From: Ascidiella aspersa
Taxonomy: Eukaryota
Assembly: GCA_963924565.1 (NCBI GenBank)
Contig: OZ004610.1
Coordinates: 31,496,001 to 31,560,000, forward strand
Direction: 5' to 3'
DNA length: 64,000 nucleotides
Positions within the stretch are counted from its first letter, which is position 1, and every line of letters starts with the position of its first letter. Both the position numbers and the translations under genes were made by a program. The notes below the pieces were generated by a model. The model saw nothing but the letters and a program-made list of their open reading frames with translations. It searched no databases and was not told the DNA's origin. Below, piece after piece: positions 1 through 64,000 of the stretch.

Positions 1-3000
1 CAATCATGGCATACACGAAAACTCTAAAAATGAGGAACGCCAACTTACAAAGAGACGAAGTTGCGAATTGGTCAACACGACATCACCATGCGTTAAAAAG
101 GCACTTTTTCATCTTCAAAGAATACAAGTAAATGACCAAAAGATACATAATTTCATTTTTTTATAAGAGTTTCAACTCAACATTCCGGTTTTGTATGTTT
201 ACAGCTCCTTATAAAAGAGAGAACTATCAACAAAACTAGTGAAACAGACTCTGGCACACTTCTTCAAACTCACCCTATTCTGAAATTGGAAGGCGGGGGT
301 ATGTTTTTTAAATCAGAAAACTATGATATAAATATTAGGCAGTTATATGTGTTCTTTAAATAACTAAATTCTTAATACTTTGTTTTTAATACTAATATTG
401 AAAAATGTAATTATATATTTTTGTGTCTACTTGTTATTAGAAAAATCAGTGAAAAAGCACCTTCGTTTTTTAACACCCGTGATTGAATATTCACCAACAA
501 GTGAAAAAGACACAGATAGTGAAGCACAATTGTCTGTTTCTGGAAATGCCCTTGTTCCAAGTAAGTTACCCATTTTACTTAAAAAGTTAGTAAAGTGCCA
601 AGCCTAAGGCTGCACAAGCCGCTTTTTGATTACAAAATGCATAATGTATTTTTAAGAATACAAAACTTTAAGCATGGTGTATATTTATTTGATATAATGA
701 TGATTAAATTGGGAATATACCAATTCAGATGAACCTGAAGAAGACACACAAGGTCTCTACAAGAACCAACTTACTGCACAGCAAGTTCTTATTCAGGTAA
801 CTCACGTAAAAGGTCTTCTTGCCATTACCCAAGATCACATACTTCACACTAAAACAATTTTGTATTACATATTATCACCCCATATACCTTATAATGTTTA
901 CACCAGGTTGGTGATCTCTTACGGAGACTGGAAGATGACAGAACTAAAACAGAAAAAGCTCTTTTGCAAGAACGGAATAGATTAAAAAATCTATCTCAGA
1001 AGATAGATTTAATGTCACAGCGCAGAGTGGTTTGTCTTCCTGCAGCAGTCCAAAAAGGTAATTACAATAATTTTGTACGTAGAAAATTACCAAAAAAAAT
1101 GGTATACAAATACCGCATCGCACATTGTTTGGGTTAGGGTGGGTCAAGTGTTATTATTAATAATAAATATAATAACACTTAACCACTCTCGCCCAAACGC
1201 TAACCCGCACCCTAACCCAAATAACGTGCATTGTGGTGTGCAGTATTTTTTTTTTTTTTTTTGCATAACTTTCCACAAAAGTGAAGTAGCGCCATAATTT
1301 TCTCACTGATAGTTGTTACTTTATGGTGACCAATGTCTTTATTTTGAGTTAATTCTCGAATGCCAGCTAATAAGAGTTAGGTCTATTCAAAGATTACCCA
1401 TGTGGGGTTGTGGTCATTTATTTAAACCTCCAATCTTTGTTTGCACTAACATTTTTAAATGCATCTTAAAATTATTGTTTTCCCAAACTAGCCTTGAGGT
1501 ACACAACAGTCCTACTAAACTTATGTGTACATATTTACTATATATACTTTAAACTTTCTTGTCTGAGTCAAAATCAGTCATTTATAAGTTCTAGTTATTA
1601 TTCAAGTGATAAGTGTAAACTAAAACTAGAACTTATAAATGACTGATTTTGACTCAGACAAAAAAGTCTAAAGTATATTGTTACCATTTGAAGTCAAGTA
1701 TAGCAAGAAATATTACAATAAAACTAAATAAAAAAAACATGATTTATACAATGATCAACGCATTTATTGGCAGAGCATGATGCTTGTGCATTTGATATCA
1801 GTGAGCTGCAATGGCATGTGTCCTTTACGGAAAGGCAGCTAAAAAGGGCCAAGGACTAAGTTGCAGCTGCACAAGTTCTTAATTCTAGCCTTAAGGAGGA
1901 CATCAAATTTGTCAAAAAGCATTGGTTAGTTGTGATGTTAATTTAAACAACTTACATTGGATTTACTTACTGATGTTAACCTTTAACTGTGTTGTCTATT
2001 TGATAAAAAATTAAATGTTTTTATACAGTTTAATTCTTTGTTATTCACTATATGTACCAATCCTACCAATCTTTTTACAGAAATTAAACGAGTTTAAAGT
2101 TGCAAGCAATAAACGAATATGGAGAATAAATATAATAATAAAAAGATTTGACCAACCACAACACAAACTCACACCCTAACCCAAATAATGTTAGCCATTC
2201 AAACCCCCGGACAAAAATATGGTAGGACTCTAGATCAGCACCCAAAAAAATCAGTGGTCCCATATTATTTCTAGTCAATAAAAAAGAACACATTTCAATG
2301 CTATATAAAAGAAGAAAATTCCATTCAAAAATTGTTCCATGTAAAACATTGGGAAGCTTTGGATGAATAGTATTGTTATATTGTGTTAGCTAGACATAGA
2401 TTTAATGTTTATTATTTTAAATTAGGTTCTTTTTTTATTCCTTTGTCATGAACCTGAGAAAACTAGTATTTTTGTCACAAACCAATGCTTCAATTTTTCT
2501 TTATTGTTCTATTTGATGATTTCTGTTTCACATAAAAGAGCTTTTGTTTGCTTAAATTAAATTCACAACAAAGCTAATTGATTAACAATAGGCAGACTTT
2601 AATTAAACTATATAGTTTCTCAACACCCCACCTAAAGGTCAAATCATGTTGCAATTTATGTTATAACAAAAATTGCTTTCTGGCAGTAAGGCTGTTTTTA
2701 AGGGTTGGTTGTGATTTGTGTTAATTTTTTTGCTCTGTGTTAAGCCCCCTAGTGGAGGAAAAACTGACAATGGAGAAAGAAGCAATGAAGAAAATTAAGA
2801 CATTGCAGAAAGGCACTGATGTTGTGAGTTGTGATTTGTAAAGCAGACGTTAATAGCCAACTATACTACGTCTAATACTAAGAATGATTAATTATTATCA
2901 TTCCATTAAGAAATATTTTGTCATTTTTAATTCCTAGATAGAGTTGAATTCAATTACAAAAAAGACAAACACTTTGCTATTATCATTGACCACATGTCAA

Positions 3001-6000
3001 ATTCAGCATTCTAAAAATTTAGACAAATAACAATAGGCAGGCAGCTAGCTTAAAAGTGCTTAATACTATTGAAGGATACCATTGCAACTACTTTTCCATT
3101 AAAGGAATTGTCTGATGCGAAAATAATCCTAGACAAGGCAGAACAGAAGTTTGAAGAAGCACAAGAGGCTGCTGAACAAGAGAAACGGAAAACCCAGGAT
3201 GATCTAAATGCTGTCAGACACCAACTGACATTACTAAAGTAAGTTATAATTATTTTTTTAAATGTGCTATAAACTTTGCATTGCAATATGACATTTATAT
3301 AAGTACGCAAATCCTCAAATCGGCGGATGAATTATCTATTCTAGAATAATGATCAAAGTCAATTCTGTTAAAAAACACTATATAGGAAAATGACATGTTA
3401 AACAGCAAACTGATTATATTTCATAATAACCAATCTACTCACTTTTACTAGGGTATTGTTTGGGTGCATTATCCGTAAGGTAAGGGAATACTGTATATAC
3501 TGGGCATTTCAGAGATAATAAATAAAAAATAAAGCTTCTGTCTTTAATAGGGAGGATCGATACTTTTTTTATGATACCCGGTACTAGCAAAATCATTAAT
3601 GTGTCGATCAAATACCACGTTTTGTCATTACTGCGGTCTAATAAGCAAAATATGTCAAACTTGCAAACATAAAGTTTAAACGCAAACCATAGCTAATAGG
3701 CTAAGATTAATTTAGTATCGTGTCGGCAGTGAATAGCGGCCTATAGCATCACACATATACCGATAACAACAACTGGCATAGTATATTGGTTCAGATCAGG
3801 GGTGAAGGTAGAACAGTTTTCTTACCGGAACGATAATTTTTTTCCTGGAACGCAAGAAATTTTTTAAGATTTACGTCACAAGGTTACGTCATAACAAAAC
3901 ATCTAAAACAATTATCTTAGGAAACTGGAGGTCATCGTCACAAATATGCAACTGAAATATCAGTTTACATACAAATTTAAGAAGTAACAGGACGGTCCGG
4001 TTAAAGAGGGATATTGACTGGTAGAAAAACGGCATTATCGTTCAGGGGTTCTTTAACTGGGGTCCATGGACCCCTTTGGGGTACGTGAACTAGTCCAAGG
4101 GGGTCCATGGTGCCCTAATTAAAATATTAGTGTATATTTAAAAATAATTCATTTTTTCAAAGAAAACTGTTGAATTCAAAATAAAACGTTTTTGCACTGA
4201 AGGTATATTTAGACTCCCTCACGCTTTCGCATTTTTTAAACCGGAAACATCAGATTTTTGAAGTCTATTTGTACTGTGACGTCAATTTACGAGGTCATCT
4301 ATAAAATTCCTTGCCCACACTAGTCCACGCCAAGCAAAAATATTTTTTTAAGGCGCCTGCGGTGAAAAATTTGAAGAAACCCTGCTATGGTTTTACCTCT
4401 CACTTTCCTGTTATCGTGCAGAAAGGACCTGCACCACTCACAGGCGATGCACCAGGCCTACCTAAAGAAGGCCGACCAGAGCCGGGAAAAGTTGGCGCAG
4501 CAGGAACAAGAGTTGATTGTGCTTCAGAGAAAGACTGAAGATGTACGTGAGGCCGAACAGCGCGAGATCTACCGCATCGAGGAGTTGCGTGATGAGGTGA
4601 AACAGGCGGAGTACGAGACGGGAGAGGTGACCAAGCAGAAGATGCAGCTTGAAGCCGAGATGGAGGAAATGGTGAGTACTCATCGTTTGTAAGGGATGTG
4701 CAGTATTAATAGGTCTGAGCAGATGCTAAATGACAGGCTGTTGCAACGCTTTTTGTCGGATATTGTTTAAGTGTCGGCGCCCATACGATACCTACACAAT
4801 CAATGTAGTAATTCAAGTCACGGTTGGCGATTTACTTCTACTTTGTAATATATTTTTGTTAGAAAACTGTGTTCGAGTCCGGACAAGATGTACCACATAT
4901 TTGTTTTTGTTTGTTATTCTTGTCTCTTAGATGACAATTCCGGTATGTAGGCCTAACTGATTGTCTTGTTATAAGTTTAATTCTCAAAAATGTAAAATAA
5001 AATGTGGAGTATCCGAAGTGTTGCAAGAAATGCAACTCCCTTCCATACATATTGCGCTGTCCACAACTTTTCTCATATACATGTATATATATAGCTAATT
5101 TAAGTAACAATACCGGTTATTAACATTTAAAAAATAAGTACCTAAACCTAGTGGAGTCCTTCACTCGGGTACTTATTAAGTGATTTTGAACAAAGGGCTG
5201 TGTTCTTTGGTTTAACGGAAATTTTATGCAATAATGAAAAAAAAAGTCCAGTCATGGACAATTGTTAAAGGGTAACCATGTTAGTTTAGTAAAGCGGCTA
5301 TTTTTCGTGATTCAAAAAAATGAAATTAAATATATAAACATGTCTTTGGAAGTGTCCGAAGTGCTATAGGAGCCGCACACTGTGTTGGGTCTTACACTGT
5401 GTTGGCAGTCTCGAATATAATGTGTTTCATTGGCGATTATGGCCTTCAAACTAGTAAGTAACGTCGACCGATTTCGCTTCCAGCACAGGCAAATGCGCGA
5501 CAAGATCAACGACCTGGAGTCCAAGTACAAGGACAGCTTACGCGAGCTTCGGCAAATTCAGGAGACCAACCGCGATATGAAGTACGACATCGAGGACATG
5601 AACGAGGACATTAAGACTTGGTGAGTGTTTTGGCGAATGAGGGTGTGATTAAGAGCTGTATTTGCTACGGGTAAGTAGGCGCTGGCTCCTAAGTGAGCCG
5701 TTGGCGCCTGCTTTTACAAGTTTCTTGTATATCGGACTTCATAGGACAAGCCGCTAAAATACCTGTCCTTAACTTATTGAAGTCACTTAACTTAGTCGAT
5801 ATTGCTCGTTAGGTGTATATTCACAAATCTCAGAACACACGATATAATAGCACAGTGATTCAAGCCGGTGGTTTATAAGCCGTATCTAGTAGAATGACCA
5901 TGAGTTGGCGATACTTCCAGAGTTGATTAGTATACGACGAGTTGGGCCTATATAAGTTCGTAAAATAAGTTCATCTGGTATTTATTTCGGTTAACCAATA

Positions 6001-9000
6001 AATACCACAAGAACTTCTTTTCAGTATATACAATGTCTGGTAGCAACAGCATATTTAATAACCTCCTTCGGTTGTGCAGCGACAAAGCTGTGGCCAAGTC
6101 AGAGCGTGAGATCGAACGTTACATCAAAGAGTCGGAAAAGTGCGAAGTTCAGCTGAAAAGCGCCAGCGACGAAGTCACCAACATCGCAATGATCAACATT
6201 GAGCTCAATAGTGAGTAAACATTTTGTAAATTGATGTCTAATTAATGACATTCAAATTTAACACGTTCTTTCAGCCCGAGTTTTAAAGTTTAGTACGCTC
6301 ATATTACTATTGATAGCAGATTGATACATTATTTTTACGGTTAATAATTTAGTGTGGTATGAAGGTAGTTGGTACTGTTTATTAGATTTTAAACGTTTTT
6401 TTCATCCCTGTATGGTAGTTGCTGTCTTGTCACTAAGCAAGCTTACCACGAAGAACTTATCGCCTTGCTTGTTCCACACACGGTAATTAAAGCGTGGGTA
6501 AAGGGCAGGTAGCGCAGATACGTTAGCATCAAAAAAACCTTTTAAAGGAAACCCGCCGTGTAATAATGTAATAATACATATGTGACAGTAGAGAACATTA
6601 TGATGTGGAAATTGAATACATTTTTCCACCGGTCAAAAATGTCTGTACTGTATGTGTTAATCTTTCTGCTTCCGGTTATTTCGTTTTTTTTTTAAATACG
6701 AATGATAAAAAAGCTTACATTGTGGTCCTCCATTTGGATTAATATTGCTTTAAATGTGCCGTCTATACCTTTCTGTTATACAGCTCAACTGGAAAAAGAA
6801 GAATCGAAATCACAGGCCTTGGAGGACGCCCTGAAGGTTTGTCAGCAGATTTTAAACTATAAGCTGTGGCAATATGAATACATCCATGATAAAAGTTTAC
6901 CCATGTAGGTTTTCTTTGATGAAAAAATGTCCTTGTCTGACGACGGTACATCCCTATATTTAAGTTTTCTTAAACTGTGGTAGGGGTTTCTTTAAACTGT
7001 TGGCCCCTAGGGGTCCACGAAGGCCTACTGATTAAGGGCTCCGTGAGAGCTTAATTCAAACCTTGTTATGTAATTTGAGAAATCGACAAATATTTTCAAA
7101 AGAAAATAGTTGAATTCGAAAAAGCGCCTTCTCCTTATGCTTAAATGTATTCAGACTTCATTTCAGTTTCGCATTTTGGACCGAAAATAGCAGGTTTCTT
7201 AAGTCCACTTGTTTTATGTCGTAAATTTATGACATAATCACAAATAATTTCATGCCGACCCTGGTCCACACGATCAAAATAATTGGGTAAAAAAGTTTAA
7301 GAAATTCTAATTTGTAGTGGTCTACTGCGTTTCGCAATTTGTCGATTTACTTCGTGTTCATATTTTGCGGGTTAAAAGCATTTAAAAGTTGGTCGTAATA
7401 TATTTTAATATAAACTTTTTACAATATTGGTGTATCACGTTTTTGTGCACTACTAAACACTAGAAAAAGGGGTATCCGACAAATCGTTACTTGCTTGTAG
7501 TAAGACATTAATTACCAAAACCATATACACAAGTAGATACATATGTCTACTTAAGAGTTTAACCACAAATAATCGAAATACGCTTTTCACAGCAATCTTC
7601 GGAGAGCCTGCGGAAACAAGTAAACGATGAAATGAGACAGCGAACTGCCCTAGAGTCGAAACGAGTACAAAACTCGAACGCACTCGTTAAAGGAAAAACG
7701 GGTAAGCGCATAGAGATTACAAAGTTTTGTCACAGGTTCTAGAACATTAGATTATTACTTGTAATAACGTTAGATAATATCACTCATTGTGCATCAATAT
7801 GAAAACCGTAATTAAACGTCAAAAAACAGTTTATTGTTTTTGTTATTGTTTTTTTAAGTTGAGTTACTTCTAATAATCGAACAAGTTTGGAAATTTTAAT
7901 AGTTTAACCTTAACGTTCATTTTTTATGACAAATTGTTATTTAGTTAAAAAAATTGACTTGGACTAAAGTTATTTCTCAAATGACTTGTTTACAATGCTT
8001 TTCTTGAATCAACATAGCTCATGTATCTTACAAAGCCAAATATCTCATGTTTTTTTCTAAGTAAGTAGATGATTTTAAAAGAAAGTAGAGTATTCTGATT
8101 GCAACACACGGGTTATGAAAGCTCTTTGCCTTTTTCATAGAAAACAAGAAAAAGAAACTCAAGGTTGAGAAGACTTTGGAGGAAACCCAGAACGCGGTGG
8201 ATAAAGCTTCGAATGAAGTAGGTGCTCTTCAGATGGAGCACGCAAAAACTCAAGTGGTAAGTCTTTTTATGGCTTTCATTGCTGCCAAGCCAGTGAAATA
8301 TTTGTCCTCTGTTTAAACTGCGATAAACATTATTCTGCGCCGATGAAACATTATTCTGGCCAGTCGCAGGGTCGTGCTCTTGAAAATTGCAAATACTAAA
8401 TCCTTTTGTGATATGGCGTTTTGTTACAACGTTACGTTGCATGAAAATGTTATATAGGGGTTATATATTCATCCACTCACAATACATGGTTGGAAAATAT
8501 CCACCATATGCAATCCCGCCTTGGCAATTTACATTTGGCGGCAATATCAGGTTTAAAACTGGGTAGGCCTACTGCGCATGCGCACATCAGACTCGAGGTT
8601 CAGGTAGTCTTACGTGGTCTTACTCGAGTCGCGGTCCGACTCCAGCAAAACAAACCGACTCCTCGAGTCCCGAGTCCGACTCACTTTGGTTCGGAGCAAT
8701 CTTATACCTAGACTACTTGTTTGTAAATATGCTGTTGCTACCAGTCATAGTATATTTAAAATAAGTTCCTCTGGCTTACATTTCTTTAACCAACGTTTCG
8801 GCTTACTATCCGGCAAGCCTTCGTCAGGGACTAACACACAAAGCCATCAGGGCGCAAAGTAAAATCACACAAAGAAAAAAGGAGATAAAAATATACTACT
8901 TGGTTAAGGCGACTTCTCCAGCAAAGAAATAATATTATCGCCGATGTTTCGGCTTTGCAAATATAGTTGCCATTAAATCTATGCGGAGCTAGATAAGTTG

Positions 9001-12000
9001 CATAACGCATACAACTGTGCCAGGTTTGTATCTTGCTTCAACCATCCGTGGTTGGACGCTTTACCTTTTTTTCTGAATTCATTTATAACGAGAAAAGTGG
9101 TGAAAATAAGGCAACACTGGGCTCCGGAAAAATAATTTTGCAACAGGCTGTTTCGCTATTTTTTTGGATGTATTTAATGTAAGATTTCAGGTGCATATTT
9201 GTAAACTACATCGAGCGATAAAAGTTGCTTGGTTTATTTAAGGTATTTTGCACCTTGGCAGATTGTTGCTGACCTCAACTCTAAACTCACCGCCCTGAAC
9301 GTCGAACACGAGGAAGTCGAGAAAACACTGTCCCAAGAAAAACACGAAATAGAACCCGTCGAAAGAAAGTTGCAGGTAAGGGTTACGAATTTTGACGCCG
9401 TGAAAACAGTAAGTGTCGTATTTAAGATTTGAGAGGGATTGAGTCTTTATACGGTATATAGATTTGTGTTATCGTTTAGTGCACGTACCATTTTTTGTCA
9501 CGACTCACGACTTAAGTCAATGACTTGAATTAACTGCACTTAATCAATCTTTTCAAATGACTTGACTTGACTTAAGTTTTTTGCACAATTGACTTGGGAA
9601 AAATGAAGCGATTTATTGACATTATTTTTATAAGACTGCTGGGTAACTTATCTCAATTTTTGCACTTCGAATAAATTGCTTGCTTTATGTAGCGTTTTGG
9701 TAGGTTACTTATTATACATATATTTGAACGAGTTTACCAATTTTAATAGTTTGACGTTTAATTTTTATAAAAAGGACCTTACTTGGAATAACTTGCTCTA
9801 ATAATTACTTGACTGGGACTTATTTTTTATTTAAATAGACTCTACTTGAACTTAAGTTACATAACAAATGACTTGACTAGGACTTTATTAATTTAAAAAT
9901 GACTTGTTTACAACACTGGCCGTACACATTTCGTATCCAAACAATTTAGGTGTTTATCAGCATGGAATATTTTGACAGGAAAATTTGGTCGTGCACCATT
10001 ATGAAGAGGCTTGTTTGATTGGCGAATGCTCGGTGAAATGTAATTGTGATATTTTTGTTAGGAAGAGCAAATGGCGCTGAAGGAAAAGATCAAGGAAATG
10101 GAAATGGAGGAATCTCAGATGACGCAGAAGCTGAGGGACATGACTGTGTCGCAGAATGCGATGCAAAAGCGAATCACAACTGCTGAGGCCAACATCGCAA
10201 AATTAAAGTAACAACAAAAAAGTCTGTTGTTAGGCTTATGTCTTTAGCCAGGGGCGGACCAAGCCTTTAAAAGGCCCTAAGAATTTAAGAATTTGGTGCC
10301 CTATACAGAGGCGTAGCCAGGGTATTTTGCGGCCGGGGGCAAATTATAAAATTGGCGCCCCTCCTCCATGTTGAATCACATTTTCTATTACATTAACATA
10401 ATATACCTTTCTTTATCTGGAAAAAGAGTTAAAATTTTAATAGAACATTCTATTTAAAGAAGAAGCAGCCTCATTTTGGCATTTGTAAGCCTCATTTGGC
10501 GCCCCTGTACCTTGGCGCCCAGGGACATATGTAGCTACGCCTCTGGCCTTATATGTGCCGTTCAAAATATAAACAATAACCACACAAGATATTTTTCGTC
10601 GAAATTAATCAAAACCAACATTAAGAAAGAAAAAAACAGGCCACTATTGAGGTCGGAGTCTTCTGATCAACTGGAATTATTCCATTAAATACTGAGGCAC
10701 CTTTAAAATCGTGGTCACTTGCGTATCTATTAATCGTGTTTTTTACAACCTTTTTCACGTGCGCCGGTTTTAGTGTATTATTTTGTCTTATATACAATCC
10801 TTTGGTATTTCTGAGAAGCGAAATTAACTAGCTTCTCCTTATTGTTGAGAAAGCATGCCAAGGCCCGGTTGCATTTTTTCAGGGAGGATTTGGGTGAGCT
10901 CGACATTCAACTTGAGACCAGCGAAAAAACGAACAAAAAGTTACAGCAACAGCTCGAAGAAGCTACTGGTAATCCGCAGGTTTTAGTTCGTTATTAACCG
11001 AGTATTTCTATGACAATGCTAAGAATGATACTGGACTTTTTTTTCCGATACCAAATGACGTCATTACTCTGCTCAAACAAGAACGTTAATAATAAAATGA
11101 AACGTTATAAGGCCAAGTTTTCCAGGTTTTAAAAAACTTGCTTTAGCGTAAAGAAGTCTAGTTAGGTCCAGCTGTTAACCGGTCCAAACTTTGTACTGAT
11201 CTTTCAACGTAGAATCGCTGCTTTCGATCAAAAATTATTGCTGAAATTACTATATCAATATTGGTATCGGATCGGTTACGATACCACCCTATTATTATCG
11301 AACGAGTATCGATACTTCCACTTGGCATCAGGTATCGGCTCCGATCCGATATTATCGGACATCCCTAGAACTGTTTTGGCTCTACGTAGACTAAGGCGGG
11401 GTTCATTCTTTAATGAACAAGCATCTAAAAAAATGTTAAAAATTCAAAATGATACCAACTTCTGTATGGGCTTTGATATTCTTCTTATTACATTTAAAAG
11501 AACAGAACAAAGTTTCTATATAGGTGCGAGGGAAAAATTGTTTGTTTTCTGGTACTAGCACGCCTGGAAGACCGCAAGAAAGAGCACGGAAATTTGATGG
11601 AGAAAAGGATAAAGATTAGAAGGAATCTAGAAAAAAATGTCCAGAAGGAAGTAGCAACCAATATCATGGTCGCACAAAAGTACAGGTGAATTTTGACTTG
11701 TAGCCAGAGGGTATGTTGACTAGTAGCCAGAGGGTATTTTTTCTTCGTATGTGGTAAGCCTAAAGGCTGGTTCACAGCGTCGTCCAGTTCACACATTATA
11801 ACACGTTGCCAGCATTAACGGTAAATTTTCGAAAGCGTCAAAGTTGAATTATTATAACTTTCCGCAACAGAAAGCGTTTTTCAAAAAACGTTTTACGTTA
11901 ACACTAGACGCGTCTAGTGTAAACCAGCCTTAACGCAGGGCCAAATTAAGGGTACTGTTGGACAAAGTCTGTTTTGTTTACTAGAGAACAAAGCTACAAA

Positions 12001-14158
12001 AAGTAACTCAGTCATTTGTTTTAAGCAAAAACATGTATTAAATGGTACAGGATTTGTATCACTATCAGCGACCCTGGTCCAACGCAGTGGTTTTTAACTG
12101 GGTGCCAGCAAAAAAAATATACAAATTTGCAGTAGGCTATGAATGATAAAATAATATATGTAAAGTGCTATACTTGTGTAGCAGGTTCGAGCCTTGGTAT
12201 TTCTTAACGTTATTTACCCAACTGTATCAAACAGCAGTTACCGTTGGGAACTAGTAACAAAATAAAATATCAGATAACACCAATTGTTTCAGGGAACTGC
12301 AGAGCCAGCAGATCGATCTCAAGAACCGGTTTATGAACATGTACGACGTCAAAGTCAAGTTAGAAGCAAGTATCAAAGACCACAAACAGGTAATAGTTGT
12401 TTGGAATACAATTTTTGGTCATCTTGTGCACTTTACTGAAAATCGCACGCCTATGTGAACAACTGAACATATGTATCTGAATTTCGCTATCCAAAGCCTT
12501 ACAAGCTGTGGGGTCGAACTCGGACTTGGGACTCGACGAAGTCAGTTTGTTTTGCTGGAGTCGAACTCTGGACTCGAGCAAAACTACCCGATTCCCACGT
12601 TCGTATTACCAAGTTTTAAAACTAATATGGACGCAAATTGTAAAGGCGGAATAGCATATGGTGGATATTTTCCAACAATGTTTTAAGTGGATGAGTTGTA
12701 TCAAACCTTATAAGTGAATTTCTGAATAGCCACCGTATTTAGTTATCTAAGTGGTGGAATACAGGCGGAGCCGGACTCGGGACTCGACGAATCGATTAAA
12801 TTGCACATTTGGCCAGACTCGGGGTTATTTTTAACCGACTCCGCAGCCCTACACGGCATATTTTTTCGTGCGTTAACTTAAACAATACTGCAATTGAATT
12901 ATTTTTATTTTAGCTGCTGAAACTCCAGGAAAAGTTAAACGCGGCTTTGCGGCAATACTACCACGATCGCGGAGAATTCAACCAAGCGGGGTTGACCAAG
13001 TTCTACGTTCAGTCACAGGTAAGTAGATTAAAACAAGATAGAAATCAGCCAAACATATAGAAATTGGGTGATCAAATGAAATCTGCTCTATTGAGTTTTA
13101 TTGTTTTACTGTTTGCAGTTCGATAATAATATAATATTAAACAGTAACTACTCCAAGATGTAGCAAAACCTTCTTATATTAGCACCTAATAAGTCAAACT
13201 GGGGGGCGCTAGATACACACACCTATGTGTTTAACTGTGACCTAGTCCTTCTGAGGTTGATTTTTGACCAACGATTACGGCTTACGTATAATTAGTACAC
13301 CGTAAGCCATCGCAGACTTCACCGAATCGGTCGATCAATGATGCAAGCAGGGCAGGCACTTGCCCGGTGAATCTGCGAATACTTAATGTGCACTAGGTTT
13401 AAACTTCAACAGTGGTTAAAGGGTCAGAAGCTACCCCAAATTGCGTCGTTGTTTGTTTTTTTACGAAACGACCTGGAGGGTGACCAAACACTATATATAT
13501 GACGAAACTCACTAGGGTGTGAAAAACTAGGGTCAGTCATAAGTAAACAACACCTGCAAAGCATGGTATTATAGAGCTGCTAATTTGTATGTCAAACTGG
13601 AAGTCGAACCAAGAAGCAGCATAAGAGAAGTCCGTCTTCTGAACATAATCACCCAAATCTTAAGCATACTTAAAAAGGCAAAAGAAATTCGCATTTACGC
13701 AGTCTCAAACCTCCCCACTATGGACTTACCGCCGTGGGCTGCACTAGAAATCAAAGGCATTCCTTTCTGGGCTGGATTATGACAGTCAACGTTGTTCGTA
13801 GCGTCCCGTCGAACAGCTTCGCATGCCTGGGTTTAAACCACCCTGGTCCAGCCAATAACACTTTCAATGTCAAAATACCAAGTAAAATGACATATTTTCA
13901 AATCTATGAACGTAGCAGTCGTATAAGCCCACAATATAAATCACCAGCGCGTGTGAGACCCTTTCCTTTTATTTGGCGTATAACAACGCGGTGTCTCGAT
14001 GCTATTCGCAGAACAACACGAGCATGATGATGGGCGTGCAGAACGGGCTGGAGATCGCGATCGACAACATCTCGCTCTTTCTCAAGTCGCAAATCGACGG
14101 AACGGCCACCACGCGCGTCCACCAGGCGGCGCAAGAGTGGCTCGCAGCTCCGTCGTGA
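1..14158 (+). CDS. CCDC178: CCDC178-like coiled-coil protein, 5' end outside the window, 21 coding exons visible, one in-frame TAA at 1857-1859
   Basis: Phase-consistent GT-AG exons: <1-127, 205-298, 441-560, 729-796, 907-1057, 1774-1924, 2745-2823, 3105-3238, 4422-4671, 5484-5620, 6080-6210, 6784-6836, 7593-7701, 8141-8256, 9262-9375, 10062-10207, 10883-10968, 11559-11685, 12293-12389, 12914-13018, 14012-14158 (TGA). Motifs RRSCELVNTTSPCV, LPAAVQKEHDACAFDISELQWH, FMNMYDVKVKLEASIKDHKQL and FLKSQIDGT resemble vertebrate CCDC178 as I remember it (SCALVNIPAPCV, LPLAVQKEHEAYLSDVIELQWH, FFQTLTDGT). Confidence 0.85.
5650..5915 (+). repeat. Interspersed repeat shared with 19330-19615
   Basis: Collinear GGGTAAGTAGGC...CCGCTAAAA.ACCTGTCCTTAACTT...ATTGCTCGTTA.GT.TATATTCACAAATC...CACAGTGATTC in both copies. 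Confidence 0.8.
8786..8834 (-). ncRNA. Minimal type-I hammerhead motif (family A)
   Basis: Minus: TTAGTCC-CTGACGA-A-GGCTTGC-CGGATA-GTAAGCC-GAAA-CG-TT-GGTTAA. 7-bp stem II, palindromic ACGT stem III, bulged stem I. Confidence 0.7.
10306..10545. mobile_element. MITE nested in an older CAGGGGCGG-type element
   Basis: TIR CAGAGGCGTAGC / GCTACGCCTCTG; TSD GCCCTATA/GCCTTATA. Confidence 0.8.
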
Positions 14159-17100
14159 TCACGTGATACGAAGGCCGCTCAGGTTCTGACGGAGGTTGAG
14201 CGCCTCTTTGTTTTGTCGAGTCTTTTCCGTCTGGAAAGCTTGTTTCGTAGCCTTCTTCTCTTGTCGACGTTCCTGTTGCGTTTTTTTATGGTTGTTTTTT
14301 TTTGTTGCGCGTCGCAAAATACACAAGTGTGTTGGGATAACGGCCTGGGGTGTATGCGAACCGCAGGACTGTATCAGTTTGGGTCGTTACTGCCTGGATC
14401 GATTTGGGGGGGTTATTAGGTATTATAAACCTTCAATAATTGGAATCTCGCAAACATAATTAAGGAGTGCATTGGGTTTATCTATGTATTAAAGCTTTCG
14501 TACTTGGAATCTCGAAAACATAATTAGTGAGTTTATTGGGTTTAACTATGTATTAAACCGTTACTATTTTGTGATCTCGTAAACATATTTGTGAACCCGA
14601 CAACGTGTTATAATTGAAGGTCGTTGCAAATTATAGCTAAAAGTACAACATTTTTTAAATCCATAGTTTCGTGCAAATTAAAAAAAGGCATTATTCTTTT
14701 TTAACACTATATTCGGTTTCGTCGTTAAGAAAACGCCAGAAAATATTTTAGTATTATTGTGTATCAAATTATATATCACAACCTTCCGAGCCTCTTTTAC
14801 TGCCTTCTTTCTCAATGATTTTTCCTCTTTGCTTTCGTCTTTATTTCGTATGTGAATTGCAGGAGTTTCTTCGCTTTCATCGGGTTCTTCTGGCTCGTTT
14901 AGTTGAGCAAGCTTTATCAGGCAAACAATAGAGATTAAAAAGCAATTTGGTGTTGTATGATGGCAAACCCACGTTCAGGAAAACAAGTTACCTGTTTTTT
15001 AGTCAGTCTTCGCTTTTCTTGTACTGGCATCCCCGTTCGTTCGGAAATTTTAATTTTCTGAAACAATTTAACTTGTTAGATATAGTTTTTTTTATGCAAA
15101 TTAAGCTTTAAGATTTTTTACCTTGATTTGTGAATATTTTATTAAATACATTACTCTTGTAAGGCATCCTCAGTCCTCACCTATTCCTACTCTTACCAGC
15201 TTGTCTAAACAAGCATATTTAAAGTATATTTTAAAGGGAATTATACTTTGTATTAAGTGTATGCGAAATTCCTCTTTGCCAGGCGAACCTAGACATTTTC
15301 TGTTTCTTGTGCGACCCGCTGTCAAAAATAATTGCCCACCTCTGAGTTAGTTAGAGCAATGTTGAGTAAAAAAGGCTCCAAGCGTCCAAGGCCTTTCATT
15401 GTGGTTTTGTGGTAATTTTTGGCATTTTAAGAAACTAATCATGCTTAGAACTAGCTAGTTAGAGCATCAGATACGCCTCAAGGTTTATAAATCGGACATT
15501 ATTTCCGGTAAGTGGAGTGACATAGTTAGTTTGCATCACAAATCACTAATAAGAAACGGTTTATTGTCTTCATCAACAAACACTTCATATAAGTAAATAT
15601 CATTACAGTGACAATACCGTGTGATAAGTTATTAGCGAGTTTCGGAACAATATTGAATTCTTAAGACCCGCGAAAAAACGTTTACATCAAAATTTTTAAA
15701 TTATTAACCTAATTGCACTATGTCACACCTTGTGAATTGTTACAAGAATAACTCTCTAAAAGAAAAAAACTACTTAACTTATCAACAGAACAAAATACAC
15801 TTACTTTCGGTTCCTCAATTAGTCTTGGGTGATTGTACAGCGTTGAATACGTACCTGGGTGAGCAAAAACGAATTTAAATCTCAAATAAACTTCCAATAA
15901 TAATGGTAGGGCAAAATAAAAGGAGCTCACTTAAAATTGATTCACAATCCCATTTTTCCTTTTCAACCTCTTTTACAATTGGAACCATGTCATCTTCATT
16001 TGTGGCGGTATGCAAGAGTAGACACTTTTCCTTTTCTGGCATGTCTTCCGGCTCCCTAAATTAAATCGTTATTTAAACATTTAGGATTTTTTTTCAAAAT
16101 TAGTCAGTTTTAAATTTTTATGTTAAATAACTATGTTAAATTACTGTTTTCATGACAAATTTAGTTTTGTAGATTTAGTAAAAAGTTTTAAAATTTCAGG
16201 CAAGACGCAGGGTGGGCATAATGTAGATGCAGTTTTGGGTTTCTGGGGTCTGCCCCCCTAAGGGCCTTTATTTGGGGTGACAAAAACTCCAAAATTCTGT
16301 GATATTATTATTTTAAAGTAATCGCTTAATAGAAATAATTATTTTGCAAAAACCACTTACTCATTTTCTTCAATGATCCCCAAGAGCATTTTGATTTCCT
16401 GCTTTTGTTCCAATTCATCAACCGGAATGTTCCCATCGATTTCAACTTGGGCGAGATCACCAATACATTCGTCATCATAGCTCTCAAAAAACTACATGAA
16501 CAATCAATAATTAATATTAAAAAAACATTTTCCTGACGATTTTTTCATCACTTGGTTAACAAAAAAGGAGTTAAGCAAAAAAATAAAACATTAGTTTACC
16601 AAAAAAAAACATAAGGCGAAAAAGTTGTTTACTTTTAATTTGGGCACTAGCAAAACTCGTCTATTGTGTTCCTCTTATTTAGAAGGTTTATTATTCATGG
16701 GCGTTAAAGTTCAGTTGTACACATAAATGAAAAGCACACAAGGTTTAATGGGAAGAATACAATGACAATTCCAACTCAAACCAATAATTACTGCACCATA
16801 GGGACGCAACATGTGCATGCTGCAGCAGTAGACTCTTAAAGTAAAATGGCCGAACTATGTTAAAGTTGTCGTACCTTCTCAAACCGGTCATCCAGGTGAC
16901 TTAAATTCTCATTTCTTCTCATTACGGATGACGTCATCGAGTAGCTGGTGAAACGAGACTTGGTTTCTTCCTCGGAAAAGTAACTTTCATCATCATCGTC
17001 ACCAAACTCACTGGAAAAGTCATCTTCACTTTCACCATCTGTTTCTTCTTCTGGGGTTGTTCTGAAATAGTAAAACTATTTCATCGAAAATAAATAAAAG

Positions 17101-20100
17101 TGCTACCTGTTTAGTTCTTATATTGCTACACAATTGATAGAGCTCAATAAATCCTGCTACCTATTAGATTCCTCAGGGAAGAAATGATTTACAACAAAAA
17201 GTTAATGATAATGAAACACAGAATCTGATTTAGGAGTAACTATTCAGTTTTAGTATGTAAATGATTTTCTAATGGGATTAAAACAAACAATTGGATATTC
17301 TGAGTAATTATTTAATAAACCTAACTGGTATAACACATGTCAATGGCAACATTTTCAACTTTTGTTAATTTCATTGTAGAATGGTTTTTGTATTGAAGCT
17401 TTAAAAAGTATAAAAAAAACATTGACACAGTGGTAAATGTATCGCACTAATGGTAAGCAACTACCCTTTCTTTTCATCGAATGGAAGCCCATCAATATGA
17501 CAGTTATTTCATATATGGCTTTTAAGCTTAAAACTTTGTAACCTAGATATGCATTTATCAGTGCTGTAATGAATTGACTTAAGTCACTGTGTTAAAATAA
17601 CTTTCAGTAAATTCAGTACAAAAAGTCTCTGGGACAAATTACTTGTGTTAAGTCTATGACTTGACTTAAGTATGATTGAGTCATTAGGTTAAATAACTTG
17701 ATTTAACATCTCTTTCAATTTTCAATTAGCTGGTTATATAGGTTATTTTAGTTTAGGTATTGCTCATTATCTTCAAGTTTACCAATTTTAATAGTTTAAC
17801 TTATTTTTTTACAATTGACATGACTAGGGCAAATGATGACTTGAACTTTGACTTGACTAGTTATTTTTACTAATGACTGGACTTAAGTCATTTCCAAAAT
17901 CCCTACATATATTTTTTATTGGAATTGTTAAAAAATCTAATGTTTGGCATTAACCGCACAGTAAAGTTCACCTATGTTGTGGCTGACTGGCTTGAATAAT
18001 GAAATTATCCTCAAGGAGGTTGTCTGGGTCTTCAAAGTTGAAATCTTCTTCCAATCCTGCAACGATGTCAGGATCCCAACTTGGCTGCGGACCTGAAAAA
18101 ATACATAGTCATAAATCGCAACCTTATAGTTTTTGGAGCATAAAGGTTGTAGTAAGACTTAATAAGAATATCTCAAAGCCCAGAAGTATGTATCATTTTG
18201 AACGTTTCGAATAACTCTTTTCATTTTCAACATAGAGAGAAGGCACTGATTAGAAGTGTATATTATAATGCGGAGGCAGACTTCAGATAGAAGGAAACAA
18301 GGAGACATACACTATCTAAACCAGGGTGTGCGGCTTTAAGAAGGATTAGTGTATTATTTGAATAAACACTGTGTCTAGTGTCGCACTTCGCCTCAAGCAA
18401 AAACGTATCTTGTTTATGTCCTTCATTTTAGATGTGATTTGTTGAGTGTAAACAGAGGTACTTTTGTTGCGGCGTAAGTTTTTTTGTTTTGTGTTGAATA
18501 TAGCGTGGTAACCTTTGTTTATTGTATACTTTCGAATTAAGTAACTTAGTTGTTGTAACCATCATTGTGTTTATTGACCGTTAACTGATAAAGACATCAA
18601 CTTTCAATCACAATTAAGAAAGAAAATTTAATGTTTTGTTACCTTTCGGTGGTATGGCGCGATGTAACATTCCAATTTTCTCCTCTGTTGTTGAACCGAA
18701 GACTACTGAAGGTAACCTCAGAATGGTGTCGTCTTCTCTTGTAATCTCAGTCACTTCTTCATTTCCATCCATTGGTTGCATTTCAAAGCTGACTGAAATA
18801 AAATACAGTTGCTCCAGATAACAGTGCTTATTAATTTATTATGTGTGATAAGTGACGAAAAAATGTCTAAAGACAGATATTACATACATGAATATTCACG
18901 GAAAACACTCCCTCTAAAAAAACTGTTGCTACCAGGCATAGTAATATAATTCAAAAACAGCTCCTCTGGTAATTGTAATTCTTTACTGACATTTCGGCAA
19001 CCTATGCAAGTCGCCTTCTTCAGGGTGAATGACACCAAAAGCTCATAGTACAATATATGGAAAACACACAGAGGTAAAAATGCAAGAAAAAGACCCTTGT
19101 AACAACACAATAAAAAGTAACAACATGTATTTAATTAATAACACTACCTCTATGATCTTCTTTTGGTACCAAAATTGCTATTTCTTTATCCTGTGGTGCC
19201 CTCATATGTTGCATATAGTTGTAATCGTCATCAAACTGAACTCCATAAATTCTCTGCTCACTCCAACGTTCTTCTCTTTCAATCGGCGTCTTACAGAAAT
19301 AAAAAAGGTGTAAGATTTAGGGATTAAAAGCTGTGTAGTTGATACGGGTAAGTAGGCATTGGCTCTTAGGGTGCAAGCCGGCGGCTGCATAAGTTTTTTA
19401 TTCGTTCCTAGTTACACCTCTAAGGAGCCGCTAAAAGACCTGTCCTTAACTTCTTGAACTCGACAGAGCCACTTCACTCAGTTGGTATTGCTCGTTAAGT
19501 ATATATTCACAAATCGCAGTACAAACGATAAGATAACACAGTGATTCCGATACTGCTAGTATAAAAGTAGAATGAATCGCTAAACACCACACTCGCCTGG
19601 GCGTTGGCAACACCTTAGTGTACACAAGTTATGGTGATGTCAAGTTGGGTAACACAGTGGTAAGTTAAGGAAAACTACTCCCTATCGCTACAAAGAGAAG
19701 GATTAATTCCTTTATTCTAAAGATTGTTGTATATCTTTATGATATATGACTAACTTCTTCAAAATTTCTGTTTTCGGAGGGATGTTGCCCTTCCATTGGG
19801 ACGAGGACCCTTTGCGGAGCATCTTCATCTGCAGCCAGGGGATCTTTTTGACTCCTGAGAATAGTAATGAAATTATGAAGAAGTACTGAATTAGTCTAAC
19901 AATTATGTGTTCTAGATGATTAGTGCTTTTAAGATCATTTTTAAGAAATGGCATTCTTTCCAATTATTATTGGTATAGTTTGTTTTCAATGTTGATTGAT
20001 ATAGTGAATGTTTTACAAGATTGACACTCACTTTTATAACAAAATTCAAATCTTACATTTTCAAATAAATTTTCGGAATATTCAAAGAAAATACCTAAAA

Positions 20101-20371
20101 TTGAATTACTTGACATTGAAAATATTACCAAATACATTTAATGATATAAATCACTTGATCGAACAATAAAAGTATGGCACTCCTTTAAATACTAAAGAGC
20201 AGAGTTAAATACACTTTATTATAAGCTGTCAATTTACCTATGAACTAGCTGAAAGGTGACAGACTTTTTCTTGTCAATGAAAGGCTTCTTGCTACGACGT
20301 GGCTGGAAAGATAAATAAGAAATTTGATTGGCTGGCCTTTAAATAAAAATATCACCCTACTGACTTACCAT
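14159..20371 (-). CDS. LTV1: Protein LTV1 homolog (40S ribosome biogenesis factor), 13 coding exons, ~460 aa
   Basis: Exons (minus): 20371-20369 (ATG only), 20302-20238, 19854-19755, 19289-19148, 18792-18643, 18092-17972, 17061-16875, 16491-16361, 16055-15931, 15854-15805, 15057-14992, 14911-14783, 14272-14159. Diagnostic motifs: KKPFIDKKKSVTFQLVHRSQKDPL, YGVQFDDDYNYMQH, EETKSRFTSYSMTSSVMRRNE, KWDCESILSTYSTLYNHP, ERRQEKKATKQAF. Confidence 0.96.
14400..14590 (+). repeat. ~65-bp tandem repeat, about 3 copies
   Basis: TTGGAATCTCG.AAACATAATTA..GAGT..ATTGGGTTTA.CTATGTATTAAA repeated. Confidence 0.8.
18982..19029 (-). ncRNA. Hammerhead motif (family A), partly decayed, sense within LTV1 intron 4
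   Basis: Minus: TTCACC-CTGAAGA-A-GGCGAC-TTGCATAG-GTTGCC-GAAA-TG-TC-AGTAAA. Shares the flanking GCTACCAG.CATAGTA...CCTCTGG sequence with the 8.7-kb copy. Confidence 0.65.
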
Positions 20372-20599
20372 TGTCAAGTTACCTTATAGGTAAGAGATTG
20401 AAAAACGTAAGCAATCAATTTTACAAAAAATTATTTGCCAGAAGCTGTTTTCTTACTTAAGGTTTTTTAAGTTGCATGGCATATTAATCCAGACCACTAG
20501 AGCATATTATTTCGCCTAAAATATATACTAATTTATACCAAAGAATTGTTTATACTATCTTTAAGATAAGAATGTTATGTGACATTGCGAGTGCATCAG

Positions 20600-20910
20600 A
20601 AAGAATAAAGATTGAAAGTAAACCGGAACGTCCCTGGCCAAAAAACATTATTTATCAACACGGCGTACTTCCGAAGTTATTTTACCGAAACGATGTTCCG
20701 ACGGCAACTCTTTAAAAAATGTTCTTTTTTACCAGGCCATGTCCTTTTTTCACCAGGTCATCCCCCATATTCTTGAATGTATTTAATTTCAGACTTTAGT
20801 TGCATACTTGTGCAAAAGGTTTTCTAAGGTTACATTTTTTGTTTTAAACTTCCGTTATAGCGTAACTTTGTGACGTCATCTCCTAAATTTTCATGCCTTC
20901 CGTTTAGAAC
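20600..20910 (-). promoter_or_regulatory. Probable LTV1 promoter region
   Basis: 230-540 bp upstream of the ATG. Several ETS-like CGGAA/ACTTCCG motifs and TGACGTCA at ~20871, with CpGs present. Confidence 0.4.
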
Positions 20911-21572
20911 ATTTTTCATCGCTCAAATAACAAAATTATTCTACTTAGTTTGTGTTCAATGTGACTGTTTATTCTTTTACAATCTTTTCTTTAAAGCTAG
21001 TTCAAGGCAAGACAGCTAAAGTTGGATGTAGGTTGGCAGAGTACAGTCAAGCAATTCTCCAAACTTGCTAAGTTTTACGTCATACTGATTTTCAGTTGTA
21101 GGTATAGTCGTTGGCATACGATGACAAACTAAATGTTATTTATATTGGCGCGCATCATAATTCTGGCCTTGAAAGCCACAGCCACATAACGTACACCGCG
21201 TGAGTCGTAACACATAACCCTGTTTTCTTCACCAAACAAACTAGTTGAAAAGTGCGAAACGAATATAATATTGTGGTAATAGCTTACGAACGAATACAAA
21301 ACCCGTTTAAGTAGTATTTACAGCTCAAAGCCGCGCGTATCATGGCAGCCTACTTTATAATATTCAAATTTATGAAACGCATTTTTAGCTCTTTACGCCA
21401 TTTTTTGTGTCTTTTAAACACGACATAGCAAACGGGGGGTTCAAACGCCCAATATATAAACGATAACATGTATCGCCTATTTTAGCGAGGTCGGTACAGA
21501 GACCAGTCGACCGATTGGGATTGTGGGTAAGTGGGACTCCCGAAGGAGCAGGTCGCTTCAAATACTGTAGAC

Positions 21573-21905
21573 CAGGGGTTCTTAAAACTTTTTTTACCGT
21601 GGACCCCTAAATTTTTTTTTCCTTTGCATGGACCCCGGTAGGCAAGAACGCTCCAAAATGGCGTCATAATATGACGTCATAATACAAAAAGACTTCATAA
21701 CTCTGTTTATTTCGGTCCGAAAAATATGAAAGTTAAATGGAGTCTAACTATACATTCAGTGCAAAACCGTTTAATTTTTTAAGTGTTTTCTTTGAAAAAT
21801 AATAACTTCTTAAGTATACACTAGTTCTTTAATTAGGCCTTCATGGACCCCCTAAAACTATTTCACGGACCCCCCCCAAGGGATCCATGGACCCCAGTTT
21901 AAGTT
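21573..21905. mobile_element. GGGGTCCATGG-family hAT MITE (copies also 4043-4383, 6980-7310, 60560-60905)
   Basis: Shared CAGGGGTTCTT...GGGGTCCA[CT]GG ends and internal TGACGTCA and TTTGCACTGAA segments across four copies. Confidence 0.75.
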
Positions 21906-22154
21906 AATCAGATATTGCAACCCTGACACATTTCGAGTATCCAAAAGTGGTTGGGTAAATGGCTTTAGCTTTTCATTGAGCTTTATAGCTTCTTTTTAAT
22001 GTTTGTTTGGTATAGTTCAACATAGATCACAGTAGCCTACTGGCTTTTTCAAAATGGTCAAAATCCGGGAATTGGTTAACTGTCAAGAACTGCACACTCT
22101 CATTTCTATAAATTAAGTTTATTCAACGGAAAGCGTTTGTGCATTACACAAAAG

Positions 22155-25100
22155 TTACAATGGATTCTGGTCGCCTAGCTTTGCAACCGACTGACTAGAG
22201 TTGGAACAAAAGACACGCGAGAAAATAATGGCAAGAACGGTGGCGCAACAAACTGCGAGAGCTGCGATCCCCGTCCACAGAACTACGACAGAGTAATCTG
22301 CAAAATAAAACAAGGCGTTTCAAAAAATTTTGTTGTTTATACGGATATCAGATTTTAGGAAAAAGTTTGGCGGCCTGATATAAAAAAATGTCAGTCCTAC
22401 GTGCAAAATTTATGAATTGTTTTTCTTTAAATGCTTCGCTCAGTTTTGCAGTAGGGTACCGATGCAATAACTTTGCAAACAAGGTTATTCGAAAATGTAG
22501 TATGTTATGTAGTTAATACCCGTCACAATCGCGTTCTTTGGTGTCGAGGCAGTAGCTTTTCCAGGCAAAACGGTTAAAATCGGTGCTAGTTGATCCTCCT
22601 GGAAGGTGAAGCCGCCTTGGGTGGTTCCCTCCAGGTAAAGTTGCTCGATTCTCCGTCCAGGCGAGCCCTTAATGATGGTGATGGGACCTAAGGTGGCGAA
22701 GGCCACGTTCTCTCCGTGCAGGGATCTTTTCTTGCGACCGGCCGAAGAGCAGAAGTAGTTGGGACTGCCGTCGCGACAACTCTGGTGGTTGGAAGAATAA
22801 TGGTTGCCTAATCTGCTCTAAGTATAGTAAATGTGGTGGCCGGCTACATTCGAGAAATAAAAAAAAACGTGTCATTTCTTGAATGGATTGGACATTGTTC
22901 ATATTTGAAAAAAAACTGGTAAAGTGAGTATCCCAGTGTTTATGTAAACGTGTTAAGTAATTGTTTGTAAATGATAAACGGAATATTTACTAAATTTAAA
23001 GTAATCTAAAAGTATTGCACTTTTACTGTTTTGTAAAATCGAGGTGTGATTTCTTCCCCTTTGTGGCCATTTAAGATTCATTGTGATCAAGAAGCTTCAA
23101 AAGGGCTGTTTTTTGTTGAACAGGCATGTGTGTAGCTTTTACTGCTTTAAAATCACGATTGCACTTTCTACGCGTTTGCCTCGCATACTTACGTCGAGGT
23201 TGTCGGACATGCACAGCAGCACTTTTACGTGAATGAAAATGGTCGCACAGCTGGCGGCCTTCGGCACTTGGAAGTTGGCGCAAACCGATTCCGGCGAAGA
23301 CTGGTCACCCGAGCGCATTCCAAATTTAAACAACTGAACTGGACGCTGGCAACTGCAGAAAAACGGTTCGAAATTAAGAATTTTGTTCCGGCAAATTTTT
23401 AAAAGTGACACAATTTCGATCATCTATTCGGGTATTTTCTTGAGGGCAACATAATTATATAATTTGCTGCAGCCTGGTTGTTTCGCATTGTCCGGTGTTT
23501 AACATCTTTTTGTTCGCGCCTCGTGGTTTAGAAAGTGGCTCATTGTTGTTTTTTCTTTCTGTTATTGTTTGCGTGGTATGTATATACATGTTTGCGCCTT
23601 TAGTTGCAACTATATATTGCCCTGAAGAAGATTGATCAATTTTACAATTCAAACAATGCCTGGCAGCATATTCAACGGTTATAAATGTCTGAAATTTTAT
23701 TGCGGATTATCGCCTTACCCTCTGCTCGCCATGGTGGTGAGAATGTCTTTTGTACTGAACGGATCGCTGCTGCACGACAGAAACATCTGTTCCAAAGTGG
23801 CCACGAAGTCCGGTTTCGTCTGTAATTTTTTGTGTTAATGTTTAGCTAGAGTGATCACTATAGATAGAGCGATTATTTTTTGATCTATACACATTTGTTT
23901 TAGACAAAATTGTGACCTGACGTACATGGATTGACCACACGTTGATGTGTTCAGAGATTCAACGATTTGTGCACGTTTACTTCATTTTCAAATGATTTAC
24001 AAATTTTGATCGAGCGTGTGAATTATGACAAAAAATTATCGCCCTACTGATCACTAATTTTTTTTTTTTTTTTTTTTCACCTGCCCAGTGACAACTTTCA
24101 CATTGACGTGGATGACTTGACCGATGGTGTACATCCCGTATTCCTTTACGGTAAGGTGAGAGGGGCATTTGGCGGGACAAGAGTTGATCTTGCACAAGCT
24201 GAATTCAACCGAGAACTTGCCGGAGCGTCCTATACGGACAGGGTCTTGCTGAATGCTGCGAAGAAAATGCAAAACAAAAATTTGAACAGAAATAGGGCTT
24301 AATTCTAGGCCAAGAAACATATTTGACCCCTGAATAGCGCCTTTCACATTTATTTTCTATTCAATTTGAAACAACCGCACAGCACAAGATTGATTGATAA
24401 CACCTAAAGAAAGACAGTCTTAATTCGGTCATAGTTTAGTGATTTGAAGCATAATGGTTAAAGGTTGTAGCCAAACGTTATAAGAATGTCAAAGCCCATA
24501 CAGAAGTAAATAGCGATTTGGCCGTTCAATAAATACCTAAACATAATTATGTTAGTGATTTTTTTTATTAGGTCATACATTGGTTGCAGAGCTGTGGTGA
24601 CGGCGTAATCCCGCGCGTAGACACAAGTGAAGTTAATAACCGGGACTGGCATGTTGAACGATGCGCCAAAAGTGTCGCGGTTTATCCACAGCTTATTCTC
24701 GAAGGGGATTCCCTGTTCTCTAAGGGTCGGGTCGCTGCTGATGAAAGTGCCACAGTCGACGAATGGCAGGGCGATCTCAACACTGTAGCTGCCAGACAAA
24801 GTTACCGCACCTGTACAAAAAAAAAAGAGTAGACCGTGCTGGAAGTAGATGCAATACAACAGGAAACAATAATAATCAAAAACAGCTTCTAGATAACAGT
24901 AATTATTAACTTTCGGTTCGCCGTTATTGCTGTCATAGGTATAGCCACACATCAATTTCCTATATAGCCTTGCTTACCCATGCATTTATCATTGCTGTCG
25001 AAATTTGGCGACACGTAGAACACGCTGTTGCCGACACCGCCGTCGAATTCTGCGTAGAACCTCTCCGAGACAGAGATGGAAATAACAGATTGGCCACAGC

Positions 25101-26264
25101 TCACAATAGGAATAGCTGCATATAAAGATAAAAGTAGTTGCAAAAATTCGTTTATACCCAGGATTACCATATCGTCTTCTTTCTAAGATTTGTGCTTATT
25201 TTTGATCGCAGTGTCTTAGAAAATACCCAAACAAAATCCTGGAACCGCACAGAGTTGTTCAAAGCGTACCTATCCCTTTATACGGGAACCCAGGAAATCA
25301 GCAACACTTGCTCACCAATATCGCAGTTCTTCCCAATGTATCCGGCTTCACTGACACACTGGTAGCCGAGCTCGTGTTTACAAGAGGGCTGGCAAGCGCA
25401 GTCTCCAGCACAAGGGTTCGGCGAGCAGGCGTCGCTAATGACTTCTTCTTCTATGGCGAACATTCTACCAGCCTTGCCGTCCGGTGTAGGTATTTTGGGC
25501 AGACATGTACCAGTGCCGTTGCTGCTCAAAGACAAATTTATGATCACGTACGCTACGCAGCTCTGGTACTGTTGCGAATACAGTTCTCTTCGAATACTTT
25601 TTAACATTGATGGAATCGCAATAAAGACCCAGACGAGTCATAATTAGAGCAAGTCAAGACGTTTGTCATCTGCAGTCATTATCTAAAATCCAAGGCAAGT
25701 CAAGTCATTTGAAGTCAGTAAATTAATTCAAGTTATCGATTTCAGTCATTATGACACCGACTTTTAAGCAATGCTAGAGAACGGAGGGCGTACAATGGCA
25801 TCTTGTCAGAAACAGAACTAGGGAGCAACTAATTGGCTGTAGTGTATTGTGGTTAGTCGAGCACAAAGGAAGTAAAACTTACACAGCGACGCAAGACTTG
25901 TTTTCATCGCACTCTGGTTCGCAAATCGCGGTTTCCTCGTTAGCAGAACCCTCCGAAGCAGCATCATCTGACCTACCTGTTGCTACAAGCGAAGCCAACA
26001 CGAAAAACCTGCAACATACCAAGTAAACAAAACGGATATTTATGCTAATATGCGAATATCTCCTACCAGGCTAAACGTCGCCTTTTTATACGAACTGCAC
26101 TAGCTTAAAAATCGGCCATTTTACGAATAACTCAATAAACTCATACCAGGCTAAAAATCGCCTATTTATATGAATAACCAAATACAGGAAAAATCGCCTA
26201 TTTATGGTAATAGGCCAATACAAACGGAGATCAGAACTTACCATAAATAAAATTGAAGCTTCAT
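22155..26264 (-). CDS. EGF + ZP-domain membrane-anchored precursor (vitelline-coat/uromodulin-like), 10 exons, ~521 aa
   Basis: Exons (minus): 26264-26242, 26008-25883, 25521-25316, 25115-24978, 24810-24579, 24255-24081, 23819-23719, 23352-23193, 22781-22520, 22297-22155. Signal peptide MKLQFYLWFFVLASLVATG; EGF (DACSPNPC...GYIGKNC); ZP-N (VSCGQSVISI, DCGT, INFTCVY); ZP-C (IFIHVKVLLC); furin site RKKR; EHP-like LGPITI; C-terminal TM helix. AATAAA on minus at ~22118-22123. Confidence 0.88.
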
Positions 26265-27010
26265 ATTGAAATTAAGGGGAGTTGAAATAAACTAACGAAC
26301 GAAAAGGAAACTAACTGAAAATAACTAAAGTAACAAAAAATCACAAACTTAACAGCAACGCAATCCAAGAAATAGGTGCTTGCAAAGTTAAAAGCTTTAT
26401 AAACGTGAGACGAAACGTCGGAATGCTGATTGTTGCAGTAATCAGCGGCGTACGTGTTGCTCCTGGATTTAATTGTTACAAATGCCACAAGCAATCTAGT
26501 GAAGATGTAAGTCAGAGATCAGAGGGGAATTATTTTTTTGAAACCATCCAATGTAGCCCAATAAATCATGTTTTTGCAAGTTCCCTTGGGTTTATTAATA
26601 ATTGCAATAAATTACCTCAGTAAATACTACACATACAAAAAAAGGTAGGCTACTATACTTTATATTTTTTGTTTTGTTTTACATTCATTTTCGGCTTATC
26701 TCATTGATTCCACAGTTATTTAAAGATAAAGCAACCAGGATGAGGTAAAAAAATATACTTGCAAATTTTTTAAGAGAACTACCGGTTAAATCGTACACAT
26801 TTTATTGTATCAAAAAGCAGCAATTTTAACGCGTGTTCAACTTTTTACGAGCGCAAATATATGCATTGTGTATATTGTTTTCACACCTCAGAAACAAATA
26901 AGAGAACAACAAAAAATAAACTTCATAAAGTCGAAGTAAAATCGTGAAAGAAACGCAAAATATCTGAAGATTTCAGGTACGTTCATAAAAAAGTTACATC
27001 GATATTTTGT

Positions 27011-30000
27011 TCATAGCGGAATACTGAACACATTTACTCCCGAGTAGTCCCTCGATCGTTGCATTTCGATTGCAACGTTGTTTATCTTCATGTTTTTAAT
27101 GCTTCCGTGGAAACGAGGAGTGGAGGGCAAACCTGCACAAGATAAATCACAAAAATAGTTACCACAGCTAATGAAACAGGGATGGGTACACTCATAAGGG
27201 TGTCATATTGTTCATTCACGCAATACATGGTTGGAAAATATTCAACCATATATGCTGTTCCTCCTTAACAATTTACAGTTTACAACCTTATCAATTTTGA
27301 AATTTGGTATTGAGCATTCGCACATCGGACTCGGGTAGTTTTACGCAGTCTTACTGGACACCCGAGTCCGACTCCAGCAAAAGAAACCGACTTCGTCGAG
27401 TATTGGTTCTGGTTCGCTGTTCTGGTAAAAAAAAATTCCCGGTCATGTCGTCCCGATCAGGTATTACACAGACCGCCTTAATTACAGTTTATTGAAGTAA
27501 TATTGGTTTAAATCGTTGGTTTGAATCATGGAGTTCTTAAACTTTCGGTGCAGCGCCCCCCTTGACTAATGGAAACTGCGGGCCGCCCTATGCGAAAACT
27601 ATGTTTCATTTTCATAGCCACGTTGATTAGCGTACTTACGCAGGCAGTGTTTTCAGATATCTAGAAACATCGCGTAGTGCATTCAAGTCATTGACTTACG
27701 TCGTTACAAAACTGAATACTTAACCGCTAAAGTATATTATACAATGTAATCGCTTATATATGTCAATATAATCAACGCTTGTTTGACCTTTAATTCCCCC
27801 AATGGAGATTTTCAATCCGGAGTCGAATCGCACTTTTTCCCCAGATCGAACAACTTGAGATCGCTTTCCGTTCACGTACATCGTTATCTGCGCAAAATTT
27901 GGGAGAACACATTATTGAATTTTTGTTTGGTAAGATAAGCGTATGTTAAATTTAATGAATAGACTGTTTCCGCCAGGCATTGCACCTATTTTAAAATTGT
28001 TCTTCCGGATATATTTTTATTAATAAATGTACTTATGTCTTTCTCCCAGTTGCAAGATCACCCTGGTGAAAATTTACTGTACAGGTTATGGAATGGTCGG
28101 TACATTTGTTATTTAAAAAAAAAATTTACAGGGAGAAAAAAGTTATAATTATTGTTAAATTTAAACTCAAGATCATTTACCAAGGACAGTAAAATATGTT
28201 ATAAACGGTTTCTTGGCCGTCGGCAAAAAAACTAATATAAGATAATAGATAAAATACTAAACTGGTGTTTTTACTGAAAATCATCAATAGAAAAGAAAAG
28301 TAGACTAAAATCCAATTGGTTTATGCCCGATGTTTTATTCTTCCGTTTAAAAGCCTTATGTGCCATTTAAATCGCGAGACCTTCGTCTCATTTTACCCCT
28401 TACATAAACCCTACAACTATGTCAATCACCTTTGGAGCATAATGCTTGGGGGTTCAAGTAAGATGTAGTAGGAATATCGAAGTCCATACAGAGGTAGGTA
28501 GCATTTTAAACGTTTCGAATAACTCTTTATTCCTTTTCTGTAGAAAATTTTATTCGAAACGTTCACAATGATACCTACTTCTGTATGGCGTTTGGTATTC
28601 TTGTTACAATTACCTTTCCCTTGGACATTTTGCAGTATATGGTCATCCACAGACCGTCGCACAGAGGGTTGTCGCCATTGAAATACTCCGCAAGCTGTAT
28701 CACGTCACCAGAACTATCCAACACTTTGGCAACCAGCTGAAGCAAGAAGAAGAGAAAACAATATTATTAAGTATCATAAGTTTAAGAGTCTTAGCTTTTC
28801 AACACAATGACTCGGTTGTGAAAACAGGGCTGCGGAGTCGGTTCAAAATACACCCGAGTCCGACCCCGACCAAATATGAGATTTCGTCGAGTCCCGAGTC
28901 CGGCCCTGACTCTACAGCCTGTATTTTACCAGTTTACGAAAATAAAATAAGGTGGATATTCAGCAATCCATTTATAGGTGTGTTATATAATTCATTCACC
29001 CACAATACATGGTTGGAAAATTTTCCACCATATGCTATTTCACCTTTACAATTTACAGTTTGCGGCCATATTAGTTTTAAAATTTAGCACTGGGCATGCG
29101 CACGTCAGACTCGGGACTCGGCTAGTTTTACGTGGTCTTACTCGAGCCCGAGTACCGAAAAACAATGTTATTTTTTCCCTGGTCGTGATCCTTTTTTACC
29201 AGGGTGTGCCGTCATTTTCTAGAATGGCGTTATCTCTGAAAGTTTCCGTGCGTTCCGGTTTACTTCAAAGAAAGTCAAATTAGTTTTGGATGAAAAAAAA
29301 AATCTTGTCACAAATCAAGTATTATGCAAAACGTTAACTGAATAAAGATTGTTCCTACTTCGAGTAAAAAGTACCACCTACTTACAGTGGTTCCCAACCT
29401 TTTGGGCTTGCGGCACCCCATATAAATTAGAAATAGTTCGCGGCACCATTTCTCGTATTTTTGCTAATGGTTAAATGTAACGTTACAAAAAACAGATTGA
29501 AACAACATGCATTAACTGTGCATCAAGGTTGAAAACCCCTTAATTTTTACCTTTCCATTTTCCAGGGCTAGGCTGAACGATCCACCGCCCCGTGTTGATC
29601 CAAACAAGACCAAGCCTTCAGAGTAACTGCTTCTAAGGTGAGTTCTAATCGTAAGATCCCTGCTTTGGCCGTACTGGTCGGAACCTTAAAACGACATTTT
29701 TAACTTTTGAGATAAACCTTTCTGATGGAATAAAGTACCAAAAAGAGGTAACATGTTAATGTTAAAATTAATTGTAAAGTTACAATTCTCGCTGCAAGTA
29801 ATTTTTAAATGTTGTCACACACAGTTTCAAGGCACAGACCTTAAACAACGTATTAGGTGTGGATTATTTTGAATAAATATCTAAAGCAGAACAATCTATA
29901 ATACCTGGTATTAGGAACGACGATTTAACGCAATAATAACCACAACAGAATAAGATCTAAAACCGCCTGAATAAGACTTAAACCTGACTGAATAAGTCAC

Positions 30001-33000
30001 AGTAATACGTGTGCCTAATTTTAAATAAATATCAAAAGCAGAATAATCTATTATACCTATAGTATTAGTTAGGAACGACGATTTAAAAAAGCCATGAAGT
30101 CTGCGCAGTATTAACCACAACAGAATTAGATATAAAACCGTCTGAATGAGACTTAACTAAGCGGAATACGCCAACGTAATAGGTGTGGCTAATCTTGATT
30201 AAATCGCCTTCTGCAAGTCATAATCATCATAAGCCGTTTAAACAAATGGCGAGAATAAGCTACCAAGAGTGCTGGTGTCAAAAAGAACTCACATAAGGTA
30301 CATATGGATACCTAATGGGTAGACAAACATATTTACTTTTACCACGTTAAAATAAAATCCACTTACCAAACACTGCATATCCGGTGCCGTAGAAATAAGC
30401 TCCGCTATTGTCGGGAGACTTGAGGCAGCCGGAGTGACCTTGCTTGACCTTCCGCTTGGACGGCAGCCAGGAAATCTTGCCTGCTTTTAATCTCAAATGC
30501 GACATGCACCCCTTGAAGTGCGCATCCAACCCCTAAAACAAAGTATACTATAGGCATGGTGTATTTGTAATGCAAAAATATATATTTTACTTTGCTTTAT
30601 TTCACTTTGCCTTTCTACTTTTGCCACTAATTTCTTTTTCGCCTTTGTTTGCTAAAGGACAATTCCTTAGTTTTTGCAAATTGCTGAAACTAAAGAACCC
30701 CGGCAGCCTGCGGTTTTGGGCGTTGTGTGGTACAGTGCAGTTGGTTTTATGAGCGAGCGAGCTGGCGTACGCGCTCGCCATTCTGACAATAAACACTAAT
30801 GTCCAATTTGAGTGTGACATCCGGTCAGTGACAGACCGCCAAACAAAAAGTTTTGTCTAAAGTAGAAATATAACAGTTTTTAGTCCGAAAAGACTAAAAA
30901 AAAAAACTCCCCAACAGCGCGTTAGTATTGAGATTTAAAAAATGCGATTATCTATTTTATATTCTTTCGGCCACGCACAGGACGATATATTTCCCATAAT
31001 GTCAGTAGTAGCCAAATTATAAATTTGTGCAATTTACCTGAACCGCCATAAAGGTACGGTTTGTAGGAACTCCGCCAACGTAGATTTCGGTTCCTTTAGG
31101 CAGGGTTGTGTTCCCCGGTTGTACGCCGCGATAAACAGTTTTTCCGTCAACAATCAACCTCAGGTTCTTGGGCGAAATCCGTAAGTTTACCTATAATAAA
31201 AATAAGGCAATACCTTTAGAACAATTTAAAAAAACGTTTTGAAATATTTTTTCTTAACGAGTACTCCAATGCATTAACGCAGCAAAATAGAAGAGTAAAT
31301 AAAAACGCTATAAGTTTCATCAATCAAAATAAAACGTCAATCTTTTAGTTCAGGAGTCACCAAACTATGGCTTATTAAAGAATTGTTGAAAGCAGTTATT
31401 GACATTTCCTTAGTTTTTTAGACAACAATTTAATTCTGATCCGCGATTGTTGATACTTTTGATCAAAAAAATAATGCAGGTTTTTATATAAACAAAAATT
31501 ATCCAGCTTTTTGTGAGAAAAAACGATTTTTTACGAAAAAAATTATCCGACTTATTACGAGAAAAAAAAGTCCGGTTTTATATTAAAAATAAATTACGCA
31601 TTTTTTTGAAAAAAAACAAATATTCCAGATTTTTATGGAAAAACAATTTTCCGGCTCTTGATCAAAAAAAATCTGCCGCTATTTATGTGAAAAAAAAATC
31701 GCGACTTTTTATGTGAAAAATACCGATCCGGCATTTTATGAAAAAAAATCGGCGACCCCCCAGTTAGTTGCTAAAGTTTAACCTCATGCCAAGCGCCGTC
31801 GCCGAGATCTGGTCCATCTGAGGCCGACTGTGTCCAGGTCTCGGCGTACTGCTCTGCTCTGTACTCGTACGAGATCAAGCCGTCCCTGATGAACACGTAT
31901 CTGTAACTTCGCTCCTCGCCACCATCATCTAACGCCATGATCACTCCGTCACGTGACCAACCACGCAGGCGGACCGAAAAGTAAAACCTGTGAAAGGAAC
32001 AAACAATGAGACCTACAGAGCAACAGTATCTAAGGCAGGATAATCTTTAATACATATAGTATTAGGACCGATGATGTGAAAATAGCCAAGTACGCAGTAA
32101 CCACAACAGAATAAATCTAAAATCCGTCTAAAGGGCAAATATAACGCTTGAAACGGTAGAGATAGGGGGTATTGGGCGAATGGTTCGGCAATTGCCGTTT
32201 TGGTGTCGACGTTTGGGCGCCATTTAAAGTTTAAATGGCGTGGTTAAGGCGCTGCTGTTTTGGCACTGGATTTGGTCCTATACGTGCGGTTATTGGTAGG
32301 TAATGGGTGATGGGGGTAGAAAATGGGTTAGGGCTGTAGTTAATTAGGAGTGGGGTTTGGGGTTAGGTAAAGTGTTGTTTATAGGCATGATTCTGGCCAT
32401 TTAGGTCGTATTCCGACGGGTTTAGGACTTACCGATTTAGACGGCATTACGACTATTAGGTGTTAGTCCTATGAGTCCCTTCAAAAAACATATATATATA
32501 TATATATCCATGAATGTAGACTGCCTTTTCATTAACTATACTGTGCATATTTATATTAAACACTTACTTTTTACGTGATTTTTTGGCAAACTTGATCGTA
32601 ATATAATCGTCGCTTCTGGCCCCAAGCAAAAGATGTTTGTGACCTCCGAAGCTCACGTTTCTGTTGCCGCTGCACGACACCAAAGGCGCCGAGGGTGCTG
32701 AGGGTTCCAGGTGTGCCAGGGGTTCAACAGGTTCCAAGGATTCCATGGGTTCCACAGGGGCCAGAGGTGCCAGGGGCGTGCAAGCTATGCCATCTCCATG
32801 GAGACGAAATCCCGACGAACAACCGCAGTGAAAGGAACCAGGGGTGTTAACACAGTTCTGCAAATATTGTAATTGTCAGTTATTAGCAGTGTTGTAAACA
32901 AGTATCATTGAAGTGACTTAATTACCAGTCAAGTCATTTGCAATATAACTTAAGTCCAAGTCAAATATTTACAAAAATAACAAGTCAAGTCACACTACTA

Positions 33001-36000
33001 GTCGTTTAAAAAAAAAAACTAAGCGTATAAAATATTATGGACGTAAAATATAAAATTCTGCAGAGGGGGGCTTGCTTCTAAATATTCAAGAAAAAATATA
33101 AAAGTTTTTAGTTTCGTATCGCAAGACTGTCCAATTAACTGGTGTATAACACAGCTACTTCAAACGAGTTTTAGCTGCCTTTTACGTTACCTGTTGACAT
33201 TGAGCACCTTGTTGATGTGCGCATTCGTCTATATCCACACAGTTGGGTGGCTCACCGGAATATCCGTCCCTAAACAATAGTGGGTAGTTACAGGGGCCAA
33301 TCAAGGTCGAAACATGGTATTGGGCCGAGACGTTAAACGGCCCCTGACTGCGTTCCATAATTTGTGGCCACCAAAGATATACGCCAAAATAGTTTTCTCC
33401 AGAAATCTTAAGCCAAAATGGGACGATATATACGTCAAAAACGACAATTTTTTTTGGTAAACTCACTAGGCCAGCCATGTTTCACGCCAAATGGGCCACT
33501 GGCGTGATTTTGCAAAGCATTCACGCCAAAGATCTCTGGCGGGAAGGCATTGGAATGCAATTAGGCTACACCCTAGCAAACGGGTATTTACATTATGCTT
33601 ACTGGCAAGAACAATGGAAAGAGCCAATCGTGTTGGTGCAGTTATGTTCACATTGGTTGGCTATCGAGCATTCGTCAATATCCGAGCACAACGCGCCCAT
33701 CGAAGTGAATCCTTCTCCACAAACACAGATAAAAGAACCTGTATACAAAATGATGATTGGCGTTAATCTCGATTATTGTGTAATGACAGGGACGAATTAT
33801 GCTTTTTTGAGGCCCTGCCCTAATCACTTAAGACTTTGGTGCCCTATATGTGTCATTTAAAGCAGTGGTCGGCAAACACCGGTCCGCGAGGAGTTGGTTA
33901 CCGGTACGTAGCAGGGTTGTCAGATTAAAATTTTGTTTAAACACGAACTGTAGGCTACGTAAAAACCTGGTAAAAAGTCAAAAATAATTAAGCAGCAACT
34001 GACTGAGTGTTAACGCAATACTCAAAAAACAGTCAATGAGCAAAAACTGTCTGAAAGTAGTAAAAGTACATTAATGTATAGTAAATGTTATATTAACTAC
34101 ATCGTTTGTGACGTAACAATGCCTGACAATTAAAGGCGTGGCATGCCTCTGATGTGATCAAATGTTGTGGTACTGCTCATAAATGCTACAAAACAAATTA
34201 TTAAGAGTAAAATATTTATAAATTTTGGGGGGGGGCATGGCCCCTCAGGCCGACCCCTGGCTACGCCTATGAGATGGGAGCCTCACTTTGCGACAAAACA
34301 ACCATAAAGTTCGCATTGAAAGTTGTAATAAATTTCCTTTCCTGCACATTTGTTGTTTTTAAAGGCCGGTCCGCGACAAAATTTTAGTTTTAAACCGGTC
34401 CGCAGTGCAAAAAAGGTTGCCGACCCCTGATTTAAAGCACAAGAAACCACACAATATATTAATGGAAAATATAAAGAGGTTTACGATGATAGCGGTACCT
34501 GAAAAAATAAGCAAAAATTTATTTCATCAATGTTTAATCCAGTGGAATCAAAACGAAGGCAAGGCAAAAAGTAGAAAAGTCACGCCTGATACACATGCAG
34601 TGTTTCCTCTAAAACCCCAAGTAGGCAACACAGTAAAATCACAATTAATAAAATAAGGTAAATAAGGTACCGGTAGGCTATTTAACTAGATTTAACAATG
34701 ATTTTGGGCAAGGTGTAACATATTGGAAAAGCAGAACGAAAAGAAGCTTTTTAATAAAATGAATGCTTCGTTTTTGCTAGTTTCACCAGTTGGCAAATTT
34801 GTATTTCGTTAGCGGCTCTAAAAAATACGCGAGAAAACATAACTGCTGTGAAATTTTAACCAACGGTTTTACTCTTAGCGAGATAATCGCGCTACTAAGT
34901 TTGCTACGCAAGATATAGGCGGCGAAGCAAATATTGTGTTTCTACTATGCGCTTTGTCTGGCTGTTCTTAAAGCAAAATTACCTAACCATATATTATTTG
35001 CTTAGAATTTTTCAAAGTGGAGAACACTATCTTACTGCATATTTTGGTGCAAACATTCTTTAAGGCGTATATACTTAGACTGTTGCCATTCAAATAAGCG
35101 CTTTTCGCACGATTGCCACGTGGAGTTCCGTAGTGTAGTGGTTATCACGTCTGCTTTACACGCAGAAGGTCATGGGTTCGAACCCCATCGGAACTACGTT
35201 TTTTTAAACATCGTTGTCGTGTGTATAATATTATGGGGAGTTGTTGCCTAAGGTTTTTGCTGTTTATGCTGTTCTTTAACGGTTCTTAATAAATCATTAT
35301 TGAGCTTATTACGCACGAGTTTAAATAGTATAAAATTAAGATTTTACATTTCGCAAATTTTACGAGTTTTAACTAAAGTAACGGATAACTGCATTTTCGT
35401 ATTCATAGACCGTCACTCAGAATATTAGAAAAATGACATATGGATTCGTATAAGCTTTTATAAATATTTTTTATTAAATCGGAATCTCATCGACAAATCT
35501 GCACTCGTCAAAACGTCGCTTTAAACGCTTTTTACAGTGGGCGATATTTCAATATTATTGCTAGTTTTCTACTGTGTGCCCCTACTGCATTCTAGAAATT
35601 GGCCAAAAGATTGACTCACCAAAAGTTTGTAAATCCCACGGCAAAATTATTTTAAATATTGTAAAATCACCATGCTGTAGGCCAGTGGTCGGCAAACTGT
35701 GGGCCGCAGAGCCATTTTCAGTGGGCCGCGAGTTAATTTTGAATAGCTAAGTGTTATGTAGTTGCGGGCCGCGCGATAGCCGTAAATTCAATGCTCCTTA
35801 TTTTAAAAGTTAGTGTGGCATAGAATTTTTAAATTGGCTCAACTTGGAAAGGCCCACGTGACAAATGTGGTCATGAGAGTGCCTGTCGAATTTTTTTTTG
35901 CCAACTTTAACTTTGTGTAAATGTACAATTTTCCGCGCTATTGTTTTTGTTTTATAGTATGTTTTACAATATGGCATGGTCGTGTTTTGGTCATCAATTC

Positions 36001-39000
36001 GCCGTGTAATATTTCAACTTAAGATCCTATCCTGAATCCACCACTGTTTTTGTAGGCCTACTGGTTTTACGTAGTGGGCCTTCAATAGCTCTGAAAGGAG
36101 TACTTTGGGCAGCGACAAAAAAAGTTTGCCGACCACTGCTGTAGGCTAAAGACGTCAGTGACGATAGCATTTCACGCCACAAAGATCTTTGGCGGAAACA
36201 CGATGGCATTCCACGTGGAATGCTTGCAAAAAATCACGCCAGTGTCGACACTTGGCATACAGTATCGCGGGCCTAATGAATTTCAGTTGAAAAAATGTTG
36301 GCGTGAATATTTGGCGGCCACATCTATGGAATGCAGTTAGCGGTGGAAAGGGTCTGAAATGCATTTGGAAGGACTGTCTGAGTATTGGAATGGATGTAAC
36401 AGTTTAGCAGAACATTTACACGTTTTTTCCCGAATAACGTAATAGTATCAATCTTTCATTTGGATATTTATTGGTTCCAACTAATTGCTTCTAATTTAGT
36501 ATTTTCGTGTTTGTGTACATGTTTTTTTATTTGGAAACTTGTGGTAAATAACTTGATAATGAATTGCAAAGCCAAAAAGGTCGAGTAGGTCGACATCATC
36601 CATTGTCAAGCTACATTACAGATCCGTGCATAGTGTACCTAAGGTTGGTAAACAAATTTATTAGGCTAATCTAAAATAATTATCGTCGTAGGATATTTGC
36701 CTATACATAAAGCGACGTGCAGTAGCGCATAGAATGATTTTAAGATTTTTGTTTGATCTCGCATTTGAATAAAATCGGCAAACTTTTAATTAGGAAGGTG
36801 ACGCGAAGAACAAAAGATCCACAGATTAGTCGGTATAATGATACTTATAGCAAGATGGTTTTGTTATTGTTATGGTACAATTTGCTCGCATGACAAAAAA
36901 GCACCTTTCTATCGTTTATTTTGCAAAACTGACATTTTAGAGTTAGACAGTGCCACGATACGTTTTGGGACGAAAATACAGTGTCACCTTGTTACCCCCT
37001 CTCGAACCTTCTCCAACAACCTTGTGTGCGATTAAATTATATATACGTTGAAAAAATGCGTCTATTTTATTTCAGTTAGCAAAACGTTTGCCTTATAAAT
37101 AAACTTGACTCAATATTAAATAGGCGCATATAAAAGAAAAGAACAGTATTATTTCCACGCCTGAATCCCAGCACCGAAATTACGTTAAATGTTTTTTTTT
37201 CGTACTAAGCGCTATTACACTGTGATTATTTTGGTTTACAGGTTGGATAGCTGTTACTGACGATGCAATGTTATTGTAAAAATGCATTAACGAGATAATT
37301 TGACAGAAATGCATTTATATAGAGTTTTAGTCCACACAGCCTGTGGACACATAGAAAATGTGAAAATTTTATATAACGTACCTTAATGCTGAAAACTTTG
37401 GCATGCCATAATGTAAAACTCCATAAAATCGTGGAATATTCGAAATTATGCCTTTCCGTAGCCAGTTAAAGTTGACCAAAATAAGATTTGGGCGGCAGTG
37501 TAGCTGCTTGAAGAATTTGGTCAATAGCATAGCCGGTTGTAACGACATGACGTCTGCCTATCTGTATTATCCTAACTGTCTTCTGGGCGCGCTTTGTCAT
37601 TTGTCCAGAGTTTCCTGTTTTGTGTTTAATCGCGCTGTTACGAAATACTAGTCACCGCCATCTGGTATAAGTATTAGGCGCTTACAATTGCATCATAAAA
37701 TCAGCAGCAACATACTATTCACACTGTGGATTCGTACAATTCCTCCCATTTGGGGTGGATTACCATAGGGTGTAACCGGCGTTATCCGCCTTGAAGGTTA
37801 GAACGTTACCTTTGTGTGGTTTACGGAAAATAGAACCCAGGGGCATAAAAATTGATCCACTAGCAAAGGTAGATATTTCCACCTTTTAAGTTAGCAGTGC
37901 ACGGTGGATTCGTACAATTCTTACCCTTTTGGGGTTGATTATAATAGGGTGTAAACAGTATTATCCACCCTGAAGGTTAGAACGTTACCTTTGGGTGGTT
38001 TACGGAAAATAGAACTCAGGGGCATACAAATTTATCCACTCGTGAGGGGAGATATTTCCACCTTTTCAGTTTACAGTTCAAGTGCGTGGAGTTTGGTCGC
38101 GCACGTTTTCTAAGTTGAAATTAATTATTAAACTTATCATATGTAAATCTGTAGGCCTAAGTACAAATTTACCGTTTGTTCATTAGCAGTAAATATTTCT
38201 TTTATTGTGGTTCTAACCAACAGCACTCACAACAGCGAAATTAATAGCGAAAAGTCGTTATCGATATAGTGGCGGGCTAATAAAAAAAATAATTTTAATC
38301 TATTACTTTTTTGATTTTGATTCTATGACCGGTCAATAAAAATAATGACGCAGGTCAATAAAAAGAGTTCCCTGTATAATTTGACCAGCGGGCCTGTAGT
38401 TGGCCACGCTGATTTGGATCATCGATCGACCAATCGCTCTCCCTGCACTTCAGAATGTTACGAATAGCCAAGAGGAACAAATATTTGTATGGTTTGAATA
38501 CCAGTCCCGTAGTGTAGCGGTTATCACGTCTGCTTTACACGCAGAAGGTCATGGGTTCGAGCCCCATCGGGACTACGCTTCTATCGATTTATTAGCAATG
38601 TCTTTACAGTAATACTGGATGGCTGCTATAGTGTTTAATAAATTTATTATCCATGGTTCATAACATTTGTCACCTTTGTAACGCACATAACTAAATACCA
38701 AAAAAATAGAACTAAATAACAGCACAAAACTAAATAACCAAAACATAGTTTTTATTTACCAACCTTCCGTATTTTGACACACATCGCTACAGTTTCCGTT
38801 GTTGTGCTCACACTCATTGATGTCTGAATCGCAGTCTTGACCGGTATAACCAGGATCGCAGTTACATGAGTACCTGTAAAAATAAACATAAGCTTAAGCC
38901 CAGCCTGACTGCATTCCATAATAATTTGTGCCCGCCACAGATTGGTGCCAAACTTTTTTTTCGTTTGAAATCCTACGCCAAAAATCTCCGACGGGAAGGC

Positions 39001-42000
39001 ACTGGAATGCAATCGGGCAGCCGAGTGGTTCACAACCTTTCATGGGTGGTGACCCTCTTCTTTGGATTATTTTAAGACGTGTTGCCCAGTGCCCACCCCC
39101 TTAACCTTTTGGAAAAATACGTCACGGAACGTGACAAGGCAGGTCTCTGACGTCATAATGAAATCCTAAAATTCTAGTTGAACAGGCTAAAAAGTAAAAT
39201 ATTGGATGGTTGTGTTCTCCCGCATTATAACGAAGAATACATATTTTAGCATATATTTAAGCCTCTTACATATATTTGTTCAAAAAAAAAACAATTGCAT
39301 AAAAATGAAGAATCAAATTTGATACTTTGTACCAAGTTAACTGTCTCTGATCGACACAGGTTCATTAAAATGTCAAACAAGCCAGCGACATATTTGTGTC
39401 ATACCACGCGTATTTCGAGAAAAACAGACTCAGGCCGATTTGACATACGCGCAAACTGCAACGTCGCGCTTACTATAAATAGACTTTACGCAGTTAAGAA
39501 CAGCAGAGCAAAGCTAGAAATTCATGTCAGACACTATTAATGTTTCATTCGAATTAAGGTATACCGACCATGCCTTTGCTGGCAAAATATATATATATAT
39601 ATCATTAAGATCTTTTCATAGTGTATTACCTTGCTAGCTTTGCTAGAGTATGCTTCTGTTACTATTTAGGAATTAAGGTCGACATTTATCTTGCATGGGT
39701 CAAGATGAGTTCGAATATCACCTATTCAGTGCTACGCAGTTAATACATACGTTTCGTCCACGGCCTGGCATTGGCCGTTGACGCAGGGGTTACTGGAACA
39801 GACGTCCCCGTGAACATCGCACATGTCGCCACTGTAGCCGTAATAACACGAGCAGGAAAATTGGTTGATTCCGTCCAAGCACCTCCCGTTCTGACAGGGA
39901 TTGCTGCGGCATTCGTTGATGTCTAGTATTTGGATTATGTAATGGTGGTTAGAGCAACGCGGTAGGATCCGTTCAAGTTAGACGGCAGTGTGGTAATGAC
40001 TTTCTACATAAAACAATCGGCTTGCTATATGTTGCGTTTTTGGTATTTTTTAGCTCAGTTGTTGCTCATAATTGAGTTAATTTACAAATTTTAGCATTTT
40101 AACGCTTAATTTTTATAACTTGAGGTTGCCTTGTGATTTGTTGACAAAGACTTGGACTTAAATTATTTTGCAAAGACTTGACTTGGACTGTAAGTCCTTT
40201 CTAAATAACTTGTTTACAACACTGTTACACTGTAACAGACTGCTGCACAAATCATCATAACACTTCTAAGGATAACAAACTTTAATCAAGCGATAAACTT
40301 TTAGATAAGTAGTTTGTTCACACGTGCCGCTATATTTGGGCATTATGTTATTTTTGCCGCTATATTTTGGGCATTATGTCATTTTTGCTGCTATATTTGG
40401 GTATGCTATAAATATGTTTTTGAGCTTCTTTTTGTTCAGACAAAAAGAAGCTTTGATAACTTGGAAACTGTGATTTTCATTTTATGCATGCTAGTCCTGC
40501 ACATTTTATCCCGTTTTGTACGAAACAAGGCCAACTATAAGAGAGAAAATGCAATTTTAACGAGAGGTAACATCGCTACGCTAACGGTAAAAACATTTAA
40601 AGCTAAGCCGCAGTTTTATTTTAAACAAGCAAACATAAGAAAACAACGAAAAAATCTTAGAAATTTCACTTACTAAAGCACTTGGTCCCGATGATTTCAA
40701 ACCCGGCATCGCACTCGCACCTGAACGAGCCATCAGTGTTGACACAAGAACTCGAACACGGTTTATCCGTACATTCGTCAATATCCTCGCAACTGTTCAG
40801 CTCCTATAAGTATAAAACGGGGAATTGAAGAAAGAGTGAAACAAAATAGCAAATGAATGAGTTAAACATCACTGAATGTGATTCTGACTAATCATCCTTG
40901 AATGTCGTAATGAGAATAGCAAAGCCCATACCAGTAGGTATTATTTTAAACGCTTCGAAGAACTCCTTGTTCATTTTCAACGTAGTCCATAAGGCTTTGA
41001 TATTCTTATTACGTCTTACTACAACCTTTAAGGATTATGCTCCAAAGTTTATTGTCGTCACTGAATGTGTTTCTGACCAACCAGGGTTGACAGTTTACGA
41101 TATTGAACAGCGATTTATCCGTAACTTATAATGTGTAGGATTAGCTGATACTAAAATTGAAAAATGTTTCATTCGAAACGTTTGGGCAATGTTTCAAGGC
41201 CGATTTATCAACAATGCTTAAGTTTTTTACGTTAAATGCAACATTATACAGTTATCAGCTAATGAAAACAGTTGAAGTGATAATGAAAATAGTTATACAT
41301 TTTTTTGGCTGCAGGTTTTTCTATGACTTAATCGATTAAAGCTTTTTATATAAAGGTCTGGATAACTGCAAAACCCTGACCATCGCGGGCCGGGTGTAAA
41401 ATTTTTGGTCAAACTTTATCAACTTGAATATTGTCAAAACGAAGACAATTGCTACAAAAACTGTTATAAGCCTTAACAAATTGTTGTTCAGTTTTATAAA
41501 AAAATAATACGGAATTGCATCCGCCAACATTTTAACAGTACATTATCGTTTAAAAAGAGTACTTTATCTTTTATCTTAAATGAAGTAAATACACTGTTCG
41601 CTTCTACCTCGTCGCGAACGTATCCCTTGTTACATGAGCACTTGTAGCTTCCAGGTGAGTTAAAGCACTTTTGGTCGCAAGGAGGGTCGCTCAAAAAGCA
41701 CTCGTTCACATCTGCGGGTAGCCAAAGGCAACATTTATACAGATATACGTTTACTGAGAAGTTGCCAGAAACTGAAGTTTTTCTGTCTGCAGCACACGCA
41801 CGGTATCAACAAACACAACACCCTTCCGATTTCGTTCCTGTCAAACAACGACAACAAAATAGCAAAAAAACGATACACAAAACAAAATATGTTCTTACAC
41901 ACTAGCACGTTTTAAACAAAAACAGGTAGTGTTTCTTACATGAACTTCACTTACTCTTTGCAGTGTTGCAATGACTTGACTTAAGTGCACTTAAGTAACT

Positions 42001-45000
42001 GGACTTAAGTCTCTTGACCAGAATGACTTGACTCGATTCAAGTTTTTTGGCAAATTACTGGACTTGGACTCAAGTCATTGTTTCAAATATTTGTTATTAG
42101 AATTAAGATATAAAATTTTGCACATAAAACAATTAGGCTGCTGTATATTAGTATTTTTTTTTTAGTTGAGCTAAGGGTTTATATTTGGAAGAGTCACCAA
42201 TTTTAATAGTTTTGCGCTTTTTTATGTCAATGACTTAACTTGTGTTGACTTGCTCTAATAATGACTTGACTCGGACTCGACTTGCTGTTTTTGGAAAATA
42301 CTTGACGTGGACTCAAGTTATTTTAGAAATGACTTGTTTACAATCCTCTTGACACCGTAACGTAGCTGCCCTTATCCGATTGGAAGATTGGTTTTATAGG
42401 TGATGCTTTAACTTTATTAGCATAAATTGTTGCCGAACCTCTGCAAGTCTTTTTATCGTAGTTAATCAGAAATCCTTCTGGACAACTGCATTTGTAGCTT
42501 CCTGGGGAATTTATGCAATCGTACTGACACCCATGGTAACCAGTGCATTCGTCAATATCCTGAAAGAATGATATAAAGTTAATACCAAAAAATCATACCA
42601 CATGGCACCCATGAAATAAACCTTATACTTTGGTTTGAAATATAAATTATTAAAAGTATATTTCCAGGTTGATAGGCATTCAATGACAACGAGTCCACAT
42701 GGAAAGTGTGTTTATTACTTAATGCTAAAATACTTTATTTACGCAGCTTATATAGGTAGGAAGTATGAACGTCGATTTTGGGCCAGCAGAAACTTGGGGT
42801 GCTCAGACCCCCTAAATAATGATATTTCTTAAAAAGTGAATAGTATCCGGTTCAAAACCCACTATATCAAGTTTAATAAAAGCGTAGACTTACGTTGATT
42901 GGGGCATTAATCATGTTAATTGTTTATCAGTATAAAGCGAAGTCTGAATAAAAACATTTTCATTAATAACCCAGGCAAGAAAGTCGGCGTCTAGTAATCG
43001 AATTTTAATAAACCATTGCAACGTGTATGTTATACGAAATATTGTCAACTAAAAGATATCGCATAACTAAAAAAAGTAAAAAAATGTAAAACATTCACTA
43101 ACAAGAAAAATAGTTTCGATACCATATTCTTGAGATAATTGCAATATCATATTGTTAAGAACATTACGATATATTATCATTTTTTAATATACAATCAATT
43201 CTGTCAAACTTACAATCAAAGAGCACATAAAAATACACCAAACTCACATCGCATGTTCTCCCATTGTCGCGCGATTCGTAGCCTTTGTGGCAGTAGCAGG
43301 CGAACGATCCTTCGTTGTTGAGACACTTAGCATCACATCCTCCGTTGTTAGTCTTGCACTCGTTGATGTCGACACAGTATCGCCTGGAAAAAATTACCCG
43401 ACAATATGTTAATATTTCCTATTTAATAACGCTTAGTTTAGACAATTTTCTTAACTCCAAAAATAATGTTTTGTGTTATTACCAAAATTTTTCCAAAAGA
43501 AAATGCATACAAGTGTAATTATTTTTCTTTTTTGCAACTATCGTTAACAAGTATTATTTGCGAAAACCTAAAATGATGCTTAACTGAGTATGAACATACA
43601 TTAAGTGCCAGATGGGCAAAAGCCAGAAAAGTACTTTATCGACAGATATTAAAAAAGGCTGTTAGTCTTGCACTTGTTGATATCGACGCAGTGTCGCCTG
43701 AAAAAAATCACCCGACAATACCATTTTGTAAAAAAAAATGTCGACAGATATCAAAAAAGGGCTAAATAACTACCCTACAGATTTTTTTTTCTAATTTTAA
43801 ATATGACTTTTTTAATGAAACTTGTTAAAAACTCATTATTTTGTGGCGAAAAAATATATTTCTCTTTAAATGACTAGAACTTATTAATAACTGACTTTTA
43901 CTAAGACAGGAAATTCTAAATAATATTGGCTCCATTTGAAGTGATTGTCATTATTTACGTGTCAGGGCGTGAAAATATCTTTATGTTTTACAAAATTAAT
44001 TTTTTTATAAACTCAACTCTAGATCACAACTTTTAGCAAGACATTCGTGGAAGTTCTATTGCAGTGGTTCCCAAACTTTTTTACCTTGCGGCACACTTTA
44101 AACAGAACAACAATAGAGTAATTTTACAATCGCACTTGACACACGACAATATATATGTAAATATATCAATGTTAATAATTTGTAATGAATAGGGCGTATT
44201 TAAGTCTAAAATGCTTGCGTGTATGAATCTTGGTAATAAAAATAACTTATTTTCCAAATTTACAAAAAGTTCGCAGCTTACTTAACAATCTTTCGAGGCA
44301 CACAGTTGGGGATCACTGCTCAATAGTTTCGAAACGAGAGCGGCCCCTTTTCCCCACACTCACTTAAACGCGTCGTCGACCTCATATCCCGCCTTACAGG
44401 TACACTTGAAGCTTCCGGGCGAATTGATACATTGGTAATCGCAGCCGTGAGCGCCATGGCATTCGTCAATATCTCGGCAGGCGTTCAGGTTCGGTATGTC
44501 GACCAAGTAACCATCCTGGCAGAAGCACCGGAAACTTCCGAATGTGTTGGTGCAGTTGTGCTCGCAAGGTGGCGACAGAGCGCACTCGTCGATGTCTGCG
44601 CGAAAATATTTGGCGAGATTTTTAAAGTCGTGTTAAATATTAAAACAAATTCTGTTGTGTACACTATGCACGGATCTGTAATGTAGCTTGATAATAAATG
44701 GCAAAGCCAAAAAGGTCGAGTAGATCGACAGCACCTTGATTAAGACGTTTCGATACGAGCTTGTATTATCTTTAGTTAATGTGACTGAGAAGCATTTCAA
44801 GCATCACTTATAAGAGATGGGACGAAATTGTTAATAGTCTGAGTTTCGAAAGTTGGGCCATTATTTAGCACCTTCGGGTGTTGGACAGGTACAGTGTTGA
44901 TAAGGCCTTTTGTACTTTATAAAATCGAGATTTGGGGGGACAACATAAGCGTGTGGCTGCAAATAACAGCCGCGATATTTCAATCGGACTCAAAGATTTG

Positions 45001-48000
45001 CACATATTAATTAAAAGATACGTTAAAGTTCAAATAAGGATTTAAGCAAGTCAATTTATAGTGACATCACTGAAATATAATTCAATAGGGTGTATCTTTA
45101 TAGAATCCAAAACCATCGGCAGCAGGTTTTAGCCAGTCGATCACTGCTCCGCTGACGCGTATATTAACAAGTAAAACTCATAGTTAAAAACATGAGTAAA
45201 AACAGGATCAGATGTTTTGTTTAAAAGGAAAATATATTTCGCCAAGTGGCATCATCAGTTCCTTATTCAAATAGAATCTAATCTATTAATGTTGGATTTA
45301 TTCGACATTTTGTTTCTTTCGCGGCGCACTTAGCAGCCTTTCATGGCGCACCGGTTGAGAAACGCTGCGTTAAGGTAAAAGCCAACGAAGAACCACATTT
45401 AAAAGCGTATAACTACCAGGGCTTGCGTAGTTCCGTAGTGTAGTGGTTATCACGTCTGCTTTACACGCAGAAGGTCATGGGTTCGAACCCCATCGGAACT
45501 ATGTTTTTAGTTTATTAGTCAAACCTTCTATTTTCAGTCGGCCACGAATATTATTTGATTCCCCATTCAACTCAACTCAACTTTGTTTCAAGTAAAACAC
45601 TTACCAATGTCGCAATCGGGACCTGTCAGTCCTTTGTCGCAAATGCACGAAAATACCCCTTCGTCAGTTTCACTAGCGGCACATCTGCCGTTTTCGTTGC
45701 AACCCTTTGATCGGCAATCGTCCACGGCTACAAAAATCAGTAACTTGTCAAACCGTCTATTAGAGCATAAAGGCTGGTGGTTATAATTAGACGTAGAATG
45801 AATATCAACGCCTATAAAGAAGTATAGGCGTAGCATTTGTTGAAAAAAATAAAAACAGCATTTGAAACGTTCACCAAATACTACCTATACTTATATATGT
45901 GCTTTGATATTCATTCTCAAGTGATTGTTAGTAAAACAGATGTTGTGCACAAATTTTGCTTAAATATTTGATAATTTGTTGCTTTCGTTTACTACCTCTA
46001 TTTTTATTTAGTAGATTCGCTTGCTTCTGTCGTTTCAATTAAAACAGTGTTTCTCCATTTTATGTGGGGCGACCAAAAAACCAAAAGGTGTGCAACAATA
46101 AAGCTTTGGCGAATCAATTTTCTTCACTGAACGTTTTGTAAGCAAAACAAACACGAGAAAGCAGCATTAATAAGGGCAAGCTTAATCAATATGAGCCATG
46201 TCTAAGTAGTGCTTCTGAAATCTTTTCAAGTTTTAGTGAAATTTGTCTCAGAACCAATCTCAATAAGTATAACCATATAAATCTTCACAGCAGAATAATC
46301 TAGCAAAGCTAACAATTCAAGTCAGACACAATTAAAAGATTTTAAAAGATATATATATATATAATACATTTGGCAAGCAAAGACTTAATTTTTCTAGCTT
46401 TGCTTGAGTATCCTGCTGTTACTGATGAGATGAGGAATCAAGGTCGCCATTTATCTTGCAAGGATCAGGGTAATTTCTATTATCACATATTTAGTGCAAC
46501 ATACAAAACTACTACAGCCGCCGAACAATAAGCATATCGCATGCTGAAACGCTCCCTTACCTTGTTCGCACAGCGCGCCGAAGTAAATCTCGTCGCAAAC
46601 GCACAGGAAGCGGTTCACCATATTGAGGCATGTACCACCGTTTTGACAGGGTGAGCTCGCACATTCGTCTATATCTGTATGGGAAGTTGAAACGTAGGTT
46701 TACGAAACACTTTATACTAGATAGTAGAAGTGTTTCAAGTGTTTTTCCATAAGTACACAAAAAGTTTTTTTCATTAGATCAATTCTAAGTCATGAATAAA
46801 TTCTACTGCGTTCTAAAGCAAAGCAAGCACTTCTGTTGTGACGAATCTACAACAGTAGTATCGCCACAAAAATGGCCTTTCTGGCCTTTTGTGCTTTGAG
46901 AGTCTTCTTTTTGATAAACACAAATAAAAACGCATTATTGGCATACCATTGGAAACGAAAATTTTTTTTTTTAAGAACGCAATTTAATTGTAAGGTACAC
47001 CAACATTTTAGCCGTTTAGAATGAAATCTACACATATACATTAATGACGCGCTTTGGCATAAATAATTCATTTGTTTTTTGTATTACTTTGTTTCCTGTA
47101 ATTTCTGTTTACCTATTTGACAAAGTGATCCTTTGAACCCCGGCTTGCATTCGCACTGGAAAGAGCTTTGCACGCTTATGCATTGACTGGTACCTTCAGC
47201 ATTGCAGGGCTCCTGCAAGCACCGATCCATGGCTGTAAAAAAATGAAAAACACGTTCCGTATAATTTAGGCATATATTCGTTAACGCTTGAAAAAAATTT
47301 CAGACGACGTTGTAAGAATATCAAAGCCCCTACAGAAGTAGATATCACTGTAAACGCTTCATCAGATGTTAAAAATGAATATAGAGTTATTTAAAACGTT
47401 TAAAATGGGCGGTGATAACCATTATGCTCCAAAACTTTCAGACGAGAAACGCACTAAGTCAATAAATCCACCGAAACTTTATCGCGATTAAAATAAATTT
47501 GCAATTCCATTCGGTTGTGCATAATGGTTAAAGGTTGCAGTAAGACGTAGTAAGAATATCAAAGCCCATACAAAAGTAGGTACCATTTTGAAAGTTTCCT
47601 CAGATGCTGAAAATGAATAGAATTATTCAAAACGTTCACAAAATGCCACCTACTTCTGTATGGGCTTTGATATTCTTACTATCTTTTATTACAACCATTA
47701 GGCTCCAAAACTTTCAGACGACAAAAAGCACATTGTCACTATCTCCACCGAAACTTTATCAGGATTAAAATAAATTTGCAATTCCATTAGGCCCGTGGCG
47801 CATGCTTCGCGCTATCGATTCTTGATTCGTTACAAAGGAAAGATTTGGCGATGATACGATTATTATCACGCTTTTTACCCGTCTGGCATATGTCTCCAGT
47901 GAAACCGGGATTGCACACGCAACGGTAGGCATCGTTGTTATTTTCACATCGACTTGTCCCGATGGCATCGCACGGATTTGAGGCGCAGCGGTCGATTCCT

Positions 48001-51000
48001 TAAGAAAAATGAGAGTTTTTTTCAAGATTCTAGTGGTGCCGCCAAACCAATACTTAAAAAGTAATGTGGCTATTTCCGAAGTGGTCAGTTTCGGATTTCA
48101 AGGATTTGGCCAGATGTCCAAGTTAATCCACCGAAAAATAACCAACCAAAAACACTGATATTAACTTTGAATTGCACATGGCGCACAGGTATGATAGGCT
48201 TACTTAATTTGCATAATTTGAACGTCACCCTGTAACAAATTATTGTTACGCCATGTCTAAGTACTCATACAAAAACATATTGGATCCGCTGACTGCTTCC
48301 AAAATATGGTAACCCAACTAAGGCCAGTTCAGGCCACAGTCCGTAAAAATCTAGCGAAGGGAAGCCCGCAGCTCAAAATTTCATCGTGTAATATATCCAG
48401 AAGTAAACAAGATATCTCGAAAGAAGTCTGATGGCTAAGTTAGGTTGCTTTGAGTAATGTGTACAAATTTCAAATCGATATCTTGTTTACTTCAGGAGAT
48501 ATTACAAGATAAAATTTCGAGTCCCTTTGGTTACAAATGTGATGTTTGGCATTTACTCCTTTCGCAAGTTTTCCCTTCGAATCCTGGCCGACAATCGCAG
48601 TAGAAATCACCAAACAGATCGTTGCACACCATCGTGTTGCCGCTCACACAGGGCGCCGGCTCGCACTGGTTAACATCTGCGTATACCAGGAAGGTTAATA
48701 TATACAAAAGGGCGTAACTTCATTGAATCCAAAACCATTAGCAGCAGGTTTCTGCTTGTCGATCACTGATCCGCTGACGCTTATATCAACAATAAAACTC
48801 GAAGTCTAAAATTCTGGGGAAAAACAGGATCAGACATTTTTAAGGAATATATATTTCGCTCATAATGGCATCGTCAGTCCCTTATTAATAATTAATCAAG
48901 GAACTGACGATGCCAGTATAGGCGAAATATAGATTACTTAAAAAAATGTCTGATCCTGTTTTTACTCTGGTTGTGGAACTCTGAGTAAATTGGATTGTAT
49001 TCTCGACAAGCTTTCGCGCAACCGTATTTATCGGCATTTATACTTTGACCTGATAAAACACGGTTGTGGGAAAGCTTGTCGAGAATACAATACAATTTGT
49101 CTTTATATATACAGTTCCACCTAATTTGGCAATCTACAAAGAAATATAGTTCGGCTAATAGTATATTATTTTATTTACGCTTTACGTAGTTTTTTGATGC
49201 GCAAACATCCACTTTATACATTCAACGTACAGAACCCACTGTTTCATGCTATAAATAAATTCAGCAAGAAAAAATTATAAAATCGCTGTTCTGATATGCA
49301 CCTGCAAGGCAAAGTCGAAGCCTGTCTTTCTGGTCTTTCGGCGTTGCGCCCCTTCCTCGTCTTTTAGGGGAGAAAACCCTTTTATTGCACCCTACAAAGT
49401 GCAGATACATTAAAGCGGATACATTCCAGTGCTCTAACGATAAAAGGAAATGGAACGGTCAATTCATAACGTAATACACGTGCAGCGAAAGTTACAAACA
49501 CATACATGTGTGTTAACCACTGTGATCTAGCCCTTATAAAGCTGCTTTTTTACCAACAATTACGGCTTACGTATAATTAGTACACCGAAAGACATCGTAC
49601 GTAATACACGTGTTGTTAAATTTAACGAAATACACTGTCAGTTGCCACTTGATCAATTAGACTCATTACGCATTGTTTTAGTGCATAATTGTTTAAGTAC
49701 AACATCGTATTTAGGAAAGTTTGCATTCATCAGATGAATGATCACTTTCATTAGTTTTCCAGTCACCAATATATTCTCACACGCAGAATGCTTTCACTTT
49801 ACAGATTACCTTTAAAACAATGATTCTTAACCGGGGTGCCGCGGCACTCTAGTGTGTCATTTTTAACGCTTAGGGGTGCCTAGAGATGTTTCAAATTCTT
49901 AAGGATTCCTGTTTTTGCTCTATTCCTAAGCTTCTTGATACAATTTTTGTGTACGATAAAAGTGCAAAAATTAAAAAAAAAAATTTCAACATTGTTTCAC
50001 AGCTAAAGTGCTGTTTCAATATCGTTTATTGTAACGTTACAGTTAACCACTGAGCAAAAACACGAGCAAGGGTGTCGCGAACGATTTACAATTTCTGTAG
50101 GGTACCACAAGCAAAAAAAGGTTGCGAAACACTGCTTTAAAATATAGTTTACGATCTCATTTCAAGTTAATTCACTGGTGGAAACTATAAAATTTGCAAC
50201 AAATTGCGTTTTACAGGCGCCAAAGGGACTGTATTAGAAAATTTCAACCTGCGATAAGGTTTATATCGATTTTTTAATGATGTAGGGATTAAATTGTTTT
50301 TATTCGGTAAGCGCAAACATTTATCGATCGGTCTTTGTAGTTGGTACAGAATTTATAGTTGCCTTGATCGAACTTGCATGCTAAAAAGAAATCCAACAAT
50401 CTTACCTTTGTACTTTAGCCAGAAAGTTTGCTGGAAACAAAAGAAATAAGTGTTAATTTCAAGGAACGGTTGAACATTAAATTGTTGAAATATTAATTAG
50501 TTTTTTTTTGCATAATCTAGTGTTTTGAACCAATTCTCTCGTTTAAACAACACTCGCGTGAGGTAGAAAATTTTTAGTCGAATATTTTATACACATATAT
50601 GTATCTGTGAGCTGGCCTTTTTTATGTTGTGCTGAAAACCAACACGGCACAGATACGGCATCACACCAAGTGAATTCGGACGGCCCAACATAAATACATA
50701 AATATTCAACCTAAGGAATTCAATACAAACTTAAGTACATGCAAAATTCTCACCGGACATATCAAAAACTTGAATAAAACCTAAACGTTTAGAATCCGTG
50801 GTTTAGCCACACCTGCCAAGCAGACTGCGCAGTGAAATTGCCTAGATTTGTATTTTGGTAAACAATACCGATATTACTAATTCACAAATTTTAATATTCA
50901 TGTTGAAGTTTACAAACTTAACCTTCAAATATTTATTCTCACCAAAAGAAACGTTCGCTTAGTATGAAATTTCTCAAAGGATATATAGCAAGCGATTTGA

Positions 51001-53304
51001 TTTATGTGCAAACATTTGGATAAATGGCTTAATTTTATTAAAAATACTTAAAGAAAACACTTAAGCCATTTGTCCGAAAGACTTAAGTCAAGTCAAGCCA
51101 TTTTCCCAAATGACTCAAGTCAAGTCAAGTCACGTCATATTGTCCAAAAGACTTTAGTCAAGTCACGTCATATTGTCCAAATGACTCAAGTCAAGTCAAG
51201 CCATTTTGCCCAAATGACTCAAGTCAAGTCAAGCCATTTTGCCCAAATGACTCAAGTCAAGTCAAGTCAGTTGAAACAGTGACGTAAGTGCACTAAATCC
51301 CAGTCATTGACTTCGGTCAACAACACTTGAGGAAATATTGTTTATCACTCACCGCTGTGTTGGTATTGTCGGAAATCTCGAAGGCCTCCTCATAGTTGCA
51401 ATCTTCCTCAATACATTCCCTCTCCGTATTCCCCGGTTTCAGTTCCTCGAAGATGTTCGCCCTGTTGCTCCTGGCAACGCGGTGAGGTCGGAGGAACTGA
51501 CTCGCCTCTTCCTTGTTGACGAAAACGGCTGCGCGTCAAAAAGAGGCCTCGTAAGTGTTTGAATGTGCAAGTTTAAACAAAAAGGAAGTCGCGTAAATAC
51601 TCAAGCGGCCTAAATACACAAGAATTGGGGAACGAAACCCGCCCGGGTTGGCGCAAAGACGTTAGGAAATAAACTGGTCGTGACCTGGGCAAATTTACGT
51701 TCTTAGATGACGGTTATAGAATGTCACCACCTCCCATCTTATCAAACTGCAACACCAATGGTTCACATGCTGCATTTTTTGACCGATTTTGCGTGGGCGA
51801 TGTCTGGTAATGTTTAAATGTTGTACACATCGTGAAACGTGGCATTCCTTCAAACATGTCTACGAATAAGACGTAATAAGAATATCAAAGCCCATACAAA
51901 AGTATCTTTTGAACGTTTCGAAAAATACCTACTTCTGTATAGGCTTGGATATTCTTATTGAGTCTTACCACAACCTCCAACCATTATGCTCCAAAGATAT
52001 TGATAGCGATATTTAGGAAGGACTTTGTTATATGCCTCGGACACGAGAAGCTTTAAAAGAAACATCAGCTAATTTGGCTCGGGTCGTATCTTTTGCCCAA
52101 GATATCACGGATCGATATGGGAATAAAGCACAAAGCGTCGGACATACTCCAACCTCCAACCGTCATGCCCAATGACCAAAAATTATTCGCGCTGAAGTAT
52201 TTCTTGGGCCAGAGCTGTTCAGTGACATTTCGCGCGTAATCATTCAAACTCGCCCTTTCACTTAGAATTTTCGGCCGAAACAAATCAATTTGCCTAAAAA
52301 AAATCGGGCCCTTGGCAAAACGGGTGAGCGAGGCAGACGGTGCGTGACGCCCCCTGCCCGCATTTACGTCATCATTATGACAGGGGCGTTCCCAAAGGCC
52401 GATCTTTTAAGCACAATGGGTCGATAACGCTCAGCATTAAAACATTGCTTGTTGTCCAAACGCCAACACTCGTTATTAAATCAATAGGAATAAACGCGAA
52501 GACTAAACTCAAGCTGCGCTGACTAATTTCAATGCGCCCTGTTAACCACTGAAGTTGAAGTTATATAGGAATGTAAATCTATCCGATGTAATTTAGAGGG
52601 TCAAATAAATTTTCCGAATTAATTTAGAGCGTCAAATTATATTTTGATTTAACGTACATCAGACAGAATTATTTTCTAATTTAAATACTGTCTAATTTAA
52701 CCTAAATTGGAACAAAATGTTGTCCGATTTATGAATCGCACAGATTTGTAAGATTTAAATGTTGTTCTGTTTAAATTGAAACGGAAAAAATAACATTCCA
52801 TTTTAAACTAAGCGAAATATTTTTTTAAAAGGTGCCCCGTAAATATGCGCGCGAAGGCTCCGCTCAACTTCACCGTTAATCACATAAAAGTGTCTAAAAG
52901 TTTAAAATAATTCGAACTTAACCACGTAACCTTCAATAGCAAGCAACTTACTATTTGTCGTTTAATAAATGTTTTTTAAAGCGTTTTGCTTTAAAAATAA
53001 AAAACGTACAACGGCATTTTAAAACCCTCAAAAAGCTTCTCAAAACCTTGAGAAAATACGAAATGATTAACGTTGTAACAGCATCGGTCCTATTTACATT
53101 ATTATCTGTAACTCAAGTAAAAGGATAACAAAAAATGTGAGAACACTGTACAATTATCTGGTCAAGTTACATATTTTACGAAATAAACTTCTCGGTCCTA
53201 AGTATAGAACGCGACAGTTGTTCAACAATAATAAATTAAAACGCGTTACCTCCGACGCCAATCGACGAAATTGCAGCAAAGCACAGTAAAAGCAAAACTT
53301 CCAT
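27011..53304 (-). CDS. Vitamin K-dependent Gas6/protein S-like secreted protein: signal + propeptide + Gla + 16 EGF + Pro-rich linker + 2 laminin-G, 25 exons, ~1121 aa
   Basis: Exons (minus): 53304-53250, 51528-51353, 50430-50406, 48676-48557, 47998-47879, 47232-47113, 46674-46561, 45727-45605, 44595-44364, 43383-43248, 42559-42439, 41711-41608, 40803-40674, 39922-39751, 38873-38764, 33738-33603, 33269-33191, 32857-32568, 31987-31783, 31190-31038, 30532-30367, 29684-29551, 28736-28614, 27887-27788, 27132-27011. All phases join without stops (3366 nt). Propeptide [12 protein letters not shown]...RVAR; Gla domain [27 protein letters not shown]; aromatic stack QTFWLKY; many D[IV][DN]EC cbEGF repeats; LamG motifs [31 protein letters not shown]. 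Confidence 0.93.
29853..30205 (+). repeat. Degenerate tandem repeat, related sequence at 32025-32130
   Basis: Repeated AAGCAG.A.AATC, TTAGGAACGACGATTTAA and TAACCACAACAGAAT blocks. Confidence 0.7.
33863..34429. mobile_element. Non-autonomous hAT element (MITE)
   Basis: TIRs CAGTGGTCGGCAA / TTGCCGACCCCTG; perfect 8-bp TSD ATTTAAAG. Confidence 0.9.
35124..35196 (+). tRNA. tRNA-Val (TAC), antisense in intron 15 of the Gla gene
   Basis: AGTTCCG/CGGAACT acceptor stem, TAGTGTAGTGG A-box, anticodon arm TCTGC-TTTACAC-GCAGA, GGTTCGAACC B-box, T-run terminator just downstream. Confidence 0.95.
35683..36138. mobile_element. Non-autonomous hAT element (MITE)
   Basis: Perfect TIR CAGTGGTCGGCAAACT; perfect 8-bp TSD CTGTAGGC. 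Confidence 0.92.
37722..38078 (+). repeat. Two tandem ~178-bp units
   Basis: GTGGATTCGTACAATTC ... GAAGGTTAGAACGTTACCTTTG.GTGGTTTACGGAAAATAGAAC ... AGATATTTCCACCTTTT occurs twice head to tail. Confidence 0.9.
38503..38575 (+). tRNA. tRNA-Val (TAC), variant copy, antisense in intron 15 of the Gla gene
   Basis: Same cloverleaf with a compensatory acceptor-stem change (AGTCCCG/CGGGACT) and two loop substitutions. No T4+ run immediately downstream. Confidence 0.9.
41961..42345. repeat. GACTTGACTT-family MITE (also ~7840-8000, 9500-9918, 17560-17900, 25650-25765, 32888-33000, 40070-40223, 51080-51328)
   Basis: CAGTGTTG-type ends, arrays of AATGACTTGACTT and an internal ACCAATTTTAATAGTT. The 51070 ORF (QMTQVKSS repeats) is this repeat. 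Confidence 0.85.
45225..45264 (-). ncRNA. Minimal type-I hammerhead ribozyme, intact core (family C)
   Basis: Minus strand reads AAGGAA-CTGATGA-T-GCC-ACTT-GGC-GAAA-TATA-T-T-TTCCTT. It has a perfect 6-bp stem I, the CUGAUGA and GAAA cores, stem II, a palindromic stem III and a UH site. Confidence 0.8.
45429..45501 (+). tRNA. tRNA-Val (TAC), antisense in intron 8 of the Gla gene
   Basis: 73-nt sequence identical to the 35124 copy, followed by TGTTTTT. Confidence 0.95.
47515..47712. repeat. Palindromic GGAGCATAATGG...AAAGCCCATACAGAAGTAGG MITE family (also ~11400, 18135, 24447, 28432, 40900, 47305, 51870, 62293)
   Basis: Long internal inverted repeat AAGAATATCAAAGCCCATACAGAAGTAGG / CCTACTTCTGTATGGGCTTTGATATTCTT recurring about nine times. 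Confidence 0.85.
48841..48940. ncRNA. Divergent inverted pair of minimal hammerhead motifs (family C)
   Basis: Minus 48884-48841: TAAGGGA-CTGACGA-T-GCC-ATTATG-AGC-GAAA-TATA-TA-TTCCTTA. Plus 48898-48940: AAGGAA-CTGACGA-T-GCC-AGTATA-GGC-GAAA-TATA-GA-TTACTT (U16.1 mutated). Confidence 0.75.
49818..50134. mobile_element. Non-autonomous hAT element (GCGGCAC family; relatives at 29385-29540, 44062-44319, 45320-45370, 63928->64000)
   Basis: Degenerate CAGTG-type TIRs; TSD CTTTAAAA on both sides. Confidence 0.7.
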
Positions 53305-53869
53305 GTTTGCTGCGAAATTAAAAAACACATAAAGATTAGTTTTGTTTGTCTGGCGTCCTACGCTTGAAGACACTTCTTAAATGGCCCGAAAGCATGACTC
53401 GAAAGTTGTCCTAATCTTCCAAACAGAACCACAAAGCAAAAGGTTATAGAAAAGATCCAAAACAACTTTAGGCAACGCAAAATGCATCACAGAACTGATG
53501 ATGCGGAACTATAATATGCTGCTGCTTTTTGTTTAGATTTTATTTATATAAACCTTTGTGGTTCTGTTTGGATTTTACGATATGGATAAAATATCAACAA
53601 CTAGAAGTGTCGGAACAGGCTTAGATCCCAATATAAATAAACATATTAATAATATTATTTTATCAATTGTCCCCATCTTGTTCGTTCTTCGCTCAATTTT
53701 CACCCCTGTTGCACACCGCAAATTGCTGCACTACAACTCTATTTTTGTCACGCTAAAATATTGATGAGCTGAGTATGTAAGTAAGATGAAGGTGCTACAA
53801 CAATCAGTTAAAGACCCAAGGCAACCTTTTTATTCTAGGGGTATACCCAATCAACACCACATACAATTA

Positions 53870-54035
53870 GTGTTTGTAATCAAAAACAGCTTCTCTGGTT
53901 ATTGTAGTTGTCAACCAACGTTTCGGCAACCTATTCAAAACGACTTCTCACAGTGGCGGAATTCATTTCACCAGCGGAGCTGTTTTCCAGAATTATTACT
54001 ATGACTGGTAGCAAGAGTTTTATATAGCAACAGTT
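53870..54035. repeat. Family-A hammerhead-bearing repeat (degenerate core at 53912-53957, minus) plus an adjacent inverted partial copy
   Basis: AAAAACAGCTTCTCTGG...AACGTTTCGGCAACCTAT matches 18955-19005. Positions 53970-54015 are the reverse complement of the same flank. Confidence 0.6.
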
Positions 54036-55407
54036 TATACGTTGAAAAATCTTTATTCATCCCTAATGCAACGTCTAATTGCGCCTCCGCTTCATTAAAT
54101 TTGTTACACTACTGGACAACTACGTTATTATGTACAGTATCTTGCTGAGGAAATATACTAATTTTCGCATTTTTAATGGTTAGCTTTGGGCAGCACTCTT
54201 TACTCATTCGTACGCGGCAGGTGCTCAGTTCTTATCTACATACAGAAGATTATAGACTTAATCTCAGTTGTAACGCGGCTCTTATCTCTTAAACGTTCTG
54301 AATGCACCTCAAGGGTTCCGACTTGAAACCTGCTTACACATAAATCCTCGCTAAAGCCTTTAAATGACTGCGCTTAACTAGAGCTAGAAGTAAGTCCCAT
54401 TGACTTATCTTGCTCAACAGTAGCCTATAACTTTACGAGAAATCAAGGATAAACTGCATTTTGTTTGCTCTATTTTTGGGACCAAATAAATGTACGAATT
54501 ATGAAACAATTCTACTATTTTGCCCCTAATGATATTTTAACTCTGTCTTAATGGTATTTATCAGGACATGTACACTTCCTGTAGCTTTTTTTATTTTTTA
54601 CGACATCTTTTAACGCTACATAGTAATAATAATATGTATTAAATGAAGTCTATTCTCGTGCTAAATATTTGCTTTATACTTTATATGTCGTAATTTAAAA
54701 CTCATGCTATTCTAATAAAGTATTAAATATTACATTAAAAAAGTAATATATATAAAACCGTATACTTCCTTTGCCCTAAAGCGCCCTTGTTGTCACTATC
54801 ACCCAAGTAGGTATTCTAACACCTATCTAACCTATCCAGTATCCATGTCTTCTCATGCTATTCGCTAACGCCGGCGAAAGTAAACAAATGTTTGCCACGA
54901 CTATCACAGTAAGTGTCTTAATACCTCTCTAACCTATCCGTATCTACTCATGCTATTCGCATTGACCGGCTAAAGTAGAAAAACTGAAAGGCTGTTTGCT
55001 ATAAGCCTAAGATGTGGTGCGAGACAACAAGACTGCTTTGGCTTTGGGTGCCTCAACTTCTGGCCGACCAGGCGTTGGTGTGGTCACGCAACCGTGACCG
55101 TGCATGACCCACTTTTTCTTTTCTCAATTTCGAACCCAACTCTGTCGCTCGTGGCAAAAACAATAACATCGGAAGCGCTTCGCGGGATCCTGGGCGCTTA
55201 ATCTCAAGGGGCGCCAAGGTAATGACAATTGACAATGCTCATATAACAGGGATGTTTAACGAGGGCAATTACACGTAAGTCAACGGAGAGGATTTGAATA
55301 GCCTACCTTGGGGATTTCGCACAAAACCGTTTTCGCGACTTCGGTTGCAAAAGTATTGTTGCTTGACTTTTCTAAAAGGTATCTTTGTTGTAAGCAATAT
55401 CCTAACT

Positions 55408-56037
55408 CAGCGTGGTCCAACTTCTTTTCATCGCGGGCCAAAAACAATTTTTTTTTATCTTGCAGGCCAATGTTTTTAAATAGCGATTCTTAGGCTTATT
55501 GCTGACAAATTATACATAGCCTATGGCAGTGGTTAACCTTTTTTCAGCCGCACCTCCTTTGGTAATTTTCCAATGCCTTTCACCCCCTACAAAAAGCAAT
55601 TCGGAATTTTTAATTAAATATCACTTAGACAATTTGAAAATAGTAAAGCGTGTTGTTGGTCGAAAATTTTTTTTAGTTTAATTGGTTGAATTGGCGCTAA
55701 ACTGTAAATTCAGGAGGCTTTTCGCATTGGCCACACAACAAATTGCTCGTGCTCGACACATTGATTTAAACAGTACGTTATCTTGTTTCAAAAGATCACC
55801 AGGTTACGAACCGCTGGCCTATGGCATATATACTAATTTTATGAAATGTACACCTTTGTTCAGCTACGGTAGTTATGAAATCACAAAGGATCATTTACGA
55901 AGTTTTTTTGTTAATTACAATAACAAAAATTGAAGGGATATTGCTAGATAGAAGCAAACTGACTATCAGTTCGCGGGCCAAAAAAGCGGAGCTCGCGGGC
56001 CAACTTTGGCCCGCGAGCCTGCAGTTGGACCACACTG
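55408..56037. mobile_element. Non-autonomous hAT element (MITE)
   Basis: TIR CAG[CT]GTGGTCCAACT; perfect 8-bp TSD TCCTAACT; subterminal CGCGGGCCA repeats. Confidence 0.9.
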
Positions 56038-56059
56038 TCCTAACTTAACAAATCACGAC

Positions 56060-56230
56060 AAAAATATGGCATCAAATTTAGTAGCACTTTTGTGTGCGAA
56101 CAGCTGTTTTCGCCAATGAAATCTAACAAGAGTAAGTGAAGAACACAACCTAATCATGGACACTTGCAAGATGTTATGCCTTTGGCCAATTCCAAATTAT
56201 CACCAGAGATTAACAAACTAAAACAACATC
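56060..56230 (+). mobile_element. Second fragment of the same hAT transposase C-terminus
   Basis: FSSTFVCEQLFSPMKSNKSK...HLQDV, a close nucleotide match to 58080-58230. Confidence 0.75.
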
Positions 56231-56720
56231 TATTAATATTATCTTATTAAAATACGTCTTTGTTATTACGGCGTTTGTTGTGGAATTACCGTTAGAAAAA
56301 TAATACCCAGCTTTTTCAGTAACCTGACAAGCAAGCTTTCACATTAATAATTGATCAACTATCACATTTTTATTATACATGACAATATTGGCTATATGAA
56401 TGTTGTTTTGTAAAACTAAATCTCATATCAAACACAGGAAATATAATTGAAAAATATTTGCCTGTAAGCGTCTCCAGTAAACCAATATCACCTAAATATG
56501 AGCTGGTAATTGTCAGATTTGCTTATAGGTAGTAAATAAAAAAAACACTGTCAGCAAATCTTAAAATATTTCTATTTATCGAAATGGGCGAAACACGGTT
56601 AAATTACAAATAAAGTGCGTCCTTGAAAATTACAAGAAAAGTGCGTCCTTGAAATCGCCAAACCCAATGCCTAACTATTCCAGTAAGGATTTTAATGATA
56701 GCCAAACGAGAGCATTTAAA

Positions 56721-58552
56721 CAGGGGTCGGCAACCTACGGCCAGGCCCGCCAACGAAAATCATCCGGCATTAGCTGACTAATAATAACTATCACAATTCT
56801 GCATCAGTTGGTATAGACTGGTATAAACTATCACAGTCCTGTATCAGTTGACTGGTATAAACTATCACAACCAGTCAATCATGCATTAGTTAACTACTTA
56901 ATACGCTCGACGATTTCGCTTTAATCGTTGTGATTATGCTTCGATCATTCAAAGTTCACGACCCTAAACCATTGTGATGTAATAGAGAACGGTTGCGCGT
57001 TATTAAGAAGATAGTGGAGTTCGCCATTTTGTACTTGATAACATATAGCAACCATATCAGCATTTTTGTTAATTAAGAGTTATTAAATCAACGCACAATA
57101 TTTGGGTTAGGGTGCGTTAGCGTTTGGGTGTGGGTGGGTTAAGTATTATTATTTAATAAAATTGCTCAACCTTCCCAAACCTAAACGCTAACCCGCATGT
57201 GCGTTGTGGCAAGATTCTAGACCTTTAATGAGGAATTGAGTTTTTAATGAGGAATTGAAAAGCAAGTATTTTTTATGAACCATTTTGGAAAGCCAACATG
57301 TTTGATTTGCAACATTTCTGTTGCTGTCAACGAGGAGTGTAATATAAAGCGTCATTATGGCACCAAGCATCCAAGTTTGTGCAAGTTTACGGGATACGGG
57401 ACAGGCGAGAATAGACAAAATGAATCGACTTAAAACAATTTAAAACAGCAGAGTTTAGCGTTTAAAAAACAAACGGCTAAATCGGGAAATAATTGTCTGG
57501 CTAGCCACAGGATAGCATCGGGAAATCAGTAGGTAATAGAGGGTTTATCGATGGTAAATTAGCGAAAAATATGTGTTATATCTGTTGTGGCCATATGTCC
57601 TGATAAAAAAGATGTATTTTTAGACGTAATTTTTCTGCAAGAAACGTTACCCGGCGAATTGAGAAAATTTCCGAGAATATAAAATCTATTCAATGGATAT
57701 AAATGAGAGCACAGGCACGATACAGTCAGCTGGTAGTATTCTTGCGCGGAATATGAAAATATTTTCATGTTTTCGAAGAGTTTGTAGAACTGAATCCTAT
57801 GAAGAACTCCACTATATAGGTGGAGATATTTTGAAGATATTATTTCAACGCCTTAAAGCCAAGAAGGTGAATCACTTGAAACTTGTGCCAATAACAACTG
57901 ATGGAGCACCATCAAAGGTAGAAAAAAATACCGTTGTGGCTTTAATTCATAAAGTTAGTTGAGCTGCAGTGCAGCGCAGAATACAAATCAAACTTTTACA
58001 ATCAAGATGTATCATTGCTTGACTTTTTTTTAAATATATCCTAATTGTAAGAAATATCGTCCTAACTTAGTAAACAAAAGATGGCTTTGATTTTGGTAGC
58101 ACTTATGTGTGCGAACAGCAGTTTTCGTCAATAAAATTTAACAAGAGCAAGTTGAACACACAACTTAATGTTAGACACTTGCAAGATGTTATACGTTTGC
58201 CATTTCCAAGTTATTACTAAACCTTAAAAAACTTAAAAAAAAAAAGAAAAAAAAAGTGTCAACTGTTGTAATAATCAAAATAATCTTGTTAATAAACGCC
58301 TGATAAACACACATTTTAAATTACAAAATTTTTAATATAAATTTGTTGTGCTTCGTTTTTTTTTTAAACTTAATTAAAGCTATTTTTAATGTCCAAAAAA
58401 AAATGCTAGGTACCACCCTTGATTAACCGTTGTTTCAATAACACCCGTTAAACTAAACGTTTTAAAAACAAAATTGTTAGTCAAAATGTAACTGCCCGCT
58501 GAAAGCTGAGTTTGGTTTTGGCCCGCGACTAGCAAAAGGTTGCCGACTCATA
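56721..58552 (+). mobile_element. Decayed hAT (Charlie/Buster, GTF2IRD2-like) DNA transposon with a fragmented transposase
   Basis: TIR CAGGGGTCGGCAACC ... GGTTGCCGACTCATA; near-TSD CATTTAAA/AATTTAAA. Peptide remnants: KYFFMNHFGKPTCLICNISVAV...NIKRHYGTKH (zinc finger, ~57260-57375), ITTDGAPS (~57890), FGSTYVCEQQFSSIKFNKSK (dimerisation domain, ~58090). Frameshifts and deletions throughout. Confidence 0.9.
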
Positions 58553-58878
58553 AATTTAAAGCACAAAATTCGCCGTTTTTTTACGTTACTCGAACGGTAC
58601 AAAAAAGCTCACGAGCGCCCGTGTGCGGCAAATCATTAAACTAAGCCTAACATCCGTAACAAGTAAAATAAATCTCTTTAATGAGTGATAACGACTTCTT
58701 ATACCTATGTTAAAAACGTGTTTGCCATTTTAAATTGAAGGCATTTATAGCTTTGTTTTTCTTTTTTGGTTTCTATTATCGGAGATGGTAGTTTTATTTA
58801 AAAATGAGTTAAGTTAGACGTTTTAAATTTAATTTTGTATCCAATAAGAAAATATACCTGCAATCAGTTGACTGCAAC

Positions 58879-59055
58879 AAAACATTTCCAGGATTTTCTT
58901 CAATCGTAAGACTGCCAACTGATTGTCGTTAAATCAATAAAAAAACAAAAAAAAAAAAAAACATTTCCAGGATTTTCTTCAATCGTAAGACTGCCAACTG
59001 ATTGTCGTTAAATCAATAAAAAAACAAAAAAAAAAAAAAAACATTTCCAGGATTT
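58879..59055 (+). repeat. Near-perfect ~80-bp tandem duplication ending in poly(A)
   Basis: ACATTTCCAGGATTT at 58882, 58961 and 59041 separates two units that are identical except for A-tract length. Confidence 0.9.
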
Positions 59056-59077
59056 CAAGATAATTGAGAATTTTTTA

Positions 59078-59464
59078 CTGCGGAGTCGATTAAAAATAAC
59101 ACGAGTTCGACTCCAGCCAAAAAAATAAACCCGAGTCCGACTCCGGCCAAATATGCGATTTCGTCGAATCCCCAGTCCGGCTCGGACTCTACAGTCTGTA
59201 TTCCGCCAATTTACGTCTCTAAATAAAATAGATTTTTAGGAGTCCACTTATAGGGGTGACATATGTCTCAACCACGCACAATATGGTTGGAAAATATTCC
59301 ACCATATGCTGTTACGCATTTAGAGTTTGCGGTTTGAGGCCATAGTTTCGAAATTTGGTAATGCGCATGCGCACGTCATATTTGGATAGTTTTAAGTGGT
59401 CTTACTCGAGTCCGGATTTTTGAATTTGACTCCGTCAATCCCCGAGTCCGACTTCGCAGCCCTG
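59078..59464. mobile_element. GAGTCCGACTC-family MITE (copies also 8455-8690, 12505-12850, 27195-27400, 28825-29150)
   Basis: Shared CAGGGCTGCGGAGTCG-type ends and internal ATGGTTGGAAAATATT and GCGCATGCGCAC blocks in five copies. Confidence 0.8.
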
Positions 59465-60912
59465 ACTTGAACTGAAACATAGTTTTCCATTTTTGTGGAG
59501 TTATACCCACACATTAATATTCTCTAGTAATATTTGGAATGAATAGAAAACTATCAAAGTAAAAAATACAAGCGAGTATAAGAATAAAAAAATTCATCCG
59601 CTAGGTAGCGCAACGAGTACAAAAAATTATAAATAACAGACGACGAAGACTGACTAATTTGTTGATTGGTAGATTAATGACAAACAGCAATTTACCACCA
59701 CACTTAAGTTCTAGTGTAAAGTATTCAAAAACATAATAACCTACTTATTGAACGCTATTCAAAACCAAGTCGTATTGGATGGAATAAAAAACCTTGCAGT
59801 GACTGAGAACAAATCAAACTGCCTGGCATGGTGTAGTAATTAACAAATTTACTCGACCAAGAGAGACGCTAACTTAGTCTATCCCTGGCAATGCGTTTTA
59901 AATTAACTTTACTATGAAAGCAGTGACCAACACATGTTTTTGTCAGTTGCTTAGCTTTGATATTATTTTACCCTTGCAATGGTTAAATACTTTAGTACTA
60001 CCACATGTATTATAAACGTCATTCCTATAGTATACTTGGATCCCCGATCAACAATTTCACTTCGGCGAACTAAGGTGGTTAAGGGCATTCGTATATAGAA
60101 GCGGTTTCAGGAATTTTTTTTTGGGGGGGAGAGGGGGGGGGGCATGACATCCTTTATAGATGGCGTCATAAAGTTACGCCATAACCTAACGTCATAGAGA
60201 TAAGTTAAAACGTTACGTACAACCTTAAGAAAGAAAAGTTTTAGGTTAGAGAGGTGTGGCTTTCAATACAAAAGCTACATTACAATGATTTCCGCGCATA
60301 GCGAAATTTTTCATTTCCGAGGATACGATGATACGCACTGTGGGCTAAAAAATTTTTTTAAATGGGATAAGACGTACTAGAAACCTATTTCAACAAATTT
60401 TATGTTTGATGGCTCTTAAGGCAAACAACACCTTCATTCCTATCAGACCCCGATTTATGGCCTCCAATTAATCCACTCTCAACCGTTTATTGTATAAAGA
60501 GATTAAACCTCTTGAAATAACCATGGGTAGCCCGTTGAGCGATGAGTTAATGTACCAGTCTTGTGTCAAATCAGTGCTTCTTACTGCGGACCCCAATTTT
60601 TGTGTGCTTTGCGTGGACCAGAGTAAACAAGAAATTCTCAGAGATGACATCATAAATTGACGTCACATTTCAAAAAGACGTCAGAAATCCACTGTTTCCG
60701 GTCCAAAAATGTGGAAGTGAAACAAAGTATAAATACATTCAGTGCAAAAAAGGTTTAATTTGAATTAAACACTTAAAAAAAAAAATTAAAAAATTGATAA
60801 CTTTCCAAATATACGCTAATATTTTCAACCAAGCTTTCATGGACCCCTAAAACTAGTTCAAGTAGCCCCCAAGGGGTACATGGACCCTGGTTTAAGAACC
60901 CATGTCCTAAAT

Positions 60913-61427
60913 CAGGGGTTCCCAACCGGGGTAGTCGTACCCCTTGGGAGTACGAGATTGAACATCAAGGGGTACGGATATATTTAGGGCACAGATCAGA
61001 TTTTCAAACAGATTTTACGGTACAGTTTTATTTTGGAATGGTATATGTAGTATATGATATTATGCCATTACAGTCTTTGGTTAGAAAAACAAACATTTTA
61101 GTAACAAACCTCATTATTTAGTAAGAAACCTCATTGTCTTATTATAATGCGTTTTTTAACTGCAGATGAATCGAACCATCGTTTGAGCGAATTTTATCAA
61201 TGAAGCAGCGACCAATATCTCGCTGAGAAGTGACAAACAAAATAACTGACAATTAATTTCTTTTTTTTGCATTTGAAGTGAAATACCGGTTTGCCTTTTG
61301 ATTGTGCTATAAAATCAATGTAATTTAGTAATATATATATGAAAAATTCCATCAGAAATATGTGGGTATACGAAGAACGTTCTGACCTGACAAAGGGGGT
61401 ACGAGCAGAAAAAAGTTAGGATTCCTG
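60913..61427. mobile_element. Non-autonomous hAT element
   Basis: CAGGGGTTCCCAAC ... GTTAGGATTCCTG; TSD TCCTAAAT/CCCTAAAT; GGGGTACG subterminal motifs. Confidence 0.75.
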
Positions 61428-61434
61428 CCCTAAA

Positions 61435-61900
61435 TCGTCCAGCCATCCCGCTTAAAAGGCCCCTTCTTATGGGAGCGCGGTTAAATACGGCGTATTCCTG
61501 GCGAATTTCGACAGCTTTATGTACAGGCCTAATCAAAGGGGAAGGCCGCGGACAAGGAAGTCGCAGTGACGACGCTAATTGGATTGGCCGACGGAAATAG
61601 GCTCCTGGGAATGCGGGCCAAAATCGCGAGTCACTTCCAATGAGCACGAACGGTTGTCGCAAGGCCAACCGACACAATTTACCCGGCAGCCGAAAAATGG
61701 CGAAAGGGCAAGGCGAGCGTGGCGTTACGTCATACGCGTAGCTACATTGTGTTTGTGGGCCGCGTTTTTTTAGCAGAGCAACGATAACATCATCCGGGCG
61801 TTGACTCGCCTTTGCAGCGGCGCTTCTTGCTGTTAGTCAAACTTTTACGCTGATACGTTTTGGGCGTTAGACGTGACAAGCAAAAAGGCGTGGTGTGGTC
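61435..61900. promoter_or_regulatory. GC/CpG-rich promoter-like island, target gene not identified
   Basis: CCAAT boxes (ATTGGATTGG ~61577, CCAAT ~61637), ETS-like GGAAGT/CGGAAA/ACTTCC, YY1-like AAAATGGCG (~61694), CRE-like TTACGTCA (~61724). Confidence 0.5.
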
Positions 61901-62894
61901 TGTCCAAATAAAATAAAATGTAGTATGGTGGTTGTTTTGCCGCGTTTAACTGGTTAACAAACTGCGAGATTAAAAGAAGCGGTTTTGATAACGAAACTGA
62001 AAGCTATGTACAGAATACGAAAGGCTTAGTGCCTAATGTTCGTTGAGTATTATTTTCTGAAATTGCTTTATATCTATAGCTCTTATCGGTTTGAGGTTTA
62101 TTTACAAGTTGGATGCAATAATGTTTATTTTAAAACCGCGTTAAACAGTCTGGCAATTTGTTAAAGTCCTATATAAGTGAAAGTTCAACCGAAACTACAA
62201 AGAGTTAATTACAGTTTTATAGATTAAAGTAAGATACTATCGTACGATATTATTTATATAAGTACAGTGGTTCCGTTGTGTTATTTCTATTTTGGAGCAT
62301 AATGGTTGGAGGTCGTAGTAAGACTTCATAAGAATTTCAAAGCCCATACAGAAGTAGGTATCATTTTGAACGTTTCGAACAACTCTTTATTCATTTTCAA
62401 GATCATGTTAAAAATAAATAAGAGTTAAACGAAACGTTCAAAATGATACCTACTTCTGTATGGACTTTGATATTCTTATTACGTATTTCTATTTTAATTA
62501 AGGTTATCGTATTTTAAGCATTTAAAAAAATTCAATAATTTTAATTCAAGTTCTAAATTTGTAAAATAAATCTGTCAAATCAAAATTCTGAAATTAAAAT
62601 TTAATTAAATATTACCAAGAGTTTCTTGGTCCCAATCGACTTTTATTAAATAGTAAATCGGACTTAGCTAATGGACAAAAATGCGATTGCTTTTACACAA
62701 GCTAAATTTTTGTTATAAAGCAAAAAGTATTTCTGCGCTGGGCCCCATTTATCTTCCACATACGTAAATAAACGTCGTAAATAGTTTGTCGTAAGAGTTA
62801 CCCAAACTTGAACACCTCCCTTTGCTGTCATTTATTACAAATAAGATCCACAGGCATACCAAAGTGAGATGTGGTGTTTTTTTTATATAAACTG

Positions 62895-62998
62895 GTTCAG
62901 TCACACTAAGTGAAGATGATACAAGTTCGTATCGAAACGTCTTAATCAAGGTGCTGTCGATCTACTCGACCTTTTTGGCTTTGCAATTTATTATCAAA
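62895..62998 (+). repeat. Family-B hammerhead-bearing repeat (other copies 44688-44790 minus; partial 36552-36600)
   Basis: CTAA-GTGAAGA-T-GATAC-AAGTTC-GTATC-GAAA-CG-TC-TTAATC here. The 44.7-kb copy reads ATTAA-CTAAAGA-...-GTATC-GAAACGTC-TTAAT. The consensus of the two restores CTGAAGA and stem I. Confidence 0.65.
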
Positions 62999-64000
62999 CT
63001 GGTTAAATTTTATATAAACTGGTTAAAAGTAAGTTTCGTGAAGCGCAATTAGCAGTTACTTGTTTAAAGTTAAAGTTTGATCGGTTTTACGAATTGTTTA
63101 ATCTTTTTTGTCTTGAAAAAAGTTAAGTTTAACAGCGCATAATCAAGTTAAAAGTGGCAAGTGGAACAGAAAACTCTTTTTGTGCGCTCCACGCGGGAGC
63201 TCAGGCAAATATTTCGGGTTTACGGTTGCAACGCTTTCGAGGCTTTTCCTCGCAACGGCTATATACTTTAAATCGTGGTCTTTTGACCGGGGAAAGGCCA
63301 CAGGAAAGGGTTTCAGTTTTATCCGGAGCATTCTGGTGGTTTAAAATCAATTCCTCTATAGCGCCTTGTCAGAACGGGCAGTTCCCTTGGGAGCGCGGGT
63401 GAACTTATTACTATTGATTGCAGGCCATTTAGCAGCGCCGAGAAAACGATATAGACCCTGGCCGGGAGTTCCTAATCCCCTCCCCCCTCCAAACGCTCTC
63501 GATGCACCCGGGCCCTGCCCCAGTCGGAAAATAAGATTAGGCCTAGAAGTTTCAGTGGCTGGTGCGAGCGAGCGAAAATCTGAGACGAATAATATCGCGA
63601 AAAGACACCGTTTCGTCTTTGGCGAAAAATGCGTCAGCGAGAAAAGGTCCGGATCGATGCTAACCGAGTAGCAAGTGGAGCGAATAAATTGCGGAAACGC
63701 GCGCAACGACAAACAAAAATAAACATAAAAAACAGAAAAAAAAACGGTTATCTGACCCGAGAAAGTACAGAGCAGCAGGTCGTAGGCGTGAACTCGACTA
63801 CGGGGCATCCAGTGTCTTACCTTGGTGGAAAGAGGCAATCGAGAAATTTAGGGGTACAGTTTGTAATCAGACAAATGTTAAAAATACATGCGTCAACTTG
63901 AGTAGTAAATATGCTGTTGCTATACAACAGTGATTCCCAAACTGTGTGCTGCGACACACGAGTGTGCCTTGAGAGATTGTCAAGTGTGCCGCGAAGTTTT

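Follow-up and report, generated by a model that had tools for sequence, protein, structure and literature searches.

Two convergent genes, a CCDC178-like gene on the plus strand and LTV1 on the minus strand, meet stop codon to stop codon with nothing between them, and their mRNAs form a real sense-antisense pair across 14012-14272 of the window (the whole 64-kb stretch of DNA that was analysed). We put at about 0.72 the probability that this is a genuine convergent pair, with abutting stops and overlapping mRNAs, that was tolerated as a by-product of genome compaction. It is a real but ordinary arrangement in compact genomes, of a kind common in sea squirts. The locus holds no intergenic DNA and the cleavage/polyadenylation signal of each gene lies inside the other. 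On this view the two genes would disturb each other at most incidentally, in cells that express both, and form no dedicated regulatory device.

Table 1. Features of the convergent locus, in window positions.
Feature	Positions	Strand	Basis or remarks
CCDC178-like gene, coding part seen	26-14158	+	Colinear exon matches
CCDC178-like penultimate coding exon	12912-13018	+	RNA joint and loose end
CCDC178-like last intron	13019-14011	+	Contains the LTV1 poly(A) signal and a very high-copy repeat
CCDC178-like last coding exon	14012-14158	+	Reads NNTSMMMGVQNGLEIAIDNISLFLKSQIDGTATTRVHQAAQEWLAAPS, then stop; TGA 14156-14158; GC 0.61, GC3 0.88
CCDC178-like 3'UTR, read-backed part	14159-14338	+	X4 depth, first mate on minus strand
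CCDC178-like 3'UTR, probable continuation (inferred)	14339-14955	+	End near 14950, approximate
Two overlapping 10-nt palindromes at the abutting stops	14154-14167	none	CGTGATCACG and ATCACGTGAT
LTV1 3'UTR	13950-14158	-	AATAAA 13968-13973; 3' end near 13950 inferred
LTV1 last coding exon	14159-14272	-	Frame over 14272-14159 reads ERRQEKKATKQAFQTEKTRQNKEALNLRQNLSGLRIT, then stop; stop 14159-14161
LTV1 last intron	14273-14782	-	Joint 14271->14782
LTV1 penultimate coding exon	14783-14911	-	Translation ...RNKDESKEEKSLRKKAVKEARK; joints 14271->14782 and 14911->14992
LTV1 exon after the 80-nt intron	14992-15057	-	Joint 14911->14992
Rest of LTV1 in the window	14992-19895	-	Exon pieces up to 19740-19895; Pfam LTV matches

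The TGA of the CCDC178-like gene is followed directly by TCA, that is, TGA on the minus strand, so that the spacer is 0 bp; the genes occupy opposite strands of one locus with their 3' ends facing, which is the geometry of a convergent pair. Both codons were re-read where the preliminary description had placed its touching stops, inside CGTGATCACG (14154-14163), and the stops are unaltered wherever contigs of X1, X2 and X3 span them. A second 10-nt palindrome, ATCACGTGAT (14158-14167), overlaps the first. The core TGATCA is forced because TGA and TCA abut, growth from there to 10 nt takes two more complementary pairs (a chance of about 1 in 16), and since perfect 10-nt palindromes number 157 across the window, the one at the stops is in itself evidence of nothing. 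We judge both palindromes to have arisen from the abutting stops (TGA|TCA) together with chance.

The plus-strand gene was followed across the left part of the window by tblastn (positions 1-16000) with three proteins, P0003, P0012 (Ciona 'CCDC178-like isoform X1') and P0014 (Styela 'CCDC178-like'), which gave 15, 16 and 13 colinear exon matches respectively, from 26-127 to 14000-14152; the exon at 4423-4671, for instance, matches the 839-aa P0003 with an E value of 1e-19. The link to CCDC178 rests on the automatic NCBI/UniRef names of the relatives of P0003 in Ciona, Phallusia, Styela, Lingula and Mytilus, all called CCDC178-like, and no vertebrate sequence is among the 25 matches listed. None of 10 pieces of the gene scored above any Pfam cut-off, and the name is defined by no Pfam family. 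Because the first ~15 residues of the relatives are unmatched by the frame in the window, the gene may begin at the left edge of the window or ahead of it. At the other end, the last exon shares 65% identity with the C-terminal ends of both P0003 and P0012, and the Phallusia protein ends at the same position (...EWLETPS, against ...EWLAAPS here); among ascidians the stop lies between 4 residues shorter and ~7 longer than here. The exon search, with its 13-16 colinear matches to ascidian proteins, and the names of the relatives agree with the earlier designation of this gene as CCDC178(-like). The accompanying guess of a germline or cilia function fits a review, PMC12123824, which describes mouse CCDC178 as testis-expressed and needed for spermiogenesis.

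On the minus strand, four of nine exon pieces exceed the gathering cut-off (28 bits) of the Pfam profile PF04180 (LTV, low temperature viability protein), with 32.8, 40.7, 34.3 and 39.9 bits; one other piece stays under it at 13.8 bits and three have no match. Matched profile positions 8-43, 59-100, 155-196, 271-330 and 347-372 are colinear in descending window order, the four above the cut-off spanning positions 8-330, and all four LTV matches found genome-wide fall inside this window. The piece from the last exon had a Connexin match of 12.2 bits, which we attribute to chance. Residues 1-36 of that exon align to residues 440-475 of the 475 of human LTV1 (6g18_t; E 6.7e-6), the C-terminus being one residue longer than that of the human homolog, and the conserved basic tail is present and ends the protein. 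Judged by its sequence, then, the minus-strand gene is single-copy LTV1, as first proposed, and a role in maturation of the 40S subunit would follow from family membership only. Its first exon was not located within the window. LTV1 and CCDC178 are not known to be neighbours in human. None of the differences seen in the LTV1 last coding exon (14165, 14168, 14171+14173 and 14267) changes the encoded LTV1 residues, the pattern predicted if the LTV1 strand is the constrained one. A 64-nt tandem duplication (two copies, 83% identity) lies in the LTV1 last intron at 14426-14553.

Both terminal exons are in use, with borders at 14012 and 14272 exactly as drawn in the preliminary description. The joint 13015->14009 (GT..AG, cut +3), equivalent to 13018|14012, was found in 16 reads of the stranded RNA run X4 and in one X3 contig, and 19 reads have, before 12912, a loose end whose sequence is that of the preceding CCDC178-like exon. 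X4 contributes a thin sample, 145 reads taken from roughly 6% of the run and placed at a 95% likeness threshold. Its strands are calibrated by two joints: all 16 reads at the CCDC178-like joint have their first mate on the minus strand and none on the plus, and all eight at the 80-nt LTV1 intron (14911->14992) have it on the plus and none on the minus. The joint of the LTV1 last intron, 14271->14782 (CT..AC, cut +1), equivalent to 14272|14783, is present in two X3 contigs; it is unlisted in X4 (<3 reads), against ~8 expected at that depth, and the differences at 14267 and 14786, 4-5 nt off each side of the joint, may explain why. Within the last intron of the CCDC178-like gene, a repeat at 13205-13366 reaches a summed contig depth in DNA-like runs of up to 7.6e4-2.9e5, against 65-137 elsewhere.

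RNA of both strands covers 14015-14257 in X4. Over 14015-14176 the LTV1-sense depth is 7.8-8.4 and the CCDC178-like-sense depth 10.2-10.7; over 14177-14257 they are 2.7 and 16.9, and from 14258 to 14338 CCDC178-like-sense RNA continues at 8.6. Counted in reads, the LTV1 and CCDC178-like senses have 5 and 12 at 14165, and 0 and 7 at 14290-14314. Mature transcripts of the two strands overlap in exons, and plus RNA passes the LTV1 exon border to at least 14338. These data support the mRNA overlap of at least 260 nt put forward earlier, and the overlap is probably longer than that.

No poly(A)-tailed reads or clear molecule ends occur in the read tables for the region, so both 3' ends are placed by depth and hexamers. 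For LTV1, AATAAA (TTTATT on the plus strand) at 13968-13973 is the sole canonical hexamer on the minus strand within 13300-14158, and in the bin 13934-14014 the X4 depth of LTV1-sense RNA is down to 1.1, in agreement with the earlier assignment of this hexamer as the LTV1 signal. The LTV1 3'UTR of ~210 nt is antisense to the whole CCDC178-like last coding exon and to its 3' splice site. The read-backed CCDC178-like 3'UTR is, in turn, antisense to the entire LTV1 last coding exon plus 66 nt of the last intron. Where it ends is a different matter. The ATTAAA at 14488-14493 is present as described, yet its use as the main CCDC178-like end is not supported: X4 plus-sense depth is 0-2.4 over 14339-14581, but the RNA is back in the bins spanning 14582-14986 (10.7, 18.2, 11.9, 5.0 and 2.0), and further ATTAAA motifs stand on the plus strand at 14552, 14677 and 14934. 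The return of plus RNA over 14582-14824, its fading near 14950 and the ATTAAA at 14934 suggest that the 3'UTR probably continues through the LTV1 last intron and penultimate exon to ~14950, RNA at 14582-14950 being, on this reasoning, part of the CCDC178-like mRNA. RNA-like X3 contigs tile 14009-14785 without a gap at a depth of 19-50, against 0.8-2.3 in other LTV1 introns.

Since X4 plus-sense depth is zero over 14339-14500, continuity of so long a 3'UTR depends on the unstranded X3 contigs and on an assumed loss of polymorphic reads at the 95% threshold. That zero stretch invites a different account of the RNA at 14582-14950, as a separate LTV1 antisense transcript (a lncRNA or one internally started), with the CCDC178-like mRNA then ending near 14340-14520, perhaps behind the ATTAAA at 14488 named in the preliminary description. 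X3 depth is also higher over 14258-14785 (19-41) than in the exon 12912-13015 (~9-14), where a plain 3'UTR predicts otherwise, and an X3 RNA-like contig on the intron stretch 13261-14038 (depth 10) shows that the locus has extra transcripts. Nevertheless, we hold such a transcript to be possible but rather doubtful, as X4 depth over 14582-14824 (10.7-18.2) is on a par with the coding exons of the CCDC178-like gene (10-18), the X3 contigs run through gap-free, no joint or start is listed in the stretch, and the X4 reads beside the gap carry at least five differences plus indels, making mapping failure at 95% plausible. Hardly credible, on the other hand, is that there is no real mRNA overlap and that the antisense coverage is a library artefact or genomic DNA carry-over. 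Depth is indeed low, and wrong-strand reads do occur elsewhere (1.1-1.8 against 18 at 12881-13042); however, this leak amounts to 4-10% at control exons, against depths of ~8 and ~10.5 for the two strands over 14015-14176, an X4 intron depth of zero (13367-13933) excludes DNA carry-over, and with a 0-bp gap any 3'UTR must enter the partner's coding exon.

Whether the overlap does anything is a separate issue. It would be a working regulatory module if strong CCDC178-like transcription, e.g. in spermatids or ciliated cells, carried the 3'UTR across the last exons of LTV1 and lowered LTV1 output through polymerase collision or through an mRNA duplex feeding siRNA or ADAR pathways, and the effect may run the opposite way too. 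Both sense RNAs occur at similar depth in one sample over at least 240 nt; in each gene GC3 peaks in the overlap exon (CCDC178-like 0.88 against 0.26-0.83 in the rest, LTV1 0.57 against 0.29-0.39), which would make a stable duplex; the end position shared with Phallusia speaks for it as well, and yeast convergent genes with a short intergenic distance are reported to form mRNA duplexes (PMC6993858). We nonetheless find this unlikely: high GC3 is also seen in other CCDC178-like exons (0.75 and 0.83), the CCDC178-like stop drifts among ascidians, and such pairs are common and most lack a shown function. A>G or T>C differences do not cluster in the overlap, but with such shallow coverage and a 95% likeness filter, which hyper-edited reads would have failed, this speaks neither way. 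Bolder still, and in our view quite improbable, is the idea that selection maintains the zero spacer in phlebobranch ascidians, where it would act as a switch. If this were so, strong CCDC178-like transcription in spermatids or ciliated cells would push a 3'UTR of ~800 nt across the last two exons of LTV1, lowering LTV1 and, through it, 40S maturation by polymerase collision or mRNA duplex/siRNA; the end of ribosome biogenesis would then be tied to terminal differentiation.

Two convergent coding genes that share no codons cannot be packed more tightly than here, and the pair is a clean example of this, backed by reads. One partner is a ribosome-assembly gene, single-copy and of an essential type, and its last coding exon lies wholly under its neighbour's 3'UTR. 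In annotating this genome, UTRs have to be allowed into the coding sequence of a neighbour, and unstranded transcript assemblies may merge the LTV1 and CCDC178-like genes. The locus could also serve to test antisense effects in ascidians.

The ten-species catalogue of Zhang et al. 2006 (PMC1524920) describes convergent pairs as the predominant antisense class in the sea squirt, so the present pair opens no new question. Like the convergent cis-natural antisense pairs of that catalogue, it consists of coding genes on opposite strands whose last exons and 3'UTRs overlap, but here the spacer is exactly 0 bp and each 3'UTR covers, beyond the UTR, the partner's coding exon. The vertebrate pairs MSH6/FBXO11 and POLR2B/IGFBP7 reported there likewise set a housekeeping gene tail-to-tail with an unrelated one; their conservation was shown across four vertebrates, whereas the LTV1/CCDC178-like pair is known here from one genome. 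The duplex-forming convergent genes of yeast (PMC6993858) share with it a minimal intergenic distance and complementary mRNA 3' ends, yet duplexes and post-transcriptional effects are shown in yeast, while the present case is an animal locus with introns.

The CCDC178-like gene (plus strand) and LTV1 (minus strand) end against each other. The plus strand reads CCG TCG TGA at 14150-14158 and continues directly with TCA CGT GAT (14159-14167), so the two stop codons adjoin with a gap of 0 bp. On the minus strand, 14159-14170 (TCA CGT GAT ACG) reads CGT ATC ACG TGA. The plus frame is open from the splice acceptor ttcgcag|AAC at 14012 to its TGA (48 residues), and the minus frame runs from 14272 to the stop at 14159-14161 (37 residues). 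Re-reading both frames and stops bears out the touching ends claimed in the preliminary description, which had also placed the palindrome and both candidate poly(A) signals correctly (see table). As a signal, the palindrome CGTGATCACG is rejected: any TGA directly followed by TCA gives TGATCA, its extension by two further pairs has a chance of about 1 in 16, and 157 perfect 10-nt palindromes occur across the window.

Both genes were searched exon by exon, without a joined spliced model. For LTV1, nine stop-free minus-strand pieces (14162-19895) were each scanned against Pfam, where the LTV family (PF04180) has a gathering score of 28 bits. Four exceeded it (32.8, 40.7, 34.3, and 39.9 bits), a fifth matched LTV under the cut-off (13.8 bits), three had no Pfam match, and the last-exon piece had only a chance sub-threshold one. 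The LTV matches are colinear, at profile positions 8-372. The last exon, outside the Pfam coverage, aligns to residues 440-475 of the 475 of the human LTV1 homolog (6g18_t, from pre-40S structures; E 6.7e-6); since the alignment reaches residue 475, ascidian LTV1 ends one residue past the conserved C-terminus. The proposed name thus agrees with both lines of evidence. A six-frame search of the assembly itself (308.6 Mb, 75 contigs), which scores best candidates only, returned four LTV matches, all inside the window, and LTV1 thus looks single-copy there.

None of the ten plus-strand exon pieces rose above any Pfam cut-off, and the best candidate, TMF_TATA_bd (22.6 bits vs a cut-off of 29.1), was discarded as generic coiled-coil similarity. 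Searched against a representative library of 1.84 billion proteins, the 83-residue exon 4423-4671 matched nine at E <= 0.001, among them P0003, a full-length relative of 839 aa (E 1e-19). With P0003 as the query, a word-based search yielded 25 proteins, and its relatives agree with the sea-squirt origin of the genome. Proteins from Ciona intestinalis (P0012), Phallusia mammillata (P0013), and Styela clava (P0014) that match P0003 are named 'coiled-coil domain-containing protein 178-like', and a Clavelina match (P0011) is uncharacterized; Lingula and Mytilus CCDC178 or CCDC178-like proteins are about 30% identical to P0003. Local tblastn against window positions 1-16000 was run for nine of 33 proteins; in the three hit tables listed, those of P0003, P0012, and P0014, there are 15, 16, and 13 colinear exon matches, spanning 26-127 to 14000-14152. 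These matches and the named ascidian relatives therefore support the name CCDC178 at the level of an ascidian 'CCDC178-like' family. In mouse, CCDC178 is described in a review as expressed mostly in testis and required for spermiogenesis (PMC12123824). The source of P0003 is a 4181-nt Logan transcript contig reaching about 1.66 kb beyond the coding sequence, about the size that would result if an unstranded assembly had fused the CCDC178-like and LTV1 mRNAs tail-to-tail in that species.

To follow the transcripts, four sequencing runs were compared over 12800-15200. X1 and X2 are DNA-like, with evenly covered, continuous contigs, X3 is RNA-like (spliced contigs; exons at depth 25-30 vs 0.8-2.3 in other introns), and X4 consists of raw reads from a paired, stranded RNA-Seq library, with 145 reads placed from about 6/100 of the run. 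The plus-gene joint 13015->14009 (GT..AG; shifted by +3, 13018|14012) is crossed by 16 X4 reads, 16/16 first_mate_on-, and the LTV1 joint 14911->14992 (CT..AC) by eight, 8/8 first_mate_on+; on- reads are therefore plus-strand RNA and on+ reads minus-strand RNA. Wrong-strand leak at control exons is 4-10%. The 80-nt LTV1 intron is confirmed by the eight spliced reads and one contig. The joint 14271->14782 (CT..AC; cut +1), which defines the border 14272|14783, is present in two X3 contigs and missing from the joint list of the 145 X4 reads. Both terminal exons of the preliminary description are hence in use, one seen in X4 and the other in X3.

Features of the CCDC178-like/LTV1 junction, with X4 read depth, or read number at single positions, by strand
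Position	Feature	X4 on+ (LTV1 sense)	X4 on- (CCDC178-like sense)
13968-13973	TTTATT (AATAAA on minus), proposed LTV1 poly(A) signal
14015-14176	Depth, two values	8.35, 7.83	10.7, 10.2
14154-14163	10-nt palindrome
14165	Reads	5	12
14177-14257	Depth	2.69	16.9
14258-14338	Depth	0.42	8.6
14290-14314	Reads	0	7
14426-14553	64-nt tandem duplication, 2 copies
14488-14493	ATTAAA, proposed CCDC178-like poly(A) signal
14783-14911	LTV1 penultimate exon
14912-14991	LTV1 intron

X4 holds RNA of both strands across 14015-14257, and CCDC178-like-sense depth extends past the LTV1 exon border at 14272. DNA carry-over is excluded as the source of this coverage, since no X4 reads fall in the intron stretch 13367-13933. 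In one sample, the last coding exon of each gene is thus covered by the mature RNA of its partner, which upholds the claimed overlap of at least 260 nt (261 nt for 14012-14272). No editing signature was seen in the overlap among the few X4 reads placed at 95% likeness.

Transcript 3' ends were placed from read depth and hexamers. For LTV1, the AATAAA at 13968-13973 is the sole AATAAA/ATTAAA on its strand in 13300-14158, and LTV1-sense X4 depth, about 8 over 14015-14176, drops to 1.1 for the bin 13934-14014. The proposed signal fits both observations, which suggest a 3'UTR of about 210 nt spanning the partner's entire last exon as well as the 3' splice site in front of it. On the plus strand, 13300-15300 contains no AATAAA and has ATTAAA at 14488, 14552, 14677, and 14934. 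The first two are created by the copy ends of the tandem duplication (83% identical), which lies inside the LTV1 last intron; Tandem Repeats Finder on 13000-15500 reported three small arrays and missed it, and a further repeat search showed it.

The ATTAAA at 14488 had been proposed as the CCDC178-like end, and the reads do not support it as the main one: plus-sense X4 depth, 0-2.4 over 14339-14581, returns in the bins of 14582-14986 (10.7, 18.2, 11.9, 5.0, and 2.0) and is 0.33 beyond. We favour, with a probability of roughly two in three, a CCDC178-like 3'UTR of about 800 nt that runs past the ATTAAA at 14934 to near 14950. Such a UTR would traverse the LTV1 last intron and penultimate exon, and passage through the latter would add 129 nt of mRNA complementarity. 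The RNA beyond the gap could instead be an independent antisense transcript, the true UTR ending near 14340-14520; the X4 gap itself speaks for this, as does an X3 depth higher in the 3' region than in exon 12912-13015, and we consider it rather unlikely. X3 contigs cover 14009-14785 unbroken at depth 19-50. With the long UTR, the X4 gap would reflect reads from a polymorphic, indel-rich stretch falling short of 95% likeness; X4 reads beside the gap carry five or more differences each.

A very high-copy interspersed repeat (12800-12880 and 13205-13366) lies in and beside the last CCDC178-like intron, with a summed contig depth of 6e4-2.9e5 in the DNA-like runs vs a baseline of 65-137, and it also carries a few RNA reads in both orientations. 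Most of this intron is also spanned by a 778-nt X3 contig (13261-14038, depth 10), with none over 13043-13204 and no X4 reads over the contig's stretch. LTV1 transcription reading on past its poly(A) signal could explain this contig, as could retention of the intron or a transcription start at the repeat.

Differences in the LTV1 last coding exon (14165, 14168, 14171 with 14173, and 14267) are all synonymous for LTV1, and LTV1-strand coding constraint therefore dominates there. The CCDC178-like C-terminus varies among ascidian sequences: Phallusia ends as ours does (...EWLETPS vs ...EWLAAPS), Ciona stops one residue short, Clavelina two, and P0003 and P0010, another relative, four, while Styela continues for about seven residues. 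Given this shifting stop, the exact 0-bp contact may be common to one family at most. The last exons (14012-14272) have the top GC3 of each gene (CCDC178-like 0.88 vs 0.26-0.83; LTV1 0.57 vs 0.29-0.39), and GC3 differs strongly between CCDC178-like exons anyway. In X4, 14087 T>C, which would turn Ser into Pro in a conserved stretch, occurs in 4/6 CCDC178-like-sense reads (two starts) vs 0/10 LTV1-sense reads, and a haplotype at 14165-14173 in 7/12 vs 1/5. These skews may mean that the two genes are used allele-specifically, or they may be noise from a small number of molecules.

The arrangement described at the outset is confirmed, and its interpretation is supported in part. It is most likely a tolerated by-product of compaction, in which each gene contains its partner's poly(A) signal; regulation through collision, duplex or siRNA is hypothetical and possible. 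In the searched literature, with subscription journals outside its coverage, no paper naming LTV1 together with CCDC178 was found, and the pair appears unreported there. Convergent overlap of last exons is a class of gene arrangement known for long (Zhang et al., PMC1524920), and mammalian catalogues of cis-antisense pairs run to thousands (PMC1449890, PMC2811022). LTV1 and the CCDC178-like gene are a further case of this already known convergent class.

Follow-up and report, generated by a model that had tools for sequence, protein, structure and literature searches.

The window (the whole 64,000-nt stretch of DNA analysed here) carries on its minus strand a gene of 25 exons for a protein with one Gla domain, 16 EGF domains and two LamG domains (LG1 and LG2), called Gla-EGF-LamG below. 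Joining of the exons gives a single open frame of 1,121 aa that runs from the ATG at 53304 to the stop codon at 27011-27013, and all introns have GT/AG borders (24/24). The genome searched comprises 308.6 Mb in 75 contigs, and the locus lies on the contig designated C4. The features, in window positions, are as follows.

53250..53304, minus strand: exon 1, signal peptide (18 aa), ends in phase 1
51353..51528, minus strand: exon 2, propeptide and Gla domain, ends in phase 0 (Pfam PF00594, E 3.8e-13)
50406..50430, minus strand: exon 3, 25-nt aromatic-stack exon, phase 0 to 1 (compare human PROS1 c.234 and c.259)
47113..48676, minus strand: exons 4-6 (48557-48676, 47879-47998, 47113-47232; 120 nt each), EGF1-3 of the protein-S-EGF1 type, Cys spacing 4-7-8-1-8, phase 1-1
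45605..46674, minus strand: exons 7-8 (46561-46674, 45605-45727), EGF4-5, phase 1-1
38764..44595, minus strand: exons 9-15 (44364-44595, 43248-43383, 42439-42559, 41608-41711, 40674-40803, 39751-39922, 38764-38873), EGF6 to the first half of EGF14; 6/6 junctions in a spliced contig of run X3
32568..33738, minus strand: exons 16-18 (33603-33738, 33191-33269, 32568-32857), remainder of EGF14, EGF15-16, Pro/Glu-rich linker, Cys753 and first strand of LG1
32703..32776: short tandem repeat encoding the Pro/Glu-rich linker (aa 718-750)
30367..31987, minus strand: exons 19-21 (31783-31987, 31038-31190, 30367-30532), LamG1 and the LG1-LG2 linker; intron phases 2, 0, 0, 1 (Pfam PF02210)
27011..29684, minus strand: exons 22-25 (29551-29684, 28614-28736, 27788-27887, 27011-27132), LamG2 with Cys1033, stop codon; intron phases 0, 0 (extra), 1

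When all 24 introns were searched for further in-frame exons, 10 candidates came up, and the three listed resemble noise. Exons 19 and 24 have weak donor sites, which come from the gene model and lie outside the RNA-covered junctions. An AG acceptor-like site was seen 5 nt upstream of the ATG in exon 1, and an EGF+ZP-like gene lies ~1 kb downstream of the gene on the same strand. The protein has no transmembrane segment.

The Gla domain of exon 2 scores 49.8 bits against its Pfam profile (cut-off 27). The mature domain holds nine Glu (at 46, 47, 54, 56, 59, 60, 65, 66 and 69) and a hexapeptide disulfide loop, Cys57-Cys62. All nine Glu at core Gla positions are kept, together with the hydrophobic I/F/L residues that serve membrane binding in Gla domains. 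In the propeptide, F21, A27 and L31 stand in the canonical spacing of the F/A/L carboxylase-recognition consensus, and two RxxR sites, R38 and R41, lie 2 or 5 residues beyond the canonical position.

Residues 86-720 contain exactly 96 Cys, which corresponds to 16 EGFs, and both elements of the calcium-binding consensus are present in 12 of them. The Cys spacing of EGF1 is 4-7-8, and there are three copies of this type (EGF1-3), each in one 120-nt exon. The same spacing of the first EGF was found in frog protein S and in 7/7 other tunicate-type Gla-EGF sequences, in contrast to the 4-5-8 spacing of the factor VII, IX, X and protein Z sequences tested (7/7). Single phase-1 exons are restricted to EGF1-5; over the EGF6-16 stretch, six of the nine introns fall inside a domain and all three phases are present. 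The top-scoring EGF pairs (6/15, 7/9 and 8/14) hint at block duplication within the array. As for a thrombin-sensitive loop, no Cys was found between the Gla domain and EGF1, and a genomic scan of intron 3 gave two phase-compatible candidate exons, of which the one listed has five Cys, unlike a loop.

The original prediction had described a phase-1 signal exon, a propeptide and Gla exon with 9 Glu, a 25-nt aromatic-stack exon, 16 EGFs, two LamG domains and no thrombin-sensitive loop, and all of these were recovered, the candidates in intron 3 being unconvincing. The four-fold longer stalk that it proposed follows from the count of 16 versus 4 EGFs. Its clotting-factor exon architecture applies to exons 1-8 but not to EGF6-16. 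Factors VII, IX, X and protein Z have in common with the gene the series of signal exon, propeptide and Gla exon, 25-nt exon and phase-1 EGF exons, and no loop exon; the gene differs from them by having no protease domain and by the 4-7-8 spacing of its first EGF.

The original prediction had also pointed to the 1-0-1 intron phases and the 25-nt exon, which Gas6 and protein S share with factors IX and X. These features are not diagnostic of kinship with Gas6 and protein S, because the other two EGF-bearing Gla genes of the genome, on contigs C1 and C3, likewise combine a Gla exon of phase 0 with a 25-nt exon; both features mark Gla genes generally. There are four canonical Gla loci in the genome, and the other three correspond to types known from Ciona, Phallusia and Clavelina (Gla-kinase, Gla2 and short Gla-EGF). 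These types and the placement of the C3 gene suggest that the genome is a tunicate's. In a Gla-EGF1 tree of 16 rows, the C3 gene groups with Phallusia Gla2 (98/97), and Gla-EGF-LamG is not joined to protein S; with the two held together, p-AU was 0.27. The Gla domain of Gla-EGF-LamG groups with a short Gla-EGF protein, P0001 (86/93). The best 120 of 171 matches of a Gla profile search included tunicate proteins of the Gla-kinase, Gla2 and short Gla-EGF types as well as one protein S, and no tunicate Gla-EGF-LamG protein or Gas6 was among these matches.

At the other end of the protein, Pfam recognises Laminin_G_2 in exon 19 (E 1.4e-3) and in exon 20 (E 6.1e-5). Taken singly, the four LG2 exons gave no Pfam LamG match, and LG2 was recognised via its alignment to laminin LG5 and protein S. 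PDB searches with single exons gave weak matches: SHBG was the sole LamG in the list for exon 19 (E about 0.5), exon 20 reached agrin (E 0.85), exon 21 reached laminin alpha1 (E 0.095), and the search with exon 23 returned no LamG. Two Cys pairs, C753/C1033 and C916/C943, have counterparts in the alignment with protein S, the likeness taking in the inter-domain pair (frog C289 and C569) and the LG1 disulfide, and this alignment points to a putative inter-domain disulfide Cys753-Cys1033; the terminal pair of LG2 is absent. LG1 has basic clusters at its start and end. The calcium site of laminin LG domains begins with an acidic residue, which is absent in both LG domains here.

We then compared the LamG introns with those of two candidate relatives. 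In human PROS1, introns follow c.76, c.234 and c.259 (PMC13129427) as well as c.965, 1155, 1323, 1492 and 1870 (PMC7558706, PMC13129427, PMC8980663). The remaining LamG intron of human PROS1 we take to be at c.1644. Frog protein S P0043 served as the template on which the PROS1 introns were placed, with residue offsets of 1-3 that rest partly on an assumed numbering. All six LamG introns of PROS1 match introns of Gla-EGF-LamG within 5 residues and in phase, four of the six within 1 residue, and Gla-EGF-LamG has one extra intron in LG2. Against LG4-LG5 of the laminin alpha1/2-type gene of the same genome, 6/6 introns match within 1 residue and in the same phases. Random intron placements were never as good (0/20,000). 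As a control, a laminin gene on contig C8, curated by hand and taken here to be of the alpha3/5 type, shares 1/7 introns.

The alpha1/2-type gene lies on C4 at 15.17 Mb, and its LG5 exon best matches laminin alpha1/alpha2 LG4-5; the laminin exon tested has its best match in mouse-type laminin alpha1 LG4-5 (2jd4, E 2e-19). Pfam Laminin_II did not locate laminin genes in the genome. With the laminin pair as query, a spliced aligner recovered five shared introns and the extra one in the Gla-EGF-LamG locus, and found no such intron set at 14 other LamG loci, automatic calls on diverged loci being unreliable. The LamG loci for comparison came from a Pfam search of the genome (48 matches).

By its introns, the SHBG-like module is linked to laminin alpha1/2 LG4-5. 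The intron match to PROS1 is no proof of orthology, since laminin alpha1/2 has the identical set; the introns alone cannot show one shared capture for the tunicate and vertebrate proteins. Other likenesses to laminin alpha1/alpha2 are a Cys before LG4 and a Cys in the LC(D/N)G.W motif of LG5. The differences are that the pair here sits on Gla and EGF domains and not on a coiled coil with LG1-3, that identity is 25% and that the last Cys pair is lost. The shared introns suggest that the source of the LamG pair was the LG4-LG5 end of a gene of the laminin alpha1/2 type, and that the transfer ran in that direction.

Pairwise comparisons gave local scores of 220 for the LamG pair with laminin alpha1/2 (the top score), 163 for protein S with laminin and 100 for the LamG pair with protein S, shuffles reaching ~35. 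Identities of the pair are 90/354 with laminin alpha1/2 vs 68/352 (only ~19-20%) with protein S. A reciprocal-best test by LG1 score failed: frog protein S LG1 prefers four other LamG loci of the genome (100, 99, 94 and 80, vs 74 on the Gla-EGF-LamG locus). Homologue searches with exon 19 found no true relatives among 15 candidates; further searches gave six repeat-driven matches and two weak metagenome loci at 34%, and within its own genome the exon matched only itself. Whole protein S against the genome retrieved EGF arrays only (99 matches).

The two possible histories predict different trees. A single origin would join Gla-EGF-LamG with PROS1 and the two laminins with each other, and independent capture would join Gla-EGF-LamG with laminin alpha1/2. 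In a maximum-likelihood analysis of four taxa (334 columns; Gla-EGF-LamG, two laminins, and PROS1 as the one vertebrate sequence), the best tree groups Gla-EGF-LamG with PROS1, with a bp-RELL of 0.845 vs 0.077 and 0.079; five taxa gave 73/55. Both grouped branches are long, and long-branch attraction would favour the same grouping. The original prediction had set the grouping of the LamG domains with the SHBG/Gas6 family as its test; the best tree leans towards it, but the alternatives are not rejected (AU 0.12) and the score is nearer to laminin (220 vs 100). Strict shared sites number seven for Gla-EGF-LamG with laminin alpha1/2 vs four for Gla-EGF-LamG with PROS1.

These observations bear on a convergent build, in which a tunicate Gla-EGF gene took the laminin alpha1/2 LG4-5 exons independently, so that the likeness to protein S reflects shared parts and not orthology. 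The closeness of the pair to the laminin of its own genome, the strict shared-site count, the EGF6-16 introns that do not resemble phase-1 modules and the grouping of the Gla domain with P0001 are what such a history would lead one to see, and the introns cannot separate the two histories. It requires, however, that the same Gla/25-nt/4-7-8-EGF module took up the same seven exons twice, the maximum-likelihood tree prefers a single origin, and EGF13-16 with LG1 are collinear with protein S EGF1-4 with LG1 (E 4e-35). We consider the convergent build unlikely.

Parsimony, together with the type of EGF1 and the collinear EGF13-16/LG1 block, argues that Gla-EGF-LamG is quite probably orthologous to Gas6/protein S. 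The kinship foreseen in the original prediction is supported by the 4-7-8 spacing of EGF1 and by the 6/6 PROS1 LamG introns. The gene is not classed as Gas6 or protein S proper, because no thrombin-sensitive loop was found and it has 16 EGFs in place of four (three of the 16 are of the 4-7-8 type); it is likely a tunicate co-orthologue of both. With protein S and Gas6 it has in common the order Gla, aromatic stack, EGFs and two LamG domains, in addition to the intron phases 1, 0, 1, the 25-nt exon 3, the EGF1 spacing and the six LamG introns. It differs further from them by the missing C-terminal disulfide of LG2 and the added Pro-rich linker, and from Gas6 by nine Glu against 11 Gla.

Kulman et al. 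2006 reportedly described four Gla proteins in Ciona. Ciona Gla3 is a multi-EGF protein and a presumed Axl ligand (PMC8149874, citing Kulman et al. 2006). Elimination among the four canonical Gla loci and a primer-encoded motif suggest that the gene is probably the orthologue of Ciona Gla3: the Gla3b forward primer encodes PCNDIG (PMC8149874), to be compared with PCDAIG in EGF2 here, over six residues. GLA3 is called transmembrane in PMC8149874, whereas the protein here has no transmembrane segment, a comparison by description and not by sequence. Gla-EGF-LamG is an additional member of a tunicate class already known from Ciona, in line with the statement of the original prediction that the class is not new in ascidians. 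The accessible parts of PMC9643190 and PMC3927612 contain nothing on the gene.

A carboxylase-family gene is present in the genome on C3 (five exon matches, best E 6e-20) and a VKOR gene on C1 (E 1e-4). A tight TAM/MET kinase-motif pattern found two loci. One is a MET-like gene with a Sema/IPT-like exon; the other is an intronless frame on C1 whose kinase matches Mer, Axl and Tyro3 with E 1e-86 to 1e-77 and MET with 1e-65. The C1 frame starts with a signal peptide, and its ectodomain contains FN3 in three stretches. A vertebrate TAM receptor has two Ig and two FN3 domains. No Ig domain was detected in the C1 ectodomain by Pfam or PDB, and no Ig-like exon was seen upstream of the kinase over 38 kb. 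The count of TAM genes from these genome searches is a lower bound, and a second, intron-split TAM gene may exist. Structure prediction of the TAM ectodomain from its sequence alone gave a pLDDT of 34, too low for use.

In vertebrates, TAM receptors contact the SHBG-like region via their Ig domains (PMC5133808), and bridging requires Gla binding to phosphatidylserine (PMC13763681). The membrane-binding half of this scheme carries over well and the receptor half does not, because the TAM-class kinase lacks Ig, the part used for binding in vertebrates. The bridging to TAM receptors put forward in the original prediction gains a TAM-class kinase in the same genome, but is weakened by the missing Ig domain.

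Our preferred reading, to which we assign a probability of roughly 0.6, is that the locus encodes, as one gene, a secreted Gla-16xEGF-LamG-LamG protein, likely a co-orthologue of Gas6 and protein S, with LamG domains from laminin alpha1/2, that would act as a long tether between phosphatidylserine membranes and a cell-surface partner. After secretion, the propeptide would be removed at an RxxR site, and up to nine Glu may be gamma-carboxylated; carboxylase-family and VKOR genes are found in the genome. By analogy, the Gla domain would bind in a Ca2+-dependent manner to phosphatidylserine on dying or activated cells. The stalk, stiffened by its 12 calcium-binding-type EGFs, is predicted from the length per EGF domain to span ~40-45 nm vs ~11 nm. 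The Pro-rich hinge might then let the LamG pair, presumably held by the inter-domain disulfide Cys753-Cys1033, attach to a phagocyte or to matrix through a receptor or polyanion there.

A role in matrix or adhesion would place the same anatomy elsewhere: a Gla-tipped, fibrillin-like cbEGF rod could link calcium-rich or anionic surfaces (tunic, follicle, egg coat) to glycans via basic, laminin-like LamG domains. Here, the likeness of the LG pair to laminin, the basic clusters at both ends of LG1 and the TAM kinase without Ig would find a natural place, as would the 7.5-fold rise of Gla3, with a collagen and an MMP, in cionin-treated Ciona follicles driven to ovulate (PMC8149874). The EGF+ZP-like neighbour ~1 kb downstream on the same strand can be added, but gene neighbourhood is weak evidence in animals. 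Against this role, the nine core Glu and the I/F/L residues are all conserved, as would be expected of a membrane-binding Gla domain, and neither LG domain has the acidic residue of the laminin LG calcium site. We regard the matrix role as improbable beside the phosphatidylserine tether.

The tether reading takes the locus 27011..53304 as one gene, which is very likely. Bases 1091-2099 of a 3,423-nt spliced contig (record 9, run X3) correspond to exons 15 to 9 without a gap, and 6/6 junctions of exons 9-15 are as modelled (four runs compared over 38600-45400). Run X3 was taken as cDNA because of this spliced contig and empty intron bins; it also contains 0.97 of the sampled words from 32560-32860 (exon 18). 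The raw RNA run X5, of which ~6/100 was read, showed no depth in exon-only bins. Beyond exon 15, the contig starts like exon 16 and has 1,093 nt more, which by length would reach 64 nt into exon 22. Its flank beyond exon 9 is ~1,325 nt, of which coding exons 1-8 account for 853 nt, and the ~470 nt unexplained by the model may be 5' UTR or an unseen exon. Judged by length and start, the flanks would fit most of the remaining exons. A partial copy of exon 10 near 43700 is absent from the spliced contig. That two adjacent genes (Gla-EGF and EGF-LamG) were wrongly fused across intron 15 or another long intron is very improbable even though intron 15 measures 5,025 nt, the RNA-confirmed junctions cover exons 9-15 and not exons 1-8 or 16-25, and a short Gla-EGF gene without LamG is present on C1, given that intron 15 interrupts EGF14 between its third and fourth Cys, that the contig leaves exon 15 into exon-16-like sequence for 1.09 kb and has 1.3 kb upstream of exon 9, and that the model contains neither a second signal peptide nor an in-frame stop.

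That SHBG, protein S and Gas6 are homologous to laminin and agrin is said to have been long known (Joseph 1997). The six shared introns point to laminin alpha1/2 LG4-5 as the specific donor of the Gas6/protein S/SHBG module; the accessible literature so far describes homology to laminin G domains in general terms only. A narrow search of the literature found no mention of this common intron set, older subscription papers and supplements lying outside its scope. GAS6 and PROS1 have been dated to early vertebrates, after the tunicate-vertebrate split (PMC4221892). If the orthology is true, assembly of the module predates that split, contrary to this dating. A more tentative scenario, to which we give somewhat less than even odds, is that the receptor-binding module of Gas6, protein S and SHBG comes from the 3' end (LG4-LG5, seven exons) of a laminin alpha1/2 gene, which fused once to a Gla-EGF gene before the split, that the tunicate form is a laminin-like intermediate, that the Gas6-Ig1 bridge is not ancestral or was replaced, and that the 40-nm tether uses another receptor. 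The Ig-less TAM kinase would offer a direct test for the age of the ligand-receptor pair of dead-cell clearance, and the natural 16-EGF version may reveal how much spacer length the bridge tolerates.

Three tRNA-Val(TAC) genes lie antisense to the main gene, the minus-strand gene encoding Gla, EGF and LamG domains, two of them in its intron 15 and one in intron 8 (window positions):

35124-35197, plus strand, tRNA-Val(TAC)
38503-38576, plus strand, tRNA-Val(TAC)
45428-45502, plus strand, tRNA-Val(TAC)

Within intron 9, the beginning of exon 10 is partly duplicated and carries an acceptor site of its own (~43660-43700, minus strand); this copy is left out by the spliced contig. Moreover, 5 nt upstream of the ATG, we found a pyrimidine tract ending in AG (53305-53320, minus strand), an arrangement that would suit an acceptor used in trans-splicing or in the 5' UTR; this candidate acceptor may be linked to the ~470 nt unaccounted for on the 5' side of the spliced contig.

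Other genes were observed in the window:

about 900-12300, plus strand, long coiled-coil protein (exons)
about 14900-20000, minus strand, acidic protein that we take to resemble LTV1 (exons)
about 22600-26010, minus strand, separate gene with EGF-like and ZP-like domains, read by eye

The last of these lies ~1 kb beyond the stop codon of the main gene and is possibly co-transcribed with it. By eye, it shows EGF-like modules and a ZP-like domain as well as a signal-like exon; its EGF exon gave no Pfam match.

Elsewhere in the genome of the animal (G000; C, contigs; L, genomic loci), the following were located:

G000:C1:33174001-33176442, minus strand, intronless TAM-class receptor kinase (L066, L068, L076)
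G000:C9:11719000-11731500, minus strand, Gla-RTK type gene, a Gla exon followed by tyrosine-kinase exons (L003, L011, L012)
G000:C4:15173755-15176678, minus strand, laminin alpha1/2-type LG4-LG5 exons (L046)
G000:C4:15170510 and downstream, minus strand, mucin-like open frame (L046)
G000:C4:33.05-33.42 Mb and C5:27.66 Mb, tandem-EGF open frames
G000:C2:7.14-7.20 Mb, C2:8.68-8.80 Mb, C6:6.20 and 26.13 Mb, weaker Pfam Gla matches (L023-L028)

The TAM-class kinase has a signal peptide and three FN3-like domains, and an Ig domain is absent from this receptor. As for the Gla-RTK gene, the kinase of its Ciona counterpart is closer to MET/RON than to TAM by PDB comparison.

The laminin LG4-LG5 region shares all six of its introns (6/6) with human PROS1, and its first full exon, of 190 nt, equals PROS1 exon 10 (c.966-1155) in size. 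A very long Thr/Glu/Ser-rich frame, the mucin-like one, runs from ~3 kb beyond the laminin stop codon. Tandem EGF repeats fill four single open frames (5,504, 3,453, 3,412 and 3,427 aa), three of which lie 1.5-1.9 Mb from the main gene.

Besides the four canonical Gla genes, the genome has 13 weaker Pfam Gla matches. Since the six that were read showed a propeptide with a KR end and a shortened Glu/Cys core, their sequences suggest that divergent Gla-like genes have expanded into a family here.
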